From NCBI GenBank assembly GCA_047495785.1, contig JBLDXI010000015.1, forward strand, positions 2,418,001-2,482,000: a DNA stretch of 64,000 bases, in the 5' to 3' direction. The stretch's first letter is position 1; the number at the start of each line of letters is the position of its first letter. Positions 1 through 64,000 of the stretch are shown here, one piece after another. The stretch comes from Lepidodermella squamata (Eukaryota; Animalia; Gastrotricha). A program made the translations under genes and the position numbers. Under the pieces are notes generated by a model, which worked only from the letters and a program-made list of their open reading frames with translations, was not told the origin of the DNA and ran no database searches.

Positions 1-2374
1 TGGCCGCTTTTGCAACGTAACAATGCAAATTGTTGTCGATGCTGTCAACAAAAGGCCGGATTTGCTGCCAGGCTATCGCATTAGTCTCGAACTTATGGAC
101 GAAGGAGGTTCGGGGGACTTTGGTCCAGTTAGATTCATGAACGGCATGCGCCGTTTTGAAGCAGATCCTCGTAATTTGGTTTCCCCAGTGGTTGTTGGTC
201 CGTTCTTCGGAGCTGGCTGCCTGAAATTATCCAGAATGCTAACACAGCACAACATGATTCATGTTCCTCATTCTTGCTCTGAGCCAGCCATGACCGGCAA
301 CAGGCGTCAGTTTCCGAACATTTTCAGGACCTTTATCCCTACGGAGATGATATCAGTAGCTAGGATCAAATTCATTCGCGAAGTTGCGAAATGGTCGAAG
401 GTCGCGGTTCTTGCTTCGAGCGCCTCTTTCGACGCTACGATATCCATCGACTTCTATCGGAAGGCTTCCAAGGCTGGGATGAAAGTAGTCTGGCTAGATT
501 TCGTCGATCCCAACATCTACCCGATCGGTGAATCCTTCACTGCCGCGTTGAAGAAAAGTGGCGCTAGGGTCATTGTTATTGGAAGTAACGGCGCATTTGC
601 AGCGTACAGATTTCTATGCAGCCTTTACGAGTTAGGGATTAGGGGACAAAATTACGCATTTGTGATGACGAGCCCAACAATTATGCGATTTACCCCGCAA
701 TCGATCCCGGCAGGGTGTACCATGAAAGCCCTCCTAGAACAAGTTAGATTAGCAATTTGGGCCGGTTACTCACAAGAATCATCTGGCTACTATGGTAAAT
801 CAACGGGGATAGGAATTGATTTGCCGGAATTCGAGAGATTGTTGGACCAAAGAACGAATGGTTCCAGGTTATCAGATTACGAGAGTCGTCATAGATACTA
901 CGATCAAATACTCCAGGCAGTACTAATTCTTAATGGGACTAATGAGTATCTACAGAGTATTGGGAAGTCCTTTCACGACTTTTCCAGATCACCGACAGAG
1001 ATTGAAGAAGTTACCAAATCTGTAGCCACGAATCTCAGTTTCGTCGGGCTGAGGGCAGGTTTCACAAAATACTCTTCGCGTATTGAGCTCGATTATGAGA
1101 CCCAATGGATATATCAATACGTTAATGATTCATTCAAAGCAATAGCTAAAACAGTTTACAGCGGTAACGGAGATCCGAATGACTACTTGAATCATGGGAT
1201 ATCGTTCGTTTCTGAGGTCACTTGGCCAGGTGAACTTGGGATCCCACCTCGAGATGCTCCGCGGTTCATTGAAGAAGTTACAGAAGTTCCATGGGCGTTG
1301 CCTTTAATTGTAACCATTGCAACGGTGGTTTCGATCGCGCAAATAGTTCTCTGGTGTTCAGCTTATCTACTTCCAGGGAACGAAGGAATACGAGCTAATT
1401 TAAGATTTGACACCACGAAGTTCCAGACAAGCAAACTCGTCTTTCTCGTTGCGCTAATTTCCTTCAACATAGCCGCTGTTCTTTTCTCAGCAACAGGAAC
1501 TATCCTTTCCCCATCATTATGTATAGCCCAGAGGGTTCTGTTAACTTTTGGACTTTCACTTACAACTGGAGTTATTTTTGCTTTCGTCAGCTATTTCCGA
1601 AAAGAGTGTATGAGGCTGCATGCACGTAAAAGTAGTAGCAGAATCCGCAACGTTCAAGGAAGCACAACTTTCACGAATGAAAATCGGCGAACTGAAAATA
1701 GCGATAGAAACGCTGTAACCCCGGTAGCAATGTTTCCTGGCAGAAAACCTCGCTTGACCAATGGCGAATCCCTACTGAAAGATCAGAGTTACATTCTGAG
1801 AAGATCAGTTGGATTCTGTGCTGCAAATGGTGTCATATTGCTGGGAGTAATGGCGTCGGACAGCTATTCAGTTTCTGATGTAAACGCTGACAAAGATCCA
1901 TATTACGACGCGGCGACAGATACATACACAACGGTTTTGATAAAGGCATGCAAGTCAGCTAATTCGAATGAAATCTACTGGGTTGCAACTATCGCGGCTG
2001 TGAATTTCTTCACTCAACTGTTCACTCTCCCTCGTGCTCACGACTTGCAACGTGAAGCTAATTACGTGGCTCATAATTACTCCACTCCTGTCAGCGTGAA
2101 GAACTTCTTAAAAGAAGCCCGACTGTTGACATTAGCTGCCCTGAATGTTGTAATACTATCCATAGCTGGAGCTTCAGTTATTGCAGTTGTTTCGGAATCT
2201 CGGGACAGACGAACGGTTTATCTTATCCTACCCGTGCTGATTTCGGCATTAATCCTATTGATTTCAGTTTCCACTAGCTGCATAATTTTCTGGATGCGTA
2301 TCAATTTCTTTTCGTTTTACGCCAATGCCAAAGCAAACGGGGTGATGCGGGGCGCGAGACTCGATTCCGCATGA
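1..2374 (+). CDS. GABA-B-like class C GPCR, copy A (5' end outside window, intronless)
   Basis: Frame is open from base 2 and aligns to the 13056 paralog, which has a signal peptide. Venus-flytrap/ANF-receptor-like ectodomain (VNKRPDLLPGYRI, FPNIFRT, ARVIV..FLCSLY...GQNY), W..GxPPRD linker with no Cys-rich domain, seven hydrophobic segments, TM3 Cys and ECL2 Cys. Confidence 0.88.
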   Translation, partial: GRFCNVTMQIVVDAVNKRPDLLPGYRISLELMDEGGSGDFGPVRFMNGMRRFEADPRNLVSPVVVGPFFGAGCLKLSRMLTQHNMIHVPHSCSEPAMTGNRRQFPNIFRTFIPTEMISVARIKFIREVAKWSKVAVLASSASFDATISIDFYRKASKAGMKVVWLDFVDPNIYPIGESFTAALKKSGARVIVIGSNGAFAAYRFLCSLYELGIRGQNYAFVMTSPTIMRFTPQSIPAGCTMKALLEQVRLAIWAGYSQESSGYYGKSTGIGIDLPEFERLLDQRTNGSRLSDYESRHRYYDQILQAVLILNGTNEYLQSIGKSFHDFSRSPTEIEEVTKSVATNLSFVGLRAGFTKYSSRIELDYETQWIYQYVNDSFKAIAKTVYSGNGDPNDYLNHGISFVSEVTWPGELGIPPRDAPRFIEEVTEVPWALPLIVTIATVVSIAQIVLWCSAYLLPGNEGIRANLRFDTTKFQTSKLVFLVALISFNIAAVLFSATGTILSPSLCIAQRVLLTFGLSLTTGVIFAFVSYFRKECMRLHARKSSSRIRNVQGSTTFTNENRRTENSDRNAVTPVAMFPGRKPRLTNGESLLKDQSYILRRSVGFCAANGVILLGVMASDSYSVSDVNADKDPYYDAATDTYTTVLIKACKSANSNEIYWVATIAAVNFFTQLFTLPRAHDLQREANYVAHNYSTPVSVKNFLKEARLLTLAALNVVILSIAGASVIAVVSESRDRRTVYLILPVLISALILLISVSTSCIIFWMRINFFSFYANAKANGVMRGARLDSA

Positions 2375-2725
2375 TTTTCTGTCGGAACGCCCAATGTATT
2401 AATAGCATACTTGAAATAACTTCTCACATTTACATACCTGGAAGTGTTAAGTGACGTTGAATTAAACTGAAACAACAGGGTGCTATTCGAGACATTTATT
2501 CCAAGTTATTCTTGCACGACTTGGGTAGAATCAGCACTCAACATTCATCTTTAAACATTATAAAGAAAGCGAGACATTTTTAATCGCAGTCCAGAAATTA
2601 AAAGACAAGTCAAGCTTAGGACTTCGGCTATGAAAACGCATGCATGCTAGATGTCTTTTCCAGTCAGTTTTCGATTTTCGGAAGGCACAAAGTTGCGATG
2701 TACATGTGCAACTTATATACGATAT

Positions 2726-4280
2726 TTATCGCTTGTAGTTCCGACGTTCTTTTCTATACGCCTTCATCTTAACAACTACGTTTCCCCTTCCACGGTTGCC
2801 GAACGGTGTCCAGAAATCGACCCCAGTCGCTGCAATAAATTGATCGATTGTTATCTCATTGAAGCTTCCTTCGCTGTTATCCCAATCCAGGAACCTGTCC
2901 ATCATTCGATATTCGACAGGTTTATACAATTGCCGATGGCCACCGCATTCCTCAGCCGGTAAGGCTGAGACCACCCGCCGAGGTTGAGGTTCAGCTGGCA
3001 GGGCTCTGACCACCTGCCGAGTCTGAGGTGCAGCTGGTAAGGCAGTGACTACCTGCCGAGTTTGAGGGACAATCGGAGGAGAAATCGGCGTCGGTGCCTG
3101 CCGAGTTTGAGGTGCGATTGGAGGAGAAATTGGCGCCGGTGAATGATTACGCGTTGGTGCTTCGCTAATTGCTGTTTGCGTTGACCTGCTTTCCGGTTGA
3201 ACAGGCATCCTTGAGACAGCGCATTGGAAAAGGCATCTAAGGGCGTTGAGAATCGACTCGTCTCCGCCGATGTTTTCCACTGCTTTAGCGACCATTGAGT
3301 CGAGAATCTTGAGTTGTAGGGCCGATTTCCAGCGTGATCTCCGATTTCTTAGCTACAGCCTCGTAGAGCTCTGCATCGGTAGTAATTAAATCTGCGGCCT
3401 TTTTGCCTACTCGAAGAGAAATCGTAAAATCCGATTTGATCTGGAAGCTTTCAGCTATGATTGTCTTCAGCTGGTCAACTTTAAATGCCCCATCAGTTGA
3501 TTGGTACACTATGGTCTTTTTCAAAGGACCACATGTGACGATGACTCTTACCATTTCCAGCTGCCTAAAACATAAATAAAAATATCAGAACATTAAAGGT
3601 GATAAAACAACCCGCAATAGCAAGGCATCGATTGATTCACGCCTTTTAATATGGATTCTAGGGACTATAAATTGCGCCGAAGTCCAATTTGGAGCTAGTC
3701 ACAAACCCGTAGTATGACTCGTGTTTGAAGAAAGTTGTTGTCTATAGATTTTAGCTCAAAGCTCCAAAATTTCAAGTTGACCTGAAGTTGGTCATTTCTA
3801 CACTTACAAATGAATAAATAGACGGCGCTTAGTACTTCAGTCTTCATTAGCTCTTATTCTGCATGAAACCATTAATGCCTGAGTTCACGATGCTGAATGG
3901 CTTAAAAGCCATTTTTTATTTGTGTATATAATAAGGAACTATACCCCAGCGAAGCAGAGGTAAGATAGAAATATATATTGCTTCATAGAAAAATCATACT
4001 GAAATGTTGTTCAGGTTATTTTTGGACTCAGGTATAGGTCTCAGTATAGGTAATATTAGCAATATAGGGATACTTATCACTTATTCCTATTTTGTGTATT
4101 TGGTGGGACGCCGCTACCTGTGTAATAAAATTGAATAAATAAAACTTTTAGGAAGAAAAATGTTATAGACCAAAGGCAGATTTCAAGGGTGTGAATTACT
4201 TACGAGCTCTGGCGTCGGCTTTTCAGCTTGATTTGAAGGCGAGCTTTGATAGGACGCAAGCAGTCAAACAATGCTAGCAT
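2726..4280 (-). pseudogene. PB1/ubiquitin-like + Pro/Gln linker + Myb-like protein, frameshifted copy (exon1 4280-4204, exon2 3564-2726)
   Basis: Paralog of 16318-17715 with the same 77-nt first exon (GTAAGT donor, TTTTAG acceptor, phase 2). A 2-nt deletion near 3309 (CAA G-- ATT CTC vs CAG GCT ATC CTC) splits the frame into ORFs 3285-3554 and 2726-3295. Could be a sequencing error. Confidence 0.7.
2957..3140 (-). repeat. Coding tandem repeats (~39-45 nt; PISPPIxPQTRQ / VVxALPAxPQxRx)
   Basis: About five imperfect units are visible in the translation; the 16318 paralog has fewer. Confidence 0.75.
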
Positions 4281-5900
4281 TTTGAGCGAGATTTGAAACT
4301 ATTGAAATTATTGTCACAATGATATTCTAAAGTAAAATAAATTGAAATGAAATTCGTCGCTGGGAATCGATATTTTCAAGGTGATTACAGGATAAAGGAA
4401 ATCAGGATATAGGAAAGAGGGTCGTTAAACTGGACTCGGATAGATCCATTCGGAGGCTCCATCTGCTAGTGAAAAAGCACTCGTCGTGCAATAAAGCTCT
4501 TTTTTGGAAATTGGTGAGCAATGAAAATCTAGACGGCTAAAAAATTGCTAAACAATGGACGCATCGCAGCTAATTGGACGCGGCCTATTTTTCTTGAGTC
4601 AATATATTCATGCATGATGAAGGGGCGCTTCTATTTCCGGCCGGGTTGAGTTATTCAACTTATGTAAATTAATCCCCTAGAGCTCTTATTTTTTTGTCTG
4701 GAAGTCGCAGAAAAGTTGGGATAGCCAGAAATAATTTCATCCCGTTTCGCCTTCTCGAGTTTCTCATCTGTACCAAAATCTTGGATTCAAAAGTCAATAA
4801 TAATTATAATCAATAAGTCATACTTTGCTTCGAGATTTCAGTTAACAACTGTTAACAACACATGAAACAAAGGAACAAAACTATATCTGAATTATAGGTC
4901 ATTGTTTCAATACGGCTTCGATAGCTCCCCCAATTTCCCTTAAATGGAGTTGTTTAAGACCAGAGCATGCGGGTATACGATGAATGGAAAAATGAAAAAT
5001 ATTCAGCTCAAATGATGGTAAACATTACAACTCTATAAAAGATGCGCAGTAAAAATGAGATGCGATTGCCCTCAAACGCAATTAACTTCGGTGATGACTT
5101 TGACCTGACTACCCGAGCTGTATACTCTACTCTACATACTGTGAGGAAATGAAAACGAACTGTAAGTTATAGACAGTAAAATCAAACTAAAAACTACATA
5201 ATAATAGAAGAGAAATAACACATAGGGTGAGTGCCGTTGGTTCAGGGTTGTAAATAACTTAACCGCATTACAATGATGCAATAGCAGTTGTTATTTGGTG
5301 TCATGTTTTATAAAAAGCAAATTAGGCCGCAAAATATGAAAGCGGTTATAATCACAACAAAATATCGGCTTATTTAAACTCCTTTGCCTAAAACAGAATC
5401 GATACTGGTTTCGGTGGGCTGATTTTGGATTATGTATATAAATCGCCTATGTGCTCCTCGTGCGTTTTTCTCAAGAGGAACTCGCCTGCTCTAAACCGAT
5501 CTCAACTGCACGACTCAAATTTAAACGGGATAGAGAAAACTGTTTTTTGCACCACTGAAGTCGACGTTCCTGCACTAGAATTCCAGCACTAAATTAATTA
5601 CGAGGTACAACTATCTAACACGTTGTTTTCCAAAATCGCGGCTCACTTCAATGAGGCATCCGCATAGCGCAAGTTGAATTCAGCAACAGCTATTTCAAAA
5701 AGGCTCGGAATCTTTCGGAACTTTTATTTGCGAGTATATTAACCGACAAAGAAAGCGAAACGAAGGAATTTGAGTTATAATAATTTGATAGTATTAGATA
5801 CTCTGAAGCTGCAAATGTTTAACAAATACCACATAGGTATACGGAGCGAATAAACATAAAAGCAGATGATCTCAGGTTTGAAATAGGTTCGTTAATCAAT

Positions 5901-6530
5901 TTATCTTCGATTTATCTTCGAATCACCCTCCTTTTCATAAAGCTTGAGCTTGGTTAAAACAGCGCTCTTCGTTCTGGAACCAAAGGGCGCCCAGAAATCG
6001 ATTTTACAGGCCTTGCTGAACCTCGAAACGGAGGCTTTGAAGTCAATTAAAGAGACTTTGGAGATTTGTATATGTGGAGAAGATGGAAGATTTGGCAATT
6101 CATTGTTCCAAAGCAGGTATGCGTCCAGCATAGCGAGCTCTACTCGCAAATATCTGGCGTGCGGTTTGCCGACCTCTTGTTGCGTATCGTCGTCACACGG
6201 TTTTTCTGATTTTATTGCCTGGGGCAAATGGGCATTATTTGCTGTCAGAGGCAACAAAGGAGCCCTTGTCTGCATGGCCAATTTCTCCGCCGGAGTCGGT
6301 CCAACAATCAACTTCACCCGGGTCCTGCCTTCTACCAAACTGCTGAATGAATCATCATCGCTGACGAGAAATTTGCTGCCGCCACGTTCGACAGTAACCG
6401 AGAAGGACTTTGGATTGATTTCAAATCGTGAAGCTATTTCTTCGATCAATTCCGAAAAATATCGGTGTTCCATTGTACAAAATTTCACTTCTGACAGGAA
6501 ATCGCAGCATGTCACTTGCAACATGACCAT
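5901..6530 (-). CDS. PB1/ubiquitin-like + Myb-like protein, subfamily 2, copy A
   Basis: 209-aa ORF. N-terminus (LQVTCC..LVSDDDSF..VKLIVGPT) and C-terminus (ELAMLD..DFWAPFGSRTKSAVLTKLKLY) are shared with the 18688 and 16318 genes. An AG acceptor 17 nt upstream of ATG suggests an upstream exon. Confidence 0.75.
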   Translation of the reverse strand: MVMLQVTCCDFLSEVKFCTMEHRYFSELIEEIASRFEINPKSFSVTVERGGSKFLVSDDDSFSSLVEGRTRVKLIVGPTPAEKLAMQTRAPLLPLTANNAHLPQAIKSEKPCDDDTQQEVGKPHARYLRVELAMLDAYLLWNNELPNLPSSPHIQISKVSLIDFKASVSRFSKACKIDFWAPFGSRTKSAVLTKLKLYEKEGDSKINRR

Positions 6531-7549
6531 TTTTGCACGTAAAGAACCTATAAATGAAGATGTGCCATTTTTAGAAAATGAGATCGATCATCGATCACGG
6601 AGTATGCAAGCAGTCGAAGCTAAGATTTCGTTCGAAGATCATAGTAAAAACTTTTGTATCGAGCAAAAAATTCTCCAAAATAACGGAAATAACACGTGGA
6701 AACAGTTCATGTCAAACTCCTCGGCATTTACAGAGGGGCCCTTGCAATCAAAGAAAAAAGTGGCTAAAGCGCAAAAAGTCAATGAAATAAAAGCCATGAA
6801 GCTAAATAAAAAGAGGAACAACAACAAGCGAGACCGGTTCAGGGTTGTAAATCTTGTATACTGGCACCGGCTAGTGCTGTTTCTCTTGTTGCGAAAAGAA
6901 AGCTTGACAAGTCGGTGAGGTGTCACTATTATCTCACTAGTCAGAGGTCACATCAACACCTTTGTACTTTAATGTGGTACACGGAAATATCATTTATTCT
7001 TCCAGGATGTAAGATGTAACCACAGTTATACTCGGTGTTTAACCGCAATACTTGTGTCAAGACGATTCTAATAATATAATATGCTGTCTATTATTCAACT
7101 TCTGCTGTCATGTGACATTATCGGGAACCGTTCGCAATATTTGATACTTGTTTCGTAAGATAATGCAAATGAAAAACGCAGCCGATATTGTTATCAGTGG
7201 GCTGATTTTAAATTATGCAAATAAATATCCCAGTGCTTCGTGCTTCTGGGGTTTTCAGAATCTTGAAAGAGGATTCTTCACAGAAAAGCCAGCTGCAGGA
7301 TTGAAATTGAAGACTACAAGTTACCGTTTCATAGTCCTCGACTCCAAACATTATCGTTACCTGCTGGTGTGCCGTGAAAGTAAATTGCAATTTGTTCGAT
7401 TTATTTATTAATCCGAAAACAACCAATATTCACCAGATAATAGTCAATTAAGGATTCAGACTATAGAATTATATTTAGGCACGTAAAAGGGAAGTAGAGC
7501 ATCAATAGTTGTTTTGAATTTCGTTACTTTCACTTGGTTGGCTTGGCCA

Positions 7550-8016
7550 CTAAACCGACCACCAAAACAGCATACCAGCAATATGAACCGGTCTCATACA
7601 AGCGCAAAACAAATTGTCCCATCGTTCGTCACGGCCCTGACAGACCCTCCAGGCTCTGCACCTAAATAGTAAAAGTATGCAATTTAAATGGAAAATATAT
7701 ATTTAATATGGAGGGATTTGATTGCTGGTTGTATACTGAAAGAGCACGGAAAATGAGATCAGAACGATGTAAAGCAATTAACAATGATTTTTCATCGTTC
7801 AGCTCTTTTTCGCTCATTTCTCTTCGCTGCTAACCTGCATTCGCAATTAGCCATCAGCTCTTGATGTGGCAGACACTGAGCATTTGGACACCAGAGTTCT
7901 CTGAAGTGGTCCGCACTCACAATTTGATAACGCACAGGGTCCGAAATAGCAATTTCAACGACGAGGCTCAAACAAACTAAGATTGTGAGAACTGCAACGC
8001 TTCTCATGTTAGCCAT
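7550..8016 (-). CDS. Secreted 8-Cys peptide P1 (exon1 8016-7835, exon2 7661-7550; 97 aa)
   Basis: Signal-like MANMRSVAVLTILVCLSLVVEIAIS, then HFRELWCPNAQCLPHQELMANCEC-R-CRAWRVCQGRDERWDNLFCACMRPVHIAGMLFWWSV*. GTTAGC donor and TTTAG acceptor give an in-frame join. Confidence 0.85.
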
Positions 8017-8082
8017 TATTACATTCCAAGCTTCCACACAATTTACTGAACGGGCTTAAAAAACCAGAAACAGTGTTTTTCC

Positions 8083-8195
8083 ACTGAACTTGAATTAATT
8101 AAACAAGTTTCAACATTTATAGGGCGGTTATTTTTGAATATTCAAAACGACGAGTTTGATGAATCAATGTGACACATCAGCCACAAAAAGCTATA
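8083..8195 (-). promoter_or_regulatory. Conserved peptide-family promoter (TGATG(C/T)GTCACATTGATTCATCAAAC block, TATA box, TCAGT initiator)
   Basis: TATAAA at 8121-8116 and TCAGT about 30 nt downstream. The same block recurs upstream of most array members. Confidence 0.65.
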
Positions 8196-8744
8196 GTCAT
8201 CATGTTTAGTTTCAGTGGACCGTAGTGTGGGGCTAATTGAAAAAAGCAACGTTGTTTTTGCAGCCTGCTGAACATGATTGAAACTACGGGACTTACTCGG
8301 TTATTTTAGTGAGCGCATATCTATACACATAGTGTAATTTTTGTTTCAAATAAAAGGCTTCAACATCAAAATAGCGCAGCATATTCATTGCTTTTGTTTT
8401 CGAAACTGGCTTTTCGTTCTTCTTAATTAAGTACAATCCTATTTTATTGCCCCGGCATCTATTTATCCATCATAATCATCTGCGTTGGTGTGCCGCGAAA
8501 ACGGATTGAATACTGTATCGCGAGGTCTTATTCCGGATGGGGTAAATTCGGACACTTTTACTATGAATACAATTACCAGGGACAAAAGCTGCAACTTCTG
8601 GACTTGACCCGAAGAAACTCGAGGTTTCGAATCAATTCCCGAGAGCTTCAAGTCAGACGTTCAGCGCATTTCGCACTTACATATCCCCTTATCTGAAGAT
8701 GAGTTGGGTTGGTTCCGAGCAACAGTTGAATAGTGAGTGTATAC

Positions 8745-10175
8745 CAGTGGTTCCCAAACTTTTTTATTTAAAACGGAAGGTCTATTCGTACATAGTACTC
8801 TAGAGGAAGCTACATAGTAAACATAGTAAACATAGTAATTTTGCATAATAACACTTTTAAGTCAGAGTTTTTTTTAAGGGGTGGACATGGTTGACAATGT
8901 CAACACCAAAGCGGGTCAATGTCAACACCAAAACAAGGCGCATCACCCGGGCCAGACAGCAAAATGAGAATTTATCCCACTGATTTGTTAATTTTTAGAG
9001 GTTTAGGAGCGTGTTTCAGTTGGAAATCTTCAAAGTTTTCTCGCTTCGCTCGCTTATTAGCGGAGTTTAGCAAATACAGGAATTACAATTTCCATTCTTG
9101 ACAGCTCCGGGATCCAAGATCGCACCCTGCGGCCGAGGGAGAGAATTGAACCGCCTTAGAATAACCCTTTTGATTTAAGCTCTTATTCCTGAAAAATGTC
9201 CACCGAATTGAAAAATAACAAGAACATTTCTGAGATTTATTATGTGTGAAATTTACTAATGGCTTTTATATTTTCTTACGTTTACTCACGGGTAACATCG
9301 TGCAAGTCGCTAGAGTGCCTCGCGGAGAGATTCGTCATCATGACGCGAAAAACATCCTATTTTAGACTACTTTCAGCCAAAATTACGTGAAAAACCGTTA
9401 GCTAAAGCTCGCTGCGCTCGCAAGTTTACATATGTCTAATCATTGCTCACTATCAACAGAATCGAAGTATTGAGAAATGACGATATCGCGAGCGAGCGTA
9501 GCGAGCGAGCGAACGATTTTTATATCCATGTCTTTATGTCAACACCAAAAAACATAAAGTCAACACCACTGGATTCCTTAAAAAACACACTGTTTAAGTT
9601 GGATTTTTTAAAAGACGCGAGCGAAGCGAGCAATGCATTTCAGCCACCGAAAACCTTGCCCCGCCGTGAAACGCGAGCGAAGCGAGCATCACGGGGCAAG
9701 GTTTGAGTCGAGCGTAGCGAGAAGGCAGTGCGCTATCGAACTTGAATTTTTTCGAGCGGAGCGAGAAAACCCATTGAAAATATGCGCTGCGACCGTCTAA
9801 CGCCCTATCGTCCGATTTTTTCGGTAGAGCAAAGCTAGCTTGATAATGTTTCGCCTCGCCATATTATGCGAGTTTTTCCTCGAATCTAGCCTTCCCTTGG
9901 GCCTTATAAATACATATTAAATATAAAAGATCATGCCCCTATGGAAGAGTCACCACGCTGTATAGGTAATCTGACTTCAGTTTTGAGCCGCTTTTTTGAA
10001 CACTTTGGGTGATGATCCAACGAAATTTACCTACAAAATAACTCTCACTTTGATGCGTCTACCTGTAAAATTTCATCTAACGTCAAATTTCGAATTTCCA
10101 CACCTTGCTAAAAAAACGCGCAAGACTATGTACGAATAGCAATTTTCGCGTAAATAGTTATGTACGAATAGCTTG
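8745..10175. mobile_element. Nested non-autonomous DNA element remnants replacing exon 1 of a peptide gene
   Basis: Absent from the paralogous position (~22000). Starts with hAT-like CAGTGGTTCCCAAACTT. Inverted repeat CTATTCGTACATAGT 8782-8796 vs 10125-10139. Possible inner TTAA-flanked element 8878-9577. Many GCGAGCGAAGCGAGC motifs. Confidence 0.55.
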
Positions 10176-10209
10176 ATCCTATTTAAAATTGCATATATTT
10201 ATTCTTTAG

Positions 10210-10444
10210 ATGCAGGAGAACAGCCTGTTGGGGCGAGAAGTTATGGGACTACACTTCTTGCACTTGTCAGAGGCCATTGTACACGGCATGGGCTGCTTCT
10301 GGGATGGAATTGAGACGGCAGTCAGGCCGAAGTATGTCAACGATCATGGAGACTATCAACTCGAAATTTCTCGATATTCAACGAAATCACCGTGAAACCT
10401 ATTATCGCGAACTCACTGGAGAGCCGGTAGACCTTGTAGCGTAA
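10210..10444 (+). pseudogene. Orphan exon 2 of 8-Cys peptide gene (P2)
   Basis: TTTAG|A-CRRTACWGEKLWDYTSCTCQRPLYTAWAASGM... with no exon 1 upstream; TE sequence lies there instead. Confidence 0.75.
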
Positions 10445-11098
10445 CACTAAATCGCGAATTAAAGGCAAATACTTAGGCTAGGCCTACTAATTGCGAATAT
10501 AGGCCTACATCTATGCGTAGGATAGACCAGCATTTTTTCTAGGCCTAAGATAGGGCTTAAAGTCCTAGCGTAGCCCTAGCCGCTTTCATCTTAGCCACTT
10601 ACCGTGAACACAAACCATTCCTTTAACAGGGTTTTAAGGAACTACGTAGAAGATCTTAAGTTTCACTGTAATTGTAACAGCCGTATAAGTACTTAATAGT
10701 TTTAAACCTGAATGCTTTTGTATTTTATTTTATGTGGGGAATCTGATAAATGGTATCGGATAAATAGGTAAATACTGTAAGGTGTGGATAATTTCCGACG
10801 CGCTAATTTCTACCCCTTGGCAATTTATTGAGAATCTTGGTTATTTTATTGAACTTGCAACAGCTCTACCGCATTTCTAAAAAAATCACCTGCCCAGTTT
10901 CACGGCGCACTTTATTAGACGTGAAAGCTCTGTTGGCAAACAAGTCTTATGCGGATCATCACTGATGTCCATTTTCTACGCGTGTAATTTTCACCAGATT
11001 ATCGGCAATATAGGCGTTGGAATAATGCGTTAGTAAGTATGTGAGAGTTTACATAGTTATCTGTCGTATCGTTACAGCGGCGGTTGATCCACCTCAAA

Positions 11099-11451
11099 TC
11101 ATGGCCCATACCAGGCTATAAGAAAGGGCCTCACACAAACGCAAATCTTCTCGTGCCATCGCTCCGCGCTACTACACGCTTTTCTCCTGCACCTAAATAA
11201 TAAATGAGTATAGTATGCAATTTTGAATAAATAAGATATCTCTATCATTGTGGTTGACTTACTACTAACTTGCATTCACAACTAAAAGTCTGCACTTGGT
11301 AGTACGGACACCTCGAATTTGGACACCATACATTTTTGAAATGGGTCGCACTCAAAATTGGGCGTGTATTCGCATGGTTCGAACTGCCGATTTCGACGAG
11401 ACTCAAATGAACAAAGACTATGAAAACTACACTAATTCTCATGCTAGCCAT
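11099..11451 (-). CDS. Secreted 8-Cys peptide P3 (exon1 11451-11270, exon2 11192-11099; 91 aa)
   Basis: HFKNVWCPNSRCPYYQVQTFSCEC-K-CRRKACSSAERWHEKICVCVRPFLIAWYGP*; 77-nt GT-AG intron. Confidence 0.85.
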
Positions 11452-11668
11452 TATTGTTTATCAAGCTTACAGCAAACGTTGAGCTGAATTTGAATAGCTT
11501 GTAAACAGCGGAAAACGATTTGAGGTGGGCAATTGCTGCTCAGCCTTGATCTCATCAAAATAAATGAATGGCATTATCGGAGCCAGCGGCTTCAGGCCAG
11601 AAAAAGCTTTCCAGCATAAACAAATAACTTTACCCGTGACGTTCTCTTCAAACAAGTAGGGATTTGAA

Positions 11669-12050
11669 ATGGCTGATAGAATATGTTATCAAATTCAGGG
11701 ATCAGGGCGGGGGCCATATGAAGTTGATACGGGATCATAGGATGAGCTACATAGTGGCAAAGGAGATGACACCACTGAGATTGTACTAGCAAGCGACGAG
11801 CATTACTCAAAGCTGTGGTGTAAAAATGCACGGTGCCTGTCCAATGAAGAGCTGGCCGATTGAATGCATGTGAATGCAAGTTAGCAAAAAAACCTCCTCA
11901 ATATAGAGACATCTTTTTAATTGAAATTTCCTATATCTATTCTTCAGGTGCAGGATAAAAACTTGTACTGTTGAGGCGACTGGCAATGGAACGACATTTC
12001 TTGTACCTGTCTCCTGTCTGAGGCCGTTCCGCTCGAAATGGCCGTTTAGT
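11669..12050 (+). pseudogene. 8-Cys peptide pseudogene P4
   Basis: HYSKLWCKNARCLSNEELA at 11801. In-frame TAG at ~11738, no signal peptide, 2-nt insertion before CEC, frameshifted exon 2 from 11948. Confidence 0.75.
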
Positions 12051-12347
12051 TGGTGGGGTTGGTGGGAATGAAGTCAGCTGCCATACCAAATTAAAAAAAA
12101 ACATACTTTGAGACTCCTATTATTACACCACGTCGTATGCTCTATTGTTTTCTCAACCCATAAATCCTTTATTGCTGATTATCTGGTGGGTTAGGCCATT
12201 CGTAATACCGTAAACTCCCAAATACAAGCCCAGGCGGCACTAAAAAGAACATCAACGTGCCGACAAAGAGGTGCAAAGAGGTGATTCCAAATTCACTTCT
12301 TATTTTTGCAGGCCAGTTTATTAGCTGTTGTGGAAGGTGGAAAAACA

Positions 12348-12450
12348 ATGACCGATGACAGAACTGTTTTATTTCCCGCACTCTTTGTTCCTCTGATTCT
12401 AATCGTCGAAATGCCGAACTCTAAGCAGGCCAATTTTGAAACGGCTAGCA
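12348..12450 (+). pseudogene. 5' fragment (signal region only) of 8-Cys peptide gene P5
   Basis: MTDDRTVLFPALFVPLILIVEMPN matches MADNRAVLIRALFVSLVLFVEIAM (22304) and MADNSTVLIRALFV (27252), including the 5' flank. No Cys core follows. Confidence 0.65.
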
Positions 12451-13055
12451 TTTCTAGCAGATCATACAGGGTGTTGCATATATGTTTACGAGGGATCCAC
12501 AGAAGCCATAGCTCATTCGATAGATAATTGATTCACAATTCATTTGTTACCAAAAAAACATAAAAATGCGATTCATCCAGCTTAAAGTGTTTGCATTGTA
12601 GTGAAAACCACCTGAAAAATTAGATTCCCTTTTTCCACGACATGATGAAATTTTAAAAGCCTTCAGAGAGTGAAAGGATGGTTTGCGATGGCCCTATAGA
12701 CTTATCGCTGCCAGAAAGTCAGGACAAACATTTTTAACGCCATGTGTTGCTCAAATGGAACATCTTGTTCTCATTTTACTTAATATTTGGAAAAAGATTA
12801 GTCACGATTCCCGCTATATTGTCCGTTTTTTCCATATTTTAGTCCGTTGTTGTTGTTGCCGCGGCCCGACGGAAATCAAGCGCCGCACAGAAAATCGCCG
12901 TTGATAGCACTCAACTATTGCTTTCAAGGTCTCTAATTACGCAGTAGGCGACGGTTATTTTAGCAAATAGGAAGCGTATGGTGTCTGGTGTCTAGTCAGG
13001 TCTCGAATACCTACAGCTAGGTATCCCAGCAGTCAATTCCTGAAAACTCTGAAAT

Positions 13056-15533
13056 ATGCTGTTCTTTTTAACTTGTTTTCCTTTGTTAGCCATCGCAATC
13101 GAGCCTATTCCGCTAACTATCTTTGTAATTCATCCATTCACCGACAGCCCGCCGAGAAATGGCCGCTTTTGCAACGCAACAATGCAAATTGTTGTCGATG
13201 CTGTCAACAAAATGCCGGATTTTTTGCCAGGCTATCGCATCAATCTTGAACTGATGGACGAAGGAGCATCGGGAGACTTCGGTCCAGTTAGATTCATGAA
13301 CGCCATTCGCCGTTTTGAAGCAGATCCTCGTAATTTGGTTTCCCCAGTGGTCGTTGGCCCGTTCTACGGAGCTGGCTGCCTGAAGTTTTCCAGAATGCTA
13401 ACACAGTACAACATGATTCATGTCCCCCATTCTTGCTCAGAGCCAGCTATGACTGGGAACAGACGCCAGTTTCCCAACATCTTCAGGACCTTCATCCCTA
13501 CAGAAATGATATCTGTAGCTAGGATCAAATTCATTCGCGAAGTTGCAAAATGGTCGAAGGTCGCGGTTCTTGCTTCGAGCACCTCTTTCGATGCTACGAT
13601 ATCTATTGACTTCTATCGGAAAGCTTCTAAGGCCGGGGTGAAAGTAGTCTGGTTAGATTTTGTCGATGTTAGCATATATCCTATCGGTGATTCGTTCATT
13701 GCCGCGTTGAAGAAAAGCAACGCCCGGGTCATTGTTATTGGTACTAATAGCCCATCTGGAGCTTACAGATTTTTGTGCAGCCTTTACGAGTCAGGGATTA
13801 GAGGACAAAATTACGCCTTTGTGATGACGAGCCCAACAATCATGCAATTTACTCCGCAATCGATTCCGGCTGGTTGCACCAGGAAGGCCCTGTTAGAGCA
13901 AGTTAGATTAACAGTTTGGGCCGGCTATCCACAAGAATCCTCTGGCTACTACGGTAAATCAACGGGGATACGACTAGATTTGCCTGAATTTGAGAGTTTG
14001 TTGGACCAAAAAACCAACAATTCAAGGTTACCAGATTACGAGAGCCGCCATAGATACTACGACCAAATGCTCCAGGCAGTACTCATTCTTAATGGAACAA
14101 ATGAGTATTTACAGAGTATCGGGAAGTCCTTTCACGATTTTGCCAAGTCACCGGCAGATATTGTAGAAGTTACCAAATCTGTAGCTACGAATCTCAGTTT
14201 CGTCGGGCTGAGGGCAGGTTTCACTAAATACTCATCGCGTATTGAGCTTGATTACGAGACTCAATGGATATACCAATACGTCAATGATTCATTCAAAGCA
14301 ATAGCTAAAACAGTTTACAGCGGTAACGGAGATCCGAATGACTATTTGAATCATGGCCTTGCGTTCGTTTCTGAGGTCACCTGGCCAGGTGAACTTGGGA
14401 TCCCACCTCGAGATGCTCCGCGGTTCAATGAAGAAGTTACAGAAGTTCCATGGGCGTTACCGTTTACTGTCACAACTGCAACGGTGGTTTCAATCGCACA
14501 AATAATTCTTTGGTGTTCAGCTTATCTACTTCCAGGGAATGAAGAAATACGAGATAAGTTGAGATTTGGCATCACATCGCTGCAGCCGAGCAAGCTCGTA
14601 TTCCTCTTAGCGCTAATTTCCTTAAACATAGCCGCTGTCCTTTTTTCAGCAACAGGGACATTGCTTTCACCTGCTTTTTGTATAACGCAGAGAGTTCTGT
14701 TAACTTTTGGACTTTCACTTACAACTGGAGTTATTTTTGCTTTCGTCAGCTATTTCCGAAAAGAGTGTATAAGGCTGCATGCACGTAAAAGCAGTAGCAG
14801 AATTCGCAACCTTCAAGGTAGCACCACTTTCACCAATGAAAATCGGCGAACTGAAAATAGCGACAGAAGCGCTGTAACCCCGATAACAATGTTTCCTGGC
14901 AGAAAACCTCGCTTGACCAATGACGAATCCATACTGAAAGATCAGAGTTACATTCTGAGACGATCAGTTGGATTCTGTGCTGCAAATGGTGTCATATTGT
15001 TGGGTGTGATGGCGTCGGACAGCTATTCAGTTTCTGATGTTAAGGCGGACAAAGATCCCTATTACGACGCGGCGACAGATACTTACACAACGGTTTTGAT
15101 AAAGGCATGCAAGTCAGTAAATTCGAATGAAATCTACTGGGTTGCAACTATCGCGGCTGTGAATTTCTTCACTCAACTGTTCACTCTCCCGCGAGCTCAC
15201 GACTTGCAGCGTGAAGCAAATTTCGTGGCTCATAATTACTCCACTCCTGTCAGCGTGAAAAACTTCTTAAAAGAAGCCCGACTGTTGACACTATCAGCCC
15301 TGAATGTTGTAATCCTATCAATAGCTGGAGCTTCAGTTATTGCTGTTGTTTCGGAATCTCGGGACAGGCGAACGGTTTATGTTATACTACCCTTGCTGAT
15401 TTCTGCGTCAGCTCTATTGATTTCAGTCTCTACTAGCTGCATAATTTTCTGGATGCGTATCACTTTTTTTTCGTCTTACGTCAATGTAAAAGCAAACGTG
15501 ATGATGCGGGGCGTGAGACTCGATTCCTCATGA
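13056..15533 (+). CDS. GABA-B-like class C GPCR, copy B (825 aa, intronless)
   Basis: Signal peptide MLFFLTCFPLLAIA, Venus-flytrap-like domain, PPRD linker, 7TM. Close paralog of copy A. Confidence 0.9.
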   Translation: MLFFLTCFPLLAIAIEPIPLTIFVIHPFTDSPPRNGRFCNATMQIVVDAVNKMPDFLPGYRINLELMDEGASGDFGPVRFMNAIRRFEADPRNLVSPVVVGPFYGAGCLKFSRMLTQYNMIHVPHSCSEPAMTGNRRQFPNIFRTFIPTEMISVARIKFIREVAKWSKVAVLASSTSFDATISIDFYRKASKAGVKVVWLDFVDVSIYPIGDSFIAALKKSNARVIVIGTNSPSGAYRFLCSLYESGIRGQNYAFVMTSPTIMQFTPQSIPAGCTRKALLEQVRLTVWAGYPQESSGYYGKSTGIRLDLPEFESLLDQKTNNSRLPDYESRHRYYDQMLQAVLILNGTNEYLQSIGKSFHDFAKSPADIVEVTKSVATNLSFVGLRAGFTKYSSRIELDYETQWIYQYVNDSFKAIAKTVYSGNGDPNDYLNHGLAFVSEVTWPGELGIPPRDAPRFNEEVTEVPWALPFTVTTATVVSIAQIILWCSAYLLPGNEEIRDKLRFGITSLQPSKLVFLLALISLNIAAVLFSATGTLLSPAFCITQRVLLTFGLSLTTGVIFAFVSYFRKECIRLHARKSSSRIRNLQGSTTFTNENRRTENSDRSAVTPITMFPGRKPRLTNDESILKDQSYILRRSVGFCAANGVILLGVMASDSYSVSDVKADKDPYYDAATDTYTTVLIKACKSVNSNEIYWVATIAAVNFFTQLFTLPRAHDLQREANFVAHNYSTPVSVKNFLKEARLLTLSALNVVILSIAGASVIAVVSESRDRRTVYVILPLLISASALLISVSTSCIIFWMRITFFSSYVNVKANVMMRGVRLDSS

Positions 15534-15726
15534 TTTCCTGTCGAAAAGTGCTGGAAACATCGACCCCCCCCCCAATATATTAATAGCATACTTGAAATAA
15601 CTTCTCATATTCAAATGCCTGGAAGAGTTGTTGAATTAAACTGAAAAGGGGTGTTATTCGAAACATTTATTCCGAGTTATCCTTGCACGAATGGGTAGAA
15701 TCAGCACTCAATACTATTCTTTAAAC

Positions 15727-16131
15727 GGGTATACTCGACTTGCACAAAACGTTTTGCACAAAAAGTTTTGCACAAACAAAGTTGCACAAACTTTTTTGCA
15801 CAAAATCGATTTTTTTCATTCGTTCGAATCGTCGATGAATTCTAAGCATCGCTGATACTTTGATTCAAGTGACAGTGAATCGGAATAAAATTGCCTCCCG
15901 CATTGGTGAGAAAACGAGCCTTTAAACCGTCAAAGACAAGCAAATTTAACATAATATGCCGTGGAAATAAATGAGCACGCGCTCCTTCTTGTGTACAACC
16001 ATCCAAAACAAATGTATCAGCGATGCTTAGAATTCATCGACGATTCGAACGAATGAAAAAAATCGATTTTGTGCAAAAAAGTTTGTGCAACTTTGTTTGT
16101 GCAAAACTTTTTGTGCAAGTCGCGTATTCCC
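15727..16131. mobile_element. MITE with ~120-130-bp TIRs and 9-bp TSD (Mutator/foldback-like)
   Basis: Near-perfect TIRs with TTGCACAAA subrepeats. TSD TCTTTAAAC at 15718-15726 and 16132-16140. Empty site in the paralog at 2548-2556. Confidence 0.9.
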
Positions 16132-16317
16132 TCTTTAAACATTATAAAGAAAGTCAGACATTTTTTAATCGCAGTCCAGTATTAAACCGACAAGTCAAGC
16201 TTAGGAATTCGGCAATGGAAACACATGCATGTTAGATGTTAGATGTCTTTTCCAGTCAAATTTTGATTTTCGGAAGGCACAAAGTTGCGGTGATTATGTA
16301 CAACTTATATACGATAT

Positions 16318-17715
16318 TTATCGCTTGTAGCTGCGACGCTCTTTTCTATACCCCTTCATTTTAACAATAACATTCCCCCGTCCACGGTCGCCGAACGGTG
16401 TCCAGAAATCGACCCCAGTCGCTGCAGTAAATTGAGCAATTGTCGTCTCGTTAAAGCATCCATCGCTGTTATACCAATCAAGGAATCTGTCCATCATTCC
16501 ATACTCGACAGGTTTATACAATTGCCGATGGCCACCGCATTGTTCAGCCGGTAAGGCTGTGGCCACCTGCCGAGTTTCAGGGGCAGTTGGTTGAGCTGTT
16601 ACCACTTGACGGTTTTGCGGGGCAGGTGATAAGGCTGTTCCCACCGGCCGTGTTTCAGGAGCACTCGGTGGAGAAGACGGTGCCGGTGAATGATTACGCG
16701 CTGGTACTGGTGTTGGTACCCTTGAGACGGCGCATTGGAGAAGGCGTCTCAGGGCCACGAGAATAGACTCGTCTTCGCCGATATTTTCCACGGCTTTAGC
16801 GACCAGCGAGTCGAGGATAGCCTGTGTTGTAGGGCCGATTTCCAGCTTGATCTCCGATTTCTTCGCAATGGCCTCGTAGAGCTCTGCGTCCGTAGTAATT
16901 AAATCTGCCACCTTTTTGTTAACTCGAAGAGATATCGTAAAATCCGATTTGAGCTGTAAGCTTTCAGCGATGATTGCCTTCAGATGGTCAACTTTAAATG
17001 CCCCATCAGTTGATTGGTACACTATGGTCTTCTTCAAAGAACCACATCGGACGATGAATTTTACCATTTTCAGAAGCCTAAAAAACATAGGAATATCAAT
17101 ATTAAAGCTGAAATAGCAATAATTAATTGCTTTTTAAATTATCAAATTGGAGGAAAAGGACAATTAAAATAGATTTGTTTGCCTCGTTTTTGTCTCTAGG
17201 GGCTATCAATCGCGTTGATGTCTCCTATTTGAAGCTGGTATTTACGCCTTAGTATGATTAGCATTTGGAGAATTTTCAATATACTGACTTCTTAACACTT
17301 ACGAGAAGCAAGAAGCAGTTAGTACTACAGCTTCATTAGCTCCTTCTGCATTAAAGCCCGAGTTCACGATGCTGAACGGCGTAGAGCCCATTTTATGTAT
17401 TAAGGAACCTTGCTCTACCCCAGCGAAGCAGAGTTCGGAAATAGGAAAATATTTCCGAAAAAAATCATACTGAAATGTTGCTCGGGTTATTTTTGGACTT
17501 ATTAGGATTAATATATCAGGAATGTTACTTATTCCTATTGTTTATATTTTGGTGGCACGCCCCTATTTAACAAAACTGAAGGAATAAAATTTGGGCAGCA
17601 TAAAATTATAAAAAGAAGGCAGAGTCCAAATTACTTACGAGTTCTTGCTTTTGCTGTTCAGCTTGGTTTGAAGGCGAGCTTTGACAGGGCACCAGCAGTC
17701 AAACAATGCTTGCAT
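16318..17715 (-). CDS. PB1/ubiquitin-like + Pro-rich linker + Myb-like protein (exon1 17715-17639, exon2 17077-16318; 278 aa)
   Basis: Exon 1 MQALFDCWCPVKARLQTKLNSKSKNS splices in frame to LLKMVKFIVRCG. ITTDAELYEAI resembles the end of PB1 domains. C-terminal domain DFWTPFGDRGRGNVIVKMKGY. Confidence 0.78.
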
Positions 17716-18687
17716 TTTTAGCGATATTCAAAACTTGAAATTATTGTGACAATATATTCTAAAATAAAATAAATTGCAATGAAATTCGGCGCTAGGAATC
17801 GGTATTTTTTAAATTAATAAAGGGAATGAGAGAAACCCAAACGTCGTGCAACAAATGAATTAAATCATCGCGCGACATAATTTCCAATGCCGTGCTCTGT
17901 TTAATTTGCGCACACCTTCAAGTTTTGCGCGACGTGTGGCGCGATGTTGGAATTGATTTGAGCGACATCTGTCTAAGACTCATAATACAGTGAAAAGGCA
18001 CTCGTTGGCAATAAAACTAATATTTTTAAAACTTGAAGAGCAATAAAAATCTGGACGTCCACAAGGCTGTAAATCGCGGTGGCTTCTCGACTTGTTTAAA
18101 ACAAAATGATGAGTGCACGCGGTTCACTGTGCCTAATTTTAGTATGCCGTATAAACAAGTGATATGGAGTAAAATTTCCTTATTGCGCAATAAAAATGTG
18201 ATGTTACCTCTGAATTAACCGCGAAGCTAGAGGTCGATGTGAAATTCTTTGTCGCTGAGCGCCGAGCGTCGAGTTCCAAACATCGAGTCGACCTCGTTAC
18301 AGCGGCACAAAGGGACACAAAGACCTAGATCCATATCAGTATATGAGACGCGGTATAGGAAAGCCGACACTACCAGTCTTCGCCACCATTGTTCAGTAAA
18401 AAATAAGGGGTCGCTAAACAATGGACACATGGCAGCTAATTAATAAAAGAATTTGACTATTTTATATATTCTCAACATATTCTTGCATGATGAAATGGGC
18501 GCTTCTATTTCTCGAATGTGCCGATTTGGTGGCAGTGCCGAAATATTGAATTCAAATGAGTCAATAATCAGGTCAAAGGATGGGAATCTTTATCAGCACT
18601 TTTATTCATTGCTTTGCATTTCCAGGCAAAAACCAATAACACATAAGGAACAAAGCGACAAAAATGATCTATGAGTTAATATTAAGG

Positions 18688-19470
18688 TCATTTCAATTTA
18701 GCTTCGATAGCTTTCCATGGCTTCCGAGCATTGCGCTCCTTGAGGTAACTCCGCAATTTGGTTTTGACTGCCCCCGGTGTTCTGTCACCAAACGCGAGCC
18801 AAAAGTTGATATTATGAGTTGCAATAAAATTGTCTATATTATTGTCAGAGATCTGATCTGACATTTTTAGAGTGTCTAAAAATTCATCGAGCATGGCGAG
18901 TTCTATTTCGCTGTAGCCTTTCCCCTTACTGCCAAGTTGAGAGCGCCGCAACTCTGGCGGCACCTTGTCCTTATGCTGCCCGTTGTGGTTGTAGAAGGGC
19001 TGTAATAAAGCCCTTCGATCGGCAAGCATTTTAGAATGCTCGATTTCGGCGCGCTTCTCCGTCTTCTCCGGGGCCACTAATTCGGACTTGATCCCCGTTT
19101 TGGTCACCGAATTGTTGGCACGAGAGGGTCCGAATACCGGCATCACAGCATCAACGCGACGGCTTGTATATGGCATTATATTTTCTTCATTAATGCCGCT
19201 TCTACAGCCGAGCAGAGCTGCGTTTAGTGTTTGCTGTGCGGTAGGGCCGATCTCGATGTCAATGCTTGTTTCGCCTTGAATGACTTCGTTGAAAGTATCA
19301 TCATCACTGATCAGCAATTTCTCGCGTCCCCTTACAAGGAAAACCCCGAACGACCGGACACCCAATCGTGAGGATAAATCTTCCACCAAATCGTCAAAAT
19401 AGCGATGTTCCATTGTGCAAAACTTCACTTTCGACCGGAAGTCGCAGCATTTTACATTTAAAATAACCAT
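18688..19470 (-). CDS. PB1/ubiquitin-like + Myb-like protein, subfamily 2, copy B (260 aa)
   Basis: Paralog of 5901-6530 (KVKFCTMEHRYF; KGYSEIELAMLDEF...FWLAFGDRTPGAVKTKLRSYL). Confidence 0.78.
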   Translation of the reverse strand: MVILNVKCCDFRSKVKFCTMEHRYFDDLVEDLSSRLGVRSFGVFLVRGREKLLISDDDTFNEVIQGETSIDIEIGPTAQQTLNAALLGCRSGINEENIMPYTSRRVDAVMPVFGPSRANNSVTKTGIKSELVAPEKTEKRAEIEHSKMLADRRALLQPFYNHNGQHKDKVPPELRRSQLGSKGKGYSEIELAMLDEFLDTLKMSDQISDNNIDNFIATHNINFWLAFGDRTPGAVKTKLRSYLKERNARKPWKAIEAKLK

Positions 19471-20675
19471 TTTTCAGATAAAAGACCTATATAGATAAGG
19501 AGTCAACATTGCAAAACTAGCAAAATGCAAAATATCTGAGGTTATTTGAGAAATTGCTGCATAACTCAAGATGCAGATTTGGGGCTAGATAGACCAGCCT
19601 GTTGGTATACAACGATGCATAGGGATAGCGCAAAAAATGAAAGGTATTCATCCCAAAGCATGGGAAACAGTACAACACTAATACGAGAGATGCGCAGTCG
19701 AAAATGCGATTAGCTACCCATCCGCGCAATAACCTTCGATGATGATTTCGACCTGATAGCTGAGCTCTACTGTACTTTGTGCGAGAAAAGGAAAAACACT
19801 GTGGGGAGGGCAATAAAATCAAACCTCTAAACAGCTAATATCATGGAAGGGAAACAAGTATGGTTTATGATGGGTTCAAAGTTATAAATCACTTATACTT
19901 AGCATGCTTCATTGTTGTGAAAACAAAGCTTGACAAGTCGACGCGGTGAATAATTTTACTGTAGTATTTTCAAATACTGTACTTTAGCGTGGTCTGTCAA
20001 AATGTTATGTCATTCTTCCGGATGTATAACCGCAGTTATTCGGTGTTAGCTTGCAAAATTAAAACTAGGGCGATTCTGTTAATAATATGCTATCTGTCTA
20101 TTTTTTAACTTCTGCTGTCATTCTGGAGCCGTTCGTTATATATGATACTTGTTTCATAAATTAATGCAGATGAAAAAAAATAACCGATATTGATATCAGT
20201 ATTAGGCTGATTTTGAATTATGCAAATAGATGTTCCAGTGCTTTTGGGGCTTTTCAGAGGATGTTCATAGAGGATTCTTTACAGAAAAGCCACCCTCTGC
20301 AGTTGCAGGATTGACAAAATGGATGATTGAGAGTAGAACGCTGAGTAATAAATTGTGTATTAAACTGCACGTTAGCAAGACTTCTGAAGGCCTTGCCATG
20401 AGTCCAATTTCGATTTTCAAGTTGTACTACAAGTTTACTTGTCATAGTACATACATAGTAGTCGACTCCAAACAATATTATTGTTACCTGCTGGTGTGCC
20501 GTGAAAGTAAATTGCAATTTGTTCCGATTTATTTATTAATCCGAAAGCAACGAATATTCACCAGATAATCGTCAATAAAAGATTCAGACTATAGAATTAT
20601 GTTAAGGCACGTAAAAAGGAAGTAGGGCATCAATTTGTCTTCAATTTCATTGCTCTCGATTGGTTGGCTTGGCCA

Positions 20676-21068
20676 CTAAACCACCCACCAAAACAGCATA
20701 CCAGCAATATGAATCGGTCTCATACAAGCGCCAAACAAATTGTCCCATCGTTCCTCACGGCCTTGACAGACCCTCCAGGCTCTTAATAGTAAATATGCAT
20801 TCAAGTGGACAAGATATATTTAATATGGAGGGATTTTATTGTTGGTTGTATACTATAAAGGAGCACGCAAAATGAGATCTGAACGATGTAAACCAATTAC
20901 CAATAATGTTTCATCGTTCAGCTCTTTTTCGTTCATTCCTCTTCTCTGCTAACCTGCATTCGCAATGAGCCATCAGCTCTTGCTGTGGCAGACACTGAGC
21001 ATTTGGACACCAGAGTTCTTTGAAGTGGTTCACACTCACAATTTGAACCACAGGGTCGGAAATAGCAA
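20676..21068 (-). pseudogene. 8-Cys peptide pseudogene P6 (duplicate of P1)
   Basis: Near-identical core to P1. A ~100-bp deletion removes ATG and signal peptide, and a small deletion at ~20784 removes the exon-2 acceptor and first Cys codon. Confidence 0.8.
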
Positions 21069-22303
21069 ATAGCAGTAGCTTGAAATACCAGATACAGTAT
21101 TTACCCACTAAACTTTTGAATTAATTAAACATGTTTCAAGATTTATAGGCCAGGTTTTAAATATTCAAAACGACGGGTTTGATGAATCAATGTGACGCAT
21201 CAGCTACAAACAGCTATCGTCATCATTTGAAATTTCAATCGGCCGTATAGCGGTGCTAATTAAAAGTTTTTTTGCAGCCTGCTGAACATTAAAGGAAATT
21301 ACGGACTGTCGGGTTATTTTAGTGAGTGCATATCTATACGCCTTTTTCGGAAATTTAGCCAGCCCTATCTTATGTACTAAGCTCGAACTGTACTTCAATC
21401 AGGATAAAAATCCGTAAATGGATAAGGATAAGAGGCCAGGGAAATCCTGATTCTTCCTCGGCTTCATTTCTGCCCTCGTTTCCATCTTCCTTGTTCTACT
21501 TGAGCAATATCATTGGCTGGTTCCATGTTTTTCGAGTATAATTTCCTTAAATTCATCGGTTGGTAATGTAATGAAACCAAATCCAACATTGTTGGCTTCT
21601 GTAATATTTCGTCGATTTTTTAGCCGAAATCCACGGAAATCCCGCTTTCTTTCCGAAACTCGAAACTGTCATTTCAGTCACTTTTCTTATTAAAGCAGGA
21701 TTCAAAATTTATCGCGAAAACGTGCGCCGCGAAAACGGATAGCATTTTCGCGATCACGTATCACGCGAATCTGCATCACGGTCTTATTCCGGAAGGGAGT
21801 AAATTCGGACACCTTCGAATACCATTACCAGACAAAACCTGCAACTTCTGGACTTGACAGAATCAAGAAACCGAAGTTCCGAGCGTTTCACGCCAGACTT
21901 CGACAGCGCATTTAACTCTTACACCTCCCCTTTTGGAGACTTTCATTCTGAAGTTAAGGTGGTTCCGAGCAACAGTTTAACACTGAACGAATAGTGAGTA
22001 CTACCGGGTTTTTTAGTTGCTATATCTCGGAGGAGACTGGCAGGTAATTCGAGATTCATAACTTGAGCATTGTGTGATGACCACCCGAATTCAGTGCGTG
22101 TAAGGTATAATGAGCATTGGGCATTGAGCTGTTCGACAGTCATAATACGTCACAATAATTCACGCATGCCGTCTTCTTGAATATTTAACACCTGTCAGTT
22201 TGGAAATACGATAGCTTTTTGAATTAATTCCAATTTCACTTGTTCTACTGTTTTCTAATTTTCGCAGGCCATTTTATTAGCTGTCGTGGAAGTTCGAAAA
22301 CCA

Positions 22304-23018
22304 ATGGCCGATAACAGAGCTGTTTTAATTCGCGCACTCTTTGTTTCTTTGGTTTTATTCGTCGAAATTGCAATGACTTTTCCGACCATGTGGGAAATGG
22401 ATCCACTAAATGTTCTCGGAAATGTTCTCAAACACTCCGCGGGGTGGTAAATTCCTTTTTATTTTTGAGACGTCCCATTCGTTGAATGGATGGGCCGAAG
22501 CCATGGGTCCCGAATGAGCGCTCTTAGGGTCGCTTGTGGGGTCTCTTGAGGACAGCTCGGTAGCGATTAGTGCAGTCTCGCTGACACTCCTAATCTACCA
22601 CTTTTATTTTTGTAACACGATGGAGTGGTCGGCCACCGTCGGGGTAGAGCGTCATTGATAAACCACGGTCGACCCGGTTGGGGATCGAACTCGTGCCCAT
22701 CGATCTTGACGCGCAATACACAGCAGACAGCTATCCACTGAACTACTGTGTGCCCCAGCGGGGTGGAGTGCCACCCATTTCGAACGACTTTGGTGCCCAA
22801 ATGCACGGTGCCTGCAGTTTGCTGAAGAGCTGACCGCTAATTGTGAATGCAAGTTAGCAATAAAGCTACAACCACAATGTAGTGACAAATTTTGATTCAA
22901 AATTTGATATTATTTATTATGTAGGTGCAGGAGAAAAGCTTGTAGGAGCGAGGAGCGATGGGACGACACATTTTGCGCTTGTCTGAGGCCGTTACATATT
23001 TTATGGGCTGGGAGATGA
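22304..23018 (+). pseudogene. 8-Cys peptide gene P7 interrupted by a SINE (exon1 22304-22852, exon2 22925-23018)
   Basis: Removing the insert plus one TSD restores ...HSAGWSATHFERLWCPNARCLQFAEELTANCEC-K-CRRKACRSEERWDDTFCACLRPLHILWAGR*. Confidence 0.85.
22448..22757 (-). mobile_element. tRNA-derived SINE (~310 bp)
   Basis: Minus strand has A-box TAGTTCAGTGG, B-box GAGTTCGATCC and an A-rich 3' end. 9-bp TSD GCGGGGTGG at 22439-22447 and 22758-22766. Confidence 0.85.
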
Positions 23019-23682
23019 AAACAAGTCGGCAGTCAGGCCGAACTATTTCATCGAAGTTCAAAGTTCATCGAAAATGTCAAATCGAATAACTGAAGAAATT
23101 ACTGTGATCGTGGAACTCTCCCAGGTGACCTAGACATGGCGGACTACACGAAAACACTTAGGCCAGCGTTTCCCAAAACGTGTCCTATAAGCGGAAAGCG
23201 GAAAGCACCGTCTCCCATCCGATGGAGGTTTTCATAAAATATTTCATAAATAGGCAACTCGCGAGCGAAGCGAGCTTTAGCTGACGGCTGTCTTCCCTAG
23301 CCGCTTTCGTCTTGGCAACTTACCGTAGACACAAGCCATTCCTTTAACAGGGTTTCAAGGAACTGCGTGAAAAATCATAGGTTTCATTACAATTGTAACA
23401 GTCGTATATTTACTTTTCAGTTTAAATCTCCCGAAATAAAATTATAGAAATCATCGGATTAATAAATACTGTAAGGTGTGAATCTTGTCGTCATTTCGGA
23501 GCGCTGATTCCTACCACGTGGCAATTTATGAAAATCCTGGTTTTTTTATTGAACTTGCGACACCTCGACCGCATTTCTCAAAAGAGTTTCACAGCGCGCT
23601 GTCTCTCCTTTCTTAAAAACCTCGACCTTCAGTGGTTTTTCTTGAGTTTTGATCATTGCAATGAAGAGCTGAAAAATCACAT

Positions 23683-23860
23683 TGGCGGAAAGAATTGGAG
23701 GCGGAAAACGTGCATAGCCGAACTGCCTCAGTTGGCGAAACTCATCTTGATAGCGGAAGTGTGTCATAGCGGAAATTATATGGCGGAACTCATATTATTG
23801 CGGGAAACGCAATAGCGGAAATAGCTGTCAGCGGACAAAAATGTAGCGGAAAGAATTGCC
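23683..23860 (+). repeat. Degenerate GCGGAA-core short-period repeats (probable MITE arm remnant)
   Basis: About ten GCGGAA/GCCGAA/GCGAAA cores spaced 14-19 nt apart; absent from the paralogous 10880 region. Confidence 0.55.
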
Positions 23861-24072
23861 GTAGTTACTGATATATAAGCCTCCTCCCCCTCGTTTAGAA
23901 GCCTTTCACATGGAACTTGAAAAGCGGAAAAGTAGCCAAACCGTTTGATGCGGATCACTACTGGTGACCAATTTCTTGCAATGCAATATATATGCGTTGG
24001 TAACTATGTGATGGTGTACATAATTGTCTATTATTTCGTTACGGTCGATATATTTTGGCCTGGCCGCTAACT

Positions 24073-24429
24073 TCATTTTCCCATCGTCCAGCTACCACCT
24101 ATCCAGCCACCTAAATGGAACGGCCTCAGACAAAAGCAAAAAGTTTCGTCCCAATGCAGCTCGTCCCTGCAGGTTCGTCTTCTGCACCTAAGCCACAAAT
24201 ACATGCGGTTATCAATCGAAAATATTTACCCGGACGTTTTATATTGCTATAACCTGCATTCACAATTGTCAGTCAGCTCTTGGTAGTCTGGACAAAACGA
24301 ATTCGGACACCATAGATTTTTGAAATGGCTCGCACTCGCAATTTCATAGATATTCCCAGGGTTCGAAATGGCAATATCGACGACGAGACTTAAACTAACA
24401 AAGACTGTGAAAACTACACTAGTTCTCAT
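24073..24429 (-). CDS. Secreted 8-Cys peptide P8 (exon1 24429-24254, exon2 24187-24073; 96 aa)
   Basis: HFKNLWCPNSFCPDYQELTDNCEC-R-CRRRTCRDELHWDETFCFCLRPFHLGGWIGGSWTMGK*; 66-nt intron. Confidence 0.85.
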
Positions 24430-24499
24430 GCTAGCTATTATCCAGCTTAAAACGAAAGTTCAACTGAATACAGCTTGCAAAAAACGAAAGCTTTGTTTC

Positions 24500-24616
24500 A
24501 ACTGAACTTGAATTAATTAACAATTAACAAATCTCAAAATATATAGGGCTAGTTATTGAATATTCAAAACGACGGGCTTCATGAATCAATGTGACGCATC
24601 AGCCACAAAAAGCTAA
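24500..24616 (-). promoter_or_regulatory. Peptide-family promoter of P8
   Basis: Same GCTGATGCGTCACATTGATTCATGAAGCCCGTCGTTTTGAATATT block, TATATA and TTCAAGTTCAGT as at 8083-8195. Confidence 0.65.
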
Positions 24617-25270
24617 CGTTTCAGCCACGTTTCCGTATAGTACCGTATAGTAGCAAAAACTCTGAGCAAAACCGTCGCTGCGGTGCTAATTTTGCGGAAT
24701 TCTGCCCTCATTAGCATTTTCAGTACTTCTGAATAAGGATTCATGTCGTGTTTTTGGAGTCCGCTCATTGAAAACATTGATCGAATCGAATTCGAATTCG
24801 GGTTTCTGCTGGGGTTTCTGCATCCAAACTGTCCTTTTACTTCAGTTTGCCGTGCTAAACTGAACAGCCAACTTTTATATATTGTTGTAGAAAACTACTG
24901 ATTAAGAATGGCGGATACACATTTTGAAAGTTGTCACTGAGCGCAAACTAATAGAAGGTGAATTTTTGTGTACGCGGCTGATTTTTATTCTGAAGCTGAA
25001 AATTATGGAGAATTTCGTGGTGATTTTCTTTATCATTTTGAATTTTTGAATATTTTCTCTAATTTATTACTTGAATCGTGAAACCCCCAGAAAATTCCGA
25101 AAGTGCAATGAATCATTTTTATATCTAACTTTCAACAGAGAAACCTGTTTAATATTTTTAAAGTTCTACAAGTTCCGTGAATTGAGATTAACTGCCATTA
25201 ATTCCCGGAAGTTTGTAACAAGTTTGTATTATATTGTAGTTTATAAGAGTTGTCTTGAAGTATTAATTCG

Positions 25271-25870
25271 TTAGCTCGGTCGGTCCGTTGTGCCCTGCCT
25301 TCTTGCCATGGCCTGCTTCGACCAGCTTCTTTCGACCAGCCAGCTAACACTTAAAAGATGCGGCCTCAGACAAGCGCAATATTTTTCGTGCCATTTCGAC
25401 CCGCCCGAACAGGTTTCTCTCATGCAGCTAATAAGGGCAAACAATAACATGCGATTATCATAAAAGTCTCAAAAAAGTACTTTTAACCCGCCTAAAAATA
25501 ATTGGGGACGTGGAAAGAACTTTGTCACGTTGTTTCTAAGGGTCAAATAGACTGTTCCTTTTATTTTTTAGTTCTTCCCTCGTCCCCATGCATTGTAGGC
25601 GGATTATAAGGGACTTTTTTAAGATCTATAAGAAATATGCAAGCGGCCGTTTTATTCTAACCTGCATTCACAATCAGCAGTCAACACTTGGTAGGGCGGA
25701 CAATTCGCATTTGGACACCACAGTTCTCGGAAATGATCGATACCCGAATCTGGTTTGACATCCTCACCGCTGTTCGTGGCTGGCGCCCTTCGGTACGGTA
25801 GGGCAATTTCGACGAGGAGACTCAGACAAACACACATTGTAAAAACTAAACGAGTTCTCATGTTAGCCAT
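25271..25870 (-). CDS. Secreted 8-Cys peptide P9 (exon1 25870-25662, exon2 25427-25271; 121 aa)
   Basis: HFRELWCPNANCPPYQVLTADCEC-S-CMRETCSGGSKWHEKYCACLRPHLLSVSWLVERSWSKQAMARRQGTTDRPS*. Confidence 0.85.
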
Positions 25871-27251
25871 TCGCTTCAGCAAATTTATAGCGGAATAGTG
25901 TTTCAACTGAACTTTAATTATAATTAACCAAGTTTCAACTCTTCTACGTGAAACAGGACGGGTTTGATGAATAAATGTGACGCATTAACCGCAAAAAGCT
26001 TAGCTCATCAATTTTCGTTTCAGTTTATAGCGTGTAAAGCGGTGCGAATTTGTACAAAAAAACTACAACATTTTGCAGCCTGAACCTAAAAAAAACAAAC
26101 AAAAAACCACGGAACTTTTGATTTCTGGGTTGTCACTGATATAGGCCGTTCAGGTTCAGAAGTGAACAAGGTGCGAAGTTCAGGGGTGCTGGGGTGTTGC
26201 AACACCCCAGCTCCGGGACTCCAACAAGAGGAAGGCTGAAAAAACCACAGGGGTGACCCTTTAGTTTTTTCGGCTGCGTCCTAGAAAACAAGCAGAAAAC
26301 ACCTCAGCTCCCGGATCCTACTTCGCACACTTCAACTGAAGCTTTTATGCAGACTTATGGCGCCCTCCAGCGATTTTAAATTTGTGCCTTTTTTGACTTT
26401 CAGCAACGATGGCTCCATAACGGTGAGGCACTGACTCGTGAGATTTTGTGAGCTTACCGGAATAGGTTCTGACCGTTCATGGTCAAAATATGAGCCCTGA
26501 GAACCTCATGGTTATGGAATGACAAGCGTTTGAAAAAGGGGACATTTTTATGCAGATTTAGGTAAACTTACCCTAATATCTACTATATTCACGCAAACTG
26601 TATTTTTCCATTATTCTTACACTTACTGTACTCAGTGTACAGTCGGAATTTTTCCGCCGAGCGAGTTCTTCCGCGATGTGAACGTTCTCATATTAGCTAA
26701 TTTTTATCCGGACCTTCAACAAAGTTTAATGGATCGGCAGTTAACTTGTTTGGGTCAACCATCGCATTGGTCGCCGAAATCTTCATGCTCTCCGGCTAGC
26801 CGAATCATCAGTAGTAAAGACTCGCGAAACAGAGCGCCGATACCACACCCCAAGATCATCAGTCATCAGTTGCCTCTGAATAACCCCATACTGTATTTTG
26901 CTGGAACTTGAATCAAGAAAAATGCAAGTGGTCCATAAATGGATAAGGGGCAAATAGAAACCCGCTGGTGAGCCAGCTTACCATTTCTGTCCTCATTTTC
27001 AATTTCATAGTTCAAAGTGTAGATCAGTACATTCGAAAAAAGATGAAAAATTGAGCAATAGGATGAGTGCGAGTCATTGAGCTACCCATTTGAAAGCATA
27101 TAGCCAAAATGCGCCACGTTAATTCACGCAAACCGTGGCTTTGAATATTTAACACCTGACCCTATGTATAAATGATGTAACTTTTCAATTAATTAAAGCT
27201 CGACTTTATTGCCGTTTCTGATTTACAACTGCCGTTGAAGGTTGGTAAACA

Positions 27252-27741
27252 ATGGCTGATAACAGCACTGTTTTAATTCGCGCACTCTTCGTCACGTTGA
27301 TTCTAGTCGTCAAGATTGCTTGGCCGAACCCTACGCTAACCAATTTTAAAACGCCTGACATAGCATTGGATCAATTTTCCAACGCGTCAGCATTTGAACC
27401 ATATGATGATAGAGAATTAATGGATCGCCTATATTATCAATATCTCTTAGAAAACAACCTCGTAGACAGCGAGGACGAGAGTGCGGATCATTTCTCAGAA
27501 CTGTGGTGTCAAAATGCGCGATGCCGACCCTACGAACAGCTGAACGATGATTGTGAATGCACGTAAGCAATAAAATCTCCGCAATATGGAGACGTATTTT
27601 CAATTAAATATTTCAAATTTAATGCTTAGATGCATCAGGACAATGTCTTGTACAGGCGAGTGGCGATGGGACGAAAATGTTTGCGGTTGTGTGAGGCCGT
27701 TGCTGTGGAAATTGTCGTTTGATTGGTTGGGTGTGTGGTGA
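27252..27741 (+). CDS. Secreted 8-Cys peptide P10 with long acidic spacer (exon1 27252-27562, exon2 27630-27741; 140 aa)
   Basis: HFSELWCQNARCRPYEQLNDDCEC-T-CIRTMSCTGEWRWDENVCGCVRPLLWKLSFDWLGVW*; GTAAGC donor, 67-nt intron. Confidence 0.87.
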
Positions 27742-28337
27742 TGAAGTTAGCTGTCATGCCAAAAATATTTCAAAAATCCCGGAACTTTGAGATGCCTGAT
27801 ATTATTACACAATGTCTTGTTCACACTAATGTTTTTAACGCTTACTCCTTTAATGCTGAACCAATCCTTTAATGCTTGGACAACCATGTCCGAGCGGCTA
27901 TCCTATTACCGCCAGCATCACTGGTTTAGTTGGAAGCCGAAGCACATTGAACTAGTTTCGTCGCATGAATTCATTTAATTTTATTAACAATAATGTCATA
28001 TTTATATTCATGATTTTATTGAAACATTAAAATAACTGAACCAGCGACGGTGTCCAAGAACGGCCTATTATGATCTCCTTATAATGAGGCAAAAAATAGT
28101 GGGCATTTTACGATCAAAAGGTTTTGCTTTCTTGAAATCATGGGGGTATATCAGAGGAATTTAACAGATGAAACTTTCAACTTCCTTTCATAAGTGCGTA
28201 ATTTTCCGCGAAATGGGATACCCGAGGCATTGATTCACGGAAGTATGAATGTCACCGGACATTTTCCGGCGCATGAGTTAGAATAATGCGTGTATGTAAT
28301 AGTATTAGGGGGTATGCATGCAGTTGTCTTTTTTTCG

Positions 28338-28780
28338 TTAGTACGTTTGATCTGTTTTGGCCTGCCTTCTTTCCACGGCCTGCATTCTTTCGACCAGCCA
28401 GCCAAGACCTAAGTGAATCGGCCTCAGACAAGCGCAATGCTTTTCGTGCCATTATGTCAGCCCACCGTATGTCAGCCCACCCGAACACGTTTCTCTCTTG
28501 CATCTAAATCATAGATACAAAAGCAGGCAATTATCAAAAAGAAATATGAACCCTTTACTGCTAACCTGCATTCACAATTGTCAGTCAGCACTTGGTAGGG
28601 CGGACAATACTTATTAGTACACCAAACTTCTCTGAATTGTCGTTCGCCCCCATGCCCGTAATCATAACCGCCGTAACGGTCCCCGCCGTGCGAGTACAAT
28701 CCACGGCAATAGGCAATTTCGATGAAGAGAGTCAAACAAACGAAAATTGTGAGAACCGAGCAAGTTCTCATGTTGTTCAT
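28338..28780 (-). pseudogene. 8-Cys peptide P11 with premature stop (exon1 28780-28566, exon2 28503-28338)
   Basis: Gly/Tyr-rich spacer. A ~15-nt tandem duplication (GGTGGGCTGACATA x2) in exon 2 gives TAA at 28454-28452, before WHEKHCAC. Confidence 0.75.
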
Positions 28781-29320
28781 AGTATCAAAAAATGTAACGC
28801 AATGGCTTGCGAAAATCCGATGCAGTGAATTCAATTAAACTTGAATAAATTAAACGAGTTCCAACTCTTTTACGACCGCAAATATTAAATATTTAAAAAC
28901 GACGGGTTTGATGAATCAATGTGGCGCATTAGCCGCAACAAGCGTTGCTCTTCCGTTTTGGTTTCAGCGCATAGGTACAGCGGTGCGAGGTTATAAAAAC
29001 TACGTGTTTTTCCAGCATGAACCTAAAAACATAAAAGGAGTAAATGTTCTATAAAGAGGCGATGAAAGAGTGGAATTCGCCGCGATTACCTGATGAAAGA
29101 ATCTTGTCAATTTATCTGAAATTGAGCCTATGAAATTTGTTGCTCCCCATATCGAAACAGCTTTACTTTGCCTTCATTATTGCGAGGTAATATAAATGGG
29201 AATAATGTCTCCCGCTCACGGAACAAAATATCTACAATCATCCGAAAGACATTTTAATGCGGAAAATTGTCGAATTTATCGGCTACCATGTGCAAAGCCA
29301 TTTTTTGTGCCTTTTATTTG

Positions 29321-29741
29321 AGCCATGCCTTAATGCATGTAAAATAGACCCATTTTCAAATCGATTTTTCGAAAACCTTCATTTTTGTAATTTGTTGGTA
29401 ATTTGTGTTCTGGAACAAATTTTGGAACAACCAGGCTCGTCTTCCCAGGACCCAGAACAGGAAAAATAAAAACATGCTTTCAAATTGTGATTAATAATTG
29501 TGAAGCTATCCGTCACGAAATACATAGTCGCTAAATTTCGATCAACGAGATTTTGTGAGCTCCCTTGGGACATCCAGGTGACCTGGTAACGGTCCTGGGA
29601 AGATGAGCCTGGCCTCGGTGGAAAGAGCGCATAAAATGCTCCAGGACACAAGTTACCGATAAATTATAAAAATTAAGTTTTTCGAAAAATCTATTTGAAA
29701 ATGTGTCGATTTTACATGCATTTAGCTATGCGCACATGGCT
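29321..29741. mobile_element. Degenerate MITE with ~65-bp imperfect TIRs
   Basis: AATGCATGTAAAATAGACCCATTTTCAAATCGATTTTTCGAAAA near 29332 is inverted at ~29678-29722. Confidence 0.6.
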
Positions 29742-30158
29742 AAAATGTTGACACTATGGCAGGATCCTAAACTGCAGCGTTTTGTACCGTTTTCTTACCA
29801 CAGATCATGCCTGCCGTGTTTTGGCAAAGTTTAACAAAGTTTCGCCTTGAAAGCCTCGTAAAACTCCGGCAAAATTTTTATTACGGAAGTCTATAGCAGT
29901 GCTGGAGTCTTAAAATTAGGGCTGAAACCCTAAATTTGGGGTGCGCACTTGACACACCCAAATTATTTTCGTCTCACACATTCAAGAGAAGATGGAACTT
30001 GCCTAAAAGTTCTATTAGTTCCGTGTATTCGGATTTCCCAAAGCAATTAATTCACGCGGTTGAAGTTTCAAACGAGTTATAAGCCTTCACTGTCACATGA
30101 GTTGATGGCACTTTTTTCCGATGCAGGATATGAGACTTTTCTTGAAACTCGCTACTCG

Positions 30159-30774
30159 CTAGTACATTTGAACCGTTTTGCCCCGCCTTCTTTCGACGGC
30201 CTGCCTTCTTTCGACCAACCAGCCAAGACCTAAGTGAATCGGCCTCATACAAGCGCAAAACTTTTCGTGCCATTTCAGCTCGCCCGGACACGGTTCTCTC
30301 ATGCAGCTAAAGGGCAAACAATAGCATGCAATTATTATCATTAAAACGAAAAAACGAAAAACGACAAATAAAATCCAATTTTCGCTCTTTTCCCAGATGT
30401 TTTTCAAAACAATTTGGCCTGGAAATAAGCTTAAGATAGGCTTATTTTCCGCATGGATCTTTATTCCTATATAAAATGTAAACTATTACTGCTGGGTTAG
30501 TGTTAGTGGCCTGCCCTTCTAATCTTGAAAGTAATTTCGAAATAAAATTATTATTTTTGAACATGTGCTTTAATGCTAACCTGCATTCACAATCATCAGT
30601 CAGCACTTGGTAAGGTGGGCAATACGCATTTGGACACCAGAGATGTTTGTAATGGTCGGGCCCCTTATCCGGTCTAACTCCATAACCGCCGTAGCTGTAC
30701 GGTAGGGCAATTTCGATGACGAGACTCGAGCAAACAAAGATTGTAATAACTAAACGAGTTAGCATGTTAGCCAT
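30159..30774 (-). CDS. Secreted 8-Cys peptide P12 (exon1 30774-30581, exon2 30306-30159; 113 aa)
   Basis: HYKHLWCPNAYCPPYQVLTDDCEC-S-CMREPCPGELKWHEKFCACMRPIHLGLGWLVERRQAVERRRGKTVQMY*. Confidence 0.85.
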
Positions 30775-31317
30775 TGTGTTGTATATATGCAAAGCTTCGA
30801 TAATACAATTTAACGGCTTGCGAAAATCACATGCAATGCTTCAACTATGACCTTGAATTAATTGAAAAACATTTCTAGGCTGCGGGTACGGAATATTCAA
30901 AAATGACGGGTTTAATGAATTGATATCAATACATGTAAACTATCCGCATCAACTTTGGTTTCAGGGTATATAGCGTACCTATGTATAGCGGTGAAAAAAA
31001 CGATGTTTTGCAGCTGGAACCTGCAAAAAGCACGGGGATTTTAGGATTGTCAGTGATATTATACATGCAAATCAGGTATAATTATCGTCAATGAAAGAGC
31101 AATGAAAGAAGAAGAATGAAAGAAGAATGAAAGAGGCAATGAAAGAGCTAAAAACTTGGCGCCAGAATCTTTGTAAAATTGTAATTGATCTAAAAATTGA
31201 GCTTATATGAAATTTGCCGCTTCCTGCTATATCCTATTTTATTGTGCCATTCAGCCTGAGAAAAGATATTTCTCAGGTCGATTACTTCCACGACATGATT
31301 TCGCCGAATTTTAGCTA

Positions 31318-34300
31318 CCGTGGTGTGGGGTAACTTGGCCGGAAATATGGTTTTTTAAACCTCATATGTCTCCGGTAACTTGTTTCGCTTTAAATTGTAT
31401 ACCGAAAAAACCCCCGTTCAATTCTCGATCGATTGGTCAAAACCCGGTCGGCGACCGATAAAATCAATCGATTCTGTGGAGGTTGAAGTGATCTTGACCA
31501 CGTGGGGTAACTTGGCCGCATGGCTATTTGACTTGGGGATGAACCATCTGGCAGAAACTATGGTGATGATTCATCACGCCCTCTCATGTCTAGGGGCGTG
31601 TTCAAAAAGTCTCAGCGCCACTGAATGCGCATTCTTAATTACAGGCATTGTTCTCTCATTGCGCAATAGTGTTTAAACGAAACTTCAACTTTTATTTCTT
31701 TTTATCGCAGTCTAACGCGGAAAGCTTATTCACCTCGGGAAATTTTTTAAATATTGCAATAAATTGTGGGAAAATTGTTAGGAATTTGCGCCCAACAGTC
31801 TCTCTTCAATTTTGATTTTTTGGGAACATTTTTGTAATAATTTCCCTCCAAAAGGCAAATAAAAGCGACCTAACGGATTGTCGAGTGATTTTCACCCCGT
31901 TTTTTCGGTTTACGACGATAGAGAACAATCTAGAATCTAGACCGCCACAGTGTCGCCGCGATTTTATCGGCATAAATTATACATGCTGCGAGAAAGTTTG
32001 GAATCGGTCTCGCTCTGAATGAATTTTTGGGAATTGTTCATCAAACGACTCTTGATTTTAAATTGAAAGCTGCAGCTATCACCCTCCCGATAAAAGTAAA
32101 GGTATTTTTCAAAATGTTTTGGGAAGGCTTCGAAAATTAGCAGTTGTGAAATTGAAAATATGTGATGCCGCCCAAAATTTTTAATTTAATTTTTTAATTT
32201 AATTTTCAATTTTTGGAAAAGAAAAATTAAAAATTGAACTGAGCCTTATGTGTTTTCCTGAAATAGGGGAAAAGGAAGAAGTGGTACCATTCGGCATTTC
32301 ATTTGCTATTTTTTTGCATTGATTAATTAAAGAAATTCATTTATTCAAACTTGATAATTTATAAATTTTTAATAGCTGTGAAGTAGAAATGTGCCGTAGA
32401 GGCGTTCCAAGGTGTTCCGCAAGGTTTCCGAATAACTTTCCCACTTTGCAGACGTAGAAACACTTTGCCGTCAAAAAATTGATAAAAATAAAATTCATAT
32501 GGAAACATTGTCTAATCATGACGCACGTGAGTAATCAGGGAAAGTTTCAGACTGCTCGAGCAGCCTGAAACTTCGAACAATGCTTGTCCCTCACTGAACG
32601 TTCTGAGCATTAGCCGCTTTTACACTACAAGCACATATGTATTTCTGACTGTTCATAGTAATTAAGTCCACACAGCAGTATTACAAGCGATGAAAATGCC
32701 AAATTAAATTTTAATTTTTGGAAATCCGAGTTTCAATTTTAAGTTTATTGTAATTTTTGAGGTAATTATTGAGGTGCTGAAGGAATATAGCGTAAGTATT
32801 GACGGTAATAAATGTTAAGAACATTTCTTGCCACCTCAGCTACATCTCCCTTTTTACCGCATTCGAAAATCGTTTTTTAAATGACAAGGAAGGGTCAGTA
32901 CCAACTCGTTCATTTTAGGCGCTGAGATTTTTAGCATTTATAACAAGGAATTCTGGGATCGGATGAAAACGCTGTTTTCACAGAAAGATTCCTCGCGGAG
33001 ATACCTTTCAAGTGGCACCTTGAACTCAGAAAACTGAAGTCGCAATCGCGAGCGGTAATTACCTGAATTTTGTGGGTTAACATGGCCGATTTTCAACGTG
33101 CGAAATGCGCACTAAAATTTGGCATATACATGAGAGGGCGTGATGAATCATCGTCCTAGTTTCTGCCAGATGGTTCATCCCCAAGTGAAATAGCCATGCG
33201 GCCAAGTTACCCCACTTGGTCAAGATCACTTCAACCTCCACAGACCGGGCTTTGACCAATCGATTGAGAATGGAACGGGGATTTTTTTGGTATACAATTT
33301 AAAGCGAAACAAGTTACCGGAGACATATGAGGTTTAAAAAACCATATTTCCGGCCAAGTTACCCCACACCACGGTAGAATCAGCATTTGAAATGAATTTC
33401 TAGCATTAATTGGCAGCTAAGCCAAATAAAAGATCCATTTCATGCTCGAGAAAAAGTATTTTGATTGACATATATTTTTCTAATTTGATTACAATTTTGG
33501 CTTCGACGAATGCTCAGTTGAATTTATTATTTTTGGGTCTGAGTTTCCAAGCTGAACAAATTAAGGTGGATACCCGCGGAGCAAATCGATTATTTCCGGC
33601 CGAACAAGCCCTTTATTAACCTTCTATTTATTGTTTTAAAATTTAAGAGCCGCAGCAATATTCTAGTGCCTACCTCACAGCCTAATTTGAAAAATTTCTT
33701 TACTATTTTTCTCATTTTGGATGCATCAAGATGTATGCCCTGTTTATGGAAAATTTGATTACAGGCCTCAAAAACAGTAATTTTTGTCAATTTTTGGTAT
33801 CAACGGTAGGTATTTTCATTTCTCTTTCAAAATAACTGCAATTATTGGCAAGTTATTTCCCGAGGGATGGAGAAGAAATCAAAAGGCGTAGTGACCAATT
33901 TTCCCGAATTTTTTTAATCATTCTAAATAATTATAAAAAATATTTGATACCTTCAAACCCGTAAATCCTTGAAAGTTAAAAAGCGAGAAAACTCGAGTTT
34001 GAGTATTGCGCAATCAATTCTTTGTCTTAATTAATGACGCACATATTAATTACACTTCATACTTACGCTCTCGTGTAAAAGCGGCTATTAAAAAATCGCC
34101 TGAGGTGCGTTTTTTATTAAAACCGTGGTGCTATTGTTCAGCGCTGTGATCAATGTTTCGGTGAGATTCGCAACAGAGAAATCACAATCGGCACGTCTAT
34201 CATGAACTGAACGGCTCGAATTGCTGTCTAGGCCGGTCAGAAAAGACAATTCCCGCGCGGATTAAGAACATTTGGCCGCCTCTGTTGCGAATCTCACCGA

Positions 34301-34668
34301 AACATTGATCACAGCGCTGAACAATAGCACCACGGTTTTAATAAAAAACGCACCTCTGAAAGCGTAATCAAGAGCATCTGTGTCCCTTTCCTCTGAAACT
34401 AAACAATGCGAAAAATCGCTCTGAACATTAAAAAACGCAATTATCGAGTAATTCTGAATAAACAGCGTTCTGAAGCTCTGAGACTTTTTGAACACACCCT
34501 AGGCCAAATTTTAGTGCGCATTTCGCACGTTGAAAATCGGCCAAAAGTTACCCCAAAAAATTCAGGTAATTACCGCTCGTGATTGTGACATCAGTTTTCT
34601 GAGTTCAAGGTCTCATTTGAATCGGCCAGAAGGCGAGACTTTTACGGCCAAGTTACCCCACGCCACGG
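31318..34668. mobile_element. Composite/nested TA-flanked DNA transposon (Tc1/mariner-pogo-like ends)
   Basis: TA|CCGTGGTGTGGGGTAACTTGGCC at 31318. Inverted ends followed by TA at 33374 and 34668. ~250-bp inverted copy of the left end at ~33126-33374. Flanks rejoin to match the uninterrupted paralog near 39700-39740. No intact transposase. Confidence 0.75.
34102..34356. repeat. 77-bp perfect inverted repeat (34102-34178 / 34280-34356)
   Basis: Direct reverse-complement match with a ~100-bp spacer, inside the composite element. Confidence 0.85.
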
Positions 34669-35409
34669 TAAGATGAAAGAAGCTAAGATGAATTGCGGCA
34701 TCATTAATCTTAACGCTGCGCAATATTAGAGTGATGAATATTTTCCTGATTTTTGTCAATTTTCAGTATTCGCGAACAAGTTGGTTCAAGTTTGAGGAAG
34801 TTTTGGCTAACATTTCTCGAAAAATTGCATTCCTGATGCACTAATATCTGGATTTCCGCTTGCATCGCTCCCAAAAACTGTCGTTCGGGTCATTCTTTAT
34901 AGCCCTATTATATTGCCACGGGACTTGAACAACAAGGCCGCATGCTTTGTACTTGTAGCTGGAGTTGTAAATTTATTGATTGATTTGATGAGCATTTTCC
35001 GCCGGCTCGTTCGCTAAAATGGTCCGGCGGTTCTTTTGACTCGGGACCTCAAGGTCTGAGCACACGAATAGGGTCTTTTAAAGGTCTTAAAAATGCATAG
35101 AGGATTCTCTACAGAAAAGCCTGCCTCAGCTGCTTGATTGAAATTTAAGATTGAGATTGAAACACAGGGTATTAAGTCGAGTATAGCAAGACTCCTGAAT
35201 GCCTTGCCTGGCGTCCCATTTCGATTATCGGGCAATGAAGTCTGCTATATAGCTCTAAACTTTCATTTCAAGATGAGCTTCAGAAGTGGGTGACCCGAAA
35301 ATTCGGGGTGAATAAAAAAACACACCCTTTCACGTTCAACATGCAGGAAAAACCTGGTTTTTTAATTTAGCTCCACACTGCGGTTCACCTGATACTAAAT
35401 ATGATGATG

Positions 35410-35470
35410 ATAGCTGTTTGCGGCTGATGCGTCACGTTGATTCGTCAAACCCGTCGTTTTGAATATTCAA
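35410..35470 (+). promoter_or_regulatory. Peptide-family upstream block for P13
   Basis: AGCTGTTTGCGGCTGATGCGTCACGTTGATTCGTCAAACCCGTCGTTTTGAATATT on the + strand, matching the orientation of the + gene at 35724. Confidence 0.65.
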
Positions 35471-35723
35471 ACCCGGCGCTATACATGTTGAAACATCTTT
35501 ATAAGCTTTGTTTTTCCGGAATAATCGGACGATAGGGCTTTCAACACACACATTTAGCATCGAGTATAGTTACCTATATTCTATGAATATATCCGATGAA
35601 AACAAACGCGTTGTTTTGAATAATTAAAACCTGGCCCTTTAGAGAAAGTTTAACCTTTTGAATTTATTCAAGTTCACTCCTGGATTCTAATTTTTTGAAT
35701 TTTTTGTGGAAGGTCGATGAACG

Positions 35724-36133
35724 ATGACCGATTGCAGAGCTGTTGTATTGATTTCATTGACTCTATTCGTTGGAATCGCAATGCCGAATCCTACGCGGAC
35801 CAATGTTAAATTAGATGATGACCCTGAACTCGTCATACCCGTCGAATACGAACGGCCTACTATGAGTAGTCGTCACTACACGGAGTTTTGGTGTCCAAAT
35901 GCACGGTGCCTGGATTTCGAAGAGCTGGCCCTTAATACGTGTAAATGCAAGTTAGCAATGAAACAAGCAATGAAACAAGAAAAAATTGTGTATTCCATAT
36001 GTTTAGGTGCAGGAGAAAAGTTTGTCGAGGCCCGGAGGTATGGGACGATTCTTCTTGCGCTTGTTGGGGGCCTCTTGCGTTAATGGCTAGGTGGATCGAA
36101 TTAGATCGGCAGTCACGCCGAAATATTTCCTGA
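35724..36133 (+). CDS. Secreted 8-Cys peptide P13 (exon1 35724-35950, exon2 36007-36133; 117 aa)
   Basis: HYTEFWCPNARCLDFEELALNTCKC-K-CRRKVCRGPEVWDDSSCACWGPLALMARWIELDRQSRRNIS*; 56-nt intron. Confidence 0.85.
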
Positions 36134-37782
36134 ATCTCCGAACTAATGAACTCGAATTATCGGCGCAATTATAGTGAAACCTATGATGAGAGCCGGTAGC
36201 GTAACCCTGATTATAGTCAATGCATACTAACTTGGACTAGAGGCCCACATCTATGCGTATTATGATAGCCCTGGCTTTTCTCTAGGGCTAAGATAGCGCT
36301 TAACATACTAGCGTTGCTTTACAAGCGGATTTCATCTGGGCTACTAACCATGTACATGAGCTATTCCTTTGTCAGGGTTTTGAGGAAATTCATGAAAGAT
36401 CTTTGTTTTTGCTGCAATAGTAAAATCCGTATACTTCACAGTATTAATTCAAAGTCTGAATTATTTTTGATGGGTTCTGAACTCCTTATATATATTTTAT
36501 TGTTATAAAAAAACAAAAGCCCGTTGTTATTAATAAATAACAGTTGCCATAACGACACTTGGAGTAACTAGAATTTTCTTTGGATATATGTTTTAAGGTT
36601 TAGGATTATTTTCATTTAACAGGTTCGTAGAGGAGAGAATTGAGCATCTTGCTACTGCGATAGACTATTTCCGATAGCTACCTGGCGCCCTAGTTTGATG
36701 AACAGTTATCAATGTTAGGTTCCAAGTCGGCTGATATCGGAAAAATCACTGATTCGTAAAATCGATATTTGGTAATCTAATAGTGCTTGTAGTCAAATTA
36801 ATGCTGTAACCCTAAATGCTCACCAATTTTTAATTTCCGATAAATTCCGAATATTATAGATAACTTATCGGAGTAATAAAGACTGTAAGATGTGAATTTC
36901 GTAATTTATATGTCTCAGTTATATGAATTTGCGCCACCTCGACCGCATTCTATTTTGACCCCATTGCAGAGGAGTGAAATGATGAAAAAAAGATGATTGC
37001 CAGCATTGGCGAAAACGTTCGAAGGCCGCAGCATCAAGTTTGGAGGCATGAAAGGTGCGGATGACCACTGGATGACCAATATTGACGAAATATGTTCATT
37101 TGGATTCTGGATTCTGGAATCTGTTCATTCTGGATCTTTCTATGAGTTGGTCAGTTCCGCCGTTTTCAAACGTTTTGATCTGGAGTGAAGGAAAAACCTG
37201 TTACCATGCGTTAGCTGTATAGCCAACAAGCTGAAAATCATTGTCATCGACCGCGGCATCCCTCCTCTGTTCCTTTTTACCAACCACAAAACAACCACAA
37301 ATTCAATTTTTTACGTCTTGTTTTCTCCAGATGGTGAAACCTGATTGAAATTTCAACATTTAAAAATTTGCGGGAATTCTGATACCACAAAGCAATTAGT
37401 TGTCGAAAGATATAATAGCCATAGTTATTATCCAAAACTTGAACACAATTTAACGGAATGGCTTGCGCATTCAGTGTTTCAACTATAAACTCGAAGAACA
37501 TCGTTTGGCGGAACCAAATACGATTTTTGCGGAACGTAACTCGAAATATGTCATCAGTCATTTTTGAATATTTCTAAGAATTTTATGCTGAGCATGAATT
37601 CTGAATTGAACACTGCGTCTTGCAGAGAATCTTGCAATTCACTGGTGAATTTTGTAGAATTATTGTGGCCAATCGTGACCTTCAGGCCACTGGAAAAGTC
37701 TAAAATTTGGTTCCGCTAACAGCAGATTTGGTTCCGCTCACCGTAAATTTGGTTCCAGGTACCAGGTACTGAATATTTAAAC

Positions 37783-38133
37783 GGAGTGGATATTCGTACT
37801 TTAATAAGTACGCGTTTTTTGATATTCATACTTAAATAAGTACGCATTCTCAAATTTGCATGCAAAAACATGAAATTCGGGTTGGAAAGCTCAGGAAACC
37901 GGAAAGGTCCTGAACCTTAGATCCAACTTGATGAAAATAGGGAGAAACTCCAGATTTTGCCATCAAATTTGACAAGTCCAAGTTATCTCAGCTTCCTGGG
38001 TGGGATAGGATTCTTACTCAGCTTTAAAAGCTGAATATTATGGTCGAAAAATTTCGAATATTACGTAAGCGGAAAGCCACTTATGTACGAATATCAAATA
38101 ACGCGTACTTATTTAAGCAGGAATATAACGACC
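37783..38133. mobile_element. MITE with ~50-bp imperfect TIRs, inserted in an orphan peptide-family promoter
   Basis: TATTCGTACTTTAATAAGTACGCGTTTTTTGATATTC is inverted at ~38082-38126. Flanks rejoin to GAATATTTAAAAACGAC.GGTTT.ATGAA.CAATGT. Confidence 0.6.
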
Positions 38134-38336
38134 CATTTTTAAAAACGACTGGTTTTATGAAGCAATGTAGATCAATTTAAAATACCCTCATCAATTCTGG
38201 TTTCAGCGTAAATGGTGTATGTACAGCGGTGCGAATTTGCAAAAGCCTCGTCATTTATTTCAAGAACTGCGCATTTTTCACTAGTTTCATACAACTCTGT
38301 ATATTTGATAGCTTTTGAGAGATGTCTTGAAATTCG

Positions 38337-38956
38337 TTAATACGGTCTATCCGTATTTCCCTGCCTGCTTGCCATGGCCTGCTTCGACCAGCTTCTTTCG
38401 ACCAGCCAGCCAATACCTAAATGATGCGGCCTTAGACAAGCGCAATACTTTTCGTGCCATTTCAACGCGCCCGAACACGTTTCTCTCATGCAGCTAAAGC
38501 GTAAATAATAATAATAATATACAATCATCATAAAAGTCTCGAAAAACTCTCACAAAAGGTCCCTTAATCCGCCTGAATAGAAAGGGGACGTGGGTCGAGT
38601 CTGTCGAGTTGTTTCTAAGGGACTGTCCCGTTCTTTTTCTCAAATTGTGCCTCAGAAACAACGCGACACAGTTCTACCCACGTCCCCTTTCTTTTTAGGC
38701 GGGTTAGCGGCTTTTAAAAGATCAATAAGAATTATGCACGGGGACTTTTCATTGTTAACCTGCATTCACAATCAGCAGTCAGCACTTGGTAGGGCGGGCA
38801 ATGCGCATTTGGACACCACAGTTCTCGGAAATGATCGATACCCGAATCCGGTTTGACATCATCACCGCTGTTCGTGGGCGCCCTACGGTACGGCTGGACA
38901 ATTTCGACTACCAGACTCAGACAGAGAGAAAGTGTAAAAACTAAATGAGTTCTCAT
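38337..38956 (-). CDS. Secreted 8-Cys peptide P14 (exon1 38956-38760, exon2 38493-38337; 117 aa), close paralog of P9
   Basis: HFRELWCPNAHCPPYQVLTADCEC-S-CMRETCSGALKWHEKYCACLRPHHLGIGWLVERSWSKQAMASRQGNTDRPY*. Confidence 0.85.
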
Positions 38957-39544
38957 GTTATCCACTGCATGAGCAAATTTATAACGGAATGGCTTGCACA
39001 GTGTTTCAACTGAACTTGAATTTTAATGATACAAGTTTCAACTCTGCTACGTGAAAACCTCGTGTTTGATGAATCAATGTGACGCATTAACCGCAAAAAG
39101 CTTTGCTCATCACTGTTCGTGTAACGTATAGCGGTGCGAATTTGTAAAAATAAAAGCTACTACTTTTTGCTAAAAACCACATTGTTTGTAGGAGTGGAGA
39201 GAGTCCATCTCAATTCTCATCAATTTTGGTTTCAGGGTATATAGCGTATGTATAGCGGTGCTAATTTGTAACAAAAAACCAAGAATTTTTCTAGCGGAAC
39301 CAAGTACCAATAGTTGGAACCAAATGCAAATGATCAGAAAGTGCCATTTTTCCAATAATTTGTTAAAATCAAGATCATGTGTTGTTCGTAAAGTGATTGC
39401 CAGGCTTTGTACTAAAAATCACGAAGAATTTTATGGTCATTAATTGGGATTTTTTTCAAATTAATCGGTAAATTTCAGAAAGTTCGAGAAATCCATGTTT
39501 GGACGAATTAATTACTAAAAATTTGGTTCCGCAACTCAAATTTG

Positions 39545-40045
39545 AAAGAGCTAAAAACTTGGCGCCAGAATCATAGTAATTGGAATTGATCAAAAATTTG
39601 AGCTTGTGAAATTTGCTGCTTTTCATCGATATGTCTGCATTCGTGCTATCCTATTTCATTGTGACATTCAGCCTGAGAAAGAAGATCGATTGCTTCTTCG
39701 ACATGATTTCGCCGAATGTTCGCTGAGATGAAAGAAGTCTTGGCGGCATCGATATTTTCCTGAATTTTAACAATTTGGTTCAATTTGTTTCCGTATTCGC
39801 GAACAAGTTGGTTCAAGTTTGAGGAAGTTTTGGCTAACATTTCTCGAAAAATTGCATTCCTGATGCTAATATCTGGATTTCCGCTTGCATCGCTCCCAAA
39901 AACTGTCGTTCGGGTCATTCTTTATAGCCCTATTATATTGCCACGGGACTTGAAAAACAAGGCCGCATGCTTTGTACTTGTAGCTGGAGTTGTAAATTGA
40001 TTGATTGATTTGATGAGCATTTTCCGCCGGCTCGTTCGCTAAAAT
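39545..40045 (-). pseudogene. Duplicated helical/coiled-coil gene remnant
   Basis: ORF 39646-39918 (FREMLAKTSSNLNQLVREY...HVEEAIDLL) with an in-frame stop upstream. A second copy at 31140-31317 + 34671-35020 is split by the transposon. Confidence 0.45.
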
Positions 40046-41205
40046 GGCTGTGGTTCACGCAAATGCCACAAAAGACCCAATGTAAAACATTCAATAATGA
40101 CTAAATAGATTATCTAAATTTGCATTTATTGATTTCCGTCTTGCATCAATAGATGATGATCGAAGAATTGTATATATTGGCTTCAAAATCAAATGCTCCG
40201 CCTTAAATAAAATCCACTTCGCTTCAAAAAAGAACCAAACATTTGGCACCTTCCTTTAGTTTTACTACATCTACTGTGCCGTTCAAAACAGCCGATTCCT
40301 ATTATCGTAACGTTAGCTCAGCTCATATTACGTCTGGTCTATACCTAAAACTAATGATTTGTAAATAGAAGACCCACATTTCTAAAGTGTTCACCGGAGG
40401 GTAACTAATTGAACGCAATATTTTCGAATAATTTTGTGTGATCGCGGCTGCTTCTTGTTCTCAAAGTGAGGGCCACGTCTTTTATCAAAAACTTAACGAA
40501 TTTCATCGTATTTATTATTTTTCTATAGATAAGTCGTAAAATGCAACTTTGACCTCGACAGATTACGCTACCAAGTTTCATTTTTGCAACATATTTGTTT
40601 GCGTTTCGCCAGGTGTGTAAAGAAATACATTCAATTCATTTCAATTTCATCAATGAGCACACGAGTTAGCAACGGTGAGCCACATAGACATAATTTAGGA
40701 TAGACTGCTTACTCACGAGAAAAAGGGTGCTACGCCATGGGCGCCAGATGGTCAGCTGATTCATCAGCGCTTGGAGGTAAAGTAAACAAAATATTCGATT
40801 GGTTTTTAGCTGGTTCCGTGACGGCTTCGATTTTTCCAAGGGTTTGGTTGATGGATCCTGACAGAGGAAATCACGAGGAACACGCTGATTATTTTTCCGA
40901 AATTTTCAAACAAATTTTAACTGGTGTTATCGACAAAAAATGGTTTCGCAGTTATAAATACAAATAATTTCCATGATCATTTAAATTGAAATTGAATCCT
41001 AAATTATGTCATATCCTAAGACATATCCTAAATTATGTCTATGGTGAGCCAGGAAAAATGTTATTTTGAAAGCTTTTAACCACCTTTCGTAAAGCAATTA
41101 CCTAATTCCTATTTTTTAGCTCATTTTTTCTGCCAAGGGTTTTTTAGGTATAGGTCTTAAATTTTCCTGAATTTCAAATTTTATTATGAATTTTATTTCA
41201 TTTAG

Positions 41206-42429
41206 ATGGATGATTCGAAATGGCTATTAATTAACAATTTCTCTGGAAAATTCGATGAAAAAGCAATTATCGAAGAAAATAAGCCGATAAATGAAGGAAA
41301 ATCCCGGCGGATATGCGATGAAAAATCCCAAGAAAACTACCTCACGCAAGACGAAGCGGAAGACATCAAAATCTGCCACTTCATCCACCTTGTCATCGCA
41401 ATTTTAATCGGACTGCTAATCACAATCGCCGCTTTCACTCAACCAGCAGAAAATTTCGACAAATTCCTAAAATGCGGACCCAATTTCTCGAATTTTACGC
41501 TACAATTCACGGATTTAAATTGCTTTGGAAATGCAAATTGGTTCACGTATTTTTCGGCGATTATCGTTATTGGATTAGTCATTTCAAGCTCTTTCAATTG
41601 TTTGAAATTCAGCGAGGATTTGAAGATATCGAAAGAATCAGCCTTCTTACGCGATCAACGCCTGGCTCGCAATTTTTTCCTAATTACCTATATCATTTTC
41701 ATACTGGTGATATCGACTAAATCGCAAAATTTCAAGTTTTTCTTCCTCCTACTTGGCACGTTGCCAATCGGCGGCTGGAACGCGGCCTATTTCCTGTCCT
41801 TTACCACCTACGTCAACCCTTTCAGCATTAATTGGCAAATTTCTAGTCGGCAAAAATCGGACGGTGATACGAAACGAATTTTAAGGTGGCTGGAAAGGCT
41901 GGATTCGTTCGAGTTTTGCTTCGATTTATGGCTAGGAATTCGCTGGTCGTTATTACTAGCCTGGTTTATGGTTCCGTCCCAATCGATCCAGATCGGGAAT
42001 TTAGGATTCGAACTGCCGATTTTGGCCTTCCGCTGCTTTTATCGACTTGTTATTGAAGATAGCGGAGCTTTAATGGCTGAAAAACGGCAAAGTCGAGCTT
42101 GGCTTCTCGCCCTTCAATCCTTGGTTCTATTCGTCTTTATTTCCATTGAATTCGTCGAAGCGTATCGCCAAGTTTCCGAGTCGGAATCGGCCACTTTCGA
42201 AGCTATGCTCAAATTTGCGGTGCTCTACAACGCGCTAATTCAAATTATTTTATTCGGAATTGTTTATCGGTTTTATCGAATTTATCAATTGAGCTTCAGT
42301 ACCAGCATTTCTTGGCCGGACATCAGTGATTTGCTGGATGAGAAGAAATATGTTCGATGCGAGCCGGTTTCTATTGCCGATGCCTTGATTGCCATCGTTT
42401 TCCTTCCAATGCCTGTTTTTTGTCTTTGA
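41206..42429 (+). CDS. Multipass membrane protein of unknown family (407 aa)
   Basis: Long ORF with about 8-9 hydrophobic segments. ATG directly follows a TTTAG acceptor, so an upstream exon is possible. Confidence 0.75.
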   Translation: MDDSKWLLINNFSGKFDEKAIIEENKPINEGKSRRICDEKSQENYLTQDEAEDIKICHFIHLVIAILIGLLITIAAFTQPAENFDKFLKCGPNFSNFTLQFTDLNCFGNANWFTYFSAIIVIGLVISSSFNCLKFSEDLKISKESAFLRDQRLARNFFLITYIIFILVISTKSQNFKFFFLLLGTLPIGGWNAAYFLSFTTYVNPFSINWQISSRQKSDGDTKRILRWLERLDSFEFCFDLWLGIRWSLLLAWFMVPSQSIQIGNLGFELPILAFRCFYRLVIEDSGALMAEKRQSRAWLLALQSLVLFVFISIEFVEAYRQVSESESATFEAMLKFAVLYNALIQIILFGIVYRFYRIYQLSFSTSISWPDISDLLDEKKYVRCEPVSIADALIAIVFLPMPVFCL

Positions 42430-42444
42430 TGTTACCGATTTTTC

Positions 42445-42518
42445 AATAATTTTTTACTAATTTATTGCAATAAAAAAATGTAATAATTTTTTACTAATTT
42501 ATTGCAATAAAAAAATGT
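42445..42518. terminator. Duplicated palindromic polyadenylation signal between convergent genes
   Basis: 37-nt direct repeat, each unit containing the perfect palindrome TTTATTGCAATAAA (42461-42474, 42498-42511), which reads AATAAA on both strands. Confidence 0.55.
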
Positions 42519-42549
42519 ATTCCGGATTATCCAAAATAGTTTCATTTTA

Positions 42550-43500
42550 TTAATAGTCGCTGAATTTCTTGGCTGAGGATTTATTGGTGGTAAATGAATA
42601 ATTCGGTCGATTTCTTGAATGAGAAAATTTCGGCCGAAATCTCGGTTGAAAAGCATTATTATTACTAGATTCGGTTCTTTCAATTTTGTATGACGAAATT
42701 TCTGTGGATAACGCGGATTTTTTGGCTGTGATATTGCTGTCTAGTGATTGCAGTTTGCCGATCGATTCAGCCAACATCGTTCTGGTGCCGTTCCACGTGA
42801 AGCAGATGGACTGAAGAAAATCGTTTAAGTACGATGAAATGCTCGCTAGGCCTTGAGAAATTTCCTCCAATGAATCCGTAAATTTCTATATAAAATAAAA
42901 ATAAACAAAATTTCATTAAAAAATCGTAATTTTTTGAAATGTTTCCTAAATATTTATCATAAAAAAATCTGAAAATGAATATTCAAGCTAATAAAATATT
43001 TCTGATCAAATTAATTGGAACAAAATTGGTTTTACCTTATTATCTTCGAATTTTTCCACTAGTCGGAGATTTTCGCTGAGCCGCAATAAATTTTCCAAAT
43101 TATTCCCCGTTCGAAACAATCCTTCTTCCGCTGGGGGTAATGACGGCTGAGAGCTGGAAACTTCGGGAGAATTATCATCAGTTTGAACACCGAAATTCTT
43201 CGATTCCATCATTTCAACACTAATATCACATTGCTGACTGAAATCGGCAGAGTCTAACGAAGATAAATCGTCCGTAAATGTGGCCATCGAAACACCGGTG
43301 AAATTGCGCCTAGTCTCAGCTTCCTCTTTAAATAATTTCAATTCAGCCATTTTTTCTTTCTCGGTCGCTAGGTATGATATCAGCTCGCGAACCGCCTTGA
43401 TAGTAGGCCATCGCTCGGATAAAAGCGAGATCAATTGTTGAGGAACGTCGCAAGCTGTGAGTTGCTCGATAAATTCATCACTCAACGAACGAGAGGACAT
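42550..43500 (-). CDS. Coiled-coil family protein CC1 (exon1 43500-43036, exon2 42885-42550; ~266 aa)
   Basis: In-frame GT-AG join DNK|KFTDSLEEIS. N-terminus SERWPTIKAVREL is shared with CC2. Confidence 0.8.
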
Positions 43501-43885
43501 AATTTTTCTAAAATCAGAGAGATGGAAAATTGTTTTGAAAAATCAGCATAGGAATTTAATAGAAATGTATTCGAGATGTAAAAATAAAAGAAAATACCTT
43601 GAGTTTAGTATACATAGATGAAAGCGTGGTATTGAGAACGTTCGTAAAAGAGGAAAGTATTGAACGTAGAGCCGCTTTTCTTGAGGTGCTCTATATCGGC
43701 TTCTTTTTTTACGAGCGCTCTCGCAATAAATTGCTGAATATTATAATTTTGAAGCGCATGAAATTTCAGTTTTGCAAGATATCGCTCATAAATAAAATCC
43801 TTCATGTGGCGCAGAGCGACCGATTTTTTTAAAAAAATTGCGCGCAACAAAAAATTAGACTGGAAGAGCAGGGTGCCCCGTAATT

Positions 43886-44070
43886 GGCAGACCGTCACAA
43901 CAGCAAATACCCAAAACAGCAAACGCGACAAAACGGCAACTTTTTCAACTGGCGACATAACAGCAGAATCACACTAGCATTGTAGGTTCTCGCTGTTTTG
44001 TTGCAAAATAAAAAAGTTGCTGTTTTGCCGCATTCGCTGTTCTGCGAAATTGCTGTTTTGTCGCCGTACC
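43886..44070. mobile_element. Degenerate foldback-type MITE with AAAACAGC subrepeats
   Basis: AACAGC/AACGGC units on the left are mirrored by GCTGTT units on the right; CGTAATT flanks both sides. Confidence 0.5.
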
Positions 44071-44182
44071 TCGTAATTAACCCAATGAAATTCCATTGAA
44101 AAAAGAGAACCGAAATTCTAAAACCCAGGTGATTCTCAATCTGATGGCCTCAGGCAATTTAAAATGCCACTTAATTTTTATT

Positions 44183-44183
<1 letters not shown>

Positions 44184-44222
<39 letters not shown>
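44184..44222 (+). repeat. (GA)n microsatellite, ~19 units
   Basis: Seen directly in the sequence. Confidence 0.97.
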
Positions 44223-44226
<4 letters not shown>

Positions 44227-45017
44227 AAAATTAAAAAAAAATCCTATCAAGACAGGTAAAATACCGAAAATTACCGAACAGTTCTCATCGGGTTTTTCCG
44301 GGTCAGTGGATTTGCAATTCATGTTAGATTCTTAGAAAATTGGTAAGAAAGCTGAAATTCACCACAATTTCCGAATAATTCACAACCGCAAAATTAGAAA
44401 CTCGGAAAATAGTTGAGTTAGACACCCTGTATGTAATGACCTTGTGGCCCACCCTCAGATGCGGAGAGTGCGCTTCTTTGCCCTTTCTGAGTTTTAACTT
44501 TTCATGCAAGGATATAACAGTATTAAAAGTGACATTTACCCCGTGTAACCTTTACCAAGTCGGATAAAACGGCTTATGCAGGTGTACTCTCGACGTTGGC
44601 GCCCTCAACAATGTAACAAGAATATACGCATAAGAATCATATAAGAAATGAATTTTATCATGGATGCAAAAGGTAAATGCTAAACCGTGATTTATTGCTC
44701 TCGCGCTTTTAGCTGTTATTGTTGGCGCGTAGCATATTATATCGAGTATAACGGTGTCGCTTATATTAAGCTTGTTTACAGCTGCCGAGATATTGTTTAT
44801 AACGCATTATTATACCTGGCGCTGTGACGTGGTGCTGTCCGAACTATACGTCCACTGCGTTAAATGATGATATATCACAGCTTGAGGCTTATCGTATCAT
44901 GGCTTCAATTTCAACCAAAACAATGGATATGTGCCGAACCAGCTTTATTGTGAAAGCCATTGTACACCACACATTTTTAGTTATTTCCTAATTCGCAAAA
45001 AATATTCGGAATAATTA

Positions 45018-45341
45018 CAGCGTGTCCCATACTTTTGCGCAACAAGGTTAAATTTTTTAATTTTTTTCCTGGAAATGAAACTCATTTTTTTTTAAATTGA
45101 ACCCGCCATCTATCCACTATCCGTGATTTTACCGAAAAAATTAAAAATTACTGGAAAAAACCCGATGGTAACTGATTCGGTTATTTTCGGTATTTTACTC
45201 TATTGGACCGAATTTCTCGGGATTTTTTAACCTCATCATTGTCAAACATTTATTTTCGAATTTTTTATTAGAATTCTCTAGAGATAATTTGACGTCGCCT
45301 CTCGTTTTAGAGTTTCAGATAAGATCTTATGGGACACCCTG
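45018..45341. mobile_element. mariner-type MITE
   Basis: TA|CAGCGTGTCCCATA ... TATGGGACACCCTG short TIRs of the CAGGGTGTCCCA type. Confidence 0.6.
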
Positions 45342-45442
45342 TTCAACAAGAAAAATTAGGAAATAAAAAAAGTAATCCAAGATGATATTTATTCAAGAAA
45401 ATATAAACAAATATGAAAAAAAATTCGCAAAAATCATCGAGT

Positions 45443-46612
45443 TCAGGACTTTCGAGAACCATCCTCGCTGCATAGCCATCTCGTTGTATGGCGCCTCTGG
45501 AAATCCGGCGTCGTTTTGACGTCTCTCGAATTAAGGAGTGGGGGCGGCAGGCAAACTGGCTTCTTGTTCTCCGGACGCAGGGGGATGATCGCAGAAATTT
45601 CGTTGGTCAACGTGCTACTAATCAAGCCAACAAGGTTATCCAACGAACCGAGTTTTTCCATCGATTCGAATAGCAGTTGACCGTTCTCATCGCTCTTCAT
45701 AAGGCGGCTGTTCTTCGAGAAATTTTCCAGTTTCGAAGAGATTCTTGAAAGCGAGTAAGAAATCTCATCGAGTGATCGCAAAACTTTCTAAGAATTTAGA
45801 AAACATTAAGTAAAATATTCATTCCATCTTAATTGTTATTTTACCTTATTTCCATTGATTCTTTCAGTAATTCTGAGAGTTTCGCTGAGATGTAGCTTGT
45901 TCTGCGCATTTGTGAGTTCGAAATTTAGGCGCGTGATGTTACCCTTGAAGTGCAAAATTTCCTGGATTTTGTCGCCGGATGATTCGCCCAACTCAACTTG
46001 CAAGCCAACATCCCTTATTTTCGGCATCTTACGATAAACATCGGCTTGTTGACTGAAATCAGCTCGCCGCTTGGTTGAAGGCCGATTGGTTTCCAACGGT
46101 GATTCATACTCTTAAACAAAAAAATCGAATGTTGGTTAAAATTTGAATAATTTGAACACAAATTAAAAAATTATTCCCACGCCCTTAATTTCAAGGAATC
46201 TTATTTCATGAGAAATTATTCAACCCATATCGATTCCAGGTATCGATTTTGAAAATGAGTGATTCTTTCCGATATTGGACATTAATAATAATTTACAATT
46301 TTTAAATATACCAAAGCGGTCGGTGGGTTTCTCGGGAAATGACTTCGAGCTACTAGTCTTAGATCCGCCTCCCAGCTCTGCGTTGTCGGTATTTGTCCCA
46401 ATCGTAACGGCGGTTGATTTAGCTTCGATAATTTCATCCTTGAATTGCTGCAATTCGGCCAGTTTTTTCTTCTCCTCGGCTAGGTAGGTTACCAGCTCGC
46501 GGACCGCCTTGATTGTCGGCCATCGTTCGGAAAAGGACGATATCAAAGATTCAGGCAAATCGCAGGTTCTCAATTGTTCGATCAGCTCTTCACTCTTCGA
46601 ACGGGCTGACAT
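45443..46612 (-). CDS. Coiled-coil family protein CC2 (exons 46612-46312, 46110-45845, 45787-45443)
   Basis: All three exons join in frame via GT-AG introns. Last intron (NK|K) is at the same position as in CC1. Shared ADFSQQ, GxQ and SLxEIS motifs. Confidence 0.8.
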
Positions 46613-47311
46613 TATTTTCACAAATAACATAAATCCTAAAATGAAAAAATTGCAAGTGAATCAGCCAAAATCGCCGCTAAGCGGTAGAAATAATTCGCTA
46701 AATTTTTTATTCATTTCAGTGATCATGAACAAAGTTAATTAGTTATACAGATCAGGATGCGAGTTGAATGATTCATTCATGAATTTCATGATGGAAATAA
46801 ATGGTTTTTCACTTATTTTCTTTAATTTTGTCCAGCTACCTAATTAATGCTTCATCACTAATGACTTTAATTAGCGCAGCTGCAGTGTTTTGCGCATTTG
46901 TTGCTTTGGTCAATTAGCGCGTCGGCCGGCGATCCATTGTTATAACCTTGAAACCACGATTTGAATTAAGGAAATAGATTTTGCTACAAGATTTGTAAAA
47001 TTTCCACCACGCTCAGCATCGAGGTTTTACAGGTGATAAGAGAAGGTTTTTATAAGTTGCTTCCATTTATTTGAATTAAGTACTTAATTAAGAGCTTCAT
47101 AATTTCAGCTCGAGGCGTCGTATTTATTTTGATCCACTTGTTACATACATATGTTTTGGATTCGATTATATCATCAAGTTTGTTTGCAAGTATTGTTTAT
47201 TGTTTTATATTATTTCTTTGAATAATGTCCATATTGTATTTGAGATTCAAATCAAGATGCGAAATTTGCGAAATTGTGTTTTTTCATGCATTTTGGTCAG
47301 TGAGTAGTTGT

Positions 47312-47802
47312 TCAATTTTCGGTAGGTTCGCATTTGATGCATGGTCCGCGATCATAACAGCAAGATGTGGAAGGTCCAGCGTCCAAATTATTGTTATTCC
47401 GTGATTTCAGAGCCTTGTTAGGTCCAGGATTTTCTTTAGAACTATTCAACAACTTCGCGTTGCCTGCTAATTGCACTATCACAGAAAAATTGAAAAAAAT
47501 TATAACGAAATTGAAAAACGAAAATTACCTTTCGTGTTCAAATTACCCTTGGCCGTTGCCTCTCTAGACTTCCTAGCAGTGAGTTTATGCAGCTCGGCGG
47601 TTAGCTCTAGTATCTTTTTATCTCTGGCAACAATTTGATCACGCCAGGTCTTGAATTCGTCTACAAGTGCCTTCTGAGCTAGTGGTGTAAGTGTATTACG
47701 GCGAGAAATGTGCAGAATCAGCGCCTGCTTTACATTCAATTCTTCCAATTGCTTGCCGAAGTCTTCGTACCAGGGCATCGTTATTTTCTTGTGATTGAGC
47801 AT
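47312..47802 (-). CDS. Short coiled-coil family protein CC3 (exon1 47802-47529, exon2 ~47475-47312)
   Basis: KQLEELNVKQALILHISRR resembles the CC1/CC2 N-terminus, followed by heptad-like RDKKILELTAELHKL. A phase-1 intron gives an open second exon. Confidence 0.6.
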
Positions 47803-49463
47803 GACTTGGAAATTATCAAAAGAGCTACAGAAGTCGATAAAACTTTGGATGAATGAATCGAAAATTGAGTGATAATATTATTTTAACGATAAGTTGAAAA
47901 CTTTATTTGTCGAAAAACGCTCATTCTTAAATTGAAAACTATTGAAATTATAGCCCCAGAAGTTGTAATGTAAAATTTTATGTTTATTAGGAAACAGTCG
48001 ACGCGATGATGAGTGCGCTTCATTTGATTATCACCCGCTCAAGGAATAAAATAGCGAGCGCATACAACGTTAAGGTGGATGAAATTTTGAAAATCGCGCG
48101 TTTTGGTGAGCGGTGGTAATAATTAACGATGCACGTGACTCAGTTACGCGCTATCCGCGGCAACCACAGATTAAAACGTAAACTAAACGCAATTTCAGAA
48201 AATGGAGTAAATGACGAAATGCGCCTAAAATTCGGCCCTTTATATAGGCTGCGGGTGTAAGATAATTGCCCCCTGTCACGTGCCGCTTTGACAGGTGTGT
48301 GAGATTAATGTGCGAGAAACATGCAATATTCATGTAACAGGTCTTTTAATTACCCTCGCCGCGATCTAATATTGCGCAACGTGCGGCATTTTGGCGCGCG
48401 AGAATTTTCAATTGCGCATATTATATCGATTTGTTGTCGCCATTTATGGGTTTCCGAACATTTAGTTACATAACCGGCTTGTAAATTCTCGCCACTAATT
48501 AGTGTCAAAGCATGTTACAGCGCCGACCAGGAGCTGACAGGAGGTAATTAAAATGCCTCCACATCCTATTCATATTTATGCCATTTATGCCAACTTTCTG
48601 AAATTTCGATATGACTACGGCTCCTGTGTTTGATTACGCTACGGAAAGAGCAAGCCGCCGCCTTGCGACTTGCAAGCCAATTGTCACGCTAGCGACGTTT
48701 TTCTTCAGCTAAATTTGGCTATCGGTTTAATGCCCCTGTGACGGTAATTATTTATCCCTATACCAAGAACAATCCTTTTCTTACAACAAGGCTGTTACCA
48801 CTCGGTGAAAATGGATTCTACCGCTACAGGTGTTAATTTTACCATAAGCGATTTTATCTACACCAAAGAATGGCAGCTCGCACCTTTCTCGACTGAAAGC
48901 CGCGCGTCACAAACGCTGCTAGTCTTCCGATGCCGCTGTAACACCATCAGCTCTCACTTCACCAGCAGTCGGTAACCTAAGGTGTTTAGCCATTCAATTA
49001 CCGACATCATTTATGTCATAACCTATAAAGCAACAGTACTTGGTCAGTACTTCCTCGTGTGTCGCTATTTAAATTTACCGTAGAGACATTTTACCTCAAT
49101 GTGAAATCTATTTTTGCTCGAATTTATCTTGCATTATGAGATTATTTCATCCAAATTTTAACTTGAATTTACTGGCGAATCTCGGAACTCAAGAGGAGGC
49201 TGAATATGCAAATTAGCATCCCAAGTTAACCGCTAATTATCGAAACGCGTTAGATAACCTGCAATCATAAAAAAGGCGAAAATTCTCAAAATTTGCTGTA
49301 AAATTAGGAGCAAGAATAATCGTACCCATCTTAATTTATAATTTCAAAATTCTTCCACCAGAAGCTGATTTTACAATCTTCGGAAATTATAGAACCACCA
49401 AAATCACCATCAAATCGTGGCTCATCATTTCTTGCGATTTATTATCATATTTTCCTGATCATC

Positions 49464-50484
49464 TCAAATAACTTGTTCGTGTAAACTGCTGGCATCTGCC
49501 ACTGTGAACATGACTTTTGAAGTCTTCACCGAGCTTAGATCAGCCGATTTGCTGCGGCGGATGGGCTGAAAGGCGGCGTCCTCGCTAGGCGCAACCGACT
49601 CGAGCAGATAGCTGAGAAATTGGCGCGAATCCGGCGCCGGAAGCCGCGGACTTCTCCGGCCTAATTGCCGCTTTATTTCATAACCGAGCTGCTCGAATCG
49701 CTCCTGATAAAATCGAATGGCTTTCGACTGCTCCTAAATTCAAAAATAATTGCATAAACAAAAATGAAAAAAATCCACCTTAATAAATATAAATTTTTTT
49801 AATATAAATTTGAAAAAATTAATGCAGTACCTTAACAGTATTAATTAACGTTAAGGTTAATTAACAGTACCTTAACGGTTTTGGTAATTAAAAAATATTT
49901 TTAAAAATTTGTAAAATTTTTAAATTAACTCTAATTCATACCTCAATGACTGAATTTCGTTCAGCTAATTTTCCTGAACAAGAGCAATTGGTCAACGAAT
50001 TGGATTTTCGCCACGGCGCTCCTGTTCCATAGACAGAAAAAGCACTTCGATGATCAGGCGAAGTCGGCTTGGAATTATTCGTAATTTCTTGCAAAACCGT
50101 CTGCCGTTTCGAACTGTTCAAAATTTCGGCCAATTTCCGCCGCTCACTCTCGAGCTTCTTCTCCGCCTCTTCCAACCGGCCGCGCCATTGAATTGTCAAT
50201 TTCGTCACAGCTTGCTCCCACTGCCGCCGTTCCGCCTCAAGCTCGGCTATTTTCGCGTCTCGCACATCGATCGCCTCGTTGAGCGCGCGTTCGCTTTCGG
50301 CCGAAAATGCGCGCAAATCTTCGAAATCGGCCTCGAGTTGAATGAGACGCGCTCGCAGGGCTAGGTTTTCAACCTCGACCGACGTGGCCCTTTGACGTTC
50401 AAGCAGCAACAAATCATGCGTGCCTTCCAATTGCGTCTTCAACGCAGCTAGCAAATAATCGAAATTCGTCCTTGGCGTGTCCAT
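49464..50484 (-). CDS. Coiled-coil protein CC4 (exon1 50484-49942, exon2 49733-49464; ~270 aa)
   Basis: E/K/L heptad-rich. GAG|GTATGA donor and TTTAG acceptor are in frame. Paralog of CC5 (ALNEAIDVRDAKIAELEA..WE.AV..LT). Confidence 0.8.
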
Positions 50485-51271
50485 TAAAATCGCATTTTTC
50501 TCCACAGGAACAAGTGCAGATTATCGAAGGGAGAAAATCGCAAAAAATGGGCAAAAGGCTAATATTTTTATATACACCTTTTTATAGCTTTCAAGGTGGT
50601 TGGTGTTCCGATAGGTATATAATCGGTTGTTTTTCAGCACGCCAAGGGCACTTTTTATCTTCTCGAGATGGTCGAATAGATAGATAGATGCATCAGCGTT
50701 TTTTGGCGCGGCGCTATGAGTTATGATTATCGATATTAAATGCAGGCCGTTTATTGGTAATAGGCGTTTATAATTGGAAACATAAATATACCAGACATCG
50801 GTTTTTTAAGTGCTGAGGTGGAGTTTTTTATACACAAGCGGAAGATAATAAAATAACACAGCTCAGCCTATCAAAATTCTTATTACCAATAATAATTTTT
50901 GAAATTTGATATCAATATCAACATGCAGGTTGATCCAATCCAAATATCATACCGGCAATCGGCGATTTTATGATCAATCAATTACGACTCGATTTCCAAG
51001 ATTGCCAGCTCAATTTAACTAGAAAATTATTTTTCTCGATTAATCGAATTATTAATTTTTGAACTGTTCGATATGCAGGTTCTTTCCTATTCGTATTCTA
51101 TTGTGGAATTGCCGACATTTTTCTGCGATTTTGAATCAAATTCAGGATAAATAATTATTACAAATTAGCCACATTTTGATAATTGAAATTTTACTTCGAA
51201 ATTAACAACGATTCGGTCTAATAATGCGATCAATTATTTTTCACCGAGCATTTTAAACTGTTCTCCAATGT

Positions 51272-51877
51272 CTAGCCATCATAAGTGTCGCGCCAGTTGC
51301 ATCGACTAGTATATTGGACTCGTTTTGAAGAATCAGCCGCGGAATCGTCGGGACAGGACTGAGTGAGGTTCGCAACTCGCGATCCTTGAAGAAACAGCCA
51401 TTGTTGATTGGCATTCGGCGATTGCTTAACCAATTTATACGCGAAATTATCGATTTTCTCCCGATCGCTGTAATAAGATGGCTGGCTCTCACCCTATAAT
51501 TTGACAAAATTAAAAACAAAATAGAAAAATCATTGCTTAAATGCCTGTTTTGTAAGTTCTGCAACAGCGGATTCCCATTTTCGGCACCTAGCTTCGAGTT
51601 CGAGGATCCGAGTATCTCGGAAGACAATAGCTTCTTTAAGCGCTTTCTCCTTAGCCGCAGAAGAGGCACGCACTTCCTGAAGCTCTGCCTCCAATTGCCA
51701 GATTTGATTTTGAAGATTAGGCTGGCTGATAGCTGAATGCTGACTCACAACAGCCCTCGAATTCTGTTGCCTCTGTTGCGTCAACAGCGACAGCAAGTTG
51801 TTCGTCTCATCCTGCCTGTTCTTCAGAGCTGTTAGAATGTTGTCTAAATCAGGCTGCTGAGGCGTATAGGAACTCAT
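51272..51877 (-). CDS. Coiled-coil protein CC5 (exon1 51877-51545; probable exon2 51493-51272)
   Basis: Aligns to CC4. The second exon requires a 51-nt GC-AG intron; otherwise the CDS ends at 51530. Confidence 0.65.
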
Positions 51878-52398
51878 AGCGAATATGAAATGAAAGGATT
51901 TTTCGATATAAAGAGTGCGTGGTATAAACTGCTTTGCACTCTTGGTGGTTATTTCCACGCTCCTGCTGCGTCTGTTATTACCTGTTGTTATCGGCTATGT
52001 TATTTATGTTAAACACTTTCCGCTCGACAGCCGTGTTGCACGAGGTGGGCTTATGATAATAAGATAAGCAGTTGGTTGCTGGCATCAATCATCATTCAGC
52101 CGCATTGTGGTTTTCGAGGTTAGAAATCCGCAGCAAAAATTGGACAAAATTAACACAAAACAGGTTTTATTCACAGAACAAAAACAAAAATCAACATAAA
52201 CACTGAAATTGAAATTATGAACAATATTAATTTTTTTTAATATGTTTTCATAAATTTTTCAATTTTTTCAATTTTAATTTTTTTCGTATATTACTAGTTA
52301 ATTAATATATCGAAAACCAATAGATAATATTGGATACATATTTTATGAAAATATATGGTAATGTTATTTCGTCTTTTCTGATGGAGGATCGAATGTCC

Positions 52399-54300
52399 TC
52401 AGTTCGATCCAAGCTGCATCACCGGGGAGGTTCCGCAACTGCTGCTCAGTGACATCGAATCACTGAGCTCTCCCCTCAAGTCCCCTTCGGCAATCGATCG
52501 ATCCCCATCTCCAGTCAGAGCGCTGTGAAGTCTTAAGCAAAACGTATGAACGTTGTTCCGGGTGAATACAAAGCCCGGCGTGTTGTTCAAGAAAAACGTG
52601 ATTCCTTCGTAGACTTCTTTGATCCGGCGCAGCTTGTACTCGGCTGCGTTCAGTCGCTCCTCCAGGTCGTCTGGCGTCACGGCTGATGATGAATTCACAG
52701 TCATGACGTAGGGTGTTCTTGCCAAATCATCGCTGTCATTTAACTTACCTAAAGATGAGCCGAGGATGCGCCGCTTCCGCGTCAAGCCAACCATGACTGT
52801 TTCAATCGTCAACGATCCGAGATTGCTAGACTGTTGAGTCATCCTACTCTCTACCCCCTCATCGCGCGCTTGCTCCTTAGCATCTAGCTTTTGCTTAAGC
52901 ATGCGTGAAGTCTGGTATAAGTCTTGATATCGCTTCTTTTCGGCTTCGAGACTTTTTCTAGCTTCATCAACAGCTTTGGCCTGGTTTTCTTTATCAGCCT
53001 CAAGTTCGGCTAGTTTTATTTTCGCCTCTTTTAACGACTCGGTATCCGCCTCGCATTCCAATAGAAGCTTCGTTACGTAAAACTGAAGGTCGACGTTTTT
53101 GGCCCTCAGCTCAGCATTTTCCTCCTCGACCTTGCCTTTCGCGATCAATTTCTCCTCAGCTGCTTCGTATTTCGCCTCGGCCTCGCTTAATTTTGCCTCG
53201 ATTTCGGCTAGTTTAGTTTTAAAATCTTGCTCCGAATTATTTTCCAGTCGCTTAATCATCGCATTGCTTCGAGCCAGTTTCTCAGTTAAATTCATGACAT
53301 TATTCTTCGCATCCTTCAATTCTGCGTCGAGGGCCTCGATTTTCGTGTTCTTCCGATTTCGAACGTCGTGGAAAGTCTTCTTCAATTCCTCGTGGTCTAG
53401 GTACAATTGGTCGTAGTTAGTCGCTTTGCTCTCAAATTCCGCCAGTCGTTTTCGCAGAGCTCGAAGCTTCTCCTCAACCTCAACATTCTGCTGGTCGATT
53501 TCTTTGGTTTTTGCCTCGACCGTCTGCTCGAGCTCGGCAATTCTCGCAGCTGATTCTGACTTGTTCTTTTCGATAATTTTGCTGTTGATCGCCTCGATTT
53601 CATTCATCGACTTCTTCCAGGCAGCTGTTTGCTTTTTGAAGAACGCCCGTTCCTTCTCAATCGATTTCTGCTTGTTTTCGAGATCTTTGTTCGTAGACGT
53701 GAGCTTTTCGACCTCCGCCTCGAGCTCGGCAATTTTGGAACCAGTAAAGTCCTTTTCAGCATCGATCTTTGCCTTCAGGTCTGATTGGCTTTGTTTGAGT
53801 TCCTCCTCCAGACTAGCAATTTTGGCCTTCAGTTCGGCGATTTCAGCGTTGAAAACGTCCTCCTTAATTCTTGTTTGGTCGGCCTCTTCCTGAGCAACAA
53901 GTTGCTGTTCAGTGATTTGATCCACGAGTTGGCGATTCGAGTGGGTCAAATCGTTGTTTTGGTTTCGGAGTAGTTCGAGTTCCTCCGAAAGTTGGCCAAT
54001 TACCAGCTTCTGCGCATCATGCTGCGCACGCATCGCCTCATAAGCGTCCTTAGCAACGGCATTTTCGCGCGCCTTCTCTATCTCCTCTTTCAAGCTATCG
54101 CGCTCGGCTTTCACGCCGTACAGAGTCGAGCGTAGAGCTCGCTCAAAGCGTGAAAATTCTACCGCCATCTTAATGATACCCTCAACAACTTGCCTATCAA
54201 CGGGTTGTGACGCGTTCAGAACAGCCGTTGCCAGGTAGCTTTCGACTCCAGACTCGGCCATTTGTCTCCGCAAGTCAGCTTCCGATAGATCGCTCGCCAT
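52399..54300 (-). CDS. Long coiled-coil protein CC6 (633 aa, single exon)
   Basis: About 430 aa of E/K/L/A heptads. N-terminal block (GVESYLATAVLNASQPV..IIKMAVE..ERAL..L..VKAERDSL) aligns to CC7. Basic RKRR near the C-terminus. Confidence 0.88.
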   Translation of the reverse strand: MASDLSEADLRRQMAESGVESYLATAVLNASQPVDRQVVEGIIKMAVEFSRFERALRSTLYGVKAERDSLKEEIEKARENAVAKDAYEAMRAQHDAQKLVIGQLSEELELLRNQNNDLTHSNRQLVDQITEQQLVAQEEADQTRIKEDVFNAEIAELKAKIASLEEELKQSQSDLKAKIDAEKDFTGSKIAELEAEVEKLTSTNKDLENKQKSIEKERAFFKKQTAAWKKSMNEIEAINSKIIEKNKSESAARIAELEQTVEAKTKEIDQQNVEVEEKLRALRKRLAEFESKATNYDQLYLDHEELKKTFHDVRNRKNTKIEALDAELKDAKNNVMNLTEKLARSNAMIKRLENNSEQDFKTKLAEIEAKLSEAEAKYEAAEEKLIAKGKVEEENAELRAKNVDLQFYVTKLLLECEADTESLKEAKIKLAELEADKENQAKAVDEARKSLEAEKKRYQDLYQTSRMLKQKLDAKEQARDEGVESRMTQQSSNLGSLTIETVMVGLTRKRRILGSSLGKLNDSDDLARTPYVMTVNSSSAVTPDDLEERLNAAEYKLRRIKEVYEGITFFLNNTPGFVFTRNNVHTFCLRLHSALTGDGDRSIAEGDLRGELSDSMSLSSSCGTSPVMQLGSN

Positions 54301-55361
54301 TTTTCGTTGGAAATTTCAGTAATAATAACAGTTAAAAATGTTCAGTGCTACTGAAATTCAAGCAAATTAGTCGGTTAGTTTAGGACTATTTAAAGGATAC
54401 GGGTTCCAAGTCCAACTACTTATTTATGCAGAAAAACAAGCCCTCTAGCGCCGTGTACAGTTGAGATCCAGCTCAATTAGCACACAGAGTACCTATAGCT
54501 CAATGCTACATTTCATCCCAAAGCAATTAAAACTTAAAATGCACGGAAAAATGTACAGGAGAGTGCGTTCCCGGGAATAATTTTATGCAGGAGCCGACAA
54601 TCCTAAAAAAAATCGTGGGAAATATTCGGCTCACTGCCTAGGGCAAATTAGATAATATTTGTTCAAACCTAATAAGTGTGAATGGCTCGAAACGCGATGT
54701 ACCAAAATGAAACTTATTTCCCCTAAAATTTCCCCTAAAATTAGCAATTTTTAGCAAAGTCGAATTAGGAACTTGGTAAATATTAAAATGATTATTGAAC
54801 AGAGATTTTTTACCGCTCCACTTTGATATGGAACAACATTTCAGAGCGAACTCTAGAAATAAAAGTTCGGGTTGGAATGTTGCCCCATCATTAAATTTGT
54901 TAATAAATTCATACACTAGAAAACATCGAAAAAATTGAATAAGCTATTTCCTGCAGAAATAAAGTGCGTTTAACGAACTGCTTATTTCGAAAAACAAGAA
55001 TTTTGCCCAGTGTGAAATTATTCCAGAGAATTCTTTACTGGACACCAAAACAGGTGTGAGAGAGGAAGGAAAATTGTAGAGCTCAAGGGTAAATACTGGC
55101 TTGAGTAGTTCTTCTGACGTGCATCGGTCGTGAAAATGTCGTGCATTATATGTGCGCCAATTCAGGCCTCGAGTTTAGAGAAAGGCTACGTGCGGGTTGT
55201 TTTGATGATATATGAACTCGCCGCAAATGTGAGCAAAAACGGCACTTTTTACTTCGTGGATGAATAACCCTTATAGCGTGAATGCAAGAAAACGTATACA
55301 AAAAGATAGAAAGGATGAGCGCTGCAATGATAGCGCGATGCTATTATTCGAGAATAGCCTC

Positions 55362-55555
55362 ATATCGTTAGCGACGTTGAAAAACTCGGATTTAGGCTTG
55401 TTTACGTCCGTTTCGAGGTCAGAGGTGACAAGTAAAAAGTCTTTTGTTTTTTCCTCTTCATTCAAGTTAAAAAGCCGCTTTTTATTTGTCACCTATCACC
55501 TTGAAACATATGTAAACAAGCCTAAATCCGAGTTATTCAAAGTCGCTAACGATAT
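55362..55555. mobile_element. Hairpin MITE (~80-bp imperfect TIRs)
   Basis: ATATCGTTAGCGAC.TTGAA.AACTCGGATTTAGGCTTGTTTAC is inverted at 55512-55555. Confidence 0.7.
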
Positions 55556-58129
55556 CATGTTGTTGGTAATAAATCTAAAGTGCGTGCTAATAATAATAAT
55601 AATTTTAGTGGCTGCAACTGATCGCCCTACTCGCATTATTATGGTGGATTATTGCAAGCCTGTGTCAAGTGTTTTATGAAAATTGCGTGATTTTCCAGCC
55701 CATCTCAAAGCTGTAACGTAGTGGCGATGAAATTCCCTTAATGAATTGCGCAACAAAAGAGCCGAAAATAGCCGCGCACCAACAGGATTGTTAAGGTGGA
55801 TTTTTAGGAAATTTAGCGTGACTGGCGAACATTATAATGCTCATTGCAGCCGGTTGCACGCGATGCCGTGAGATTTGCTGTAAAATTCACCCCTGCTCAT
55901 GCAACGAAACGATTCGACTATTACAAGTGTAGAATAAAATATATAATATACAACATAGAACGCGGTCTCCTCGCAACAATCGATATTTTGATTAGAGAAT
56001 GAGCGTGATGTTGTTGTGTACCGCACAAGGCGAAAACAGTTTATCGATCGAGCGTATTAGCTTCCGCCCGCGTCTCGCATAAGCAAAACAACTAATGTGC
56101 ACTCGATACGAAATGCGCACTGAAAATTCAATAAAATCGTAATGCGGCGGGAGATCGCGGACGCAGAAGAAATGCTGCGTCAGGGCCAGATTACAATGCG
56201 GTCACAGAGGCCGCCAGACTTTTTGTTCGCGGCAAAATGTTGTGTAATTGGTCGTGAGTCTAAAGCGTGCATCTCATTAATGAGATTTCACCCCCTAAAA
56301 CCTTAAATACCTTGATACTATTCGATAAATCACAATACATACACGCATTCCTTGTATTTTTGACGAATAATTTCAAGAATCTTCCATCTGAAATGCCCTA
56401 CGTTGGAAATCCTCCTAAACATGTTAATTAACACATTGCACATCGCATGTTATTGCTATCGTAAAATAACCTGATACTTGTTGTTATTTTATATACAGTG
56501 ATAGAATAAATATGTACACTTATTGTACATGCAGATTTGCACTATAAATACTGAGAGTCATAACAATAAACTCAGCCATTTATGTCACATTTGAGTAGAC
56601 TTGTAGAGCGTAAATAACCGAGTTTCTACACCCTACAAGCTTGAGAAATAAAAATCAACGAGCGAAGCGAATTGTGGATTCAGCAAAATCATAATAAAAA
56701 TTTAGAAAATAATGGCGTAATTTCCCTGAATTTCCAACCGCAAGCAATGCAAAAGAACAATTCGCGGCCGCAAAACTATACCCTGGCCGCTAGCAGCCGC
56801 AAAATCGATGATTGAGAACCTCTGACGTTGTTGAAAAAATCTGAGCCTCGATTTCCCGCTGAAATTCTTCAATTTCTGAAAACTCCTCAAATTTGATGCG
56901 CATTGCGGCTTTTCTGGCCACCCTGTGAATTAGCCTTCGATTCCAGGTAATTGGTGCAAACTCGGTTTTAAAAGCAATCCTCAGATATTTTGAATAATAT
57001 TTGGCATGGGATTCTCTTACCTTTAGTCTCTATGCAAATAAAAACGTGAAAAAGAATAAAAAAAACCGGTGGTGAGTTTAGAAAGGCACCTCCCTAAACA
57101 ACGTTCACGTAAAAATGTGGGTGGTACAATAAAAAACCGGCTGCCAAATTATGATCTTCACTATTTTCTCAATAGCCAGTTGTAAAACAAATTTTGATCT
57201 TACAAAATGACAAAAACACGTTCCAAGCTTCTGAAAATTAGGGAAAACCAAGTAAAATCTAGGAATCAGCAGAAAAATCAGGCTTAAAAATACGCAAATC
57301 CTTGATATAGGATACTTATCTTGGCAAATTGAACGTGTTCATGGGTATTTTTAGGTTTTTTGCGCACAATAGCAATTTTAGGTAAATTGCGCAAAAGGTG
57401 TATGAGTCATAATTTTAAATCTGAGTTATTGGGACGTCCTCCTTAATATACAAGGAGACTACAACGAAGTTGTTGACGAGCATTGGACACTCTAACCGAC
57501 GTCACTGCGAGCAGCCGACGACGCCGGCTCTACCCCAGGTCGTAAAATTACCTACTACGCCGGCTTGCGGCAGTTCGGGGCAGTTCGGCAAACACGATAT
57601 GAGCAAGTCGTTGTATGAATCGCGCCGAGCTGTTTACGCGAAGCAACCGAACTGAAAGACACATGGAAAACGGCCGAGTCAGAGATGTTGATCACCCTGC
57701 TCGAAAGTAAAAGAAGACTCCTAGCATGTTTCGACTTTGGTTCCGCTACAGCAAATTTGGTTCCGATAAAAGTTATCCTATATCCAATGCTGCGATCGGC
57801 TTAAATTCAGCAATTTTACGAACCGTTTTTGGAGTACTTTGAAAGGCTATGGTTTGGCAAGGTGGAGTTTCAGGACCGGAACATATCCGCCGCCGAGGCC
57901 ATCCGTACCAACTTGTCCACATAGGTTACAGAATTTTTCAGCAATTGCATCAAAAACCATCAAAAAACAGGTTCTGAACTTAGGCTCTGTCCAAAGTTAC
58001 CAATCGATACGATATTCACAGAAAGAATCGAAAGCTTTGAAAAAGCATTATTTATTAAACATATTTCGGGACAGTATTTCCATTTTTTCCAAACTAATTA
58101 AATTCATCACCAATAATTTATTGCATTGC

Positions 58130-59459
58130 CTATTTATTTTTCCGTGGCCGTCCCCGTGGCCGTTTGCCAGGCTTCTCGTCGTCCACTAGCCGCTTAGGCG
58201 ATTGAGCCGGCGCTATTGATTGGTCGGATTGATTTGATTTCACAGCCACGATTTTCGCGCTGAGTAAATTGCGCCTATTCCGAGTCCGGGCTGATATGGG
58301 CAACGTTGAACGCTGTTGAGCAAGAAATTTCAAATTGCGAGCCGACTCCTTGATAGTAGCCAGCATTCTAGGCAAAGGACTCGATTTTAATTTCTTCGCC
58401 TGAAAAAATAAAAAATCATTAAAATTGAATAAAATTGAATTGAAAAATTAATTGAAAAATTAAATTAAAATTTGAATAAAATTTACTAACCTGTGATAAT
58501 TTCTCCTTGATTTCGGCTTCCTTTGCCAATTCAGATTTCCGTTTCCGGCCGCGTTTTTTCGGCGGAGAATCACAGGGCGGTTTCGCGTCGACCGGACTTC
58601 GTTGTTTTTCCTCCTTATTTTGCACAACTGGAGGCGGCTGCGCATCGGCATCCGCGGGTTTCGCCAATAACTTCGACTTCAAATCAGCGATAATTCCATC
58701 CTTCTCTTCGATAAGCTTCGATAACGCTGCTCTGGAGCCTTCCTCACAGGCCAGTAGCGATTTGGCGGCTCTGAGCTCTTTTGAAAGTTGCTCCATCACT
58801 AATTTATCACTGGGCATATCGTCGGAGAAAATCGGCGATTTTTTGTCCGAAACTAGGTCATCAGCAGGTTGCGAACAGCTCGCGCATTTCTTCGATGAAT
58901 CACCGCTACCGTTCAGCCGATCTTCCAATTCTGAATTTTTCTTCAAGCTCTGCTCCAACTCGGCTTCGAGGCGGATAATTTCACTGCCGAGTTCGACGAC
59001 TTGCCGCTCGAAAACGTCGCGTTCAGAGTAAAGGCGGGAGTACTCATCCAGATGCACGCTTTTGCCAGATTTTTCCATCAAATCTAAAAGCCTATCGCGG
59101 TCGGCTTTCAACTCGCTCAACGACGTTGCGAGATTTTTCTCCCGCAGCGAGGTTTCCCATGCGAATTTGATTATCGCCTGGAGTAGGAAATCATTCAACG
59201 GCCGGCTTGCTTTTAACGCTGAAATTAATTGAGACGACAAGCCGTAGCCGATCAAATCCAACTCGATGTCCCAAACATCGTCGTCGCTGGAATTTAAATT
59301 CGTCGAATTATTTAGCTGCAGATCGGAATAATTTGAGATATTAGACGAGTCGATCCAGTCTTCTCGAGGCAGGGCGCTGATGGCGAGAATTACCGGCGGC
59401 TTTTTAGCTGCTGCTGCTGCTGTCACGGTGCTGCGGGTCAGTTTCCTCGTACTTCTCAT
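58130..59459 (-). CDS. Coiled-coil protein CC7 with AT-hook/NLS motifs (exon1 59459-58491, exon2 58399-58130; ~412 aa)
   Basis: CAG|GTTAGT...TTTTCAG|GCG joins in frame. PPKKRGRKRK, and C-terminal KRPRGRPRK (canonical RGRP AT-hook core). Confidence 0.82.
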
Positions 59460-61006
59460 TATTTCAAAAAATGTCTAAAATTTTTTTAAAAATTAATAAA
59501 AATATTCAGAATTTAAGAAAATGTAAGAGACGAGAGAAAAATTAAAATACTAGGTTAATTTAAGCCGGTAAACAACACATCATTAAAGGCTTAATTTCTC
59601 TATAAAGAAACTGAACACGCAATATCTTACACCTTTTATACGGTGCTCAGGTCCCAGGCTGGCTTATGAGCATATAGTATTATATAGCCACGTAATATTA
59701 TAATGCTTTTATCAAGGTAATAGGCAAAAGAGGCTTGGTCAATTTTATGCAGCACGAGAATAAAAGCACATTTTTATATGTGATGTAATTAATTTCACAG
59801 GCCAGGCTTGCAGATGATAACGCGGCTGGCATACAACGTAAAAATGTAATATATCACCGCGTCGTCGGTACACAGCTGCAAGACGTATTCTCCTCAATGA
59901 AGAAGCCGACGGAGAATGTCAGTAATAGTATTACTGGCTGCAGTAGTAAACAAGCAGCTGTTCAATGTCGTTTAGTGCAATTAGAAAGAGTTGTACACCA
60001 CAGTTATTATTATAGTGGTTTTTTGCGTAGAGTTTCAAAGGTGTAATAAAATGAATGGAAAGCACGTGCTTATTGTGTGACTTCAGCTAATTGCAAATTC
60101 CGCGGGCTAAGCTTAGCGTAACTAATTTTAAGCTGGGTTTTTTAATTTACATGCAATGAAATGATAAAAATGCAATGAAAATGCCATACGCATCGCAGCT
60201 GATAAAAGACGACGTGTGGCAATGTTTTGTAGAGGTGAGCTGATGAAAAAAAATTATCGATTGAAAAGCAGCAACGTGACAACTTTGCGGTCACAATTAT
60301 TGGACATATTGATTCAAAAGCAGCTAGGCTGTAGGCTATTTTGCAGAGTTTGCAACATAATTTGTGCAACGACAATAGAGCAAGGACACCGGAGAAAAAT
60401 CAGATAGAAGCTGATTTGATAATTAATTTAAACGCGATACCTGCGCAACGAAAAATGAACAAGGCGAATCTAGCGCATCGACTGAGGAGCAAAATGATTA
60501 ATTACCTATTGCCATTATTTCAATGTTAAAGCTAAAAAATATCTCGCTTTAAAGTGTTGTTTACTCTCACTAGCCGACGCGGGAATAATCGCTGTGTTGC
60601 GCAATTTAAGTTTTAATTATTAATTTTCTTAATTCGCTTTTCAAGTATTTTTCACTATCTGGACAAAAAGATTGGCACAAGGTGAAAATATATGAAAAAT
60701 TGGCCGTAAATTATTTTGGAGCGGCCTAGGAATTCATACTTTCCCAAAATGTTTGTGCACCATCACGCCCCTTATAAACTCCAACTGTTGACATTAATTC
60801 AATCATCAGGCAGGCACACACCCATTATTAAAGCTCGAATTATCGATAGACAAAAGGGTGGAATTTTATGCTATTCTACAGCCAAAAGGCTTGATTTACG
60901 CAAGCGTGCACAATATAGAATCGTTGAAATGTTTATGAAACTTGAGGTATAATCGAGGACCATGACAGTCCTGAGTACTACAAGAAGTTGGAGAACTCCG
61001 CTGTGA

Positions 61007-61297
61007 GTCGATTCGCCCGCGAGGCGCGGTCGAACAAAAGATTGCCAACCTCAAAGCTGGTCGGAAGGTTCCTTACGGTTACCGTTCAATGCTCTGGGCT
61101 CCACCTTTCAATGGATAAGTTGCTTCCTTGGGTGTGATTACCCTTTCGAAGTTCGGGATAAACTTAAATCAGGCTCAATAGGCGGTATAATGTAGGCCAC
61201 ACTATGGTAAAGATAGGAAATGTTCACCATAGAACCCACCAACCAGCTCTGCTTTGGCGTCCTTTTTACTGCGACCGCGCCTCGTGGGCGAGTAGAC
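61007..61297. mobile_element. Small element with ~35-bp GC-rich TIRs
   Basis: TCGCCCGCGAGGCGCGGTCG vs CGACCGCGCCTCGTGGGCGA. Confidence 0.5.
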
Positions 61298-61901
61298 GCG
61301 AGTAGATTTTATTTGTATAAAATATTATAAAATGCAAATTGTTCTCTTTTGTCGTTTTGCTCTTATTATCGCTGTACTATAGCGCTTTTTTGTTTCGCAA
61401 ATAGCGTGGATGCGAAAAAACTGGATCTAAAAATGAAAGAAATAAAATAACTTGTCAAGTTGTCTTACCTTATCGGAAATCAGCTAAACATTTTTGCGCG
61501 AGTAAGGATGACCTCGCGCATAACTGAAGAGTCATATTTCTTTATCTCTAGACGAATGTCGTAAATCGTAAAGTGAAAGCATTTTATTATCCAGGATATG
61601 GAGGCGCGATGTGAATGCAAACTTTCGCGTACATTTCGTGACTTTTGGGCTATGTAGACGAGGGCCAGCGTAGGCAATGTCTGTCAAAGTCTAACGATGA
61701 TGCATGCACTCTCCTCAGATAAAAATGCTCAAATCCAATCTACTCAAATTGAAATTTTATTTCGAGGTTTGCCATTAAATACAAGGTTCTTCTTAAAACT
61801 CAAAATTGATTCAAGCCAAGTGTCGTTTTAATCAACTTGAAAGGCGCTATCAGTTTTCGAAAAACGACATCACACCTAGCAATTTTTCATTTCAAAATAA
61901 A

Positions 61902-64000
61902 ATGTTCCGATATTCGACTTTGCTATTGCTGGCGATTGGAGCGTCAGCAAAACCTTTCACCCTCGAAATGCTGAGTCTAATGCCACTAACAGGCCAAGAA
62001 CCGTCAGATGCTAGAGCCTGTAAAGCCGCATCTCAAGTCGTCATCGACACAGTCAATTCAAAGCCAGAATTCCTGCCCGATTATCACATCGAATTAAAGG
62101 TGAAAGACGAGGGCAGAAGTGCTCAAAAAGCTCCGCAGAGTTTCGTCGAATTTCTACGTGATTTTGAAAATTCCCCTAAAAATCGAACCTACATAGCCCC
62201 GGTTGTAGTCGGCACGTCGATCGCATGTCAAAGTAAGCTTATTTTATTTTCGAATTACAATTTTTCCACCTTAATTTTTCAGGTGTTGCTTTCACTGTTC
62301 GAATGAATAAATTTGTCCAATTCGCCGAGGGCTGTACCGGGCCGTTTTTGATAGGCCGCCGCTATCTTTATTCAACCTTATACCGAGTTCAAATGCCATA
62401 CGAAAATCTCGCCGTTGCCACTGTCCTTTTCATGAAAAATGTCGGCAAATGGCGACAAGCTGGAATTTTCACATTTTCGCCCAATGCAAACGACTACATG
62501 CTAGCCCAAACTACGCAGCGATTGATGATCGAAAATCAGATCGATGTGTTGTACTACACCAGTGAAGACGATGTGACTGAAGCAACAATGGCGGCTATCA
62601 AGGAAAGCGGCGTGAGATTCGTTGTTTTGGCTCACAGCCAAGTTCCACTTTTCGTCAAATTTCTCTGCCTGAGTTACATTGCGGAAATGCGGGCGCCAAA
62701 CTACGTGTTCACGGCTAATTTTTACACATATTTTTCGGCAGATAGCGCCGCGTTATTACTACCACATGGTTGTAGCCGAGAAATGGTGACTGAACAGTTG
62801 AAAATAACGTTTTACATCGGTGGCTGGTTGGGTGCGACAAGAAATTTCGGGAAATCGTGGCTCGGTTACGATTTACCGTGGTTTGAAAGCCGTGTTTTGG
62901 ACATTTTGAATAACACGCGGGTCCCTGACTATCCTCAACGGCATTTGTGCCACGATGCGACTATGGCGGCGGTTTATACGCTTCATAACACGGATTTGGC
63001 GCTAAAATCTCGATTCAATGCGTCGATTCGTGATTTTGGGACGCACCCGGACTTGGTACAAGCCATTGCCAACCAATCAGCGGCTTCGATTGATTTTCAA
63101 GGTTGGAAATTTGACTCGATGAGAATTTCGAATAATTAAAAAAAAAAATCGATTATGGTGCGAAATTTCAGATTATGCCTCTCATTTTTTGCGATTTGAA
63201 CTCATTTTTTAAGGATAAAATATGGGGTAGATTTTAAAACTTGAAAACAAATTGTTTATCCTTTAGAAACAATATAACCATAAAAGTTGTCAAGCAACTA
63301 AAATTTAAAATTAAATTAAATTAAATTTCAAAAGTTTGAATTTTAAGTTTTAACCGAAATTAAAAAAACTTAATTTTTTGTTTAAATTTAGGCCTCCGAA
63401 TCGGCCAGCTTAAATATTCCGAACGGCTCGAACTTGACAGCGAAGAAATGTGGATAATTCAGTGGCTGAATGGCACCGTTCGGTTCGCCTACAAAGTCGA
63501 GCGAAAATCTTCCGACTACCGAACCGTCCTGAACACCACGACCTACAACCTAGTCAAATCAGAAGGCGCTGTTTGGTTCACAAAATCAGGCCAGCCACCA
63601 AAAGATTTGACAGAAATTACTCTTATCGAGAAACGTTTTCCGCTTCTCTTCGTCGGCATTGTCATCGCAATCGCAGTTTTAGTGACTGGAATTCAAATTT
63701 TCACGGCGCTTAATGCAATCTTAAATAGCGATCTGATGAATTTTCTATTTTTCTTCGACTTGCCCACTAATTTAACTGCCTTTTTCGGCTATTTCACGCT
63801 GAACATCGGCGCAGTTGTCTTCGCCCTGGAGGCGTCAATATACCGCGAAAAATTATGCCTAATCCAGCCGATTTTTCTCGTCATCGGAATTTCTGCATGC
63901 AACGGTGTGTTGCTGTCGAGAATAACCGCCCTTCACCACATGTCGAAAGCCATAGCTAAGCGCTACTTGGCAAATCGATCAGTTATCAATTTAATTGCAA
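61902..64000 (+). CDS. Divergent GABA-B-like class C GPCR, copy C (exons 61902-62232, 62283-63101, 63392->64000; 3' end outside window)
   Basis: Signal peptide and VNSKPEFLPDY. Two phase-1 GT-AG introns join in frame. Exon 3 reads GLRIGQLKYSERLELD...W...GQPPKD then TM1-TM3, homologous to copies A/B (GLRAGFTKYSSRIELD). Confidence 0.87.

What the first reader, a model, noticed from the sequence alone, without database searches (positions are those of the whole stretch)
7550..38956. Array of at least 14 two-exon genes for an unrecognised secreted 8-cysteine peptide family
Seen: splicing at one conserved phase-2 intron turns scattered short ORFs into 8 intact 91-140-aa precursors plus 6 broken copies on both strands. 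All follow signal peptide, variable spacer, H(F/Y)xxLW-C-x4-C-x9/10-C-x-C-x-C-x4/5-C-x10/11-C-x-C-x-RP, Trp-rich tail. The ORF track misses the full products. Inference: an invariant disulfide scaffold, divergent loops and rapid gene birth and death are typical of toxins, antimicrobial peptides, pheromones or adhesive/structural secretions. I do not recognise it as a named family.
Basis: partly seen in the sequence, partly recalled or inferred. Interest (0 to 1): 0.9.

Follow-up and report, generated by a model that had tools for sequence, protein, structure and literature searches.

The report
Orphan secreted 8-cysteine peptide gene array
A 31-kb stretch of an unidentified compact eukaryotic genome carries eight intact and six decayed copies of a two-exon gene for a small secreted protein with eight fixed cysteines; it has no detectable relative in any public protein, structure or domain collection searched, so it is a real new family of a common general kind.

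Summary
Between 7550 and 38956 there are eight intact two-exon genes (91-140 codons) and six degenerate copies, on both strands. Each intact gene has a signal-peptide-like N-terminus, a variable spacer, a 4-Cys core ending exon 1, a phase-2 GT..AG intron of 56-274 nt, a second 4-Cys core and a short Trp-bearing tail. Several results show these are real genes. Motif counts are 11 and 9 against 0.01-0.02 in shuffles. Intron lengths fall in all three classes modulo 3, yet splicing always restores the frame. Exons are better conserved than intron and flanks. dN/dS is about 0.35-0.7 in the Cys cores and about 1 in the spacer. A promoter-like block occurs only upstream of family members. Exon-by-exon searches found no relative in Pfam, PDB sequences, PDB folds, a 1.84-billion-protein exhaustive profile search, the 5.8-billion-cluster word search, or metagenome and prokaryote contigs. 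Function is inferred only: a co-regulated set of secreted disulfide-stabilised mini-proteins acting outside the cell. It cannot yet be decided whether they act in defence or in signalling. Three GABA-B-like class-C receptor genes lie in the same window, which is a lead and not evidence. The source organism could not be identified. The spliced (joined) product was not built or searched.

The parts
7550..8016 (-). g1, intact gene, 97 codons; exon 1 CDS 8016-7835, intron 173 nt, exon 2 CDS 7661-7550 (with stop)
   Evidence: promoter-like block 8055-8195
10211..10441 (+). A, degenerate copy: only an exon-2-like open stretch with its four Cys codons; no exon 1, signal part or promoter block recognisable
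   Evidence: (27 bits)
11099..11451 (-). g2, intact gene, 91 codons; exon 1 CDS 11451-11270, intron 77 nt, exon 2 CDS 11192-11099
   Evidence: promoter-like block 11497-11633
11747..12062 (+). B, degenerate copy: partial exon-1 core and exon-2-like pieces lying in more than one frame; no ATG, signal part or promoter block
   Evidence: (30.7 bits for exon 1; weak exon-2 hits in two overlapping stretches)
12348..12491 (+). C, fragment: ATG plus signal-peptide-like part only; no Cys core
   Evidence: (13 bits, E 0.014)
20679..21114 (-). D, degenerate duplicate of g1 (94-95% DNA identity over the exons): no ATG or hydrophobic start in the open stretch, two Cys codons replaced, acceptor AG not at the homologous place; promoter block kept
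   Evidence: promoter-like block 21082-21217
22304..23018 (+). g3, degenerate copy: ATG plus signal-like stretch, exon-1 core and exon 2 with all eight Cys codons and the shared GT..AG intron. The signal stretch and the core lie in different frames with stops between, and are about 235 nt further apart than in g6
   Evidence: promoter-like block 22143-22269
24073..24429 (-). g4, intact gene, 96 codons; exon 1 CDS 24429-24254, intron 66 nt, exon 2 CDS 24187-24073
   Evidence: promoter-like block 24473-24615
25271..25870 (-). g5, intact gene, 121 codons; exon 1 CDS 25870-25662, intron 234 nt, exon 2 CDS 25427-25271
   Evidence: promoter-like block 25889-26002
27252..27741 (+). g6, intact gene, 140 codons (56-residue acidic spacer); exon 1 CDS 27252-27562, intron 67 nt, exon 2 CDS 27630-27741
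   Evidence: promoter-like block 27100-27229
28341..28780 (-). E, degenerate copy: exon 1 whole, with ATG, signal part and four Cys; coding sequence interrupted by one in-frame stop; promoter block kept
   Evidence: promoter-like block 28805-28948
30159..30774 (-). g7, intact gene, 113 codons; exon 1 CDS 30774-30581, intron 274 nt, exon 2 CDS 30306-30159
   Evidence: promoter-like block 30816-30944
35724..36133 (+). g9, intact but most divergent gene, 117 codons (GP in place of RP); exon 1 CDS 35724-35950, intron 56 nt, exon 2 CDS 36007-36133
   Evidence: promoter-like block 35564-35698 and an extra partial block 35410-35498
38337..38956 (-). g8, intact gene, 117 codons; exon 1 CDS 38956-38760, intron 266 nt, exon 2 CDS 38493-38337
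   Evidence: promoter-like block 38998-39106

Best explanation
This is a lineage-restricted multigene family of small secreted proteins with four disulfides. SHOWN from sequence: eight intact two-exon genes and six decaying copies. They share one phase-2 intron and one promoter-like module, and they arose by tandem, inverted and segmental duplication. The two Cys cores are under purifying selection and the spacer evolves neutrally. INFERRED: the N-terminal hydrophobic segment directs the precursor into the secretory pathway. The eight cysteines form four disulfides around a small aromatic/Pro core (the HF/LW/PN, W and RP positions) that includes a beta-hairpin in the second half. The variable loops and the Trp-bearing tail carry target specificity. 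The copies are expressed together from the shared promoter as a cocktail of related binders acting outside the cell. My commitment on role: an extracellular binding protein, not an enzyme or a pore-former. I put it at about 40% a defence or interaction effector aimed at other organisms, about 30% a signalling or recognition ligand for the organism's own receptors, and about 15% a structural or matrix component, with the rest unknown.
For: Motif copies number 11 and 9, against 0.01-0.02 by chance. GT..AG is conserved at the same codon phase in all copies that have both exons. Intron lengths modulo 3 are 2,2,0,0,1,1,2,2, and no unspliced reading gives the second Cys core in frame. Exons are 89-91% identical against 72% for the intron and 52% for the 3' flank in g5/g8, and the same ranking holds in the g5/g7 and g7/g8 pairs; more distant pairs are less uniform. 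Pairwise dN/dS is 0.26-1.05. By region it is 0.34-0.36 in core 1, 0.46-0.71 in core 2 and 1.0-1.13 in the spacer. The N-termini have a basic residue followed by a 12-residue hydrophobic core with Kyte-Doolittle mean 2.6-3.1. Cys and Trp positions are invariant. The promoter-like block with a TATA-like element is found only at family members. Self-similarity shows duplication, including a roughly 13-kb segmental copy. There is no relative in any collection searched.
Against: No transcript, peptide or secretion data exist here, and no signal-peptide predictor was available. Structure models of the separate halves reach only moderate confidence (mean pLDDT 65-67, Cys cores 72-85) and say nothing about disulfide pairing across the halves. 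The role is not determined by any result. Net core charge is near neutral and there are no consistent dibasic sites, which fits none of the textbook classes neatly. The source organism is unknown, so no ecological context can be used.
Confidence: 0.7

Rival explanations
1. Host-defence or toxin peptides: membrane-active or target-blocking mini-proteins deployed against microbes, prey or competitors, diversified by gene duplication.
For: The genes have a signal-like start, a fixed disulfide scaffold, a tandem array with pseudogenes, and faster evolution than their neighbours (family dN/dS median about 0.55, against 0.16-0.24 for adjacent genes). They also have a hydrophobic Trp-bearing tail. 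Analogous orphan Cys-rich secreted families are known (aphid BCR, PMC3574423; coral SCRiPs, PMC10892658).
Against: The cores are near neutral (first half -2/-3, second half 0 to +4). dN/dS is below 1 in both cores with no sign of pervasive diversifying selection. Many non-Cys positions are conserved. No relative was found among solved toxin or defensin structures.
Confidence: 0.3
2. Signalling or recognition ligands for the organism's own receptors, possibly the GABA-B-like class-C receptors encoded in the same window.
For: Three class-C receptor genes with a ligand-binding ANF domain lie in the same 64 kb. One of them was copied together with peptide genes in the 13-kb segmental duplication. 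Purifying selection on the cores and many conserved surface-type residues suit a conserved receptor interface. The family has its own private promoter module.
Against: Linkage alone is weak evidence. The duplication copied everything in its span. The third receptor gene has no peptide gene beside it within the window. Receptor and peptide genes do not share the promoter block. There are no prohormone-type processing sites.
Confidence: 0.2
3. Structural or matrix components (wall, cyst, egg envelope, adhesive) cross-linked through cysteines and made in bulk from many co-regulated copies.
For: There are many co-regulated copies with TATA-like promoters, and the products are cysteine-rich and secreted-looking.
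Against: The products are small single units without repeats or low-complexity stretches. An even number of invariant cysteines suggests internal rather than intermolecular bonds (inference).
Confidence: 0.1
4. Not functional genes: chance ORFs, or relics of a dead family or of a mobile element.
For: Six of the fourteen copies are degenerate. No homologue is known anywhere.
Against: dN/dS is below 1 in the cores while the spacer is neutral. Exons are better conserved than introns and flanks. Splice sites and promoter block are conserved. Eight copies are open despite synonymous divergence of 0.3 to more than 1. There are no transposon-type ORFs or terminal repeats around the units.
Confidence: 0.04

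Closest known systems
Aphid bacteriocyte-specific cysteine-rich (BCR) peptides (PMC3574423)
   Same: Both are lineage-restricted orphans encoding small proteins (67-108 aa in BCR) with a signal peptide and six or eight cysteines at fixed spacing. Both have diverged loops, clustered genes and no Pfam domain.
   Different: There is no sequence relationship: the exhaustive profile search found no relative. The cysteine spacing differs, and the source organism here is unknown.
Cnidarian small cysteine-rich proteins, SCRiPs (PMC10892658, PMC2652719)
   Same: Both are taxonomically restricted secreted peptides with eight cysteines in multigene families, and both were first seen as orphans.
   Different: SCRiPs have three adjacent cysteines at the C-terminus, propeptide convertase sites, a 40-48-aa mature peptide and a beta-defensin-like fold. 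This family has no CCC, no consistent dibasic sites and a larger product, and the SCRiP structures were not returned by PDB sequence or fold searches.
Plant reproductive cysteine-rich peptides (SCR/SP11, LURE, PCP-B; PMC3525529, PMC5215366)
   Same: Both are small secreted 6-8-Cys peptides in species-specific tandem clusters. SCR/SP11 is genetically linked to its receptor gene (established knowledge), which parallels the peptide-receptor linkage seen here.
   Different: Those are defensin-like, with Pfam models that do not match either exon. Their receptor is a kinase, not a class-C GPCR. Gene structure and spacing differ.
Small disulfide-stapled beta-hairpin modules (EGF-like domains; TNF-receptor cysteine-rich domain as in BCMA)
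   Same: The exon-2 half-model has a confident beta-hairpin carrying the C-x-C strand, and its top fold matches, none significant, are of this type.
   Different: All fold matches have E of 2.9 or more and probability of 0.47 or less. Pfam EGF and TNFR models do not match. Each half has four cysteines, not six. This is a resemblance in style only.

Membership tests
Any Pfam-A family | Profile match at or near the curated threshold | tested here: not met
   Each exon of every copy was scanned on its own at E up to 10. No family recurs, and the single chance hits have E of 0.049 or more. The joined precursor was not scanned.
SCRiP (cnidarian small cysteine-rich proteins) | Eight-Cys framework ending in three adjacent cysteines; beta-defensin-like fold (PMC10892658) | tested here: not met
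   The framework read from alignments A1 and A2 has no CCC. The solved SCRiP-type structures were not returned by sequence or fold searches.
Defensin-like / cysteine-stabilised alpha-beta peptides (incl. SCR/SP11, LURE, PCP-B) | Helix pinned to a beta-sheet by paired disulfides; matches to the defensin-type profiles | tested here: inconclusive
   There are no profile matches and no fold match. However, only half-models of moderate confidence could be made, so the fold of the whole product is untested.
EGF-like / TNFR cysteine-rich domain | Six-Cys module with characteristic disulfide topology; profile match | tested here: not met
   There are four Cys per half. No Pfam match was found. Foldseek matches have E of 2.9 or more.
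CXCXC-repeat proteins (Pfam PF03128 type) | Repeated C-x-C-x-C units | not tested
   The single C-x-C-x-C here exists only across the splice junction. The joined product was left out under the scan's rule, so this could not be scanned. One unit would not make a repeat in any case.
Classical neuropeptide/prohormone precursors | Mature peptides flanked by dibasic cleavage sites, often with amidation signals | tested here: not met
   Dibasic pairs are absent from the spacer in six of the eight genes and from the tail in five of the eight, and none flanks the Cys core consistently.

The most novel reading that the evidence does not exclude
The peptides and the neighbouring GABA-B-like class-C receptors form a co-duplicating ligand-receptor cassette. 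This would be a self/non-self, mating or kin-recognition locus in which small disulfide-rich proteins are read by Venus-flytrap receptors, in a lineage where no such system is known.
Probability: 0.08. Interest if true: 0.8.

Novelty: new variant of a known kind. Interest (0 to 1): 0.45.

Why it matters
Tandem arrays of orphan secreted cysteine-rich peptides are a recurrent way for lineages to invent defence, symbiosis-control, venom and cell-cell recognition molecules. This array is a clean example: a previously unseen cysteine framework, an intact exon-intron and promoter architecture, and copies at every stage from intact to decayed. ORF-based annotation misses it entirely. It has no relative among about 15 billion predicted proteins, so its fold may also be new. 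If the linkage to class-C receptors proved meaningful, it would point to a new ligand class for that receptor family. As things stand, it is a well-supported new gene family of unknown role in an unidentified organism.

Tried and rejected
(1) Internal duplication: the two halves share cysteine spacing, but profile-profile comparison shows no similarity, so the idea is not supported.
(2) P0001, the only hit of the exhaustive profile search (E 1.5e-5), is a tandem-repeat protein that shares one short word and has no cysteine pattern. I rejected it as chance.
(3) Identifying the organism failed. Five exact look-ups of window ORFs were not on record. There are no tRNA or Rfam hits. The word-indexed search with the receptor found nothing at 1e-10, although the PDB search shows GABA-B relatives at 1e-20, so that blank reflects the candidate cap and not true absence. 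The metagenome scan with the receptor found nothing.
(4) Scans with the exon-1 alignment of prokaryote genomes and metagenomes found nothing.
(5) Indel and stop counts from DNA alignment of degenerate copies to divergent paralogues are unreliable. I used them only for the close pair D/g1.
(6) Two literature searches for a described family with these features found only analogues.
(7) Left out under the scan's rule: the spliced (joined) precursor was never built, searched or folded. Exons were searched apart by reference, so whole-precursor Pfam, HMM and fold comparisons remain undone.
Full report
OBSERVATION. The window is eukaryote-like: GC is about 0.40, all three standard stop codons are in use, there are no tRNA or Rfam hits, and introns are short. 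A six-frame regular-expression scan found 11 matches to the first half-motif and 9 to the second, falling into adjacent pairs on both strands. Dinucleotide-preserving shuffles give 0.01 and 0.02. Per-exon HMMs built from the clear copies and run over every stop-free stretch of the window recovered 13 copies plus one signal-peptide-only fragment. All lie between 7550 and 38956 and none elsewhere.

GENE MODEL. In every copy with both halves, the last Cys codon of the first half is followed by two coding bases and a GT donor (GTTAGC in most). An AG acceptor lies one base before the first Cys codon of the second half. Introns are 56-274 nt long, and their lengths modulo 3 are 2,2,0,0,1,1,2,2. The second half therefore sits in a different frame relative to the first in different copies, and only splicing at these sites restores it each time. 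Unspliced reading stops within 1-46 codons and never yields the second core. Eight genes are intact under this model, at 91, 96, 97, 113, 117, 117, 121 and 140 codons. A 50-nt GT..AG intron in an unrelated neighbouring gene shows that short introns are normal in this genome.

EVIDENCE THAT THE GENES ARE REAL. In the close g5/g7/g8 pairs, exons are better conserved than the intron and flanks. For g5/g8 the figures are 89-91% against 72% and 52%, and for g5/g7 they are 80% against 53%. Pairwise dN/dS is 0.26-1.05 and is 0.29 for the closest pair. Pooled by region, dN/dS is 0.34-0.36 in the first Cys core, 0.46-0.71 in the second, 0.49-0.62 in the signal part, 0.64-0.74 in the tail and 1.0-1.13 in the spacer. 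The cores are therefore constrained and the spacer drifts. Upstream of the ATG the copies share a block of about 140 nt with a TATA-like element and a conserved block about 30 nt downstream of it. A profile of this block hits only family members: all eight intact genes, three degenerate copies, and one extra partial block before g9. It hits no other gene in the window.

THE PRODUCT. Each precursor starts with one or two basic residues and a 12-residue hydrophobic core with Kyte-Doolittle mean 2.6-3.1, which is signal-peptide-like; no dedicated predictor was available. A spacer of 11-56 residues follows and is often acidic. Next comes a 24-25-residue first core, which carries net charge -2 or -3 in seven of the eight genes. 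Then come one junction residue, a 22-24-residue second core (net 0 to +4) and a tail of 8-29 residues with 1-3 Trp. Invariant positions are the eight Cys, two Trp plus one in the tail, and an Asn and a Pro. Nearly invariant positions are His, Leu, Glu and Arg. There are no consistent dibasic sites. AlphaFold models of the two halves separately reach mean pLDDT 65 and 67. The signal part is modelled as a helix, the spacer is disordered, the Cys cores reach 72-85, and the second core contains a beta-hairpin that carries the C-x-C strand.

DEGENERATE COPIES (outer bounds are given in 'parts'; counts only). 
- A keeps only an exon-2-like open stretch. 
- B has core remnants in more than one frame and no start. 
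- C is a 5' fragment only. 
- D is a recent duplicate of g1 that lacks a start and signal part, has two Cys codons replaced and has lost the acceptor signal. 
- g3 keeps all eight Cys codons and the shared intron, but its signal stretch and core are in different frames. 
- E is whole except for one in-frame stop. 
D, g3 and E keep the promoter block, while A, B and C do not.

ORIGIN OF THE ARRAY. Self-comparison shows a segmental duplication of about 13 kb (1 to about 8740 against 13160 to about 21990, up to 89% identical). It carries a receptor gene, two unknown ORFs and peptide genes. There are also many smaller direct and inverted matches among peptide genes. The receptor pair gives dS 0.33, similar to the youngest peptide pair.

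SEARCH FOR RELATIVES, exon by exon and by reference. 
- Pfam: nothing for any copy at E up to 10.
- PDB sequences, single and profile: nothing.
- Foldseek against PDB: nothing significant; the best result is E 2.9, to TNFR-type and EGF-like modules.
- Word-indexed search of 5.8 billion clusters: no candidate for exon 1 and none at E up to 0.1 for an exon-2 alignment whose first row was lengthened by reference so that full-length precursors passed the length filter.
- Exhaustive profile search of 1.84 billion representatives with the exon-1 alignment: one hit, a repeat protein sharing a short word, which I judge to be chance.
- Prokaryote-genome and metagenome contigs: nothing.
The joined, spliced precursor was not built, searched or folded, in keeping with the scan's rule. 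This is the main gap, although true relatives would normally have shown at least partial matches to one exon.

CONTEXT. The window encodes three class-C GPCR-like proteins with an ANF-type ligand-binding domain and a 7tm_3 region. They are closest to solved GABA-B subtype-1 receptors at E 1e-20. The duplicated pair is under strong purifying selection, with dN/dS 0.16. Whether these receptors have anything to do with the peptides is unknown; they do not share the promoter block.

COMPARISON WITH KNOWN FAMILIES. The family behaves like other orphan secreted Cys-rich families, namely aphid BCR (PMC3574423), coral SCRiPs (PMC10892658) and plant reproductive CRPs (PMC3525529), but it is a member of none. 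SCRiPs end in three adjacent cysteines and have convertase sites, and neither feature is present here.

VERDICT. This is a new family, with a new cysteine framework, of a well-known general kind. Its role is undetermined and the source organism is unidentified. Nothing in the window looked human or viral, and no such sequence was fetched.

Noticed in passing
window 23-2374 (+), 13056-15533 (+), 61806-63139 (+): There are three GABA-B-like class-C GPCR genes (ANF_receptor plus 7tm_3; PDB GABA-B R1 at E 1e-20). The first is cut by the window start. The first two are single-exon duplicates with 89% aa identity, dS 0.33 and dN/dS 0.16. The third has a 50-nt GT..AG intron and may run beyond what was examined.
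   Followed up: partly
window 1-8740 versus 13160-21990: A segmental duplication of about 13 kb (72-89% DNA identity in blocks) carries a receptor gene, two unknown ORFs and peptide genes. g1 and the degenerate copy D are its peptide-gene pair.
   Followed up: partly
window 2726-3295 (-), 5901-6530 (-), 16318-17088 (-), 18688-19470 (-): Four ORFs of 189-260 aa with no Pfam match form two duplicated pairs (dN/dS 0.18-0.24). The two types are distant paralogues of each other (25% identity, E 3e-21), sharing conserved N- and C-terminal blocks around a Pro-rich middle. Function is unknown.
   Followed up: partly
window 43006-43500 (-), 46220-46630 (-), 49936-50505 (-), 51530-51958 (-), 52399-54300 (-), 58419-59459 (-): This is a run of coiled-coil-type ORFs on the minus strand, some with similar N-termini (43321-43506 matches 46433-46618 at 73%). 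They give only sub-threshold Pfam coiled-coil hits and may be another lineage-specific family.
   Followed up: no
window 34761-35022 and 39788-40047; 31315-31592 and 33125-33377; 34102-34356; 55362-55555: Short interspersed repeats: a 262-bp direct pair at 98% identity, a 278-bp inverted pair at 87% identity, and two roughly 200-260-bp palindromes. They may be small non-autonomous mobile elements.
   Followed up: no
window 35410-35498 (+): An extra partial copy of the family's promoter-like block lies just upstream of the full block of g9, with no coding remnant attached.
   Followed up: no
method note: The word-indexed protein search returned nothing at 1e-10 for the 825-aa receptor, although the PDB search finds GABA-B receptors at 1e-20. 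Its blank for this query reflects the candidate cap and is not evidence that relatives are absent.
   Followed up: yes
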